Of a stretch of 64,000 nucleotides of DNA, positions 1 to 64,000 are shown piece by piece. The stretch is from Selaginella moellendorffii (lineage: Eukaryota; Plantae; Lycopodiophyta): contig NW_003314356.1 of NCBI RefSeq assembly GCF_000143415.4, positions 124,001-188,000 of the forward strand. The letters run 5' to 3'. The position numbers and the translations under genes are program-made. Each line of letters begins with the position of its first letter. Within the stretch, counting starts at the first letter, position 1. The notes below the pieces were generated by a model. The model had not been told where the DNA came from and did no database searches. It saw only the letters and a program-made list of their open reading frames with translations.

Positions 1-2911
1 CATAGTGGAAGGTGCAGCTACCTCTGCTCAGCATTTCGATGCTTGTGTCGAGGGGCTGGAAGTGTTGGTTGGCAAAACCACACTTGTGGAGACTTTTTAT
101 CTCGCGGATATCCATCGTGTGGATCTCATTCTTGGGATGCCATGGTTGGTGAAGGTGGATCCAGAGATAAAGTGGAGCATTAAGCGTATCTCGCTGGAGT
201 ATGGTGGCGTTAAAGATGTGTGGTTTGGCGAGGGCGTTCAACCACCAGTTGTTATGCTCTCTGCTACATCTTTGAAGCGGGCTTGTCGTAATGGAAAAGC
301 ACTTTCAAGTTACTTGCTGTTTGTTCGTGACTTGGGGGACCAAGGCACGTGTGGGGGAGAAGCAACAGTACGGGATGTACTTGATGAGTTTTCTGATGTT
401 TTTCCATCTGAACTTCCTCATGGATTGCCTCCATTACGAGGTGTGGAGCATGGGATTACATTGGAGCCGGGGACGCGGCCAATTTACCGGCGTCCATTTC
501 GGTTAAGTTATGCGGAGGAGCAAGAAGTTCAACGACAAGTCAAGGAGTTACTTGAGTTTGGATTTATTCAGCCAAGTAAGTCTCCGTTTGGTGCTCCGGT
601 CTTGCTTGTGAAGAAGGACGGTTCAATGCGGATGTGAATTGACTACCGTGCTTTAAACAAGAAGACAGTGAAGGACAAGATGCCGATGCCACGTGTGGAT
701 GATATCCTAGACAAGCTTGGTGAAGCACGAGTGTTTACCAAGATTGATCTGAGGAGTGGATATCATCAGATTGCAATGGATGATGCATCTATCTCCAAGA
801 CGGCATTCAACACAAGCTTTGGACATTTTGAGTTTACCGTTATGCCATTTGGTTTGACGAATGCACCGGCCACATTTACTCGGTTGATGATGGAGGTATT
901 TGGGCGTTATCTTCATGAGTTTGTGGAGATTTTCTTGGACGATATTCTTGCTTTTAGCAAGAATATGGAGGAGCATAGGGTGCATTTGCGCAAGGTTCTT
1001 TTGTTACTTCGAGACAGCAAACTTTATGCGAAGAAGAGCAAATGTGAATTTGCAAAGTCGGAGGTGGAATATCTAGGCCATATTGTGACATCTAAGGGTG
1101 TCAAGACGGATCCAAGGAAGGTGGCTGTGGTGGAAAACTGGCCTACACCGACTATAGTGGCCGAGTTGCGCAGTTTTCTTGGTATGGCTAGTTACTACCG
1201 ACGTTTCCAGCATAAGTTTGCAAAGGTGGCTATTCCATTGACGCGGTTGTTACGCAAGAATGTGCCATTCGAGTGGAAGACGCCACAAGAGGAGAGTTTT
1301 GTGGCGCTGAAATGATTGTTGATCGAGGCTCCAGTGCTTCACATTGCTGATCCATCGAAACCTTACGAGGTGACATGCGATGCGAGTGGTTATGCACTAG
1401 GAGGAGTTCTCATGCAAGAGGGACAGCCTATTGCATATGAGAGTCGAACTTTGAATTCCGCGGAGCAACGCTATTCCACATATGAGCAAGAGTTACTCTC
1501 TATTGTTCATGCTTTGCGGACGTGGCGGCACTATCTTTATGGTGCAGTGTTCGTGGTGTTGACAGATCACAAACCACTTGTGTATCTTTTCACACAGAAG
1601 GAGTTGAACACTAGGCAAGCTCGTTGGATGGTCAAACTCATGGAGTTTGGGGAGTTTCCTATTGAGCATCGTCCGGGAAAATCAAATGTGGTGGCGGATG
1701 CTTTATCTCGTGTTCGTCATTTGACGATGTTACGAACACGATTTTGTCATCATTTGAGTAAGGTGGTCAGCGAGTTTGGGCACTTGGTTGAGCATGCTCA
1801 GGCTCAGGATGCTGAGGTGGCCTCTTTGCGAGACCAGATGGAAGCTCCTTTCTCATTGGTGGATGGGATTCTCTACTACAATGGCCGTGTCTATTTGCCA
1901 CGGGTGGATGCGTTAATTACTCAAGTTTTATTCTACTATCATGATCGTTCAGAGGCCGGTCATTTTGGGGGGAAGAAGACATATGAGTTGATTAGGCGCA
2001 ACTTTTATTGGAGGAATATGAAGGCTGATATCCTCAAGTATTGTAAATCATGCGAGCTTTGTCAGCGGGTTAAGGTGCCACGGGAGAAGCCATGGGGACT
2101 TTTGCAACCTTTACCTATTCCTCAGAGCCGTTGGTGTAGTATCTCTATGGACTTCATCACTTGTTTGCCACGAACACAGAGGCAAAAGGAGCAAGTATGG
2201 GTCATAGTAGATCGGTTGACGAAGTATGTGCGGTTGTTGGCTCTTCGGAAGATTGTCACTGCCTCAGACTTGGCTGCGGTTTACTTGGAGAAGGTTTTTC
2301 CTGATTTTGGTTTGCCGGAGGACATCATTAGTGATCGAGATTCAAAGTTCACTAGTGGATTTTGGAAAAGCTTTGCAAAGGCTATGCAAGTGACTTTGAA
2401 ACTCTCGAGTGGAGATCATCCTCAGACGGATGGGCAAACTGAGCGTGTGAATCAGGTGGTGGAGGATATGCTATGTTGTAGTATTGGTCAAAGGCAAGGA
2501 CAGTGGGATCTATATCTTCCGTTGGTGCAATTTGCTTACAACAATAGCCAACACAGTGGAACCAAGCTAAGTCCTTACTTTGCGATGTTTGGAAGGCATC
2601 CTCGAACAGCGGTGGAGTTGGGATTGCATTTGAGTAAGGACGTTCAAGAAAAGCTTGATTCCGAGGCAACTGATCTGGCCACAGAACTTGATGAGATTCT
2701 GGTGGTATGCAAACGGAATTTGCAAGCAGCTCAGGATAGAGCGGAGAAGTTTGCTAATGAGCATCGCCAATTCCGGGAATATAAGGTGGGTGATCTCGTC
2801 TTCGTGCGAGTGATCTTTCCGTCAAGTGAGCGGCGGAACATCTTGGTGCCTTTACGGATAGGGAAGAGTGATAAACTCTCCCATCGATATGCTGGTCCAT
2901 ATGAAGTTATT
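1..2911 (+). mobile_element. Ty3/gypsy LTR-retrotransposon pol (protease C-terminus, RT, RNase H, integrase), disabled and 3'-truncated
   Basis: ORFs 5-637, 668-1315 and 1316-2968 share one frame, separated by in-frame TGA codons at 635 and 1313. Motifs: SPFGAPVLLV, IDLRSGYHQI, FLDDIL (RT); CDASGYALGGVL, TDHKPL (RNase H); H..H..C..C, ISMDFI, SDRD, QTDGQTERVNQ, YAGPY (integrase). Homology stops abruptly after GPYEVI. Confidence 0.95.
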
Positions 2912-5790
2912 ACTGGGTCTGACAAGCATGACCATTCCTTTGCAGACCTGTACTGGATTGAATGCTGAATCCGGCTTCTTGTTCCTCGGCCCACAATAGT
3001 AATCCTCAACATCGTTATCTGTCACTGCATTTCCAGAGGACATTGTTCCGCTACTATCTGGTGCTCTGGGTTCTGGCCAAAAGGACTCTTCCAATTCTTC
3101 ATATACAACCGGCCCATTTTGGATAGCAGATATAATCTTCTCCCAGTATTCGAGCAAAGGCTTGCACCTCTGAAAATAGGATTCTCCACCAAACACCAGC
3201 CCCCTCTTCCAGAAGGCAATATGCTATCTAATCCCGGCCACTATACTTTCCTGGTCTTTGAGTCCATCCAGGTGCATCGGCTGTGGGGAACCCTGAGGAA
3301 TCATAGGTTCCCCAGTTATGGGATCTCTCTTGAAGAGTTCAATGCCGTCCACTGGCAGCCACACTGTGTCCCATTCTCTCATCTTGTACCTCATCACTGA
3401 AGCACCGTCACATATGCTGAAATGAAACTGAAGAGGCTTGGAGTGGCCAATCAGCGTTTCGGATCCGTCCCTGATGTAGCCTCTTACAAACCCCTTAAAG
3501 TCTGGAACCTCTGTCACAAGTGCAGCTTCAACAGTGCCTTTGATGCAATTTTGGAATTCATCGTAGAGTTGTGGGAGGGTGAGGACATTGGATCGCCGGA
3601 GGGACTCTGCCAGGTGACTGAACATGGCATCGACGTCTTCATGAGTGTGCCCAACCATGAGAAAGCCAAGTGTAACCGTTTCAAATATGCCTTTGGCAAC
3701 AAGCATCGCCAAGTACGCGAAGACGTACATGTTTTTGTTCTCACTGCCAGCATTGTCTGTTTGGAACAGAAGATGGGGTGGAAGGCCACATCAGCCACAA
3801 GAACTTCCTTGAGATTCTGCTTTGTTTGGATGAGACTGTGCATTCACCGGGCGACCAGCCTCGTCGGAATGGCATGAGGCCTCACGTGATAACCCTACAA
3901 TCTGACGGCCAACATATTCACTGGGATGGCATGGGGCCCCACGCGATACTGCAAGCCTTTGCTCCTCCTCCAGCTGAACCCTGTATGGGGTTCGATCGAC
4001 AAGGGCCTTATGCAAGGGTTGGCCATTCAGCTCAGTCTGCGCACTTTGCAGAGACCTTAAGTGTTTTTCTAGGGACTGTAGCGCACCTTATCTCTCTCCC
4101 CTTAAGCCAACTGGAAAAGGGGCAATTACTTGATGAGAGAGCCCTTAGTGGCTATTTTATCCCCATTTATCCCCCAAGGTTCCAAGGATCCACGGTGACA
4201 GTATATCCAAATCTCATCCCATGATCACATGCGCTACACTCACCCCCCCTTCAGAGATGTCAATGTCCTCATTGATTATTGACTAACAACCCCTACTGAG
4301 CCAAGGGGAACCAGCACCTCCATTTCTGCACTCAATCTACCAATCCTTCCATTGTGTAGACCAGCTATTTCATGTGAGGCAACTAGTCATCCACCCGTAC
4401 CGCAGTCCCATAGTGGATACCTTCGTCCGTGGATACTCCACACAAGAGGAAGGACGTACGCATTGATGCCCAATACGTACGATTTCAAATTTAGGGGTAG
4501 GAATATACCTTGCTCAAGGGTATATTATACTTTTAAGTAACCACTAATCAATGGGAATCGAACCCGTGCCATTTGCTCCGATACCAACTGTAGCGCACCT
4601 TATCTCTCTCCCCTTAAGCCAACTGGAAAAGGGGCAATTGCTTGATGAGAGAGCCCTTAGTGGGTATTTTATCCCCATTTATCCCCCAAGGTTCCAAGGA
4701 TCCACGGTGACAGTATATCCAAATCTCATCCCATAATCACATGCGCTACAGGGACGCAATCATCATGTTTGCACCCCCGCCACCCCATAGAGGTACAAAG
4801 AAGTTCCCATAGTTCTGGGCACCATGCCCATGAGCGATTATGCCAAACAGAGACACAGGCAGCTGCATGGATGAAGAGATTGCCTTGGGGGCAGGATTGA
4901 GTCGAGGTAAGCACATCTTTTTCTGGTCCATTTTGTCGTGGATGATGCAGAGGTAAGAGTCAGGTCTCTCCATGGAAAGAATCCTGTTATGATAATATGC
5001 AGTCCTGCAGCTTCTCTGCTCGATGTTGTGGTCGAGCCGCCTTCTAACCAACGTCTCTCGCTCTTGAGCGCTGCAAGAATTCTTCGACAAAACCATTTTG
5101 ATAGCAGTGCACTCGTCACACTTTGAAAAGCTTCCTATACTCACATCCCTGAACCTGTTGCTCCACAATCTACTAAATCTAGATTGGCTTAGCTTCCTGT
5201 AGCCATTACTCTGGAGTTCCCGATTCACATCTTCCAATATGGCCCCCTTGGTATACATGGAAGGGAGAACTTGTTGGGTGTCTCGTGTTCCATCTTCCAA
5301 GAGGCGGGTTTTATGTGGTTGCTGCTCGCTACATGTCTCGACAAACCTCTTGAAGATTGTCTCTCCATATACAACATGACCCCTGGTTTTGTGCATACCG
5401 TCATTCCCATGGACTGCCTGTTGAACCCTTTGTTCCTCGAACTCAGTTTTGATTCTGTAGAATGTGGTTCGAGGGACTCCATAAATGATTCTCCATGCCT
5501 TCATGCAGACCAAACCCCTCTGGAAGACCATGCCCCCCACCTGATGTTCTGAAGCATCAACAGATGACCGTAATGCCTCATACACAAAATTGCGAGTTGC
5601 CTTCCAGGACAATGTCTTGTATCTTGCTCTCTCCTCTTCAATAGCATCCCAATCAGCATGTTGACAGCACCTCCTCTTGCAACAAGCAACTGTCGAGACC
5701 ATTCGAACCTCCATCGCCATTTTCTGCCTTTTCGGTTCGTTGCTCAGATCCCTTTGGCTGCGCTTTAGGAAGGTGTACAGTTTTGAATGC
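2912..5790 (-). mobile_element. DUF7869-type (Sola-like) DDD/E transposase gene, pseudogenised, interrupted by a TRIM
   Basis: After removing the TRIM plus one TSD (679 bp), ORFs 4746-5720, 3791-4015, 3224-3730 and 2852-3196 are in one frame with two nonsense codons. Motifs: CCKRRC, FSKCDEC, IIHDKMDQKK, LPPHLLFQTDNAGSENKN, FLMVGHTHEDVDAMFS. The superfamily label is tentative. Confidence 0.75.
4077..4750 (-). mobile_element. TRIM (terminal-repeat retrotransposon in miniature), 674 bp
   Basis: 162-bp direct repeats at 4077-4238 and 4589-4750 with TGTAGCGC...GCGCTACA ends and 3 mismatches. 5-bp TSD GGGAC at 4072-4076 and 4751-4755. Minus-strand PBS TGGTATCGGAGC at 4575-4586 and PPT at 4239-4251. 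No coding capacity. Confidence 0.95.
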
Positions 5791-8764
5791 AGCCAAGGTA
5801 GAGCTCCATTTCTGAGAGTTATGACACAACATTTAAGAACTTAACTGCAAATGTGGATTTCCGCACAAGGGTCAGATTTCTAAAAAGATACACTAACAAC
5901 AACCATCACATGTGAAGAAAAATTACACCATAATGAAGATAATCAGGCATCAGAAGGAGTGATTAGAAATGCAATTCATTCCCAGAAAACACCTATACAG
6001 GAGACATGTGAAATGGAAATTGAGACTACTCAACAAGAAGGTGACAAAATATAGCTTCTGAGATTTTAAGAAAAAAAAAGACAAATATTACCAAAAATAT
6101 GAATATCATAAAGTTCAAATTTTAAAAGATAAGCTTATATGCAGAGACTCTCAAAATCCTCTATTGATTTACCTCTGTTGCTACAGTAAACCATGAGCAC
6201 CATTCCAGTCAGATTGCTACAACAGGTAGCTTTTGATGCATACTTAGACAAAAGAAAGTAATTTTACATTGCAGATGATATTGCTAAGGGACTTGTGTCT
6301 AGCATCATTCAAAGTAAGCAAAATTAAAGTGACAGAAACATAAATATTGGATATTTCTTTCAGAGGATAAAGAGAATGAAATTGAAAATGAAGATGACAA
6401 AGAAACCTCTGATGAATCAGGTATGTAAAAGTAATTAAGTATTTTTCAAAATAGTTGACCACGTCTTTACTCTGCAGATACAGACTCAGTTTCTAACAAA
6501 ACAATGATAAATTTATCACAAGAGAAATTGAGACACATGGGGATTGATAAAGCAATTGAAATTCGTAATATTGATGAGAGTGCAAGTATGTTACTATTTG
6601 CGGGGTATACACTGAACAGTTATGGACTACGCATGAATACTGGACGAGTGGCAGGAAACCGACTACATGTTGACATGACAGATTTTACTGGCACTGAAAC
6701 TATTACAGTATGGATGTACTCTGATGTTGCAGAGAAAATATCTCAGCAGTTTGCAAGAGGAAAATGAATTAAATTGTTTGGATTTGAGGTAGTACCAATT
6801 GTACCCAAGTATGACAGAGGCACATGGAGATATTCCTTGAAAATCACAACTTCAACCATTATAGAAGAGTTTAACCACGAACCTCCACAGCTAAATCTTT
6901 TGGTACCAACAATGAGCATTGCTGAATTTAGCAAGTTACACAAGGGTCGTGAGTCAGTTGGCTCAGTCGAAGCTGTGATGATCAAAGCCACACAATTATT
7001 ACATAATAGTGCTGAAATCACAATTTCCGACAATGCAGATGCGGAAGGCTCACTGTCTGTAAGTAAAACAGACATGAAACTAGAAAAAAAAAAAAAAAAG
7101 AATTAAAACTGTGTGCATGTGAATGGCAGGTCAAATTTTTTGAAAGCAGCATGGATATTTTCAGGGAGATGTTGACAGAATTTCTGACTGGCATTGCACC
7201 AAATAGATGCTTCATCAATTTACAAGGTGATGGTATATTCAAGCGAGCAAATGTTTCTGGGATGACAATAGTCACACGAGTGGCAAGCAATTCTAAAAAT
7301 AAATATCTATCAGCGTTATATCGAGCAATTGGCACTAGCTGTACTGGGGTAAGTACACACAAAAATAACACAAAGCACTTCTTAATTGTTTTTAAACTTA
7401 ATTTATAGGTGCCTGGATGGTTCGAAATCGATAAGCTACGACCCGTGTTAATCCACACTGTCTGTAGTTCATGTAGCACGAGTGTTACACGGCAAATTGA
7501 TAAAGACACGGCTGCATGTTCTTCTTGCAATTATGTTGGTCCAGTAAAACAACTTCTATCGTTGAAAGGAATATTACACATGCAGGAGACAACCAAAAAT
7601 GTGAGCATTCCATCTTATATGTTGGATGTTTTATACAAGTTCAAGTCTCCATTTTTAACTTGCTGGAACAAAAACTCCACCAAAACAAAGAAGAAAATGA
7701 TAATGAATCCACCACATGGCAGTTTCTTATTGGGAGAATCTGATGATATAATAGCGTTTGCATCATCCACTCCAGTAAAACACATCCAGTGAGTCCATGA
7801 TCATTATACTTTCTGCTATCACAAGGTGTCTATGTAAAAGTACTGTGGTTGATTTATTAGCAAGCGATGAGCTTATGGATTATTGTGTTGTAAAGTCAAA
7901 ACTCATCAAATACAACATAAATCATAGAAACTATCATTGTACAATAGTTGAATGTTAACTGCACTTGTATACAATTAATTAAAAATGTGATTACAAACCA
8001 TATCCACTTCAAGGCTCTCATATGTAGGCCAAGGTCAAAACAGTCCATGATTGTAATGCAAACGAATGCTACTAGGAATTATTCGTTCACATGCATTATA
8101 CATCTCAAAGTCGTTTAGAGCTGAACCTGTTACAAATAAAATTAATAAAATGTACAGCCTAAGTAGTTCACCACAACACTTCTTTGAAGCTTGCATTCTT
8201 ATCAGTGGTGAGTGTCCTATTTAAGATAGAAATACACCCTAGAATAAATTAGCTGTTGAAGCCTGTCCCAGTATTGGCTGGGTTCTTCTGCAAATCCACA
8301 AAATAATTTTAAAATCAAAATCATTATTATTTATTAATGATTTATTATTAATTGATAATTATTTTGGATTAATGCACTGATTTTTTATTAGTTGATTATT
8401 ATTTTGGATTGATAATTTCTCTGTCACTGTATATGCATCCAAAATAATAATTGATTAATAAAAATACAATAATTATTATAAATATTTATAAATATATCTA
8501 ATTTTCTTGCTCAAGCTGGTCGTGAGAAAAAACAATAGCCATAGAAGGCACATCTTAGAATCAAAGCTGGTGAAGCTTAGTAGCAAACCTGGTAAAGCTG
8601 TAGAATACACAGATTGGAGTCAAAGTTGTAAGTCTTAGTAGCAATCTATAAAAATAAACATGCTAAGGGAAAGCAAAAAAGAAATAGTTTGAATAATTAC
8701 AACTACATCTTTTCAAATTGAAAATATTCTCTACTACTCCCAGCGGATCTGGGGCCCCTGCTAG
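5790..8764 (+). mobile_element. Helitron 3' portion (RPA-like cargo plus terminal hairpin and CTAG)
   Basis: Hairpin CCCAG-cggat-CTGGG at 8739-8753, CTAG at 8761-8764, then T. The 5' boundary is approximate. Confidence 0.7.
6478..7792 (+). pseudogene. RPA70-like multi-OB-fold ssDNA-binding protein, Helitron-borne; premature stop at about 6765
   Basis: VDMTDFTGTETITVWMYSDVAEKISQQF...FEVVP...YSLKITTSTIIEE resembles RPA70 DBD-A. The last exon has a CxxC-x13-CxxC Zn ribbon (CSSC...CSSC) as in DBD-C. Short GT-AG introns. About 1 kb upstream of a Helitron 3' end. Confidence 0.65.
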
Positions 8765-8880
8765 TGTTAGTGATAGTATATCAAACACTCATTTCATGAT
8801 CATATGAGCTACACTCCCATTTCTAAATCTTCTTTGGAGGAGCTCATCCCAAGTTAGCAACGTGGTGGAATATTTGCTAG

Positions 8881-9250
8881 TGATGTGGGCCAATGGGGGT
8901 GCCTTGGTATCAGAGCTCTGAAAGTTTAATATCCTGGTAATTTGTCACTATGGAGAGTGGCACAAAAAGGCATAATCAAAGTTTTAGCAAGATGTTGACT
9001 AGAGGTGCTATAAATCTGGAAGGGAGTTTGACTCTAGAGCCTCCAAATTAAGGATCTTGGAGGAGGTGTATAATCATTGATGAAGAATAAGCCAAAGAGG
9101 AGGCTGCGAAGGGATTCCACCCACTGTTTAAAGAATATTCATTGAGAGGAGCTTCAGTAGCATTTCTAGCAGCAAGAACCAGTGCACACCAATAACAATG
9201 GATTTGACAGTAGTAGAGTCAACCACAGGCTTGACTAGAGTGGCTTGACC
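8881..9250 (+). mobile_element. LTR-retrotransposon remnant: tRNA-iMet PBS and decayed gag start
   Basis: Perfect TGGTATCAGAGC at 8905-8916 followed by degenerate coding-like sequence. No intact LTR pair found. Confidence 0.45.
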
Positions 9251-9428
9251 CTTTCCAGACCTGAAAGTGCAGCAAGAAACAATGCAAGGCCGTCAAAGTC
9301 ATACATGCAAATACCAAGATTGGGCACTTGCAGTGCACAAACACATGCTTTATGGTGACTGTATGTCCTCCTACATGTTAAGAGGGCCTAAAAAAAGGCA
9401 AGGATGAGGGATTCCATCTACCTAAACC

Positions 9429-10440
9429 CTACTTCAAAGATGTAGTAAAGAGCATAACAATAGAAAGTTGAACTCCCTCTCCAAACCACACATCCTTAAT
9501 ACCACTATACTTTAGCGAGATGCACTTAATGCTCCACTTTATTTCTGGATCCACTTTTGCCAACTGTGGCATCCTAATAATGAGATTCATGTAATCGATT
9601 TTGTGAGATAAAAAGTCTCCACAATGTGGTTTTGCCAACCAACACTTCCAAGCTCTCTACACAAGCATCAAAATGCTGTGTAGGGGTAGCTGCACTTTCA
9701 ACTATATATAGAAGAACACCTCATATCACTATGTCATGCTCCTCATCAAACTTTGCTGAAACAAAGTTTTTATCACTTATTGTCTAGTAAAATCTGCACT
9801 GGACGGCCACAGAATACACCCTCCAGCATTAAAGTTGATGCATGAGTGTCCTCAACTGCCATCTTGTTTCACACACAATTGAGTCAATGATCAACAGTCA
9901 AAAGCCTCTTCCTCCAACCAAAATGATCTTCTTCATCATCCTCCCACTACAAAATCTTCAACTTTTTAATTTCTGACATACCGCATTAGAAGATTGACCA
10001 TTTGTCTTGCTCTGCTGCTTATTCTTTAGCTGTAGGCAATCAGCCTTGTAGTGCCAAGCTCACCACAATGATGACAATGTTGTCCACAAAGAACTTCTAT
10101 TTTTTTAACCATTCTTATTCAGAGTAGCCACTATAAACTTCAACTTGTAATGTTTGTTCTTGTCCTTGTATCCATGACAATCATCACTACAATTCTCAAT
10201 TAAAAATCTCCTTGAACACTTATGGGACTTGTGATTGTCATTGTCAAGTCAATAAGCCATATTAAAGAGCTCCTCTAAACTCTTTGTAGGTTGGGAATGA
10301 TGCAAGTGCTACCTCATGCTCTCACTGTGAATGCCATCAATGAAGTAGGACTTGTTCTGATTAGGATTAATTTTTATCTAAAGGACAACATATAACTTAT
10401 AACCACACTTCGTGCAAGATCTAACACTGTGAGATTAACA
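9429..10440 (-). mobile_element. Decayed gypsy gag-protease fragment, same family as 1-280 and 45740-46860
   Basis: ORF 9429-9638 (KVDPEIKWSIKCISLKYSGIKDVWFGEGVQ) closely matches ORF 5-637. A zinc-knuckle remnant lies near 10040-10080. Confidence 0.8.
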
Positions 10441-10696
10441 CCACCCTAGATTATTTTCCTTAAGCTGGTCCAGTGAGCTGGAGCAATACTATGAAACCAC
10501 TTGTAAAACGAAGAGACATATCAAGAAGTACATAAAAAAGAAGTATAGGGCATCTGCGCACTCTTTTCTCCATATAAAAGAGTGAGCAACTATTTCTTGT
10601 TTAAATAATGTCTAAATGGGCTAGTTTCATACTTTGATGAAAATATATACTCTTCAACCTCTTGTAGAAACCAGGATTAGCTTTGGGTTTTATATA

Positions 10697-13040
10697 TTAT
10701 TTTGATTTGGAAAGAAAGTTCTGTAGAGCTTCAATTCGAGCCTCAATCCCGTAGCAGTTATCTAAAGAGAGGGCACATGAGAACGGATGGAGACTCAATA
10801 AAAAAGACCTGAATTTTGATGCCTCAATGTATTAACTGCTCTTGGCACTCTTTCATCCCCAGAGCTTGCACTCCTGAAAGATGATTTGTCACTGGCAGTT
10901 TCTAAACCTTCCATAATAGCATATCTGCAGTTCATATTGAGTTAGCAAATGCTTAAATGGAATTTCTTTTGTACTTTGCAAGCTTTTCCTTTACGTCCTT
11001 CAGTATTTTTCCTGGAGACCCATGCCGCTCCCTTTTGGCTTTCTGCACATATCCGTTAACTTTAACAATATTTACTGCAGTATGCACCTGATGACCATCT
11101 TTTGTCATTCGGGCAGTGGTTCTCCTAACAGTAATTAGCAAAAAGGTGTATCCATAGTATTGCACCATAAACGTTCTTACCATGTCTTCCCTGGAGAAGA
11201 ATTTGAATGCGGACTAAGCCTTTCGATGACAGACTGAAATATCATAAATTAAATACAGGCTTTCAGCAACAAAAACAACCTGGGGTGGTGTTGTAGATCG
11301 TTCAGAGCAACTTGAACGACCAGTTCCGCATGTGTTTCTTCCACTGTGAAATAAATGAGGTGATATTCTATCGTTCTTTGACATGCCCCTAACGTTAGCA
11401 GTTATACGATTGTATATTTGTCTGTGTTCTTAATTACCTTGGAATGAATTGTTCCACGAAGGTAGATCTCGATGCAGAACTATGGTCCCTAAAGCTAAAT
11501 GTAGGACAAGAAGATGATCGGCTGCCTGTCGTGACAAATATAGCATCAATATGGAGGAAATTTGTACACCAACCTTTAGCTTGAGGAGATGGCCTCCGGC
11601 TATTGTTATTTGTTGCTACACCAGTACTACACACATGGCCAGGAACAGCTATGGTAATAGAAACAAAATAAATACTACCGAGTTCTTGTTCTTGCAGGTG
11701 GTAGCTGCCTAGCAGAAGACGCCCTTATTCTGCACAATGTAAATGGTTTTAGAGTAGCCATTTAGATATCATTTGGTGTTACTTACTTCCGCTTAAGGTG
11801 CTCAAGTTCGCTCTCACTCTCTCGAAGTCTCACCCGTGATCTTGTTTCACTGTCTTTGCAATGCTTGACCTATTGAGGCATTAATGTAAAACTTAACTTT
11901 TTCTTTCAAGAACGCACCTCCTCTAGAAGTGTAATTTTTTCCGCAGCTAAACTTGCAATTGCTTTCTTATGGTTGCTTCTTTCCCTTCTCAAATCCTCCT
12001 AAAGGTCACATCTTTTGAATGTAGATCATAGCATGTATGTACCTGAAGCTGTTCAACTCTCTTCCGCCATATGTGAATATCCTTTTGACAATCTTTCTGC
12101 ACAACAGTTGTAGTGAGTCAGTTGCGCCATAGCCCGACAGCATAAATACCTTTGCATCATACTTGGATGCCAGAAGTTTATACTTATGTTTCCAAACCAA
12201 CATTTCTTTTATCAAAATAGCCTTTTCATCTTGGAACCTGATCCGCAATAAAGAAATAATAATAATTATAAATGAGGAAAGAAGTACTTACCGGCTAGAA
12301 TCGTCTTGCACAATCTCGTCATCATCTTTCTGCCAAAGACGAAAGTGTAGTGAAAAAAAAAAGCACAAATACCTGGAAATCTATCGACCCAGAATTGTCT
12401 CTCCTAAATATGAGCCTCGACTTCAGCTCCGCCATTTCTATTTTTAACCTTTGAATTGTCCTCCTTAAGTTGTCTCGCTCAGGTATGTCTTCAAACAAAA
12501 GAGGCAGCGGATAGTGTACCCTGAGGCAGAATTTATACCAGTTCATTTCATAAAGTCCATTCTGTACCTGTCAAATTCTCCTACATACGTCAAAATTAGA
12601 TAGCGCTTGTTGTTTGTCGGTTCACCAGAAATTTGGCATGCATTTGTCTTTCTACAAAAAGGAAAAGCTTTAAAAGCTACTGAGTATTTATACCATACCT
12701 TGCTTTAAGAACTTCAAGTTCGTAATAAGTAAGCAAGCTTACGAATACAGAATCCGAGTCCTGAAGAATCGCTGATCGTAGCATTTTTACAAACACCGCA
12801 AAGCTTTTAGAATTTCCTGTCTTCTTTGTGATCTCTTCTATGTCTGCAAACAGAAACCATGAACCATAGCAGGAAGCAGAACCACATCCACCTACATCCG
12901 GAATTAAAATCTCCCCGCCAGAATGAACCATCATTTTTCTGCTCCGCTTCGACTCGCAATATCTCCTCTGGCAAGACCTTCACAGTAATCACATAAATAT
13001 CGTTCTCAAACACAAGCTCGGAATCATCACAGCGCTCCAT
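10697..13040 (-). CDS. CCDC61: Coiled-coil domain-containing protein 61 / VFL3 (centriole/basal-body, SAS6-like head); multi-exon
   Basis: Exon peptides FWRGDF, IEEITKKTGNSKSFAVFVKML, VSLLTYYELEVLK, NNKRYLILTYVGEFDRVHYPLPL, a coiled coil and C-terminal IEARIEALQNFLSKSK* (TAA at 10697). Confidence 0.88.
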
Positions 13041-14490
13041 TTTCTCTATAGCATAGCTTGGATGCTATCAAGCCTTGATGCTACCTGGCCTTGACCTCAT
13101 TGAACACCTAAATGTAACAACGCCCTTGTGCTTGAGAAGATCTAAACGTTGCAACGTTGAGCCCAAGAAACCCAGTTGACAGGCGGATGGGATTCATCCT
13201 TCAAAGACTAACGGTCTAGATCGCATCCTAGCAGGACATACAAAAGTTGTAGGATGACATACAGCAGTTGTAAGAGTTATGTGGAAATTGCAGACAATCC
13301 TCTTACTTTGATGGTGCACGCGAATACTTCTTTCAGCATAAGAACTACATAATCTGGCATTGTTCTATTTCCTGACTTTCCAATAACTGTCTTCAAGATT
13401 GGTTTCAATGAAATATTAACAAACACTTCCCACCTTGTATTTCGTTATGTAAAATGTAATGTAACTTTGACGACGTACTGGCTTTCAGGTTTCTCTCTTT
13501 CCAGACCGTGCTCATCCAACAATGGAAGGCGACAGGAAAAGTAATAAAGTCAACTGGACTCTGGAGCTTGGCTGCTGGGACAATTTCACTGAGCAAACGA
13601 AGTGATGTGTACAGTCGGAATTCTATGAGCTTACAGCCACAACAGAGTCCCTGGTACACTATTGAACGAAATCCTCCTCCATGCTCTTGGGTACCAACAA
13701 ACAGCACCATTGAAACTTCAGCTTGTCAACACGGTGGAAGAGTCCCTTGGTGAACTGGAGACACCTGTAACAATTTAGTTTGCTGTTTTTCCTTGGAAGT
13801 CACAATTCGAAAAGATGAGGGTAATAATAAGCCAAACCATGAGAAAAAATCATAAAAAGAGAGAGCGTGGGAAGAGCCTAGCTTCCTAATTGCTTATTGT
13901 CCTATGCCAATGAAAGGTTGTTCAAGCTATAATTTCGGTAGCTAAAACGATAAATTCCTTAAAAGCAAGTTAAAAGCAAGTAATGGAAAGAGAGTTTGTT
14001 CAACGAGACTGTGGAATCCATCATAGAATGTGACGTAATATCTCTTCTCTGCATATACTAAAATGTCTCCTGATGGAGCTGAAAACAGACTCACACAAGA
14101 TTCTGTAGTGTTCAAGGTTATCTTTTAGAATATCAAAGAGTGTGGGAAGAGGCCAGCAGATTTTCATATTGGGCTTTATAGCGTGTTTCTTCTTGGTTTT
14201 TTTCTTAATATTTTAGCTGCCAAATAGTTTGACTTTATAGATTTCTCATGGAAAATCTCAATATGGATTTATGTGCCCTAGAACAATCCCAATCAAGATC
14301 ATGTGTAGCTGAGTTGAATTTCCATATGATCTGATACAGAAGCCAAACGCTCCTTCCACCAGAGGTAGAGTGATTTGTTAAATCACCCATTCTTTTGGAA
14401 TTTGGATCAAGCGTTTCAAATCTTCCAAGAAGATAAGCTTCAACCATGTGGTGAATGGGGAGTTCCTAAAAGTTTACTTGAAAGAAGATC

Positions 14491-14518
14491 TCCCAGCAGA
14501 GCTGGAATCCCTGCCAAT
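14491..14518 (+). mobile_element. Degenerate Helitron 3' terminus
   Basis: Hairpin CCAGC-aga-GCTGG, then aatccctgCCAA|T, with the same spacing as the CTAG ends elsewhere. Confidence 0.5.
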
Positions 14519-14989
14519 TACACCTCTACTTGCAGGTGATTGTGGTAACAGCTCATTGTCATTGGATAAATTTCTAGAAGACTTGCTAGCAGTGGGGAAG
14601 ATGCAAGGAGAGAATTAATGGCAACACTGCTATATTTCTTCTTTTTCCCCTCTTTCCATTTTTTTTTATAAACTGTGGCTTACCAACCTTAAAAAGGGAC
14701 AATCCCAGGATCTTTGCCAGTAATTCTTCCCCTCTTCTATATGGCAAGAGTGGATGCAAGTGCTTAGCACTCTTGTCTGACCTAAGACGACCTCCCTACA
14801 GTGCCTCGCCACCTTTCTCTTTGAACTTTTTCTTTGACAAGTCGCGAGCTTGCATCATGCACCTACAAAGTTACTGTGACTAACTTGTAACATCAAAAGC
14901 TGTAAATGACTATTAACACTTTTTTAGACATGGCTATCTCTTCTTTTATTTTCAGACTTACATGTTGTTCTGCTCCAAAGTATATATAA

Positions 14990-15190
14990 CAACATCTTTT
15001 CATTTTGAAAACTTTCTCTACTTTTCCCAGCGGAGCTGGGAGCCCTGTGAGTACTCCCTGGCATCTGGTGTCTTTCATTACATTTTTAGAATATTATTTA
15101 TGGATATATTTAAAATCTGATGGTTGATATTTAAAACAACAGCCTAGATTAAAACACATGGCATAAGGGTGTAAGTGGCAATAGCGAATG
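14990..15190 (+). mobile_element. Helitron 3' end fused directly to a Helitron 5' segment (head-to-tail junction at 15051/15052)
   Basis: 14990-15051 resembles 8704-8764 (hairpin TCCCAGC-gga-GCTGGGA, then gccctgTGAG|T). From 15052 (TACTCCC-TGGCATCTGG...CATTTTTAGAATATT) the sequence resembles 18374-18530. Confidence 0.6.
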
Positions 15191-16134
15191 CACTAGGCTT
15201 TAATGGATGCAAATAGAGATTCAATCCATAGGGAGGGCCCAATTCTTACGCATTTCAACAGTTGTATGAAATGGGAATCTTGGGCAGAGGAGGACGCTCT
15301 CAGCCATCAGGGAACAGTTTTTTCTGGATTGATATGGACTTCATGGTTGTCACTTATGTACTGTATTGCTGAGCCTGCATCAACCAGAAGCTGGCCAGGA
15401 TTAGGAAGGATGTGGAGCTCAAACTGACAAAGATTCCTTCAAAGTGGGACAAACTTGGAATGGCAAATTCCTATTCAAGGCTGCTTCCTGTGCTAGTCTG
15501 CAACGGAAAAAGGATCAACTCTTGCAAAAAAAACAGTCGTACTCCAAACGTGGGTGGCACAGGACTACAAGCCAATTTGGCATGAGGATTGACAATCTAT
15601 CACAAAGCCACCATATGCATATGCAAAACCCTCCCGGAGTGACAGATTTGAACCGCCATTTAAAATACTATATAACATTTTTGTGCACAACCGTTTCTAA
15701 CAATATGTCACAATCTCAACTGTCAACCGTCCATGTTGCACATCACTGGATTGGAAAAGAGAATATCTATCCCCCAATGCCAATAGAAGCAGGAAGATCT
15801 TTTAGAAGTTAAAGAAGTACCTCTTTCCATAGGAAGACACACTTACCTTAAGCTTTTATGTTCGAGATAGATAAAATGAGAAATAGGGAGTCAGCCTCTT
15901 CCCACGCTCTTCACCTTTGTGCCAGTGCAACAAGCTAGTTTATTTTTATCTTTTTTTTACTTGACTTTGTCCTAAACATTTGCCAGAGTAAATACTGGTA
16001 CTTTGATCTATTGCCAATGGCTTAAAGAGATCAAGAGAAAGATATTGCATTATATATTTAAATAAAACAAAAGACAAAGAAGCAAGAACTGTTTTAAACG
16101 AAACCGTGAAAGAGAATGTCTGACTAATATAATT

Positions 16135-18254
16135 TTATCTTTTTGCAAGGTCGCACATTAGCTTGAGGTGTCTGACTTTCTGATGTTGCATACTCTCGAA
16201 AGTACCATAGTCTTCAATCAAGGTGTCCATGATACCTGTTACATATAAAGAAGAAAAAACTAAAATTAAGCTAACAGCTAGCTACCTGAGCAGACATCAA
16301 ACATTCCAAAATCCATGTATTCCGTATAGTGATGGATATACACCCGTTTTCTAAACAACATGTTGAACGAGTGTTTCATAGCTAACAGCCGATTCCTGAA
16401 AGATCTTGACACTAGGTATATAGATTCTGGTTGTAGATACCTGATACAAGTGTTATTTGCAAGGCATACAAGGGACAGGGGTATTCCAGAAGCGGGCTGA
16501 TGACAAACACCAACTTTAAAACCGCCAGTATTCCAGTGAATCTGTGAAATAGGAGTAAAAAGTTAGTACACAAAATTCAAATATACGAAACCATGTTTAG
16601 ACGTTGGCTTGATCGGACAATATTCTCATTTACATCCGAAATGCTACACGGTGTCCCTCTTAACAGAAATGCGCAATTAAAATATACAGATTCCAAAGGG
16701 TTAGATTTTATAAGATAATTGTCTTTTGAGAGAGCATCACTGAAAAGCTGAACAATGACAGACAGGATCAGTCATCATATACAATCCGAATTACAAAGAC
16801 CTGATTAACGAGCTTTGTGTGCTGGTTGGGATGCCAGGGTAATTTCCCTAAATAATTAAATTTAGCACGAAATTCGAAGAGCGTTGGGTTACCTTTAGGT
16901 GTAAAAAGTGCCATGCTTGATATGAGGTAATGTAAACGCGGATAGGGTATTAGATTTGTAGTAATTTCGTTCAAATCGACTGTCAAATACGAATTATACA
17001 AAATTGCAAAGAAATGCCAGGCATATTGCACCGTTAAGCTGGCCCTCAAAACGCATAGAACTGGTTAGATTCAAAAGCAGTGAAGAGACTAAAGCATTCA
17101 TTGCGTCGAAAGGCGCCTTATTCCTTCCTTCTTCAGATGATTGACATTTATGTTGGCCTTTTTTTCTGTTAAAGTCACAGTTACAATGAATTATTTTGAG
17201 CATGAAATCTGGAACCTAAGTATGTCTATAAGAGCCTGGTTTTCAATTGGAAAAACACAATCCGCATGTTGAGTGAGGGATCCAATAGATAGAACACTAA
17301 ATTAGGATGCAAAGTTTAGCATTTAATGAGCCTTTAAAGGTACCTGTTATAAGGCGATGTAATAACGTCGTCATCTGTGGATGGGAAAAGAGATGCAGAA
17401 AATCTAAAAACTTTCGGATAAGCATCCTATGCGGCATTCGTTAATACTTGTAAAAGATGTTATCGATGCAATTACATGCAAAAGTTCCAGAATGTAGCTT
17501 CCAAGACCAGAACCAGTTCCTCCTCCAAGTGAATGCAAGAGAAAAAAACCCTGCAATGAACTGCAAATCTCTGCCTGGGGAAAACGTTGTTTGAGGTTCA
17601 TATTTCTTTTGTACCTCACGGCGTACTTTTTCGATAATAGTATCCGAGTACTTTGGACCGTAAAAGTTATGTCCATGAGCCCTTCACGGCAGCAAACAAT
17701 GATTGTGGTTACGAATTCTCATTGATAATTATACCAGTTGTTTCCGGAGCCAGAGATATCAGTGATAAGCTGTGTTGAATTGAACAACTCGGATAAATTG
17801 CCCTAAAGAATATTTTAAATTTTAGAAGAAAAATTTGTATGCAGACCCTTAAAAGCTGATTCACAACTCCTTCTTCCATATCCACTAAGACTGCCCTGGC
17901 CTACAAAAACAGATGTAAGGAAAGGAGAGACTATGGAGTATAACTTTTAAGGTAAATATCGGATGAGTCCCATCCCCAACTGGAAGGTTGATAGGAGGAC
18001 AAAAGCGAGCATCTACATTGTGGAAGTAGCTGAAGCACAAGGAGTTTGTTACGTATAATGATAATCACAATACCTGCTTAAAGAATCGTCAAACCACCCA
18101 TTTGAATTACAGGCAGCGTGCTCCTTGAGTGCCATTTCCCAAAATTTGTATCCAAGCTGTGCTAAAAATACTCCACATTAAACGAAAGAGGATTGGGTAG
18201 AAGAACCTGATTGCCGCATTGTCCACATTGGATGGTGATAACCTCTCTTGGCAT
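16135..18254 (-). CDS. TUBE1: Epsilon-tubulin; multi-exon
   Basis: Starts [16 protein letters not shown], then [78 protein letters not shown]. The N-terminus and the DMEEGV motif are epsilon-type. Confidence 0.92.
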
Positions 18255-18596
18255 TATCTTTTACCCTAATTAGGTGGACCAATGGGATATGTGGAAATTG
18301 CCACATCAGAATGAAAAGGGCAAAAGGGGCAAGAGGCTCTGCGTCGTTTAGAATTTGAAACTTCAAATCATCTTACTCCCTTATTTAAACGTGCTATTGG
18401 CATATGGCATCTGGCATCTTTTATTCCATTTTTAGAATATTTTTTCTGAATATACTTATAATTTAACGGTTCAAATTCAAAAACGTCAAATAGATGGCAT
18501 AGATCAAGTGCCAAAGGGGTGGCAACGCTTCAACTTTGAATTGAATGACCTTCCAAATCAAGTGAATTTTTAGGACGTTCAGGCAGATTGTAAGCT

Positions 18597-18600
<4 letters not shown>

Positions 18601-18676
<76 letters not shown>
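18601..18676 (+). repeat. (TC)38 microsatellite
   Basis: Uninterrupted TC run upstream of the kelch fragment. Confidence 0.98.
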
Positions 18677-18678
<2 letters not shown>

Positions 18679-18864
18679 GTGGCACTGGCTTCATTCATTC
18701 ATAGTAAATTCATATACTATTTCACTCTCTTGCTTCTTCCCTATTCTCTTTCGAGGCTTAAAGTTCCGGTTTGCTCGAGGCTGGAACCACATTGAGAGTG
18801 ATTCCTATTTTGCAGCGCTATAAACCCTGTAGTCTCTCTTTTACACTTGTATTTTAGGGTAAAG

Positions 18865-20520
18865 ATGAAGTGGGCGCCTCGTCGATCCAGCGATCAGCTC
18901 CAGCAGCAGCAGCCGGGGTGCAAATGGGGCCACACCTGCAATGCGGTCAGGAATCTCATCTACATTTTCGGTGGCTATGGCCGGGACGAGTGCCAGACCA
19001 ACGATGTTCACGTCTTCGACATTGGTATAAGTTTTCTCTTCTGGGTTTTCTGGAAAATATGGTTTTGATCATGTTTTTGGTGGGATCGCGCAGGGACATA
19101 CACCTGGAGCAAGCCTGTGATGAAAGGAATGCACCCTTCTCCTCGGGACAGCCACAGCTCCACGGCCGTCGGGTCTAAGCTCTATGTGTTTGGTGGTACC
19201 AATGGAACCAGCCCGCTCGACGATCTCTTTGTTTTGGATACTGGTAAGCTCCGAGTTTTATCTATTTTTTTTTCTTGTTTTTATCAACAATGCAGCTACC
19301 AACACCTGGGGGAAACCCGACGTTTTTGGTGATGTTCCTGCTCTGAGAGAAGGACATAGCGTGTCTCTCATTGGTGACAACCTGTTCGTGTTTGGGAGAT
19401 GAGGGAAATCCAGTGATCCCTCAGAGGAGGAGTACTACAACGACCTCCATGTTTTGAACACGAGTAATATCCTGTTATCTTTCCTTGTTTTCTTCTAAAT
19501 TTTTTTTTTCCCTATAGATACTTTGTCTGGAAGAAGATTTCTACCACTGGAGTCTTGCCTATTCCTCGGGATAGCCATACCTGCTCTTCCTATAAGAACT
19601 GTTTCGTTGTCATGGGTGGCAAGGACGGTGGTAATGCCTATCTAAACGACGTTCATATTCTGGACACAGGTATATACATTGTGCTGGTTTTAAACTTGCG
19701 AATTCATTTGCGTTTCCAGAAACAATGGCATGGCGGGAGGTAAAGACGACTGGTGCCGAGCTGATGCCAAGAGCCAGGCACACAACAATCAGCCATGGAA
19801 AGTATCTTGTCGTGTTTGGAGGATTCTCCGATGATCGCAAGCTATTCAATGACGTCCATACTCTCGACTTAAGTATGTGCACTTGTAGGTAGATTTGTTT
19901 CCTGTTGGTCTCTCATGGGGCTTTTACGTATTTTGTAGCGACTGGTGTTTGGGCGACTTCGAATCCCTCTGGTCCTGGGCCTTCTCCACGTTTCTCCCTT
20001 GCAGGAGATTCTGTGAACGCAGAGCGAGGCATATTATTCTTCTATGGGGGATGAGAGCTTGAAGCTCTGGATGATATGTATTTTCTCGGCACAGGTTGGC
20101 TTCTTCTTTTATTGACATTGCTGCCATTCTTGACAATATGGTTGCCGTTTTTCTGTGAAGAGATGCTGAGGGAGAAAGATCCATCAGAACCAAAGCTATC
20201 CATGCGTAAGGAACTTAAGAGAAGGCGGCAAGAGTATCATGCCACGCCATTTATGCTAGACAAGCAACGGGATGTGGACAAGAGCTTGGTTTCGTCTCAC
20301 GGAGGTATCTGTGGAAAACCTTGGACCTCTCCAATTTTTACCTGTCAAACTCATGCTACAGAGTTTCAAGCTCATGTTCAGCCGCTAGGCGAGAAGATGT
20401 TTGAGGCTAGAGTAAGCGATGTATTCAACTAGAAGCCTCCATTGATGGGAAGCTCTTCCGTGGGCTGCTCTTTTCGTACAAGCCTGGCTTTGCTCAGGCA
20501 GTGCAATCTTACATGGCGAG
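18865..20520 (+). pseudogene. Kelch-repeat (galactose oxidase/kelch) protein fragment with introns and nonsense codons
   Basis: Repeats KWGHTC..YIFGGYG, PRDSHS..YVFGG, REGHS..FVFG, PRDSHTC..VMGG, PRARHT..VFGG. Stops at about 19400 and about 20430. Confidence 0.85.
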
Positions 20521-20736
20521 GTTTGTTTCGTTTGATCCTCAGTTACTCTCTAAAGCCACTTATTTTTGTTCTCTACCTACCCACTTTATTCCTATTGTGC
20601 AGAACTACTATAGCAGAGACCCCAATTCTGCTGGAATATAAATTGATACCAGAGCATTGATGAGCATCCTGCAGCTCAGTCAGAACTTTTTTTTTTGTCA
20701 AGGATATTTCACCTTATGATATGTTTAACTTTGCAG

Positions 20737-20905
20737 GTTGAGCTTGATTCCGAAGGAGCACATATGTACAATGCTGCTGTTGCTCTTCACGACACTATGA
20801 TCGAGCTTGAGGTCGCAATAGAAGGTGGAAAGGACAGCTTGTCAATGGCTGCTCAAGCAGGTGGTGAAACTGTCAAGGCACCTGGGAATCTCGTCATTAG
20901 TACAC
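20737..20905 (+). pseudogene. Phosphoribosylformylglycinamidine synthase (PurL/PUR4) single-exon fragment
   Basis: LDSEGAHMYNAAVALHDTMIELEVAIEGGKDSLSMAA...VKAPGNLVIS; GGKDSLSM is the PurL signature. Confidence 0.85.
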
Positions 20906-20960
20906 CAAACAGCTCTCTTTTCTTCTCGTGAGCGTACATTCTTCCTTTTTTCTTTCAAAA

Positions 20961-21860
20961 GGTACTCCAACACTAGAGCATACAGTCAATCCAAGCTCGC
21001 GAACATCTTCCACGCCAAAGAACTGGCAATGAGATTCAAGGTATTAGTCAATGCTTTCTCTTTCGCTGATTAGGCCGAAGGAGTTGACATCACAGCCAAT
21101 GCTGTTCATCCAGGGTTCATAGTGACACCTTTGACGCAGTGCACACTCTACATAATGAGCTTGTCTCTTTGCCTCGTTTGTTTGCCTCAATGAAAGGAGG
21201 TAAGGTTTTACTCTGATATTAGGATGTTGATGATACATAATCTTTTTTTCCTAAGAAAATAATATATCAGAAAATTTAACTATGGTCCATAGATTGATTT
21301 AATAATAATAAAAGCTTAGGTGATGATGAATCATATTTTTTAAGATGGTAGCCTTTTGTATTGTGTTTAATGTTGTCTCAATCATATTTTTACCTTTACA
21401 CCATTGTATTTATTTTTATATTTTCATGTATCAATGCACAAAAAGATTACTCTTAAAAACAGTATTATAACTTTATGATATCACACAAATCTTAAACTAT
21501 ATCTACTTTGATGCCATACACACCCTACATAATGAGTTTGTTTTTGGTTACTTATGGAACTTTGATCTTCATGCAGGGGTTCTCAAGTTCTTCTCCAGCT
21601 TCCTTTGGAAAAATGTGCCACAGATAAGAAGAATTCTCCCAATAATCTGGAAGTTTTTCGTGACTAATATGTGATTGATCTCTCAGGGCGCTGCTACGAC
21701 GTGCTACGCGGCTTTACATCCAAGCCTCAAGGACGTCACTGGGCAATACTTCGTGGATTCCAACAAATCCAACTGTAGCGCTTATGGCAGAGATCCTGAG
21801 CTTGCTCACAAGCTATGGACCTTCTCCCAGGACTTTATAGATAAGCATTCTCCATCCTAA
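20961..21860 (+). pseudogene. Short-chain dehydrogenase (Tic32/RDH-like), C-terminal exons only
   Basis: AYSQSKLANIFHAKEL, ITANAVHPG, QGAATTCYAALHP...GQYFVDSN. The N-terminal Rossmann half is absent. Confidence 0.85.
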
Positions 21861-21984
21861 AGGTAAAAGGTTGATGGTGCTAGAGAGCGAGCAAGCAAAC
21901 CAGGACAACTCAGCAATGATTTGTGGATAGACTGTATTTACTCTTCTCAAAAGCTCGAGCTCGAGCTTGAACAAAAGTAAGATG

Positions 21985-22905
21985 CGTTGCCTACATTGCA
22001 CATGACTAAAACTTTGGTTTCGAGCATGTCGTCCATCACATACTTGACACCCTCTCGTTGGATTCCAGAGTCTTTGATCCCACTGTATGGCTGGCTATCA
22101 ACGCACATGCTTGGCGAATTGTTGAGGCAAACTCCTCCAGCCTGTGAGGATCAAATAATTATCAAACAGTCGATCAATACTTTCTATATCTCAAACGCAA
22201 AGCTACCTCTATATGCTCAAACGCATAGAAGGCCTTGTTTTGATCACACATAAAGATGCCAGCTTGGAGTCCGTAATGCGTGCTGTTAGCTTCCATCACG
22301 GCTTCCTTGAAATCACTGCGTCACCACCGTTTAAGTTTAGAGAAAAGAAAAGGAAGTAAAGAAGAACTTCGGGAGCTAAGAAACTTTGAGAGCTGACTTG
22401 TATGAGTAGAGAAGGATCACAGGACTAAAAATCTCTTCCTTCCTTGTGTCCGTGTCAAAGGGAGCGTCTTCCAGGATCATTGGCTCCATGAAAGCTCCCC
22501 TTCGCTTACCACCAACTAAAAGTTTGGTGCCTGCCTTCACTGCCTCGTTCACACTCTTCTCCACTGTAGCTGCTGAAGACTCAGATATCATGGGCCTGAT
22601 TGACGTGTCATCTTGGCGAGGATCTCCACCTTTGAGTTTCTTAACGGCAGCGATCAATGCATCGTTCACCTACACAACCAGCACCAAATACGTAGATCAA
22701 AGCTCGATTTGAGAACAAAGAATATGATAGAATTTAAAGACAAGTGTTGGATACCTCACCTTTCACCTAAAGACGCTGCATGTGAATGCACAACTGGCCG
22801 CTCTGATAGAATCCCTCATGGATCAACCTAGCGATTGTACCTTCCAAGTGTGGAACGAGATCTTCCACTAAGCATGGAGCATTGCCTCCAGCTCCATAAC
22901 CACCT
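21985..22905 (-). pseudogene. Aldehyde dehydrogenase (ALDH21-like) C-terminal fragment
   Basis: ELEAMLH/GGNAP-like region, FYQSGQ, GDP...PMISE, EEIFSPV, YGLQAGIF, YSGIKDSGIQREGVKY. Frameshifts present and no N-terminus. The subfamily call is less certain than the ALDH call. Confidence 0.75.
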
Positions 22906-25339
22906 GTAACAGGAATCAAAGAAGTTGAAGAAAGCGAAGCTCCATCCGAAGGAAGATATAATAAAATATCATTATATTTTAGTATCTTTATAAGTATGAA
23001 TAATTTTCTAAAACAATTTTAGTCTTCAAGATTAGCATTTTCGACAACATCCATCTTACAACTGATATATATCCCAGCTGAAAATATGTTTCTTTTTTAA
23101 TAATTTTCTTTAAAAAAAGTTTTTATATTTTATGTAGATAATGGTATTCTATAGTATTTAATAAAGCCAAAAATTTCTTCAGTTATAAGGAAGCAGTTGT
23201 TCTTGCAATAAAAAATATATTTTAGTTATTCATGTATATAGTTGTATGTTAGATCTAATGCTAGAGCAAGATCAAAAGACTTATGTAAACCATATGTTTT
23301 AACTATAGAAGATAAATCATTTCGTCAATATTGAGACAAAAGATAAAACTCATGTAAAGCTGCTGGTAGATTTAAGTAAGATTATGAGCAAGAAGACTCA
23401 TTAAAAATATAAAAGATTTTGCTTAATTTTGAGATATTATTAAGATATGGATTTGATATTTGTATGTGTATGAGATATCTCATACCATATTAGATACCAT
23501 GTCATATAGTAGACATGAATGCATAGTTTTATCATGAAGCATTAGTACAGGTTTGTCCTAATACAAATATTATATCTCTAATGCAATTATTATCTTTCGA
23601 TGAAGATAAAAGAGAATATTAGTTTAAGAAGATCTATAAAGTTTCTCTTATGTAGAATTTTCTTGAAATAGTTTTTCTATCTTTGGATGGATGGTAAAAC
23701 TAGTGCATTGATATTTTATTTTATGTTTCCTTATCTTCCGTGATTTGTCATTGTAAGTATTATTTCTACAACAGCACAGAGGAGCCCAAAAAGTTGTTTA
23801 TCTATGATATAAGAACATAAACCTCTTAGTATATAAGGAGAAAGGTAAACAAGAAATACAACCTTAGCTCCTTTATACATGCAAAACTAAAGCAAAAACT
23901 TTGACACAATTAACAGCAAAATGCAAATTAAAAACACTTGATGCTATATACTTATATTTAATTTACTCCACACTACAGTTTTAAAATAACTTAAAACTGC
24001 TCTATGAAGTATATAAAATGTATAGACAAATTAATAATTGTCTATCATTAAAATAAACTACTCATTGCTATCTCTTATAGCATGATATCCAGATGACAAA
24101 TATTCCAAACCATCTTAAGTTCCACCAACTAATAAATCATAATGATATAACAAATGCATGATGCAATGAATATAGATGGTAGTAAATTCTTGAAAAAATT
24201 AACCTTGTATGCATTTAAAATAGTAAGTTTGCCAACCAAGATATATTTCCAGTAGAGTTGGGATCCTTGCTATGGCAAGAGAGCATGGGTCTCAGGAGAG
24301 TTATGGTTATTAGCTTTCATTCATGAGGGTGTAAACTTACAGAAAAAAGTATGGTGGATTATATGCAACAAAAAAGAACAACTTGAAAGATAATATATAG
24401 AAAATTAAATATAAATGGAAAGGATTTTTAAATAAAAAAGCACATTTTATTCTAATTGGTTAAGGGTATTAGGATACTTGGGGGGGTTAAATATCTTAGG
24501 GTTTGAGTAGGATGAACTCCCAAAATGTTGAAATTCAAATAAAACAAAACTTTCAGCTTCATATATATATAAATTGTATAAAGAATCTTACAATCTATTG
24601 TGTTGCAAAGAACTATTATGCATTATTTGGATTTTGTGACTTTATATTTTCTTAATATATCTAGAACCATTCTCCATTGCTGGCTTATGAGGTTTAATAT
24701 AAATGTGGTAGCAAGCTAAATATATTTATTTATGTATGTATAAATGTAAAACCAGACATATAATAGAAATTTTATTATTCTTTAGTAAATTATGAATGTT
24801 AGAGGCATAACTCAATATGCAATTAAAGTTATAATTTCTCCAAACTAAACTGTTATTTTTTGGTAATCTATGATTCTTTGGTTTTGTGAAAACTCAATTT
24901 CTTTTAAAGCATGGCAGAAATTTGTATATGTGTTTAGGGTTGTGCACCTTTTTATAAAGGCAATAAAAACATCTAATTCAAATTTAATAATGATAAAAAA
25001 TGATCTTACTTCCCCAACACACATTATTATCTATTTATATTATTGTACATTTCTCTGGATATGAATACTAAAAAATTTTAGTTAAATTTAACTTTATATA
25101 TAATAAAATTTTCTAATATTGTAAAATTAGAAAAGAAGAATTATTTATCTTGGCTATGTTATATCTCCCAGCAGAGCTGGGGTCTGTGCTAGTCCTTCTA
25201 TATTTAAAAGAGTAAGGGTGACATATTCAATTGAGATTCTTTTCAAGGTTAATGGTGGAGATGAAAACACATGGCAAAAAAACAGTTGAGGGTGAAACGT
25301 TTTTTTTTATAGTTTTTTTCAATGCATTTTTCCAGAAGA

Positions 25340-25850
25340 GCTTATCACCGCGGCTGCACACCATGAGGTTCGTTGCATGATTGCATTGGTTCTTACGTTA
25401 TATACTTTGTGCTCATGAATCTTTCCTTTACTGTCCAGTTTGTACTCAAAGATGCCGTCAAAGAGACCTCTGGCTTCCCACGGCACTTGTGGAATCGTGA
25501 ACAGACCATCTGATCACAATAGTGTGATGTCCAAAGGCTGCCAGACACTCAAGATTTCCACCCAGATCAACTTGAAAAGCATTCTACCATTCAGCCGGAG
25601 CACCTATATAATACACTTGTAAGTCTGTGAAAGCAGTTTACTGGATCTCTGAAATGTCCTCTCTGCACCAAACAAGATAAGCCACTCTACGTTTACTTCA
25701 TTCTCCTGTATATCTGATAGCTCAGATCTCCATGGAACAGAACAGGCAGCTCCTCCCTGAAAGTCTTGATGGCATAGCCTACATTGACATGGTAATCCAG
25801 ACTTCCTTCCTTGCTCTTTGCTACTAACAGATCCTCTACTTTGCTATTCA
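25340..25850 (-). pseudogene. DUF2358 (NTF2-like) gene fragment
   Basis: DYHVNVGYAIKTFREELPVLF...YQIY, EDISFRDP-like, WQP, VPWEARGLFDG..EYKLDSKGKIHEHKV; disrupted. Confidence 0.7.
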
Positions 25851-28679
25851 GCTTGGTCGAGAGATTGCAATAATGCACTTGAAGAGGTTGCTTGAATCTA
25901 TCTCTGCTGCTATATGCCAAGCTCGGCACTACCTCTAACGGAAGCAGCTCACTACACCATCTTGTCAAGTTCGCTGCAAACTGAATATTGTCTTCCTCAG
26001 TCAAGCTGATTTCTTCCAGTTCTTCATGCCAAACAATGGTATGGCACTCTTAAGTTTGAGGTAAAAAGCTTTCACATTTTGTTTGTCAAGCTACCTTGGT
26101 TGACTTGCACAGGCTTAACCTCAGCGAGTCCATCTATCCACTGGCAAGTTCTCAGTGTTGAGAATAGCGAGCCAAGTGGCAGTGACTGAAGAGGTGAGTT
26201 TTCTATTTTTTATGCTTTTAGCTCCCTGGCAAACATCTGTATTCTCTTTTCTTCTTCTCTAGATTACTGACAACCTTGCTTGGAATGTATTGCAGTCATA
26301 CACATTGGAGATTAAGTTTCTTGAAGCTCTCTGATGCTTCAAACAAAAGGCAAGCACTGCCACCGTCAAGCATACATGACAATTGGCTTCAAGAAGATGA
26401 TGGCTAGGTTTATGAGTTTTGCAATTGTCAATTTTGCAACTGTTCTTGGCTCTTCTGTATCTGCCAAGTGAGTATTTCTGAGATATGACTCGATTTCTGA
26501 TGTTGAAGCATGTGAAGCTTTATGCAGTTTTGGTCAGAGTCTAGAACAATGCACTGGATCTTTGCACAGAAACACAGGAAACATTCAAAATAACCCAGCA
26601 CTTGAGGTGATATGCTCATTAACGTTTGTGATTTGTTTATCTCGAGGCATCTTTTTTAGGCACTTTGAGCATTGACTTACACAGGAACTTTCATTGGTGG
26701 GGGCAACGATTCTAGCAAAGAAGGCTCTGGAAGAAGCTTATATTACGAAGCAGATGATCTGTTTTCAGACCTCTTGAAAGATGAAAATGAAGGCTCAGCA
26801 TTAACAAGAAGTGACTATATCGCTTTTAAGGTTACAAAGGTCCATCTTGCAGGAACATCATTGGTTGTATCCTGGAATGAAGGCTACGTTGGAAGCAGCA
26901 ATGGGGTACATAATTTATCCCACAGCTTTTGCAAGTCTATTTCGACGTTGCATTGCAAGATATGAGCGATTGTAAGTTCCAAACCTTTGCATTTAATCTG
27001 CTGCTCTTTGTATGTTTAGCACTACTCTGCACTCTTTTACCTATGATCTTCTTCAGAATCAATGCCATGTTTCCGGATAAGGCATTTTCAATTGAGGTAA
27101 GCAAGATTAGTTTACTCATAAGCTGACTCATGTCTTAAATCAGGTCCAACAAACGTGTTGTCAGTTTGTGCACACTTTCTTCAAGAAATCTCCTCAATTC
27201 ATTGCTCTTTGAAGGTAAGCCTTTCTTCTCTATTTGAAGTTGTTATCCCAAAAGAAGTAAAAACATTGCAGAAGCCCATCACCAGTCAACCTCAAACAAG
27301 TGACAGTAAAGTAAGATGGATTTCACAATGTTTGAGTGTTAAACTTCTATTACATTTACGAGACTGAGCTTCCTTTGCAACTATGTTGAGTGGTTGGAGA
27401 CCAGGGGGTGGTGGTACTTGTTTCAAGGATGGTGTAAGAGAGCTCTTTGAAACTCTGGAGTTGGTTCTCTACAAAAACCTCTTCTTATGGTAATCGAAGT
27501 TTCTCACTGTTTATGTTGTGTCTAATCTTCACAAACATCCAGGCATAAAACTTCTGCCATCCCGGACCAGTCCCGGCTGCTATTTTTTGTCATAACCGCC
27601 ATAGCAAAGCTTGCAACGTGCCATTGAGAGCTCTTGCCTAGAGCTTGAGTGCTAAGGTTTGTTTTTTTTTTTTGTCTTCTCTAAGAAACTTTCTTGAGTT
27701 TAAGTTGCTGTTCTTGATGAAGGTGGCACAATCACATCAACTACTCAAAAAGACTGTCTGGAGAAGAATTGAAGATCACCATTGCTGCCTACGACTGAGT
27801 CCCTGGAGTGGAGAAGCTGGTGATGAATGCAAAGATGGACCTTGCCTTGCAGCTTATACAGCATGAGAAGCCCGAGAGCTTGCTACATTACTACAAGGCC
27901 ATGGAGCTGTCCACAAAGTTCGATTTGTTTCTCACATGTCCAAGAAGATTTGGCCCCCTGTCGATCACAACATGGTCAGATGCTACCAGCATTTTGGACA
28001 AATATTCACAGGGTTATACTTCCCACCAAAGGNNNNNNNNNNNNNNNNNNNNNNNNNNNNNNNNNNNNNNNNNNNNNNNNNNNNNNNNNNNNNNNNNNNN
28101 NNNNNNNNNNNNNNNNNNNNNNNNNNNNNNNNNNNNNNNNNNNNNNNNNNNNNNNNNNNNNNNNNNNNNNNNNNNNNNNNNNNNNNNNNNNNNNNNNNNN
28201 NNNNNNNNNNNNNNNNNNNNNNNNNNNNNNNNNNNNNNNNNNNNNNNNNNNNNNNNNNNNNNNNNNNNNNNNNNNNNNNNNNNNNNNNNNNNNNNNNNNN
28301 NNNNNNNNNNNNNNNNNNNNNNNNNNNNNNNNNNNNNNNNNNNNNNNNNNNNNNNNNNNNNNNNNNNNNNNNNNNNNNNNNNNNNNNNNNNNNNNNNNNN
28401 NNNNNNNNNNNNNNNNNNNNNNNNNNNNNNNNNNNNNNNNNNNNNNNNNNNNNCAATTCTCTAGTGGATCTCTGTGAGCTTCTTCTGGATCTGCTTCGCC
28501 CCACTGTGCCAAACCACTTATAACCTTTTGGAGTAGATTGTAAATCAGCTATTTACAAACATTTTTAATTCATTAATTATTTTATTAATATTATTATTGA
28601 ATTAAATAATTATAATTAAATATTAAATTAGCTGATTCTGCTAATTTACAATCTATCCACTCAAAACCTTTATGATACA

Positions 28680-29090
28680 CATGCTGCAATGCGAACAATA
28701 CTCAGCCAAGGACATTCAACCATTCCCCACTTGGAGCATGTCAGGATCTGAAAGAGAGAAGCTTGAGAAATTTATGCAAAGCCAACCATTGATCTCACTG
28801 TTCCACCCTTTGGGATGCCCACAAATTGTTGGCGTCCGCTAGCAACTCTATACTGCAAGCAAAACTGGTCATAGAAGGGAAAAAGAAGAAGAGCTAAGAG
28901 AACTTTACCATGGCTATCTGTCTTTAGTGATGTCTGTCAGCTAGCTATTCACATACTTCCCAGCCCACATGGTTGGATGATCTGCTCCCCTATGCACAGA
29001 AACATGAGCTCTTATATCGCAAGAGATAGCAACAAAAAAAATTTAATTACCATTCACACATTACATAGAAGATAGGATGTTTGCTTTTGT
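28680..29090 (-). pseudogene. Alpha-galactosidase (GH27) internal fragment, four small exons
   Basis: Minus-strand peptides HPIFYVMCEW, GADHPTMWAGKYVNS*, LADANNLWAS and DPDMLQVGNG*MSLAEY match the GH27 motifs RPIFFSLCEW / DPATWA..GNSW / DPDMLEVGNG. Confidence 0.78.
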
Positions 29091-30159
29091 TGAGAGCCTC
29101 ACTCACTGGGTTTTGTGGTGGTGTTGCTCCATTTCTGAGATGCAAACATTGTTTGCATACTGAGCATGAGAAGGCTGATTTTTCTTGTGAAATCAATTTT
29201 CATACTTGAGATAGTCGGTTCCCTATATGAGAAGAAATAACTCAATTGACATGTTGAAATGGAACAAAATCAGCATGTTTACTGTACTTGTGTCTTGAAA
29301 CTCGTGGCTCTTTGAAGCCACTCAATGGCATTTATAAGTCGTTCTCCTGGAAAACATCTACAAATGATAAGTTGTTCATTGGAAAAAAGAACTCTCTACC
29401 TTCCAGTAAATTTCACCAGATCATTACCTGTACTTTTGAGATCCACATTGAGACCTTTCAGCTTTCCTATCACTACCGCATCCTTGATCCCTGTATGGAA
29501 AAAAAATGTTTTCTATTCTACATCTTCTTCCACAATTGTACAACTGACCTCTTCCAGAATAAGATGTGAAGCTGGCTATATATATAGATATAACATTATA
29601 ATTTGGCCCCCGGGAGATTTGGCCCCCCGTCGATCACAACATGGTCAGATGCTACCAGCATTTTGGACAAATATTCACAGGTTATACTTCCCACCAAAGG
29701 ATCAACTACAAGAAAATAAGTTCAAGAAAAACAAAGAGCAAAGTCACAAGGATCTGGCTCACCCAGCAATGCACAAATCAAAACAAAACTTTGGAAATTG
29801 TAAGAGCTGGACTTTAATTTTCCTTGAGAGTTTTCAAGAATATCTGTCCACTAGGATGAATGTTGCAGTGATAGATTCACGTTTTAAACACCACCTACAT
29901 TTTCCAACAAGAGATAAGATCTTTGAATTCTTCATCCTTTCCACATTATCTTGAGAGGCTTTAATGGATAATTGCTGGGGAGGCTAATGTTGACCTTAGA
30001 AAGGGATCCTATGAGATCAAGAAGAATTTCTTCAAAATTGAGAATTGAGCTAAGAAATTCCATACATGCAAGTAAACCCAGAAGAAAAAGAATGGTCAAG
30101 ATGGCTTGTGAGCCAAGGAAATGGCAATCTCCCTAACCAAGGTTTAACCAAGTTTACAT

Positions 30160-30345
30160 TGCTGAGTTCACACCCCATTGATCAAAGAAGTATATGTATG
30201 AATTTGTATATGATAAATGTATCTGTAGTTGATTCCCCAGATAAATCCCTGCACCACGACCCAGTGATCATACAAAGATAGAAGATGGCCAACTGTATAT
30301 GGCTTTAGAGTTGGTAGCAGCATGCTCAAGGCTGGATGGTTGCTG
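30160..30345 (-). pseudogene. Cytosolic glucose-6-phosphate isomerase C-terminal fragment
   Basis: [39 protein letters not shown] plus a next exon DQWGV; compare GNRPS..LL...GQLL..YEH...QG..WGINSFDQWGVE. Confidence 0.8.
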
Positions 30346-31494
30346 GTGAATTCTTGCAGACTTTCACCTAGCATGCTAGGTAACTATAGAGCAGCAAGGA
30401 AAGAACATTCAGAAACTTACTTTGTGAGGAGTCAAATAATCCAGAACACCTTCTGCTCGAAGTTCCTCAAGGATCTGAAGAAAGAAACATTTAGACCATG
30501 AAAGAATACAAGAGATTCCTTACTGACCCTGCCATCTTGCAAGTTATACATAAAAGATTTTGATTAGAATCCTTTCTATAATTTTAAATTTCTATAATAA
30601 CTTCCTATACAGTGATAATAATTGCAACAATATGGGATATGAGAGACCATCTGCTTATATTACTTTTGTTACCAATAAAAGAAAGGGTATATACAAAGAC
30701 AATGTTCCATTGTCATAAAAAGTATTTGTGGATATTGATGATCTCCAAGGTATAACTATCAATCTCTACACTAAAATGACATTATGAATTTCAGACAAAC
30801 AATTTGAAAAATATACATCATCACTACTGGATGATGAAAACAAACAACTAATTCTTTAGGATTCATGTCACCTATGTAACAGATGTCCTATCTATTCCAG
30901 CGGAGCTGGATTTCTTGCTAGTTATCTTTAAACGGAATACAAAGCCTTTAGATCTAAATAAATGTTTGTAGAAAATTAATAGAGCGACCAGAGTTTGCTC
31001 AGTGCAGCGTTATTGAATCTTTTCCATTTTAGAGTGCATTGAGAAAGAAAAATAGGCTTCTATGTTGAAAGCTGTTGGACTACCATCTTTGTAGCTGCCC
31101 AATTATTGTCCTTGTACTGTATGTCTTTAACAGTTCCATTCAAGGTTGTCTCGCTGGCAAGGTAGGAGAAGATTTTAAGGTGCCATTTATTATTTAATCG
31201 GTCCACAATCTACATCCATTGGAGGAGTGATAAAAGCCATGTCCATATCAAGAAGGAGAACAAGATGGATACCTTAACTCTAAAGACACAACATGACATT
31301 CTCTATTGCTTGAGTGTTGATAGAAAATACATGGTGTTATTCGTTTGGTTTGCTCATTTATTGTTCAAAGATTGATCCTTCTTGAATTTTGTCCATTTTT
31401 TAACTGAATTTCCCAAACCGAGAACATATTGCATCTTTTCGGTTCAAGGAAAAGGCGTGTTCATTCTTTTAGCAAACAATATACAAATGATTAC

Positions 31495-31540
31495 AAAAAT
31501 AATAAATAAATAAATAAAATAAAATAAAATAAAATAAAAA
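31495..31540 (+). repeat. (TAAA)n/(TAAAA)n simple repeat
   Basis: Directly visible. Confidence 0.9.
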
Positions 31541-32409
31541 TCTTATGTCAAGTGTTGCCTGGCAATTGAGCAGCCAATTCTAGACTATCTGCACCATTCT
31601 AGACAATGTAGACCTAATTCCTGGAACAAGGATGGTGCAAGCTGGATTTTGCTGCTACTTCTCCCAGGGCTTTGTATCACAGCCGGTAGAGAATAACCCA
31701 CTGGTTGTCTTAGCAGAGATCATGGTGGAGAAGAGTTGATAATGGAAGAAGGCTATAAAGTTGAGTTGACGTTCCAGGGCTCATGGCTATTACAATCGTT
31801 TGGCTTGATTTCGTCAGAGCATGGGCCTCAATATTGCAGGGGAAAGAGACGTCTTTCGTTAAGGTGGAGATTATTCTCGCGTTCAATTAACAACAGAACG
31901 CTCTTCAAGTAAGTGGCCGTGTATTTTATTGCAGAAGTAAAACGATGAATATTCCTTCATGAAAGCTCTTGAATTTCTTTTTGAAGAGCTAGATTATATC
32001 ATGCAGTCCTTTTCACCTTTTCATTGTATTCATTTCTACTCAATGGTGTAAGCACTTTCTCATATTTTTGCAGTAATAATCATGGAGTTAATACTAATAT
32101 GCATTGCTCAAGAAGATTATAACCAGGTGATGCTTGGAAGAGCTTTCAGCAGTGAACGATATTTGCTAATTCGTGAAGGATGTCCCTACTTTAAACTCCT
32201 CTTGAGTAAGCACACCATTCCCTACAAACGTCAGCATTTTTAAGCTTTGAAAGCTCTAGAAGTGGTTGTGGCTCTGGTTGGATTACTCTTTTTTTTTTGT
32301 TCTTGCTCTAATACCATTATCACTATGCATAGATGGATGTCATCTACTATAACTCTAAAAACTATGCTCAGAGACGTCCAAAGAATATTCCACTAAAGTT
32401 GGTAATGAA

Positions 32410-32790
32410 GGTCTTTGGTTTATCATATCTTGACCACAACTCAATCCCAAAATTATCTACTAAAAAGATCAGATCAGCAAATATCTTGTTGGATAAGGAT
32501 CTCAGCTGTGAGCTCAGCAAGCTTTCCAAGCAGAAAGACAAGGAGTCAAAGTAAGTTTTCTAATGCTATTGTTTCCTCTTATTCTTTCAAGAAGGTATGG
32601 TAAATAAGGACAAAGCTGAGGAAGTCTAGTTTGATTTGAAAAACAATCGCCAGGGCATCAAGGTTCGAGAAAGGCTGGCTTAATTTGAAACTAATTTGGA
32701 ACTGGATACAAAGTTTTGACAAATGTGTTTTTTCCAGGGCAAATCTTCTTGCAATATCAAATTTCAAGCAAGAGTTTTTGGCTATCTAGC
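32410..32790 (+). pseudogene. Decayed receptor-like kinase fragment (subdomains VIb-VIII)
   Basis: GLSYLDHNSIPK...IRSANILLDKD and a later FGYLAS. Confidence 0.55.
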
Positions 32791-33899
32791 ATCCAATGAC
32801 TACAAAACCTGGTTTCATAAGATCAGCAATTCTTGCTGCCTTGAAATTTGTTCAAGTTTTCAGCAATGGCCTAAGAAGAAATTTACTTCCAAAGATTTGA
32901 GTTTCTGGATTCACACCATGTATAGATTGCCTAGTATGAAGCATAAAGCCAAAAAGTTTTTAGGCTTAATGCATGCAACCTCCGGAGCTCTACCTGGAAG
33001 ACGGAACTAGAATTCAATGTTTTTTAGAATGATTTTTCATATAGAGGTCTGAATCAGCTCACACTCCCTGCTGGAATTCTGGCTCAAGCTCGGTGCACTG
33101 CCAATAGCCAGGTCCCTGGAAATAGCTTCTGCATTGGGAGCTAGTTCATGAGAGATCCGTCACTTTCTGGGCCAAATGACAAAGAGCAAGCTCGCGATGT
33201 GCCTATGAATAGGATACAACTCGTTATAAATTTTCGAAAATTCAAGCATGAAGAGCACCACGGGATTCTTTGAAGCGTAAATGGAAGCGGCAGGACATGG
33301 AAATGGTTTAAAAAGAAGACAGGGTAAGAGGAGGACCAAGAGGACGACAACCGACTACCATTGTATAGCTAGAAAAGAAAGATGAAAAGAATGGGTGGAG
33401 TTATTTTTGTCCTGGTGCTGGAAGATGTTGATCCCACTTTGGGTAAAGGCTTCTACTTTTATAAGCAGGTAAATCTGGAATTATGAATGCTTCTTTTCTT
33501 AGCACCTCCAGCCAAGAGCAAGAAGTAGAAGAAGATGAGGCTGCGACCTCCGGTTATTATCTTCCAGTGATTTTCGAGGAGCCACACCAAAAACTCTGGA
33601 AGAGGTTAGCAGTAGAACTTCTCATTGATCAATAGGAGGCAACTCGATATGCCTGAGCTATAAACCTTGGAGGCACCTCTTCTCGTAGCCCAGAAAAAAT
33701 CCCAGAAAAGTGGAGAACCAATCTGGGACGACAACCAGCTCCAGCATCCGAGTCCTCTCCTCTGGTTCCTCAGACGATGGGCTGCTCAAGGTCTTCTGCT
33801 CATTCTCGTCAGGTAATGGTTTTCTGTGCAGGTGTGCTACAAAATTGAAGACTCACCTGTTCCACCAAAACCATTTCCCATGGTCGAGGAAACAGGATT

Positions 33900-34520
33900 G
33901 CAGACAATGCACCACTTTCTGCAAAACCTGATGTAGAAGAGGTTGCTGTGGACAGTGAGGGTGTGAAGATTGTCAATATTTCTGTGGAGTCTAAGTCAAG
34001 TTACTATACAATGTAGCACTGACTTTGTGATGTCTTCAAAGAGCGTAACAAGATGGGTACGACTTCTGGATTGGAGGTAAATCACGTATTTTTTCATCAA
34101 TCACGTATGTTATTAATCAAGTGGCACAGCAGGGTGCTGGAAAGACCTCTATATTATGCGCTGATGGGCCAAGGTGGCGGCATTAGCATGAACACTGATA
34201 CCAACGATTTTTTTCCAGACATGGAGTGGCATGAAAGTGTTTATTGTGGTGTTGGATACATAGATGTGGCAGGTGTTAACTTGCAGGTAAAATTTTCTTC
34301 CTTACTCGGCTTTGATTGGTTTACTGATTGGTTCCATGTAGGACCTGTCATACAAAGAAGAGCAGCTGAAGAATGATTTGTTGAGAGCAGATCCGTATGA
34401 AAGCTTTGACTTGGTAGTTCTTGTGCACAATCTGGCTCACAAGATTCCCAGGCTGCAACAACAGGCTGCCGATCACTCTCGACCAGCTCTTGGCACCCTC
34501 CTGGACGAGATCACTACTGC
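33900..34520 (+). pseudogene. Fragment resembling the C-terminal part of plant class-3 lipase/P-loop fusion proteins
   Basis: YIDVAGVNLQDL...FDLVVLVHNLAHKIPR...RPALGTLLDE. Recalled similarity, not searched. Confidence 0.5.
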
Positions 34521-36199
34521 TTTTTTGTTTTCACCACAATGGCTTTTTTGCAGAAAAAATTATTGGACATGATCCGGAGAAGGAGAAGCGGTGATTGATC
34601 GTTTGTATAACCTGGAAAATGTTAGAGGTTAGAGTGAATTGTAACTTTGTTTTCTCAGCTAGCTTGGGTGGAGTATGGCGATGATATATGGCGATTGATG
34701 AATCGGCGATCAGAAATATACTATGAAGAGTTATCCAAGGTTCACAGTTTGTCATGAAACGGAATGAGAACACCATGCTTGTTTTGCAGATGCTGGCCCA
34801 CGAGAATGGGTGGCAGCTGGGAGTTCGCTGTGCTGTACACTGGATTGGATTAGCTTGTTGGATGCACTCATCAGAATGGGTCTCGATGAGTACTTCCAAG
34901 TGAGTGAGGACATCGTGCATGGTTTTAATACAATCGTTGTTGAGCTTAGGCAGTTGGCACAGAAGAGGATGGAATGGACACCACCACGGATTGGGAGCTT
35001 CCTTTGTCCCGGAGACCAGAGTGGCCGTGAGCTGGATCCTTTGTCCCAGAGACCCAGCACCCGTCTCTGTTCGATCACTGGTCCACAAAGATCTTATTGA
35101 TATCGATATCGACGAGCCACTGAAGAAGAACCTGAGTAATTTCAGCCAAAGAGATTGAGGGAGCTCTCCAGTTGCCAATGACCCAACTACCATTGCTCTG
35201 GCAGCCTCTGCTCAGGTTGTCCACTGGTGAATTCCAAATATTTTCACACCCAGCTCAACGATCTCCAATCCAAGCAACGCAGTAAGTAGTGAGTTGATGC
35301 TTTCCTGTTCATTAAAGTTCCCGTTTTTCCAGTTTTATTGTTCCTCCAAAGTGGAAGTTGAGCCCTTTGTTTCATAGATTTATAAAGCTGACTAACGATA
35401 GCCACCCAAGAGAGTTAGAAAGTCGGCATCATGTCTCCAACTATAGGCTTAAGTTCTGCAGCCTTGAAAACCCCAGGAAGCGATCTTCCACTTCAACAGA
35501 GCCTATCACCTCCACTTCACAACCACGGCCTCATTGCTCACCTGGCTTCCTATTTTTTATTTTCTATGAGACTCTTCTTGTCCTTTTGGTAAGAGTGGCA
35601 GTAACAAAAAAGAGCCTCTGAAGGAAACATGTGCTTGCTAGGCGAGGTCTTCTTAGCTGTTAAAGTAGAGAATAAGAAATTATACAAGGAAACTAATCTC
35701 CAAGGAAGTATGGAGCAGTAGCAGCAGCAAATGGAAGCTTCAGGTTCTTGATATAGTTCTTTTTATTTTTTTCCAAATTTAAAAATATCACATTGTCAAG
35801 AGCTGGAATATTATACAAGAAGGTAATAATTCATTTACAGCTAATGGATTTAAGTCCTTGCTCTGTTTTCTAACTTTAACAAAACCCACTGATAAACTTT
35901 ATAGTAATTAAAAACATTAGGAGATTGGAACTATGATCTATTGAACCACCATGACCTATTGCTATAATATGACCAAAGTGCTGGTTATTGACCCCCTTGT
36001 GATGTATGGAGATTTTGCTCTGGTTGCGGGACATGCAATGGAATGATATCCAATGCTACTTGGTAGCTTTGAAGATCAAGCCCTATGAAATTTCAAAAAA
36101 AGTTTAAATGAACAGTAAAGAATATGACTTTCAACCTTCTTTGTGATAATTGTGTTACTAAAAAATTTTATGTCTTAACATTGTTGATTGCTGGAGCAT

Positions 36200-39100
36200 T
36201 GACACAAACCACAGGAATATTCCAAGAATATTCTATGGCCTATGGGATTTAAGGCCGTAACGCCTTAAGGGTTAGGAGGTTGGCCTAGGGTTCGCTCCCT
36301 TGTTCGTTTCATTAGTATCGGAGCAGCATGTTCTTTTATGGATGGCGGTGAGCAAGATATTGATCCTAATGAGGAGTATGGCATTAGTGATGATGGCCAT
36401 GATGATGCAAAAGAGACTCTTGATGATGTCATTGTGCGGCAAGGACGCCAGATTTCTGAGCTTTAGAGCAACATAAAAGAGGTTAAGGATTCTGTCAATT
36501 TCATTAAAGATTTCTTGCTTTGCATGGACCCTCAAGGGTTGAATCAATTTCATGTCCGTGATTACCATTGGTACGTCAAACATGCCAAGGATTATGGTAT
36601 TGTGGAATGGAAATCATCACCAGATGTTTGTGATAGTCAAGAGGTTGATTCTTGGTTGGAATTGTGGGAAAGTTGTTAATCTCACAATCCTTGTGAGGAT
36701 AAGGTGAAGATAGATTTTTTTGTGATGAAGCTTATGGGCCATGCTTCTTCGTGGTGGAAGAACTACATTAAAGCCAATCCAAAGCTAACTTTTTGGACTA
36801 GTTTGACAAAGGTTTTTCACGCTTCGTTTGTCAAGAAGTTTGAAGAAGTTGATCTCGTGAATCAGCTGTTAGAGATCTGGTAGGGGACTTTATCTTTGGA
36901 TGAGTATGCCCACAAGTTCTGTGATCTTTGCCTTAATGAGGCACCTATAATGAGCTACTAAAGGTGCAATGTTGATTGAGCTTAGTGGATGTGTAGCAAA
37001 AAGTCAAGAAGGATTTTTCAGCAACATTGACTGATGCTATCACTAAGGCTCAGATTTTTTTGCCCAAACCATTAGTCAACTCTGGTCAACGAGATGGTTA
37101 ATGGGATAGTTAATGTGATGACCAGCTTGCCAATACTTCATATTCGGGGAAGAAATGGTCATTATTCTATTGTGGCTCGAAGCATGAAGATGGCAGTGAG
37201 GATAAGAAATTTTGTTTGGACCAGCGAGAGAAGGACAAGGCGGAAGGCAATTGTTTTCGTTGCCACAGAGCTGGCAAGGATTGTTCTGAAGGGGTCAATG
37301 AATGATAAGGTGATTGTAGGCAATGATGTGAGTGATAGTGCTTTTGGGGCTGTATTGCTTCAAGTTAGGCATTCTCTTGCATTCATAAGCCACAAGTTTG
37401 ATGCCACACAGTGGAATTGACCTACTCGAGAATGGCGATATTATCTATATGGATCAGACTTCCATGTAGATTCAGATAATCAGTCTCTCCAGATGTGGAT
37501 CTTCGAGGCCATCTTGCTCGTTGGCAAGAGTTCCTGCAGGAAATGTCTATTAAGATCCGGCAAAAGCATGGAGGTGACAATAAGGTGGCTGATGCATTAT
37601 CCAAGATGGTAAATTCTATCTCGTTTGTGAAGCTATCCAGCAATCTCTTGAATGAGCTTAAGGAGTTTGCTGACTTCGACTTCTTTATCACTGATATTCA
37701 CACGAAGGTTTTGTTGAGGGATGCCTCTACAGATTTGAAGGGTGACAAGTTTGCATCATTCGAAATATGAGATGGAATCCTGGTGAAAAAGGGATGTGTA
37801 GTGGTTCCTCGTGTTGATAAACTCATCAAATAGATTTTGGTTGAGTGTCATGATCTGTCAAGTGCTAGGCATCCAGGGGTATTAAGAACATATATGTTGG
37901 TGAAGAGGCATTTCTTTTGGCCTGGGATGAAGTCAGATGTTGAGAAGTATGTACGTGATTGTTTGACCTTAAAGTTGATCATCAGAAGCTCGTTGGCCTC
38001 TATCATCCTTTACGTGTACCCGAGAATAAATGGGATAGCATTTTGATAGACTTTATCACTGGTTTGCCCAAAACCTTTTGAGGAAATGATGCTATTTGGG
38101 TTGTTGTGAATCATTTGACAAAGATGGCTCACTTCTTCCCTGTGAAGACGATGATAAAAGCTTCTGAACTTGCTCAGTTGTTTGTAGACCAGTTATTCAG
38201 TCTCTATGGTTTGTCGGGTGACTTTGTGAGTGATCGGGATCCCAAGTTCACATCCAAGTTTTGGCAAACGGTCTTTAAGAAGCTAGTGAGCATCCACAAT
38301 CAGATGGACAGACAAAGCGCATGAATCAGCTATTAGAATATATGCTGAGGTCTTTTGTGGGAAACTTGACTTGACAAAGAGTATGGGAGAAGGACTTGCC
38401 TTTGCTTCAGTTTGCTCACAATAACGCTCATCAATTGGCTATTGGCATGTCTCCCTTTATGACGATGAGCCTAGGTCTCTTATGAGTTTGAATTTGGCTT
38501 TGGTTCGGGTATTTCATGCTTATGATTTCCTGGAGGATATGCAAGACAAGCTTGAGTTGGCAAAGTTGAACATGAGGCAAGCTCAAGAGTGAGACAAAAG
38601 ATTGGCTGATGAGCATTGTCGTCATCAAGAGTACAAAGTTGGTGACCAGGTTTTCTTTAAGCTGTCGGATGCACAATGGTCTCTGAAAGGAAGTGGTAGT
38701 GCTAAGTTGTCTCCACGGTATTGTGGGCCTTGGACAATTTTACAGCATGTGGGGGATCTTGCATACACTTTGGACTTGCCAACTAGTTCAAAGATTTATC
38801 CAACATTCTATATGAGCAAGCGTAAAGTGTGTTTGCACTCTGGTGATGTCATGGATCAGTCCATCATCCAGGTCCCAGAGATTGATGCAGAGAAGGCTGG
38901 GGCGGTTATGACTTGGATGACATTCCTGAAGAAAGGGAAAATTGAGTTTTATACCCATATTGCTATAGATTTGAGCCGTTTATTCTATTCTCATTCTCTT
39001 GTTTCCATGACCGTATTTTCATGCGAGAAAGCCATATTGCTTTCTTTCTTTCGTGGCCATTTGTCATGATGTCAGTGTTGCCGTTTGCACATCTTTTCTC

Positions 39101-39277
39101 CATGGCCGTATTGCCTTGGACTCCTTTCATGGGAGGCTTGTTTAGCTTCTTGAGGCTGCTGTATGTGGCTGGGTCAATGAAAGGAACCATGGGAATATTC
39201 TGAGAATATTCTATGGCATGTAGGATTTAAGGCCATAACACCTTAAGGGTTGGGAGGTCGCTCTCTTGTTCGTTTCA
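36200..39277 (+). mobile_element. Gypsy deletion derivative with very short LTRs (gag, partial RNase H, integrase; PR and RT missing)
   Basis: LTRs at 36200-36311 and 39178-39277 (TG...TGTTCGTTTCA). TSD AGCAT at 36195-36199 and 39278-39282. PBS-like TAGTATCGGAGC at 36313-36324. Peptides ARWQEFL, NKVADALS, HPG..T..FFWPGM, SDRDPKFTS, KLSPRYCGPW; many stops. Confidence 0.88.
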
Positions 39278-39562
39278 AGCATTGCCCCACATGAGTCCTG
39301 TGTATGAGCAATTTAAGCTACATTTCTAATATATTTTTGTATAGTCAAGAGTCGATATCTTCACATTGTGCATTGCTACATCTAGACCAGAGACCCTAAA
39401 TTGGAATGGTAACAGTGAAGCCTGGTCAATGCTGAGGTGGCAGTTGGCAGCCTAGAAACTTTTAAATAGGAGTTAGGTGATAGGAGTTGCAGGTTTTGGA
39501 AATGAGAATAACATGAGCGTTTTAGTCTGACCTTTTCAGAGTGGAGACACAGTGTCTCGGTG

Positions 39563-42500
39563 CTACTTTAAGCTGTCAAACATGGTTCTGTCTCTTACAT
39601 TCTTAAGATTCTTCATCAATAGCACAGGTACCACAATCACCTTGCTAGTATCCACTTTGGACCCTCTTCCTCTACACGGAGACAACTCATTCTTCTGGAT
39701 AATATGTCTTGTTTCCGATAACTCCCAAAACCGCTGTCCAAGTGAGTTGTTGACAGTTGGCAACATTTGAGGCTTGGAAGCAGATATAGTACTGCCAGAG
39801 TTGAAAATGCTGCCGAGAGTAGAGCAATTGAGGGAGCCATTTCCATGTCTTGGAGAAGTTGGAGGACCGCACATATTTTCAAAGTTCATGGCTGTTACTT
39901 TTATAGGAACCTTACCTGGTATGGCCGTAACATCTACTAAGCCACTTCCATCTAAAACTGGAAAGGACTCCTTGTTATTTCCAGTCGAGAATATATCTGC
40001 TTCTTCGCGTTCATCCTGGAACTGCAGTGTCAGAAAAGAAATAAATAAATAAAAATAAGAAGGTCAAACTCACTTCGAAAATTTCCTTTCCATCAAGATA
40101 TTGCAGCTGTCTCAACTTGTTAATTGCACCTATGCGATAAAACGGTTGCCTACTCATCTGCATTTTTCTAAAATTATAATTAATTCCTCAATTACGAATT
40201 TGTACCGGATTGTTTGCCAAGGACAGGTCCACAAGGTTTGGCATGCGAGTCAAGCAGTCAATGCTTGAAAGTCCACCAAGCCTATTAGATGTTAGGTAGT
40301 TAGAAGCCAAGTCCAAAGTTTCGAGAGATGTTAGATGCTCCATGTGACTAAGCGCACGCAGTACATTGTCGCTCAAATGTAGCACCTTGAGATTGTATAG
40401 TCCAGCAAACGAAGAAGGCTCAATTTCCTTTATACTGTTGTGGTCTAAAAAGAGTTTCTCCAGAAATAGCAATCCATCTAGTCCATCCAGCTGCATTTTG
40501 TTTTATTGAGCCATGCGTTATAAACAAAAGATTGACTGACCTTAGTTATTCTGTTGTCCTGCAAAGATAAACTTTTGAGATTTGCAAAGGTGTGGCGTAA
40601 TTGCAAGGAAAAAATACTACTGATCGCGTTCCTTGCCAGCTGCAAGCATTCAACGTTTTCAAGTCCAGTGTATGTGTAGCTCGTAACTTCGTGAGAGTGG
40701 CAACTGGTTATAATTTGTTGATCGCCAACAGAAGTGGAAGAACTATGAAAAACGGGTAACGAAATATCTAACAGCGGCCCATTCTCAATATTGTTGTTTT
40801 CAATGCGAAGCACAACAAGGTTTCTCAGAAACCTATAGTCCAGGTTTAGATGAAGAACACAATAAAAACGACTTACTGAAGACCATGTACGTGAGAAAGG
40901 AAGTTGTTGCTAAGATTCAGTTCAGTAAGTTCTTGAATATCTTTGTTTTCAAAAACATCTCCACAGTGTCGTAGACTTCTTCCAGACAAATCCAATACCT
41001 ACAGAACAAATGAACACTGAAGAACCAAACATTACATTGGCGACCACCTCTACTCCATTAAAAGAGCTTCGTCCTAAACGTTCTTCTAAGGATTCTCGCG
41101 TTAATCGACCTATATGTTTCTCCCGCGCTTGTGCTACTTCACTGCTGGTTACAATTCTTCCATCTAGCACCTGTATACAAAAACATATTTTGTGCGAAAT
41201 ACATGATGCTTTTACCTTAAGCTTTTTCATACTGTATATAGAGTAGGTCCTGTACTCTGAACATTGACATAAAGCATTGCCAGACAAGTCAACAACCATA
41301 AGCTTTGGAAGCTCCCGTATATGTAGGAGATCACGCATGTCAGAGATTTGATTGTTTGCCGCATACAGCTCCATCAGACATATTAACCCACTCAAGCCCT
41401 ATGAAGCATTATGTGAAATGTTGACATAGTATGATTATAATTGGGTACCTTTAAGGACTGGATATAGTTTCTCTCGATTGAAAGCTGAGTCAAGGCTCCA
41501 AAGCCGTGCAAATGAGCACAAGATGTAAGATAGTTTCTGCTAAGGTCTAGCTTCCAAAGGGATTGCAATGGAGGAATACCTTTGACCTTTGCAATTGACA
41601 TTTTGAAATCAAAACCATAAGTTTCTTCATTTTAGTGTCTACCTGTTCGATATGGTTGTTGTCCAGAATGAGCTCTTCTAACAATGTGCATGATTCTATG
41701 TCTTCAATGGTGGAAATGTCATTGTTGGACAGCAAAAGCCGTCGGAGATTTGGAAGCTTGCCAAAGGACTCCATCTTTTGAAGCTTTTGATCTTCCAGAT
41801 GCAACTCCTCAATCTCATCAAACCAGGCTTCATCCTGATCAAGTTCCTGAGCATTATGCAAGTGTTTTACCCTGTTAAGAATTCGAACTTTAGGTTCTAG
41901 CATCTGCCAGGGGTTATGTCCTGGCGTTTGGCCGCGAGTTTTGGCGAGGTCGTCATGGCCACCCAAAATCGTTGGAAAAGTAAACTTCCATTCAGAAAAA
42001 GAATTGGCGATGACATAAAATTGCTTAGCATAACTTTCATCCACACGCTCCTCTGTTTAACGATATAGTTAGGATAAGGTAGTCTTACAAAACACTGACC
42101 AGTGGAGATTGGCAAGCTATCTAGAATTAAAAGTGATGGTACATGTCTTGAAACCACTTGTCTGTATGAAAACTCTTCTTCTAGCGGATTGTTTCTCATG
42201 TTGAGGCTTTGCAGTCCGGGGACCTGTGAGTGAAACTATACTTAAAACCTCGTCAGAGCTACAAAGTTTTTACTTGTCCATGAAGAAGCTTCAAATCAGT
42301 CGAACACCATATCTCATTGCCTGTCAAGTCAAGTACTTTCAAGTNNNNNNNNNNNNNNNNNNNNNNNNNNNNNNNNNNNNNNNNNNNNNNNNNNNNNNNN
42401 NNNNNNNNNNNNNNNNNNNNNNNNNNNNNNNNNNNNNNNNNNNNTTTATACAATTAAAACTCAAATCCAGCTTTTCCAATGACGTGACACCTTCTAGTCC

Positions 42501-45304
42501 TTTGATTCTGGATATTTTGTTGAACGATAACTCTAGTACTTTTAGATGTACTAAACTCTTCAAGGCATCAATCTCGTCAATGTTGTAATTGTGAATGTTG
42601 AGATGTAAAACTTTAGAAAAATCGTGAACAGTATGATTTTTCAAAATCAAGTCGTTTGTTAGCAGAATCGATTTTTCAGAAAGTTTTATCCTCCGACTGC
42701 GTTGATGTCGTGGAGAATGATTTACAGTTATAGATCCCTTAGCTGCTACTGTTTGTATAGGATCAGTAAAAGGTATACATTTCCAAGAGCCTCTGTCTTT
42801 ATCTGATTCGCACTCAGATGTGAAAAGCATGCGCTTTTGTCTGGCTGATATTCTCTGCGTGATTTCTCCTCCGTTTTCGTTGTGGTAAGTATACTGAAAT
42901 TCGACCAGATATTCAGGCACTACAAGGGTGGACTCAAAGACAAACCACGACCGTTGTACGGGGTCAGATGGATGAAGTCTATAAACAGAATCAGCTCCCG
43001 GATAAGTGGACTTTTTCGCTGCAGGCGAGGCTAAATTGACTGCCATTACAAACTGGTTCATCATGTTAATGAACAATTTGTTGAGGGTAATAGTTACCAG
43101 TAAGATCCTGGACCGAGCAACCAAGGTAAGCTTTCACAACCAAAACCCAGCCTGGAGCCTTTATATTCCAAGGGGACTCTGTCTGCAACTGCTCAGCAAT
43201 CACCTGCTCAGAATCCAAGTCAAATAGATGAAAATTCATAAAGTTATTAACCTGAAGGCGGCGCACATCTGCTAAACCAATAGAATTTGAAAGTAAAACT
43301 GGCCCATGGCAGCCATGATTAGACTGTCCAGGCAAGTAGGGGAATCCCTCCTCCACAATGCACTGAAATTCATCTGCGCATTGCAACGTTTCCCCGTAAA
43401 GAAGGTACTCAACATGCTTCTTTCTAGATTTAACCACCTGAAATAATGAAGTGAACGCCATAAAACGGAAAAGAAGTCAGTCCCACCGAACCTTTCCTTC
43501 AAAGCTTTTCTCCCACCGGTCTTGGAGGAAGCGATTATGTATACGTATGACTTTCAGTACACGAACCCCAGTGATACCGAATGGAGAATAGTCCAGTAAT
43601 GAAAATCTTGAGGTCACTAAGTTGTCGCAGTTTTTAAACCAGACATCCCTTGGATTCCCTATTTCCATGCGAATGTTACCACCTAAGAAAAGAAGTGCGT
43701 TAGTGTGGGTGAAAACGGGAAGTAATTCAGCCGAAACCTGTGTCAAGCTCCAGCTTGAGCCAGTGTATTTTGCGCTCTACAGCAGCTCTTTCCTTGGCTC
43801 TGACAATGTGCATGTCCTCTCTTAGTGTATCCAGGCGTGCCATTACATGCGATATTTGATTCTCAAGAGTGGTAACCATGGATTTGGAATGATGCCACCA
43901 ATCTTGTCTTCTGGATTGCTCAAGCCCCACAAATGAAGTCTTAGTAGACCTGAAAGCTTCTTGAAACTCATGTGCCTGCTTCATTTGCTGCCTCAGATCC
44001 TTTTGATTTCTAAATAGCTTTGCAAGTGTTCTACAAGGAATATTGGCTTTTCAGGTCAATAGCTTGTGTCATGTAGCAAGAAAACTACTTACTTTTGAAG
44101 ACTTCTTGCACGTCTTGACTCACATTTCACAGACAGAGATGCAATATTCTCCCTATTGTGCTGCAAAGACTTTATGCACATATTATAGTAGACTCTCTTC
44201 CTGGTATAAGTAGCTTTCGCAGCCTGTTTGAGTTCCTCTGCCATATCCTGCGAATCCAGCATAATTAGCTGTTGCATACGGAAGAGGATATAAGTCTGCG
44301 AAAAAGCCAGGTAAATAACGATAAAATTGTAAGCAAAACATAAATCTACCTGATAATTATGAAGCAAAGCTATAGGACTACTACCCCAATTCGGGTCGGC
44401 AAAACGTAAATCCCTTAAAAACTTTAACCTTGTCAAGTTCCCAATCTCCTGCAGTTGTTTTCGATTTAAGTAAACATTTATATGCTGATTGGACGACTAA
44501 CCTTAAATGATCCTATCCCAGTGGCGGCAATATTAAGATGTTCCAGCAGTTTCAAATTTACAATATCTCCAAGCTGACTTATGGTGTTGCATGCGAGATT
44601 GAGCTCTCTTAGTCTCGCAAGATTTTCAAGCCCCTCCACTTTCTTAATCTGATTGTTTGCGAGCCAGAGAACTTCGAGACTAGAAAGGTGGGAGATGTTC
44701 CTAACTTGACTGATTTGGTTGCTATGCAAATAGAGTTCTTTGAGCCTAAAACAACCATCCAGGCCTTCAATCCTGCAGCCCGACCAAATTAATTTTTCTA
44801 GATGTATCATGTTAAAAAATTCTGAACCTTTGAATATGATTTTCATTAAGTCGAAGGACTTCCAGATAGGGACAATTGTGAAGCCCATGAATTCCCCCAA
44901 GATTTTGCTGAACCAGGGAAAGTGAGACAAGGTTTGGAAAGAAAGACATGCAGCAAATTCGAGGGAGGGTGTGCATAAACATTTCGACACTTTTGATAGT
45001 CTCTGGAGCAGATACCAATTGTTCCTCTGTAATGTCGTTGTATTCGCAGATATCCTGTAAAGCTGTTTGGAAAGAGATAGTTGAGAGTCTGAATCAAAAG
45101 AGCGGCGAGTTTTACACCTTGGCACTCGTCTGGAGAAACCATTCGCAAAATCTGCTTTAAGTCTCCCATGCTGGTCCACGAGAAATAATTTCACAGCAGC
45201 CTGCATTGTTCTTTGAGCATGGCAAACCTAATTTGCTCTGTAAATGGAAGTCTTGTCCCAATGGGTGAGCTTCGTTGAGAGCCAAAGCTTGAGAGTTCGT
45301 GCAT
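39563..45304 (-). CDS. LRRC9: Leucine-rich repeat-containing protein 9 (ciliary); many exons, spans a gap at 42345-42444
   Basis: N-terminal EMFMHTLPRI..MSFFPNLVSL, SDS22-type LRRs, DPNWGSSPIALLHNYQTY...LDS, KRVYYNM, GGNIRMEIG...WFKNCDNLVTSRF, RIHNRFL, WFVF...LVVPEYLVEFQY. A spliced 5' frame was reconstructed from the ATG at 45304. The 3' end is approximate. Confidence 0.85.
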
Positions 45305-45739
45305 GTCGAGCTGACTATAGTGTACCGATCATGAGCGAATAATCTAGAGACAGAGCAAGAANNNNNNNNNNNNNNNNNNNNNNNNNNNNNNNNNNNNNNN
45401 NNNNNNNNNNNNNNNNNNNNNNNNNNNNNNNNNNNNNNNNNNNNNNNNNNNNNNNNNNNNNCTGCTGTAAAATTTAGGGTAAGTGGAACAAGAGCAATGG
45501 AGCAGGCAACAGAGGAAACTTTAACTCATTGCTTCGCAGACTGGGTATACGACTTTAATGGAAACACGTGGTTTATAGTGTTTATAGGGAGCTGAGAAAG
45601 CTTCTCGTTTCTTAGAAATGGCAATCCAGGGGGTAGAATGCGCCCCACAAACTTCTAGGCCTCGTTCTCTCCATGCACACAGTCTGTTTTCCCCAAAGGT
45701 ATTACAGAACAAATTCCTTAGCATGTTCAGCAATGTGTG

Positions 45740-46860
45740 GATTGACTGAAGATTCCAACTGTGAAGAAGTTCAATTTGAAGAAGTTTTTGGCTGCCAGAG
45801 GAATTCCAGATGCAGAGGCTTTAATGGCCATTCTAATGGTTTTGAGTGATATAGGTCTTTGATGGTGGAATTGGCTTGAGGAATTTTGTGTTGCAGAGAA
45901 GAAACCACCAATATCTACTATAGATGAGTTTGAAGTTGCTTTTTATTTACATTTTACCCCTCATTATGATGTGAAGAATGCTTGCACAAAACTTTGACAT
46001 TTCTAGCAAAGGAAAATGAGCTTACTCACTTGATAAGCTGTGTTCCAATGAAGGATCCAGATCAAAACAAATCCTACTTCTTGATAGCCTTCATAGTGAG
46101 AGCATGAGGCAGCACTCATCATTCCCAACTTATAAAGAGTTTGAAATGACAAACACAAGGCTCCCAAGTGTTTGAGGAGTCCTTCAGTCAAGAATGATCG
46201 TAATAATCATTGTGGACACAAGGACAGGAACAAACATCACAAGTTGAAGTTTGTGATGACCATCGGATGCAAAAGGGTTGAAGAAGCAAAAGTTCTTTGT
46301 GAAGAATTATAGCCAAAGTTATCATCATTATGGCAAGCTTAGACACTACAAAATTGATTGTCCTCAGCTGAAAAACAAGAAACAAAGAAAAAAGAATGGC
46401 CAATCTTCTAATGAAGGCAAGTTAGATACGAAGAAGTTGCAATGTGAGGATAATGAGAAAGACTGTTTTGGTTAGAGGAAGACGCTTTCGATCATTGCTC
46501 ATCAACTAAATTATGTGTTGAAAAAGATGGAGTTCGAGGACACTCATGCATCAGCTTTAATGCTAGAGGGCATGTTTTATGGTAGTCCAATGTGGATTTT
46601 ATTGGATAGTGGAAGTGATGACATTTTGTTTCAGCAAAGTTTGTTGAGGAATATGGCCTGGTGACATGAGGAGTTCTTTTATACATGGTGGAAGGTGTAA
46701 CTACCCTTTTTTTAACAATTCGATGCTTCTGTAAAGTGGCTAAAAGTGTTGGTTGGCCAAACCACACTTGTGGAGATTTTATATATTGCAGACATCCATC
46801 GTGTGAATCTCAGTTTTGGGATGCCATGGTTGGTGAGGGTGGATCTGGAAATAAAAAGTG
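45740..46860 (+). mobile_element. Decayed gypsy gag-protease fragment
   Basis: LVGQTTLVEILYIADIHRVNLSFGMPWLVRVD matches ORF 5-637. Zinc-knuckle and LDSG remnants. Confidence 0.8.
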
Positions 46861-47740
46861 GTGTTACATGTGGGGGGACCCAAGAAAATTCTGGGTCCTC
46901 TCATGTTATATGCACCTCTTTTGGGCAATTGGAGCCTGGAATCCATTTGGGTCGACCTAGGAGAGCCCGGGGCCCCAATTCTGGGCCTAGGATCCTCCAA
47001 GTCAACCCTAGAGGAACCTTGGCCATACATGTGGCAACCTAAATTTGTTTTAGATCTGGTGGAAATGAGGCTGTGCTACAGCTAGTGCACCCAAGAAAAT
47101 TCATGAGAGATGGAATCACTACACCATCCCTCAAGAGGACAATCAGGTAGCTCAAGAGTGGTGCAACCATAAGCTACAAACTAAGTAAGCGTTAGAGAAT
47201 TTTTGTATTTGTATTCATGATGCATTTCTAAGAAAACTTGGCATCTCTAGCATCATTTTCAGTTCAGAATTCTTATTTGTTTGCAAGGCAGAGTCTTGGG
47301 GATGCCCTAGTGAGCTAAAATTTTCATTTCATTTAAGCTAAATTTTTCTTTTTAGGAAACACAATTAGACTTAGAACTCATGGAAACTCCACAAGTAAGT
47401 GCCTTAGAATTTGGATTGTGCTTCTAAAAACATGTTTAGTGTAGTTTATGTAGTAGTCACTTACTCAACAAAGTGTTTCCACCACCAAAACTTCTCTAAG
47501 TCCACAAGACCTATCTAATGTGAGTTTTTCAAGTTTAAATTTTGGTTTGAGTTTGCTTTTCCTTCTGCATTTCAGTTGACCTTGGTTCTTTCCTTATCTA
47601 TAGCTATGTCTCAGGAAATACAGCTACAAGTTGCCTCGACACCTCAACTTTCAATCTCTTAAATCCAGACTAGTGGAAGTGATTCAAAGTATTTTAAATA
47701 GAAGATTGCAGTTAGGAAGGAGAAGATATGGACACTAGAG

Positions 47741-48331
47741 TGTAAGTTATAAATTTTGCCTTTCCAATTTGCGAACTTACTCTTTTTATCTGACCACCAC
47801 TACCTTAGCTTTAGTTAAGTTTCCTTACCAAGGTTTCTACTTATTGTACTAGCTCGTACTTAGTTTTAGCTACTCATTACATGAGCAATGAAGTGTTAGC
47901 CATCCATCCATGAATTCTTAAATTCTCTCCTAATGCCCCTCCCCAGATTAGACTAGACTTAAGGTTCAAATACACTCTTCGCAAGCACAAATAGCCAAAC
48001 ACACTAAGCCTCTAAATTTCTAACCTCCCTTGGTACCACAAGACTTGATCCTGGGACCCTCTAATCCCAAGCCTAGAGGCATCACTTGTTTTGGGACCTT
48101 GAGGGGTGGCCTAACGGGCTGGTATGGGTACTCTATTCCCCCACTTCCATCCTAAAGGGAAGGCCCAAACCCCTAGGATGGGGCAAGGATAATTGAGCCA
48201 TATAATACTCAAGTGGGGCACCACTCCACATGAGCTAGGAGCACCATTGTCAGTTTTCCTTCCAAGAGTGGGAGCTGCTCTTAAGCACTTCCTTGGGTGT
48301 TGTCACTGGCACCATCTGAGTCTATGCTCAC
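47741..48331 (-). mobile_element. LTR (family C) 3' part, interrupted by the LARD; resumes at 55598-55983
   Basis: Begins TGTAAG...AAATTTT.CCTTTCCAATTTGC and is homologous to 62781-63169. 55598-55983 carries the reverse complement of the shared LTR promoter module and CCGAGA/T repeats. Confidence 0.75.
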
Positions 48332-51300
48332 TGTCGCGAATGTGACTTCGGGTATCGAAAGTTACCTGTCAGCTAGTCCTTACGGACACTCTTACCTTAC
48401 TGCCACGATGGCAGGAGGTCGGTATTGCTGGACCCTTTATCAGCCCCTCTTGTTCAAGTGTTAGTAAACTGGACTTTGCATCTGTACTTGGCCGGATGAG
48501 CATAAGGAAGGAATTCTTAAGTGTCTATTGAGCTGAGCATACTTGGCCCGGCTTGTTAGTTCTCTTTTGCTCTGTCTTGCACTGGCTTGACAAGAACCCT
48601 CGCGTATTGAGATTGGTCCCTTAATATCGCTACATGATAGCTTACCGTGTCTGCCAAACACCTTCGCTATCATGCCCTTTGTGTTAGTCTCATTTCGGTC
48701 CCAAATGCTATTTATGGAAAGTGTCCAGATTTGCTCATTTGGCATATCTGTGGAATGTAGAGATTGTCCTGAACACAATGGTGTTCTTCCCGTGCCCAAA
48801 TTCGCAATCTAGGGACATTCCATATTTAGTAAGTTTCGAGCTTGTCCCAGAGACTAACTCCTGATACTAAGGGAGGCTTGGGGTGAAAGCCCAAAGCGTG
48901 TGTTCCTCAAGGGGGGGGGGGCTGTGGGGGGTTCCAAATGTATAGTAGGGATAGTGGGTAGGTCGGGCATGGCCGACCAACCTGAGGCATAGTCTAGCTC
49001 CCGCTTGCGTGCCTGTCCTTGTTCTGCGTCCGGCTTGGGTCTAAGCCCAAGTTCCATTCCATGCTAGTTGGTGGAGTACCCATATCCTCGCGTTAGGCCA
49101 CCGGTATGCCGAAATAGCGCTAGACTCCGTTTGGCTCCGTTTTGCGTGCTGGTCCTGGCATTAGGATGCTGGTTACTCTAGGACTGTTCCAAGTCGCTTC
49201 GGGCCCCTGTCCCTTCGCTCCTTGGGCTGTATGCTCGGGAGTTGCTCCGTGGTCCGGTTCCATCACTCCCCTGCTCCACGCTTGGGAGTTTGGCACCGTT
49301 CCTTTGTTCAGTGGCCCAAGGCCCTGAACCTCAGGTTCCTATGGACACGTGGCATGGACACGTGGCATGTGACACGTGGCATCTGTCACGTGGCACAAAG
49401 AGGGTTTAGGTTCCGCTTCGTGGTGTTATCCTATGGTAAATTACCATAGGATAAAGGGTCAAAACCACGTGCGCTACATTTGGTATCAGAGAATGAGTCT
49501 CAGCGAGTACTATTCAATGAGATTGGGCAACTAGTCTTGTTGCATACGCAGAGATGAAAACGATGATCCGAGTGGGTACACGTTTTGGTGCAAAGGGTTC
49601 ACATTCGTTCCTTGGGTATGGTTTTGGTTACCTTTTGTACCTAACAATGTGAGCTTGCTCTTGGGCTCATAGGATGGATTTGAGATGCTCCGTTAGCACG
49701 AGTTTGAGCTTGGGCTCGTGAGTGAGGCATATTAGCAACTCAAGGTTACACTTTGAGTTGGCAGGATTAATGTTAGCCTATCGGTGGTCCCATGAGTTGT
49801 TCCATGTACGATGGATGAAAGCAAAACCTTTCCCTGGGTTTGCTATGAGTGGCAAATAGGCTGGTCCGTAGCTGTTTAGCACGGCACTAGTGGATCCTTC
49901 CTAGGCATGGTTACAAGTGGATCAGTCAAGACTGTAGGGATTAGTCTATTGGTTCAAGTAATCATTGCCGTGCTCTCTCATAAACTTTTCTTGGATTGGA
50001 CTGAAGGCAGTGCGAAAGCAAGCTTGAGGTGTAGTCAAAAGATAAGACCGAAAAGAGAGTCGTCGGGGACGAAGGATCAAACACGTAAATCATTTTCTTT
50101 TCTTGAAGAAATGATTTGCAATGAGGTGTTGACTCATTGCTCGTATTCACATTATGCAATCAAGAATCCCTATCTTGATGCATGATAATTATGATGGTCT
50201 TACAAGTGGTGAGTTATGGGATGGATAGCGGTGAAACGCTAAACCATTGTGGCTAAGCTCGCTATTGGAAGACTTGGGTTACAATGCTCAATTCTTTTCC
50301 GGGGAACCTAGCTATTGCTCCTTGAGTAGCTTGGTGTTGGGTTAAGTTTTGAGTTTGATCGGATAGCGAGTGGCATGAGCTTGTCTGTGTTGTGAACAAA
50401 AGTTAGTGGTGTTGGGTGTTGTAAATCTCTATCGGTAGAGTGTGGCATTTATGTTGCATTCTGTCAAGTTGAGTTGGCACTTGATATTCATGTAAACTTT
50501 TGAAGTAATGACATTGGCATTGTTCGTGGTGTTGCTCAATTGATGATCAAGTCATTGTGATACTTATATCATATCCATGTGATAATGAGCAATGTGTTTA
50601 CGAAATTGCTTGGTTAAACGATGATCAACCCTAAAGTGGTTGATGGTGAAGCTAGTCTACTTGCAAGTAGTAGCATTGTAGTAGCTTTGACGGGATTCTC
50701 GATAGTGGTCCATTATGCTAAGCTTAAGTTGGTATGTTGTTTCCTTGAGTTTGCCCACTAAGGTGTTGGAAAAGGGTTGTAACATTTAGTTGCTATAGCT
50801 CATTAGTTGATCCGTTAACACTTGGAGTAGATTATTGGATGGAGAAGATGTATAGTTGGGGCATTGACATCACTAGCACTTGTGTTAGTGGAAGTGGCAT
50901 TGTTACTTCGAGTGATAAGGAATTTTCCTTAGAGCTTGATTTTTCTATGTCATTTTTCTTGTTAGTGTTTTAGCTTCACATTGGATCTTGAAAGTGGTTG
51001 AAGAAGAGTGTTAGTGCAATATGGATATCCGAAGATGTGGTCTTCGTGATCAAGTCTTGGATGTTCTATTTGCATTTTACGGATATCGTGTTGGATGTCG
51101 AAAGAATGGGCAAAAAGATGTTCGAGGCTTAAGCATACTATAGGTCATGAGAATTTGTGTTGAGGTGAGTCTATGTGAAGTTGTAAGTAGGAGGAAGTTG
51201 GTTGAGTTTTGAAAATTTGCATTCCTAGATTGAAAGTCATTCTTTCTCTAGGATTGGAAGATTTTCCACAAATTTTCTTAGACTTTTCCAATGGCTGATC

Positions 51301-54300
51301 TGTTGGTCACTTTGCTCGAAAACCATTCCGTTTTCAAAAGCCAATACAAACTAGTGAAGGGGTTGGAGTTGACTTCGGTTAGCTTAGACCTTAGTATGTA
51401 GTTTGTATGATGCGGCCCGAAAGGGATGCTGACTTTTGGGGCTAAGGCAATTGAGTTGAATAGAGTCTGGAGTTAGCGTAGAAAAGTGGTCGTTTCACTT
51501 TTCTAGAAAGGTGACCCTTGTGCCTTTCTTTTGTAGCGTTATGCTTGGTGGCAGGTTGCACTTTGCATTTCGTTAGACTCTATGAGAGTAGTGAGCTCTC
51601 ACTGATCTTGACTTGGTCTTGGTGGCCCTGCGCCTTGGCTAAGGATGGTGATGTTCAACTTAGTTGTTTGAGTTTGAGATGTTGGTACCCGTACTGTAGC
51701 TTTGTCTATGAGGAGGTTGTGTATTGATATGGATCCATCTCATGGTCTTCACTTTAGTTTCAGCTAAGTGTTGATCATGCATAGCTAGCCTCTTCAAGGC
51801 ATGCTCAGAGCTATTGGCTAAATGCATTAGTGAGCTTATTGCAATTGAGTTGGATTCGAGTGGTCATTTAGTTTGTGCTTGTCAATGAACTTTTATCTCA
51901 TACCGAAGGTATCATGTTCATGTTGGACAAGTGTATGACTAAATGACGCGAGTTTAGTGTTTGGGTCTCATGAAAGCAAGTTGAAAAAAAAGTAATGGTT
52001 AGTTGCTTGGCAACTAATGATTGCTTGTAGACTTCGTCGAGGACTGTTTGACACTTGCTTCACTTGATGAAGATTTAGCAATGATGGGCTTGCTTTACCG
52101 GATGGTGTTGCGGAGGATCGTGTCATTAGACTTACATGGGTTTTTTATGTTGGCATGTCGACTCTACCTCCGTTGATATCATTTGGTTGTGTTTAGTTCA
52201 TAGTGTTGGATTTCATTGAGTCTTGGACGTGGTGAATCACTCCTTGATGAAGTGTTATCTGTACCTGAGTATTGTTGAGAGATTGGTCTCGGATCTTCGA
52301 CTTTGGTTAGCTTAGTTGCTAGAGAGCTTTGAGTGGTGATTCACTCGTGCTTTCTTCTAGCTTTGTTCTAGTGTTGATGGTATTGAAGTGATGCCTTATC
52401 GTTGACATTGTTGATGTTGAGATTTCAGTGAAATGAGATGTCTCTCTACAAGATTGATGTCGAGTTTCATTAGTCTTGGTAAAGATAGTGTTGATGACTT
52501 GGCTATAGCTCTGTATTATTAGCATTCGCGCATTTGTTAGATAGCAACTGTATTGACGTTCAAATGAACTGAGTGGCAAGCTGAGTTAGTTATGTTCTAG
52601 ACGAGATTAGTAGGGGTTGAGCTTTGAGCTTTTCCTTGAAAAGTGATTTAGTCATGGACTATACTAACTCTACAAGTGGGAGAGTTAGTGATTGATATTG
52701 GAATATTTGAATCCTTATGGGATTTTAGTTGAAATATATTGATCATTGATGATTCTTCTTGTGCTTGCTATGAAGTGAGTTACGTCTTGCTATAGATGGA
52801 TTCATGGAGGATCGTTTGGTGGTCACTTGTTGAGCATAGCTTCATTGTGCTTAGCTTTTGGATTGATACAGATATGCTCTTCATTAGCTTTGCATTATGA
52901 AGTTTAGCTTATAGATGTGTTGAGGAGGATATTGTGGGTTGTACCATAATTTCTTCTTTAGCATTGACGTTAGTCTATGCGAAACTCGTGATCATTATTA
53001 GGCAAGACTTGGCTATAGACTTCTTTGAGCTTTTGGTTCTTTGAGTTTTCATGCTCATTGTTCCATTTGTTAGGAGTTGTTGGGGGAAGGCATTTTGGCT
53101 CATTAGCTTCGATGTTGACGTTAGTATTTGCATCTAGCAATCATTGGTGATGATTGACTATCATCTAAGATAGTTGATTATCCTTGTCAAGAGTTTTGCT
53201 TGATTATTATTGGTATAAAATGATTTGCTGTTCTTCGGGATGGTAAATTCTTTCTTCGATGATGATTATGCATTTCTTTATTGATCGGATGATTAATGAT
53301 CTTTCATGATGGTTAGTTATTCTCTTTGATGGCTTTTGGCTTTTCGCAATATCACATGTTTTTTTGTGGTTTGCTCTGGATTGGTCTTTTGGGTTTGAGA
53401 CATCAGTAGGATGTTGCTGATACTTGTTTAAGCAACTTAAGTTCCTTAGTATTGTTGGCTGGGATCTATTTGGATTGGCTTTTATGATAGTTGACAGGAA
53501 TGAGTGTTTGTTGGTCTTACCGCATTCATTCTCTTCTGTTGGTTGTTGCTCAAGTTTGTTATGATAGATTGGAATGTTATTTCCTCCGGGTGATACATTC
53601 GCGAGTATTTTGCTTGCCAGTCGATGATACTTTGTGTTCTTTGAGTTATCTTTTGTAAGTTGTTTGGCATTCTATCTGCAATCTTTAATAGTTAAACTTT
53701 ATCGTTAAGTTTACTTAATGATATACTTGCTATTGAATTTTGTTTGATGGTAAATCCTATGTTTACCAATTATGATGATCTTAGTGGTTCCTGCACTATA
53801 ATACTAGTTTATCGGATGATAACTTGCTTGGAATACTTTTGTGTTCTAATCTAAGATATATTCACTGATAATTAAGTCTCTAAGATATCATTGTCTATAA
53901 CTTTGATATTGTCCATCTATTCATCTTTGAGTTTGGGCCAGTAATGGGCAGACTGGCTTCGGCACTTCGTGTGCATGTTGAAATCTCTAGTCATGGGATA
54001 GCTACTGTCGACTGGTCACATAACCCGCCTCTCTGTCGATGTTCCTTATTTCATTGAAAGGGCGTGACCGTGTAAACAACTCTAACTGCCTGTTTACAGT
54101 AGTCTATCTAAACCTTACCGACGGGTTTGGTTTCTTTGCTTAGGAGGGTTGGGGCCTCTGGCTTCTCTCTCTATGTCCCTGCGGGCAGGGGCATATCACA
54201 CTTTTGTAAGCTGGGTGACTCCCAGAGCAGCAAGGGTGGCTGACTCCGTTGGTCATTTCCTTGTCGGTGACGGCCGGAAGGTGTCTGAGCTGGTAGCGCA

Positions 54301-55592
54301 TCCGCGTTAGACAAAGAGGTTTCCCCCTAACTCATTTAAGTTGGTGCATTTCTCATATAGTGTGAGTACTGTGAACTTTTTCTGGAGTTGTTTCCTTGGC
54401 GGTATTCTAGACTCGAGTGTGCATCGACGAGGACGTCGATCTTCCCAAGGGGGGGAGAGTGTCGCGAATGTGACTTCGGGTATCGAAAGTTACCTGTCGG
54501 CTAGTCCTTACGGACACTCTTACCTTACTGCCACGATGGCAGGAGGTCGGTATTGCTGGACCCTTTATCAGCCCCTCTTGTTCAAGTGTTAGTAAACTGG
54601 ACTTTGCATCTGTACTTGGCCGGATGAGCATAAGGAAGGAATTCCTAAGTGTCTATTGAGCTGAGCATACTTGGCCCGGCTTGTTAGTTCTCTTTTGCTC
54701 TGTCTTGCACTGGCTTGACAAGAACCCTCGCGTATTGAGATTGGTCCCTTAATATCGCTACATGATAGCTTACCGTGTCTGCCAAACACCTTCGCTATCA
54801 TGCCCTTTGTGTTAGTCTCATTTCAGTCCCAAATGCTATTTATGGAAAGTGTCCAGATTTGCTCATTTGGCATATCTGTGGAATGTAGAGATTGTCCTGA
54901 ACACAATGGTGTTCGTCCCGTGCACAAATTCGCAATCTACGGACATTCCATATTTAGTAAGTTTCGAGCTTGTCCCAGAGACTAACTCCTGATACTAAGG
55001 GAGGCTTGGGGTGAAAGCCCAAAGCGTGTGTTCCTCAAGGGGGGGGGGGCTGTGGGGGGTTCCAATTGTATAGTAGGGATAGTGGGTAGGTCGGGCATGG
55101 CCGACCAACTTGAGGCATAGTCTAGCTCCCGCTTGCGTGCCTGTCCTTGTTCTGCGTCTGGCTTGGGTCTAAGCCCAAGTTCCATTCCATGCTAGTTGGT
55201 GGAGTACCCATATCCTCGCGTTAGGCCACCGGTATACCGAAATAGCGCTAGACTCCGTTTGGCTCCGTTTTGCGTGCTGGTCCTGGCATTAGGATGCTGG
55301 TTACTCTAGGACTGTTCCAAGTCGCTTCGGGCCCCTGTCCCTTCGCTCCTTGGGCTGTATGCTCGGGAGTTGCTCCGTGGTCCGGTTCCATCACTCCTTG
55401 GCTCCACGCTTGGGAGTTTGGCACAGTTCCTTTGTTCAGTGGCCCAAGGCCCTGAACCTCAGGTTCCTATGGACACGTGGCATGGACACGTGGCATCTGG
55501 CACGTGGCACAAAGAGGGTTTAGGTTCCACTTCGTGGTGTTATCCTATGGTAAATTACCATAGGATAAAGGGTCAAAACCACGTACGCTACA
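48332..55592 (+). mobile_element. Complete non-autonomous LTR element (LARD-type), 7.26 kb
   Basis: LTRs at 48332-49478 and 54460-55592 (TGTCGCGA...GCTACA), near-identical. TSD CTCAC at 48327-48331 and 55593-55597. PBS TGGTATCAGAG at 49481-49491, PPT at 54447-54459. About 5 kb of interior with no ORF over 100 aa. Confidence 0.95.
49344..49394 (+). promoter_or_regulatory. Tandem ABRE/G-box array (4x CACGTGGC) in the LARD 5' LTR; 3x at 55472-55508
   Basis: GACACGTGGC at 49344, 49357 and 49371, and CACGTGGC at 49387. Function is inferred. Confidence 0.6.
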
Positions 55593-55983
55593 CTCACTCC
55601 CACCCAAGGCCCTTAACCCTTAGTCCCAACCTCAAGTTAGTTTAAAGGCACCATTGGAGAGTTTTTTCAAGATTAGTTTTTGGACTTCATTATCTCTTAT
55701 ATACTTTTGGAACTCCCTTACAGCCCCCCTCCCCCCCTTTGGGAGATGAACACTTTAGGCTTTCATACCACAACTTGTATTAGTATTTATACTCAGTCTC
55801 GGACTGAATTTCAAACTCAATCTCAGACCTGATCTCGGACACAGTCTCGGACCTGACCTTAAACTCGGTCTCGGACTGGATCTCAGACCCTACCTTGGAT
55901 CTCGGACTCAGTCTCAAACTAGGTCTTGGACTCAGTCTTGAACTTGGTCTCGGAGTTGGTCTCAAATTTAATCATGGACTCGT

Positions 55984-56197
55984 TGTAAGCGACTAAATTT
56001 TTCCATTCTACTTTAGTCACTTAACCACACCTCTGACCACTTGGAGGTGTCTCACTCACAACGTCCATAAGTCCTACTTTGAACTTGGGGCTTGCTAGTC
56101 CCAAGGATGGCATTCATGCCACTTAACCTTTGCATTTAGTCCAAGTGCTCCATATGTCCAATCCTATGACTGACACCCCAAGGTACTACTAACATAT
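55984..56197 (-). mobile_element. LTR (family B) 3' end, interrupted by the next insertion
   Basis: Reverse complement of about 57590-57801; begins TGTAAGCGACTAAATTTTTCCA. Confidence 0.85.
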
Positions 56198-56402
56198 TGT
56201 GAGACAAAATCTCTAGGCCCCAAATTGGAGCCAGAAGGGTGCCATGTGGTAGTGGCCGAAGCAAAAACCAAACGAGTGTAACACGTTTGGACTAAAAGCT
56301 CTGACTTGAAAGGTCGAGAGCGGGAGTGGAACTCCCAACGAAGTGCTCGAGGAACAAGCACAAAGCAAGCAATAAATGAGTCTCTAGAAAAGAGACACAA
56401 GA

Positions 56403-56805
56403 GGACCCGAGATGGACCCAAGATGAAGTCCGAGATGGACCTGAGATGGAGTCTGAGATGGAGTCTGAGATGGACCCGAGATGGAGTTTGAGATGGACCC
56501 AAGATGGAGTCCGAGATGGAGTCCGAAATGGAGTCCGAGATGGACCCGAGATAGAGTCCGAGATGGAGTCTGAGATGGAATCTAAGAAGGACCCGAGATG
56601 GAGTCCGAAATGGAGTCCGAGATGGACCCGAGATGGAGTCCGAGATGGAATATTACATGGAGTCCGAGAAGGACCTGAGATGGAGTCTGAAGTCGAGATC
56701 GAGACCAAGACCGGGACCAAGACTGAGACCGAGACCGAGGCCGATGCCGAGACCGAGCCCAAGCCCGAGTCCGAGTCTAAGTCCGAGTCCGAGTTCGAGT
56801 CTGAG
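56403..56805 (+). repeat. LTR-internal minisatellite (GAGATGGAGTCC / GAGATGGACCC, then CCGAGA/CCGAGT hexamers); also at 62278-62675 and 63404-63765
   Basis: Directly visible 11/12-bp and 6-bp units; copy number differs between LTRs. Confidence 0.95.
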
Positions 56806-59800
56806 AGGGTGAAAGCCTAAAGCGTTTGTCTCCCAGACCCTGGGGGGTTTGGTGAGCTCCAAAAGTATAGTAGGGGGAGGATTGCAGTGGAGCCAGTTTG
56901 GCTAGAAAAGGGCAATTTGGCCCAGGAAGGCTGTACCCAGTGTTGGGTGAGGAGCTGCCCACTGGGAAGTCCAAAAATAGAGTGAACACGGACTGACAAG
57001 CGGGGTAGCTTGGTGAAATGTTCAAGAGCCGGCTCTAGTTCCCCCGGGAGATTGACTAGCTGATGCTCCCAGTCCAAGTGTGGGTGGCACTACCTACTTG
57101 GATACCTGGTGTGGCTCAATGGAACCTCGCTCTAAGCTCATGGCTAGAGCACCCAAAGGCAGAAGGTGGGGAGAGTACCCATGAGGCTTGCGTAGGGCCA
57201 CGGTGTTCCAAAATGTTGCCCCAAAGGCCCAGACTGTGGAAAGGAAGAGGAGTAGTCCTCTGGAGTAGAGACCAAGGATACAGTCATGTGGTGAGGAAGT
57301 CCCAGGGGACCGTGGGACTTAATGGTCGGGCTTGTGGGCCTCGATCCAGTGGCAATGTTGGCGAACACAACCATGGGCAGAAAGAGACTTGGTGGGGACT
57401 AGAAAAGGGATATTGGGGAAGGCTATTCCCCATGTCTGCGGGCATCCTAAGGATGCTAAGGAGTGGATTTGGGATGATCACTCATGGATGGATGGCCCAA
57501 TCTTTGAGAGATGGGACTGTGATATAGGTGGTGTCAGGCCACCGGTGTGACCAAGGTGAATGGGCATGGCCTTAGCGTAATGGGCTAATATGTCGATGGT
57601 ACCTTGGGGTGTCGATCATGGGATCGGACATGTGGAGCACTAGGACCAAGTGCAATGGTTGAGTGGCATGGATGCCATTCGTGGGGCTAGCAAGTTCTTA
57701 AGTCCAAAATAGGACTTATAGAGGTTGTGAGTGAGACTCCTCCAAGTGGTTGGAGGTGTGGTTAAGTGACTAAAGTAAAATGGAAAATTTAGTTGCTTAC
57801 AACTTGGTATCGGAACTGTTCCTTAGTCTGACTTTTATTGGTGGCCAAGTATATCACCACTTGTATTGGAATTGAAAGGTCCTAGATATGGACCTATCCT
57901 CGAGGAGTAACATGTTGAGAGGACATGGCTCTCCACTCAAGTTCATGCGTGAACTTGTGCGCGATGTGGTGGATGGAAAAGGGCTAGTAAGGGAACAATT
58001 TTGGGATCTTGGGAACAGTATAAGGTTTCCCTCAAAGAGTTAAGGATGTGATCCGAATGAGCGTTTGACTCAACAAACTGGCTAAGGCAGTTGTGGTAAA
58101 CAACTATAGTTGGGATCATGGGAAAGATAGAAACTCCAAAACAATAAAGGAGTTATAAGATTATCCTCACATAATTGAGGTTGATGCTCATGAATTTGAG
58201 ACTGGAATTGATGACCGTGAGAGGTCAAGTACAGATGAGGACACGAGTCCTTGAAATGGTAGCCGGGGCTACCTTTTATAAATGCTAGACCAAACCTAAG
58301 GAGTTGGGGTGTGCTTAAAGGATGAGTTGGTATTCTCATCATAGGGATGGATAGTCCTAAGAGGCAAAGGTAGCCCATAAAGAACGGAAAATAATAAAGT
58401 GTTGGAGCAACACTTGCAAGATGGTCCTTATGAGTAGAACATGAATACATGAAGTTGTATTCCAGCGAGCTGACACCTCAAAAATAAAACCTTACGGGTC
58501 GTTGGTTTACAAAAGTCCAAAAATGCTGGATGACTCAAAAAGAGTCAAGGAATGGTCCTAAGGGATTGGAAAAAGCATTTGGACTAAGGTGTGTTGTGCC
58601 CCACGGAGGATGGGGAGGATCATAAGATTGAAGTATGAGGACAATGGGTATCTCATGGTGGTAGAATGTGCCATACTAAAGTCATGGGAAAGGTGTTCCC
58701 AAAAGATGCAAATTTGGTGCAGAGTTGTGTGTGAACACTATGGTGTAGTGCTAATGGATAGTTGGCATAAGAAACGACTGGGTTGGTCTTGGCAAAGACC
58801 TAGACACAAGTGCAAAGTGTCATAAAGGTAAACTCATGGAGCCAATGGTGTGGAGATACCAAATGTGCCAAGGTGTGATACCTTGAGGTTATGTTAATGG
58901 GTTCAGAAGAACCTCTTGCCAAGGGAATCCTAATGGAAATAGGAATGGCATAGCCTAAGCTGGAAGGTATGTGGTAGAGTGTGGTGACCCAGATGATGAT
59001 GGAGGTGTGGAAGCACTAGCAATGAGTTGTAAGATTTGACAACTATGAGGCAACTAAGCAAAAGGTGCAGGGTAATTGGTTAAACAGATAGAAAATAACT
59101 ACTTAAGACTTTTTATTGGGATAAAGAAGTTGGATATACCTTTATAGAGAATAAATTGCTTATGTTGCGATATAGTAAGTTAATATTGTAAAGGGAATGC
59201 TTATTATCAAAAAGGCCATTATTGGGACACCCAAGCACTCTAGAACACCAAGAGATAGTGTTTGTGTTATGAGGGCAATAAATAAGGCCCAAGGGACAAA
59301 GTCCCTAGCGAATGATCATAAAGTGCCGTCATGGATAGTTTCCGAGGATGAGAAGTGAAAATCTTAGAAGGAAGATCCCACACACAGTACGCTTCCTCTA
59401 TCTCACGAAATCTAGAACTTGCTCCTGACACAATTGCAGTAGAAAACAATTTCTCGCCGTAGGCGCCCAGCCCCGTGCGAATGAGATCCGAGTTGTAGAA
59501 GGCTGAATCGCCGGATCCATGCGGGATAGAAGGTGCTATTCAAACGTCCAAGGTTGCAAAGATGGGAGAAATCTCTCTACCCTAATTGGACAAAGCCAAA
59601 AGAAGGCTTTAGCAAGGCTAGTGATGGGCATATAGAGGCCCATAAGTAGCAACATTAATCCTGGTAAGTGGGATTATAAGTTGAGCATGCCCAAATTGAG
59701 GAACCACTCCCTAAGTTATCAGATAGGTTCATCCCTATGAATACTTGCTAAGGCATGGTAGAATGTGCAAAGCTATCCTCCTAGTCTGGAGGAGAATAAC

Positions 59801-60129
59801 CAAAGGAGACATATGCGGTAAAAAAAAAAAGCAAGTAGTATTGGGATGGAATTGAACCATAGAAATCGAAGGGCATAACCAACGGTGGTTATGCAAGTTG
59901 GGAGTGGAAAATCAAGAGGGTGCTCAAGGATGTTGTTACTAGAAACTACGATGCCATAGAGAGTCTAAAATGTGGAATCGTCCATGTTATACCATATAGT
60001 GAGTAGGGAGCTTGCAAAGGAGAAGCCTTAGCAAGCTAAAGAACAGAGTTCTTTGAAGGTTCCCAAAGACAATTTTAGGTAGGTAAGTACCTAGAAAGCC
60101 AAGTGTAAATGGTCCCTAGAGCGCGCAAA

Positions 60130-60156
60130 ATCAGAGTGGCGCAGCAGAAGCGTGGT
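60130..60156 (+). pseudogene. 5' fragment (nt 1-27) of plant initiator tRNA-Met embedded in the LTR element
   Basis: ATCAGAGTGGCGCAGCAGAAGCGTGGT versus recalled plant tRNA-iMet ATCAGAGTGGCGCAGCGGAAGCGTGGT: 26/27 match. No anticodon arm or 3' half. Confidence 0.75.
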
Positions 60157-62780
60157 CTTGAAGCTGGCCATGAGGTGAAGCTATCAAGGTTGGGGAAGTA
60201 GTTCCTGAGTGTTCAAAGGGAGGGCTTTGAACAAAAGTTGACGGTTAAGGACTTTCACGCTTATGCATGAACCATGTTACGGTGGCCGGATGACTTGCTA
60301 AGTGAGATTGGCAAGTCATAAGAACAAATACCTTAGTTGAAGGTGCTAACTTTAAAGGGGTGACCCATGGGGCCAAGCATGGAGGAGTCCATGCATGATT
60401 ACAAATTTGTCAAGTGAAAGGACTTGGCAGTGTGGAGGAACTAGATTCCTAAGCTGTGATCTGTAGTGCGCTTTAAGTATAAATTGGTGCACAGGCATGG
60501 GCAGTCACGCCAGGCATCCTACGCGATGCCGTCCGTAGATGCATATATGGAGGTTGGGTTTGAATCCCGACCCTCTAGTGTTTGGGTTTGAGTCCCAAAT
60601 TACTAGGGTGTGGTGATGGTTTGGAATATGAGGACACTCATTTTTCGATGGTCATGGACTCTTAGTGAGGAGACTGGTTTGGGCACACCGCCAAACAAGG
60701 GATGCCTCGGAGTCGTGATGCATGGTTAGATTGCTTAATGCAAAAGCTCGGCATATATAACTTGGACACTTTGGTGCAAGTGGCACCAAGAACGTGGTAA
60801 GTGAGATGGGGACACCTAGTCTTAATTGCCATGGACCCTTGGCCGGAAAGGCTAGCTTGGGTGCACTGCCAAGTGTGGGGGGCCCCCAGGGTCATGGTCA
60901 ATAATTTAAAGGTCTGGAAGACCTAGTATCTATTGGCAAGCTTGTTAAAGTGCCAAGGTTAGATCATTAGGTGGTCTTATGGCTAAAACAAGAATAAGGT
61001 CCTTGTAAGGTTAAAGGATAAAGTTCCTAGTTGAAAAGTGTTGATTTGAACTATTGATGATGGTGTGGCTTGGACAAAGTGACCAAGTGGGAAGAACACC
61101 TAAGGGAAATAAGCTATGTTAATGTGATGGCATAGTAAGTCCGAGGGAAGTAGTCTCTATAAGAGATCCAAGGGAGGGTCTCAAAAGTTGGGCCGTGGAT
61201 AGAGCCCACAGTAGAAAATGTTAAAGAGACGTACTAGGGGTGAATGCTCTCTGGACTTGGCAAAACAAAGTGCTTGCTATGAAACCGAAAGGATACCTCA
61301 AAAATGGAGGTAGTGATCCTATGTTACTAGGTGCAACAATCAAGGATAGGAGCAAAAGACTAATGGTTAAAAAAAGAGCCATGAGAATCATGGGAAAGAA
61401 TCCAAAAGGGCAAAGTTAGGCCAAGAACACTAATATGTTGGGTGCTAACGAATTGTGGGAAAGGCAATGTGTTTCCAAAGATGGATTCCCAATTGCTTCA
61501 ATTTGGCGAAAGCAGAAGCTCCAAGGTAAGGAGCGGTAAGGTAGCCAAATAATAAGGCCATGGACAACCTTAGCACAAATTATGATAACTGGAACTTAGT
61601 GCCCAAGGTGGCATGAAATGGAAGAGAGAATGATGGTGCCCTCCAGTAGAGAACTTTCTAGGATGGGGAAATGGAGTTGCACAATATGTGCAATGCAAGG
61701 TGTCGGAAATACCTAGGAAATTGATTATAAGAAGTCAAAAGTAAAAGTTCCAAAGTGCAAAGCTTATATCAATGGAAACTAAAACTACTCAAGGAGTAGT
61801 GGGATCAAGATAGAGACGGTGTCTCTAACAGGTTTAGCGAGAACTAAACCAATAAAAGGAAAGAACCACCATAAGTGGTCCAATCAGTCTCTAAGTTGGA
61901 GAGACTATACTCCTTAAGAATGGGGAAGGCATGGTGAGCCTTCAATATCAAACCATTGACGAATATTCGCGAGGGGCCAAGGATGGAAACGGTAATATAA
62001 GTTAGTATTACTTTATAAAATAGTTTATCGTTCGATGAGGACATTGAACTTCGTCTATGGGTGGTGGAGTTGTGAGACACAAAATCTCTAGGTCCCAAAG
62101 TGGAGCCGAAAGGGTGCCATGTGGTAGTGGCCGAAGCGAAAACCAAATGAGCGTAACACGTTTGGACTAAAAGCTTTGACTTGAAAGGTCGAGAGCGGGA
62201 GTGGAACTCCCAACGAAGTGCTCAAGGAATAAGCACAAAACAAGCAATAAGTGAGTCTCTAGAAAAGGGACATAAGAGGACCTGACATGGAGTCTGAGAT
62301 GGACTCGAGATGGAGTCCGTGATGGACCCAAGATGGAGTCTGAGATGGAGTCTGAGATGGACCCGAGATGGAGTCTGAAATGGAGTCCGAGATGGACCCA
62401 AGATAGAGTCCGAGATGGAGTCTGAGATGGAATCCGAGATGGAGTCCGAGAAGGACCCGAGATGGAGTCTAAAATGGAGTCTAAGATGGACCCGAGATGG
62501 AGTCCGAGATGGAATCTGAGATGGAGTCCGAGAAGGACCCAAGATGGAGTCCGAAGTCGAGACCGAGACCGAGACTGAGACCGAGGCCGAGGCCGAGACC
62601 GAGCCCAAGCCCGAGTCTGAGTCCGAGTCCAAGTCCGAGTCCAAGTCCGAGTCTGAGTCCGAGTTCGAGTCTGAGAGGGTGAAAGCCCAAAGCATTCGTC
62701 TCCCAGACCCTGGGGGGTTTGGTGAGCTCCAAAAGTATAGTAGGGGGAGGACTGTAGTGGAGCCAGTTTGGCTAGGAAAG

Positions 62781-63169
62781 TGTAAGCCACAAATTTTTCC
62801 TTTCCAATTTGCCAGCTTACCTCATCTATCCGACCAACACTGCCTTGGCTTGTGCTAAGTTCCCTTGCCAAGGTTCTCGCCTATTGAACCAGCTCCTACT
62901 TGGTCCTACTTGGTTTCAGCTATTCACTGCACGAGTAATGGAGTGTTAGCCATCCATCTACGGATTCCCAAATCTCTCCCAATCTCCCTCCCCGGGTTAG
63001 ATTGGACTTAAGGTTCGGCTACACTTCCCGCAGGCACAAGCAGCCAAGCACACCAAGCCTTCAGGTTCCTAACACCCCTTGGTACAACAAGATTTGATCA
63101 TGGGACCCTCTAAATCCCAAGCCTTGGGTGCAGCACTTGCTTCGGGACGTCGGGGCGAAACACTGTGGC
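62781..63169 (-). mobile_element. LTR (family C) 3' end nested in the family-B 3' LTR
   Basis: Abrupt switch to TGTAAGCCACAAATTTTTCC; homologous to 47741-48110. Confidence 0.82.
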
Positions 63170-64000
63170 TGTGAGACACAAAATCCCTAGGCCCCAAAGT
63201 GGAGCCGGAAAGGGTGCCACGTGGTAGTGGCCGAAGCGAAAGCCAAACAAGCATGACACGTTTGGACTAAAAGCTCCGACTTGGAAGGTCAAGAGCAGGA
63301 GTGGAACTCCCAACAAAGTGCTCGAGGAGCAAGCACGAGGCAACCAATAAGCAAGGCTCCAAAAAGGGACCCAAAAAGGACCAACACATGACATGTGGAA
63401 GTGTCCGAGATGGAGTCTGAGGCAGACCCGAGATGGAGTCCGAGATGGACCCGAAGTGGAGTCCGAGATGGACCCGAAGTGGAGTCCGATATGGAGTCCG
63501 AAGTGGAGTCCGAGATGGAGTCCGATCTGGAGTCCGAGATGGACCCGAAGTGGAGTCTGATATGGAGTCTGATATGGAGTCCGAGATGGAGTCCGAGATG
63601 GACCCGAAGTGGAGTCCGAGATGGAGTCCGAGATGGACCCGAGATGGAGTCCGAGATGGAACTGAGACCGAGATCGAGGCCGAGATCGAGGCCGAGACCG
63701 AGTCCGAGTCCGAAACCGGGACCGAGACCAAGTCCGAGTCCGAGTTCGAGCCCGAGTCCGAGTCTGAATACTAATACAGGCAGTTGGGTGAAAGCCCAAA
63801 GCGATCGTCCCCCAGGGGGGGGGGCTGCGGGGGGTTCCAAAAGTATAGTAGGGAGAGTGTGGGGGTTGGAGCCCAGTGGAGCCAGTTTGGCCAGGAAAGG
63901 CCAGTTTGGCCCAGGAAGGCCAGACCCAGTGTTGGGTGATGAGCTGACCACTGGGAAGTCCAAGACTAGAGTGAACACGGACTGACAAGCGGGGTAGCTT
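63170..64000 (+). mobile_element. Family-B-like LTR nested in the previous LTR, running off the window
   Basis: Begins TGTGAGACACAAAATCCCTAGG and is colinear with 56198-57010. Confidence 0.88.

What the first reader, a model, noticed from the sequence alone, without database searches (positions are those of the whole stretch)
8739..30921. Helitron family forming same-strand, head-to-tail trains that ferry host gene fragments
Seen: one terminator (CCAGCrGAkCTGG hairpin, 7-8 nt spacer, CTAG|T) recurs at 8739-8764, 25167-25192 and 30896-30921, with degenerate copies at 14493-14517 and 15025-15051, all on the + strand. At 25192/25193 a TC-starting 5'-like end follows CTAG directly, and at 15051/15052 a homolog of the 18371 5' end follows directly. 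Known: Helitrons start TC, end CTRR after a hairpin, make no TSD and capture gene pieces. Inference: a lineage-specific exon-shuffling family that inserts at, or reads through, its own termini. This would explain the apparent 'genes' from 18.8 to 35 kb.
Basis: partly seen in the sequence, partly recalled or inferred. Interest (0 to 1): 0.75.

Follow-up and report, generated by a model that had tools for sequence, protein, structure and literature searches.

The report
Decayed Helitron ends framing gene-fragment mosaic
In this spikemoss (Selaginella moellendorffii) window a short hairpin-plus-CTAG signal typical of the tail of rolling-circle jumping genes (Helitrons) recurs five times on one strand, and the "genes" beside it are broken, many-copy scraps of host genes, a pattern well known from maize and seen elsewhere in this genome.

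Summary
The motif is real: 5 copies, all on the + strand, all within 8.7-30.9 kb; 0 expected by chance. Three are intact (5-6 bp hairpin, 7-nt spacer, CTAG then T) and two have lost CTAG.

The genome is Selaginella moellendorffii.

The "genes" at 18.8-22.9 kb are a mosaic of amplified host pieces:
- a Kelch copy with two in-frame stops (9 other models on 7 scaffolds, several chimeric);
- a FGAM-synthase exon (11 models);
- the C-terminal half of an SDR oxidoreductase;
- the C-terminal half of an aldehyde dehydrogenase (21 models, none reaching N-terminal of residue 231).

A DUF2358 end and one PGI exon lie further on. This fits decayed non-autonomous Helitrons carrying captured fragments.

Not shown:
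- No 5' end is secure. The 15052/18371 repeat carries a TIR-like 13-mer and may be a small TIR element.
- There is no RepHel partner and no empty site.
- The tubulin gene at 16.1-18.25 kb looks like an ordinary host gene.
- Continuity across the gap is untestable.

The scan has reported Helitron stacks, CTAG|TAC junctions and fragment mosaics on other DNA of this genome before. This is a new member of a known kind, of moderate interest.

The parts
8698..8765 (+). Terminus copy T1. It is a 67-nt block shared with 14985-15051, ending in a hairpin (CCCAG/CTGGG, 5-nt loop), a 7-nt spacer and CTAG, followed by T.
14491..14518 (+). Degenerate terminus copy T2. It keeps a 5-bp hairpin but ends CCAA instead of CTAG, followed by T.
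14985..15052 (+). Degenerate terminus copy T3, of the same subfamily as T1 (82.5% identity). It has a 7-bp hairpin and ends TGAG instead of CTAG, followed by T.
15052..15175 (+). Copy a of the short repeat that directly follows T3. It starts TACTCCCT and ends with an inverted 12/13 match to the 13-mer at 18372. It is either a Helitron 5' end entered 3 nt from its tip or a small TIR element.
16138..18250 (-). Tubulin-family gene (epsilon-tubulin-like by my reading), with exons colinear and open. It is probably an ordinary host gene and not cargo.
   Evidence: Pfam Tubulin positions 102-140 and 163-189, and Tubulin_C positions 27-84 and 81-119, lie in order on the - strand. The N-terminal exons rest on reading only, with weak PDB support.
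18371..18528 (+). Copy b of the short repeat. A|TC lies at 18370/18371, then TTACTCCCTTAT, then the 78-nt match.
18865..20557 (+). Kelch-propeller pseudogene copy. It covers the gene from the start codon to the exon ending ...SYMAR and has two in-frame stops inside exons, near 19400 and 20055. It is one of at least 10 Selaginella copies, several of them chimeric.
20653..20925 (+). Fragment of FGAM synthase (PurL), one exon. It is present in 11 Selaginella gene models on 9 contigs.
   Evidence: Pfam PF22689 positions 97-157 of 160
20940..21860 (+). C-terminal half of a short-chain dehydrogenase/oxidoreductase. The same FGAMS+SDR order is found at another locus (P0172).
   Evidence: NCBIfam PRK06196/PRK06197 positions 142-196 and 251-314 of about 320
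21974..22889 (-). C-terminal half (residues about 231-461 of 462) of an aldehyde dehydrogenase, 4 exons with introns. The N-terminal half is absent from the window. 21 Selaginella models carry the same half.
22890..25165 (.). AT-rich stretch (33-35% GC) with no recognised coding, lying between the ALDH piece and terminus T4.
25166..25193 (+). Terminus copy T4, intact: 6-bp hairpin, 7-nt spacer, CTAG, followed by TC.
25322..26049 (-). DUF2358-like gene piece or pieces. The C-terminal end is matched; completeness is not established.
   Evidence: Pfam PF10184 positions 83-113 of 113, E 1e-4 and below the family cutoff; reading
28033..28453 (.). Assembly gap. The 87 nt before it (27946-28032) recur at 29615-29700 (98%).
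30171..30383 (-). Isolated exon of phosphoglucose isomerase.
   Evidence: Pfam PF00342 positions 405-448 of 486, E 1e-10
30895..30922 (+). Terminus copy T5, intact: 6-bp hairpin whose outer pair is T-A instead of C-G, 7-nt spacer, CTAG, followed by T.

Best explanation
The five motif copies are 3' ends of one old family of non-autonomous Helitrons in Selaginella moellendorffii, clustered on one strand. Three are intact and two have decayed.

A Helitron is copied as a single strand, starting at its 5' TC end. Copying stops when the transposase meets the subterminal hairpin and CTAG. When that stop is missed, or when elements nest, host DNA or further termini are carried along.

The stretch that ends at 25192 carries such cargo:
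- a Kelch pseudogene;
- a FGAM-synthase exon;
- half an SDR gene;
- half an ALDH gene.

Each of these exists in many diverged copies across the genome.

Shown: the motif and its anatomy; the fragment and pseudogene state of the cargo; its many copies and chimeras.

Inferred: that the motif is the terminus of the unit that amplified this cargo; where the 5' ends lie; and how the cluster arose (nesting, read-through or insertion next to resident copies). The elements here are dead and would have been moved in trans.
For: Motif:
- 5 copies against 0 expected, all + strand, all within 22 kb.
- Hairpin, 7-nt spacer, CTAG and T in three copies. The hairpin is kept in all five, with one compensatory outer pair.
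- The 8698-8760 / 14985-15047 homology ends at the terminus.
- No TIRs around the mosaic. No Rfam family or tRNA covers the motif.

Cargo:
- ALDH: only residues about 231-461 are present, with no N-terminal half in the window. 21 Selaginella models on 17 contigs share the same N-terminal limit.
- FGAMS exon: in 11 models.
- SDR: C-terminal half only. The FGAMS+SDR order is repeated at the P0172 locus.
- Kelch: two in-frame stops relative to P0180. Nine other models lie on seven scaffolds, fused to Amidohydro_3, FGAMS or another 5' partner.
- Introns are retained in the pieces, so capture was at the DNA level.

Established knowledge:
- The hairpin acts as the terminator, and read-through captures flanking DNA (PMC4778049).
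- Maize Helitrons capture fragments stepwise, and some carry several 3' termini whose inner CTAG may be mutated (PMC3288121).
Against: - No 5' end is secure. The 15052/18371 repeat has a TIR-like inverted 13-mer whose only match with 1 mismatch or fewer in the window sits at the far end of the other copy. That suggests a small TIR element rather than a Helitron 5' end.
- There is no RepHel or P-loop helicase in the window, no empty site and no second genomic copy of the motif.
- Only 28-67 nt are conserved and the hairpin is short (-4 to -7 kcal/mol; z -0.7 to -2.2).
- Five of five copies on one strand has p = 0.06 on its own.
- The cargo pieces point both ways, and a seemingly intact tubulin gene sits inside the supposed train.
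- Copy counts may be inflated up to twofold, because the assembly holds both haplotypes.
Confidence: 0.6

Rival explanations
1. An active, self-targeting Helitron family inserts at, or a few bases inside, the 5' tip of resident copies. That builds gapless head-to-tail trains: 14518-15051, 15052-?, 18371-25192, 25193-30921, 30922-?.
For: - T3 abuts TACTCCCT, which at 18371 is preceded by A|TCT, so the junction lies 3 nt inside a TC-starting end.
- T4 is followed by TC.
- The flanks after T4 and T5 share a TTTAAA(C/A)G word with the 18371 region (p about 0.04 each).
- All termini lie on one strand.
- Notes from other windows of this genome describe the same CTAG|TAC junctions. Those are leads, not evidence.
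Against: - No 3' terminus is found at 18370, so 15052-18370 is not a closed element. It contains a seemingly intact host tubulin gene.
- The 5' repeat has a TIR-like inverted end.
- The flanks after T1 and T2 show no likeness to the 18371 region (p 0.87).
- The displaced TCT expected upstream of the inserted element is not seen at 14515-14518.
- The gap at 28033-28453 breaks the 25193-30921 unit.
Confidence: 0.2
2. The gene-fragment mosaic was amplified by something other than a Helitron: a Pack-MULE, CACTA or other cut-and-paste element, or dispersed segmental duplication. On this view the hairpin-CTAG motif is the conserved piece of an unrelated short repeat that happens to lie nearby.
For: - No DNA-level link between motif and cargo could be made.
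- The motif lies 2.3 kb from the nearest cargo piece (ALDH), across AT-rich DNA with no recognised coding.
- Other transposons are present in the window: DUF7869 transposase-like ORF and gypsy elements.
Against: - No TIRs of 16 nt or more with good complementarity frame the mosaic.
- The motif has every sequence feature of a Helitron 3' end, and homology stops at it.
- Copies of the pieces are dispersed over 17, 9 and 7 contigs, with many different chimeric partners. That fits transposition with stepwise capture better than segmental duplication.
Confidence: 0.2
3. The motif is not a mobile-element end at all. It would be a short conserved coding word (it reads L/I-P-A-E-L-G-x-L in one frame, which is LRR-like), a regulatory hairpin, or chance.
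For: - The 14491-14518 copy lies in a 78-codon open frame that ends at a GT.
- The LRR likeness is my reading only.
Against: - 0 copies are expected by chance.
- There is no Pfam hit for the open frame and no repeat of the 24-residue LRR period.
- CTAG gives a stop in one frame.
- The flanks are unrelated and AT-rich.
- No RNA family matches.
Confidence: 0.04

Closest known systems
Maize non-autonomous Helitrons with stepwise-captured gene fragments and multiple 3' termini (Dong et al. 2011, PMC3288121)
   Same: - Hairpin-CTAG 3' ends.
- Stacked pieces of unrelated host genes that keep their introns.
- Many diverged copies with different chimeric partners.
- Several same-strand 3' termini in one stretch, with the inner CTAG mutated.
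   Different: - The host is a lycophyte.
- The 5' ends are not established here, and no autonomous partner has been identified.
- One cargo item is a nearly whole gene (Kelch, from the start codon onward) rather than a short scrap.
- The link between terminus and cargo is inferred, not shown by copy alignment.
Helraiser / Helibat read-through capture (Grabundzija et al. 2016, PMC4778049)
   Same: - The subterminal hairpin close to CTAG acts as the stop signal.
- Missed stops give 3' transduction and new 3' ends.
- Precise CTAG-TC head-to-tail junctions arise as circle intermediates.
   Different: - That system is experimentally shown in a bat element. Here nothing is shown functionally.
- The hairpin here is shorter.
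- The head-to-tail junctions here are genomic and imperfect (TGAG|TAC; CTAG|TC).
Pack-MULEs and other fragment-carrying cut-and-paste transposons (for example PMC5861414, PMC1947982)
   Same: They amplify chimeric, intron-containing pieces of host genes and produce many pseudo-gene models.
   Different: They are bounded by long TIRs and a TSD. No such repeats frame the mosaic here.
Helitron stacks reported by this scan on other pieces of the same genome (s1-382107, s1-421248, s1-349000, s1-392328)
   Same: - Same genome.
- Hairpin-CTAG ends on one strand.
- A CTAG|TAC-type junction 3 nt inside a TC-starting end.
- Mosaics of host fragments.
   Different: - Those are unchecked AI notes on other DNA.
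- The terminus sequence family here was not compared with theirs.
- Here only one such junction exists, and it has a rival reading as a TIR element.

Membership tests
Helitron (canonical, Helitron1-type) | 3' end CTRR preceded within about 10-12 nt by a short GC-rich hairpin | tested here: met
   Three copies have a 5-6 bp stem, a 7-nt spacer and CTAG. Two copies keep the hairpin but have lost CTAG.
Helitron (canonical, Helitron1-type) | 5' end starting with TC, conserved among copies | tested here: inconclusive
   A|TC lies at 18370/18371, with a homologue starting 3 nt further in at 15052. That repeat also has a TIR-like inverted 13-mer. TC at 25193 has only weak extra likeness.
Helitron (canonical, Helitron1-type) | Insertion between host A and T without a target-site duplication | not testable with these tools
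   T follows all five termini and A precedes 18371.
Helitron (canonical, Helitron1-type) | No terminal inverted repeats | tested here: met
   No convincing inverted pair frames 18-31.5 kb. The best pairs are 30 nt at 80% complementarity and lie at unrelated places.
Helitron (canonical, Helitron1-type) | Homology among copies stops exactly at the terminus | tested here: met
   8698-8760 against 14985-15047 ends 4 nt before the end of the motif. The flanks beyond it are unrelated. Only one pair of copies was available.
Helitron (canonical, Helitron1-type) | An autonomous RepHel-encoding element shares the termini | not testable with these tools
   There is no RepHel or Walker-A helicase ORF in the window. 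My guess of an RPA70-like gene upstream of T1 found no support. The rest of the genome could not be searched.
Helitron (canonical, Helitron1-type) | Carries captured, intron-containing host gene fragments that are multi-copy | tested here: met
   Kelch pseudogene, FGAMS exon, SDR half and ALDH half, present in 9, 11 and 21 other Selaginella gene models. The physical link to the terminus is not shown.
Pack-MULE / CACTA-type fragment carriers | Long TIRs and a TSD bounding the fragment mosaic | tested here: not met
Small TIR element (MITE), for the 78-nt repeat only | Terminal inverted repeats at both ends of the repeated unit, with a target duplication | tested here: inconclusive
   The 13-mer at 18372 has a 12/13 inverted match at 15163-15175, the far end of copy a. 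It is the only hit with 1 mismatch or fewer in 64 kb. TA flanks both ends in copy a. Copy b lacks a clean 3' arm.

The most novel reading that the evidence does not exclude
The family, like the others noted by the scan in this genome, preferentially lands a few bases inside the 5' tip of resident Helitrons. Same-strand, gapless trains would then grow by self-targeting. The TGAG|TAC junction at 15051/15052, which lies 3 nt inside A|TCT-TAC, would be one such event.
Probability: 0.2. Interest if true: 0.6.

Novelty: new member of a known kind. Interest (0 to 1): 0.38.

Why it matters
It shows that many short "hypothetical protein" and "NADP-dependent GAPDH / FGAR-AT / kelch" gene models of Selaginella moellendorffii are not genes. 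They are amplified scraps carried by transposons, which matters for gene counts and gene-family analyses in this reference lycophyte.

It also adds a lycophyte example of Helitron-style stepwise fragment capture, best known from maize.

If the self-targeting reading held, it would give a testable target-choice rule for Helitron transposases.

Tried and rejected
1. An RPA70-like Helitron accessory gene at 6.2-7.8 kb, upstream of T1 (my guess from the OB-like and Cys4 look). Pfam, PDB, Atlas and the 5.8-billion-protein search gave nothing, and AF2 gave pLDDT 39. Dropped.
2. A coding or LRR reading of the motif. No support.
3. TIR-bounded carriers. No TIRs.
4. Fetching paralogous or allelic Selaginella loci with the look-up of encoding contigs.
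5. The search of earlier findings by sequence.
6. A metagenome scan for the motif. One 1.7-kb contig came back with no homology beyond 15 nt, so it is a chance hit.
7. A general scan for other hairpin-CTRR ends. It found only the three known copies plus a few unrelated hits inside the 48-58 kb repeats.
8. Motif peptides in the 297 fetched proteins. None.
9. Literature on Selaginella Helitrons. Nothing specific is in the library.
10. Spliced models. The completeness of the tubulin and DUF2358 genes therefore rests on exon-wise evidence only.

Full report
OBSERVATION

The pattern CCAGCRGAKCTGG-N6-10-CTAG matches at 8740-8764, 25168-25192 and 30897-30921, all on the + strand, against 0 matches in shuffles. 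A 28-nt consensus with up to three mismatches finds exactly five sites, all +: 8738-8765, 14491-14518, 15025-15052, 25166-25193 and 30895-30922. The 13-nt core with one mismatch finds the same five and nothing else on either strand of the 64 kb.

In the alignment the conserved part is about 28 nt, and T follows in all five copies. The copies at 14517 and 15051 end CCAA and TGAG instead of CTAG. Each copy folds into a 5-7 bp stem with a 3-5 nt loop, at -4 to -7 kcal/mol. The 30921 copy has T-A where the others have C-G in the outer pair, which is one compensatory change.

The copies at 8764 and 15051 share 63 nt upstream (82.5%), and that homology stops within 4 nt of the end of the motif. No Rfam family and no tRNA covers any of this.

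THE GAP

The window has Ns at 28033-28453. The 87 nt before the gap recur at 29615-29700 (98%). Nothing else is shared between the two sides, and no gene piece spans the gap. Continuity is therefore unknown. Nothing below depends on it, except that '25193-30921 is one element' cannot be tested.

ORGANISM

A 97-residue ALDH exon (22379-22669, - strand) finds best relatives that are all Selaginella moellendorffii models: XP_024523564.1, EFJ09699.1, EFJ04399.1, EFJ12235.1, EFJ04517.1 and EFJ04521.1. This agrees with what earlier notes of the scan say about this genome.

WHAT THE 'GENES' ARE

Exons were searched one by one by reference. I built no joined spliced protein.

ALDH. Full-length relatives (for example the 462-residue P0005) align to the window only from residue about 231-234 to 461, on the - strand at 22889-21974, as four exons with introns. 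No full-length ALDH query finds any N-terminal half in the window. Twenty-one Selaginella gene models on 17 contigs carry this same C-terminal half at 56-96% identity. None reaches N-terminal of residue 231, and six start exactly there. That pattern points to one capture followed by amplification.

FGAM synthase. 20653-20925 (+) is one exon of FGAM synthase (PF22689 positions 97-157 of 160). It is present in 11 Selaginella models on 9 contigs.

SDR. 20940-21860 (+) is the C-terminal half of an SDR oxidoreductase (NCBIfam PRK06196/PRK06197 positions 142-196 and 251-314 of about 320). Model P0172 from another scaffold has the FGAMS and SDR pieces in the same order at about 90% identity. The SDR stop and the end of the ALDH piece lie tail to tail about 115 nt apart. 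They may therefore be one captured host segment; this is inference.

Kelch. The Kelch copy at 18865-20557 (+) covers the gene from the start codon to the exon ending ...SYMAR. Measured against the Selaginella model P0180 it has two in-frame stops inside exons, near 19400 and near 20055. Nine other Selaginella Kelch models lie on seven scaffolds. Several are chimeric: with Amidohydro_3 (P0181, P0183), with the FGAMS exon (P0173), or with a different 5' partner (P0184, P0218).

Sister contig. P0001, P0173 and P0184 all lie on one 68,368-bp contig. That contig is a 95-100% (amino-acid) sister of this region but has an extra FGAMS exon next to the ALDH exon.

Further along. There is a DUF2358 C-terminal end (25322-25513, -; E 1e-4, below the family cutoff) and one isolated PGI exon (30171-30383, -; positions 405-448 of 486). 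31-35 kb gave no domain.

Tubulin, by contrast. The tubulin-family gene on the - strand (about 18250-16138) is colinear and open. Pfam gives Tubulin positions 102-140 and 163-189 and Tubulin_C positions 27-84 and 81-119, in order. The N-terminal exons and the epsilon-tubulin likeness are my reading only, with weak PDB support. It looks like an ordinary host gene.

WHAT KIND OF ELEMENT

The pieces keep their introns, so they were copied as DNA. They are dispersed and recombined with many partners, which fits a transposon that captures host DNA stepwise.

No inverted repeats frame the mosaic, which speaks against Pack-MULE or CACTA carriers.

The recurring motif has the anatomy of a canonical Helitron 3' end. 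In the Helraiser system such a hairpin is the stop signal, and missing it gives read-through capture (PMC4778049). In maize, Helitrons capture fragments stepwise, and some carry several 3' termini whose inner CTAG may be mutated (PMC3288121). That matches the two decayed copies at 14517 and 15051 lying upstream of intact ones.

I therefore read the region as a cluster of old, dead, non-autonomous Helitrons or a composite of them. The stretch ending at 25192 carries the Kelch-FGAMS-SDR-ALDH mosaic.

WHAT IS NOT SHOWN

There is no RepHel or P-loop helicase in the window. My guess that 6.2-7.8 kb is a Helitron RPA70-like gene found no support.

I could therefore not align paralogous copies, look for empty sites, or tie the motif to the amplified cargo. 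The motif lies 2.3 kb from the nearest cargo piece (the ALDH half), across AT-rich DNA.

THE 5' ENDS AND THE 'TRAIN'

The 8-mer TACTCCCT occurs only at 15052, directly after the decayed terminus, and at 18374, where it is preceded by A|TCT. A 78-nt match at 81% follows in both, after a 24-nt indel. This fits a Helitron end entered 3 nt from its tip, as notes on other windows describe.

However, the 13-mer at 18372 has its only match with 1 mismatch or fewer in the whole window, in inverted orientation, at 15163-15175. That is the far end of the other copy, with TA on both sides there. This looks like the two ends of a small TIR element. Copy b lacks a clean second arm, so the point stays open.

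The flanks after 25192 and 30921 resemble the 18371 region only weakly (p about 0.04 each). Those after 8764 and 14517 do not resemble it at all. No 3' terminus lies at 18370.

What is solid is the clustering: five related ends in 22 kb, none in the other 42 kb, all on one strand. Nesting, read-through composites and insertion next to resident copies all remain possible.

VERDICT

This is a new member of a known kind. The scan has already reported Helitron stacks and fragment mosaics on other DNA of this genome.

A practical by-product is that dozens of annotated Selaginella 'genes' of the ALDH, FGAR-AT and kelch kinds are amplified fragments.

Noticed in passing
window 3227-3790 (-) and 4749-5840 (-): There is a DUF7869 transposase-like domain (E 1.8e-39) next to a 364-codon open frame with no Pfam hit. 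This is probably part of a DNA transposon, and it lies between gypsy sequence and the orphan gene-like stretch.
   Followed up: partly
window 6200-7800 (+): A multi-exon, gene-like stretch with canonical splice sites and an in-frame TGA at 6765. The last exon has no homologue in Pfam, PDB, the Atlas or the 5.8-billion-protein search, and folds poorly (pLDDT 39).
   Followed up: yes
window 1-4200 (+), 36000-39100 (+), 9412-10367 (-), 46055-46855: Ty3/gypsy pol ORFs, plus inverted fragments of the same or related elements: 1-296 against 9705-9412, and 9538-10367 against 46855-46055.
   Followed up: no
window 48332-49478 and 54460-55592: A direct repeat about 6.1 kb apart (300 nt at 99% and 108 nt at 97%). 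It could be an LTR pair or a recent tandem duplication.
   Followed up: no
window 56200-56820, 62070-62680, 63170-63820: Three related arrays with a 12-nt period. In some frames they translate to Ser/Asp or Leu/Gly low-complexity runs.
   Followed up: no
window 40190-45230 (-): A multi-exon leucine-rich-repeat gene, interrupted by two 100-N gaps at 42345-42444 and 45362-45461.
   Followed up: no
window 22669-22900, against the 68,368-bp contig holding P0001/P0173/P0184: The sister contig has a FGAMS exon, nearly identical to that of P0160 on a 4.1-Mb scaffold, directly upstream of the ALDH exon on the same strand. The window lacks it. This may be a recent insertion difference between sister copies.
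   Followed up: partly
window 8728-8737 and 15015-15024: Directly in front of the hairpin, the T1 and T3 blocks read TCTCTACTAC and TCTCTACTTT. From my memory this resembles the usual plant Helitron 5' start. It is preceded by T, not A, so I did not take it for an end.
   Followed up: partly
Selaginella proteins P0181 and P0183 (other scaffolds): Kelch copies fused to an Amidohydro_3 piece. These are a different chimeric series of the same Kelch gene. Together with notes on Kelch chimeras elsewhere in the genome, they suggest this Kelch gene is a frequent cargo.
   Followed up: no
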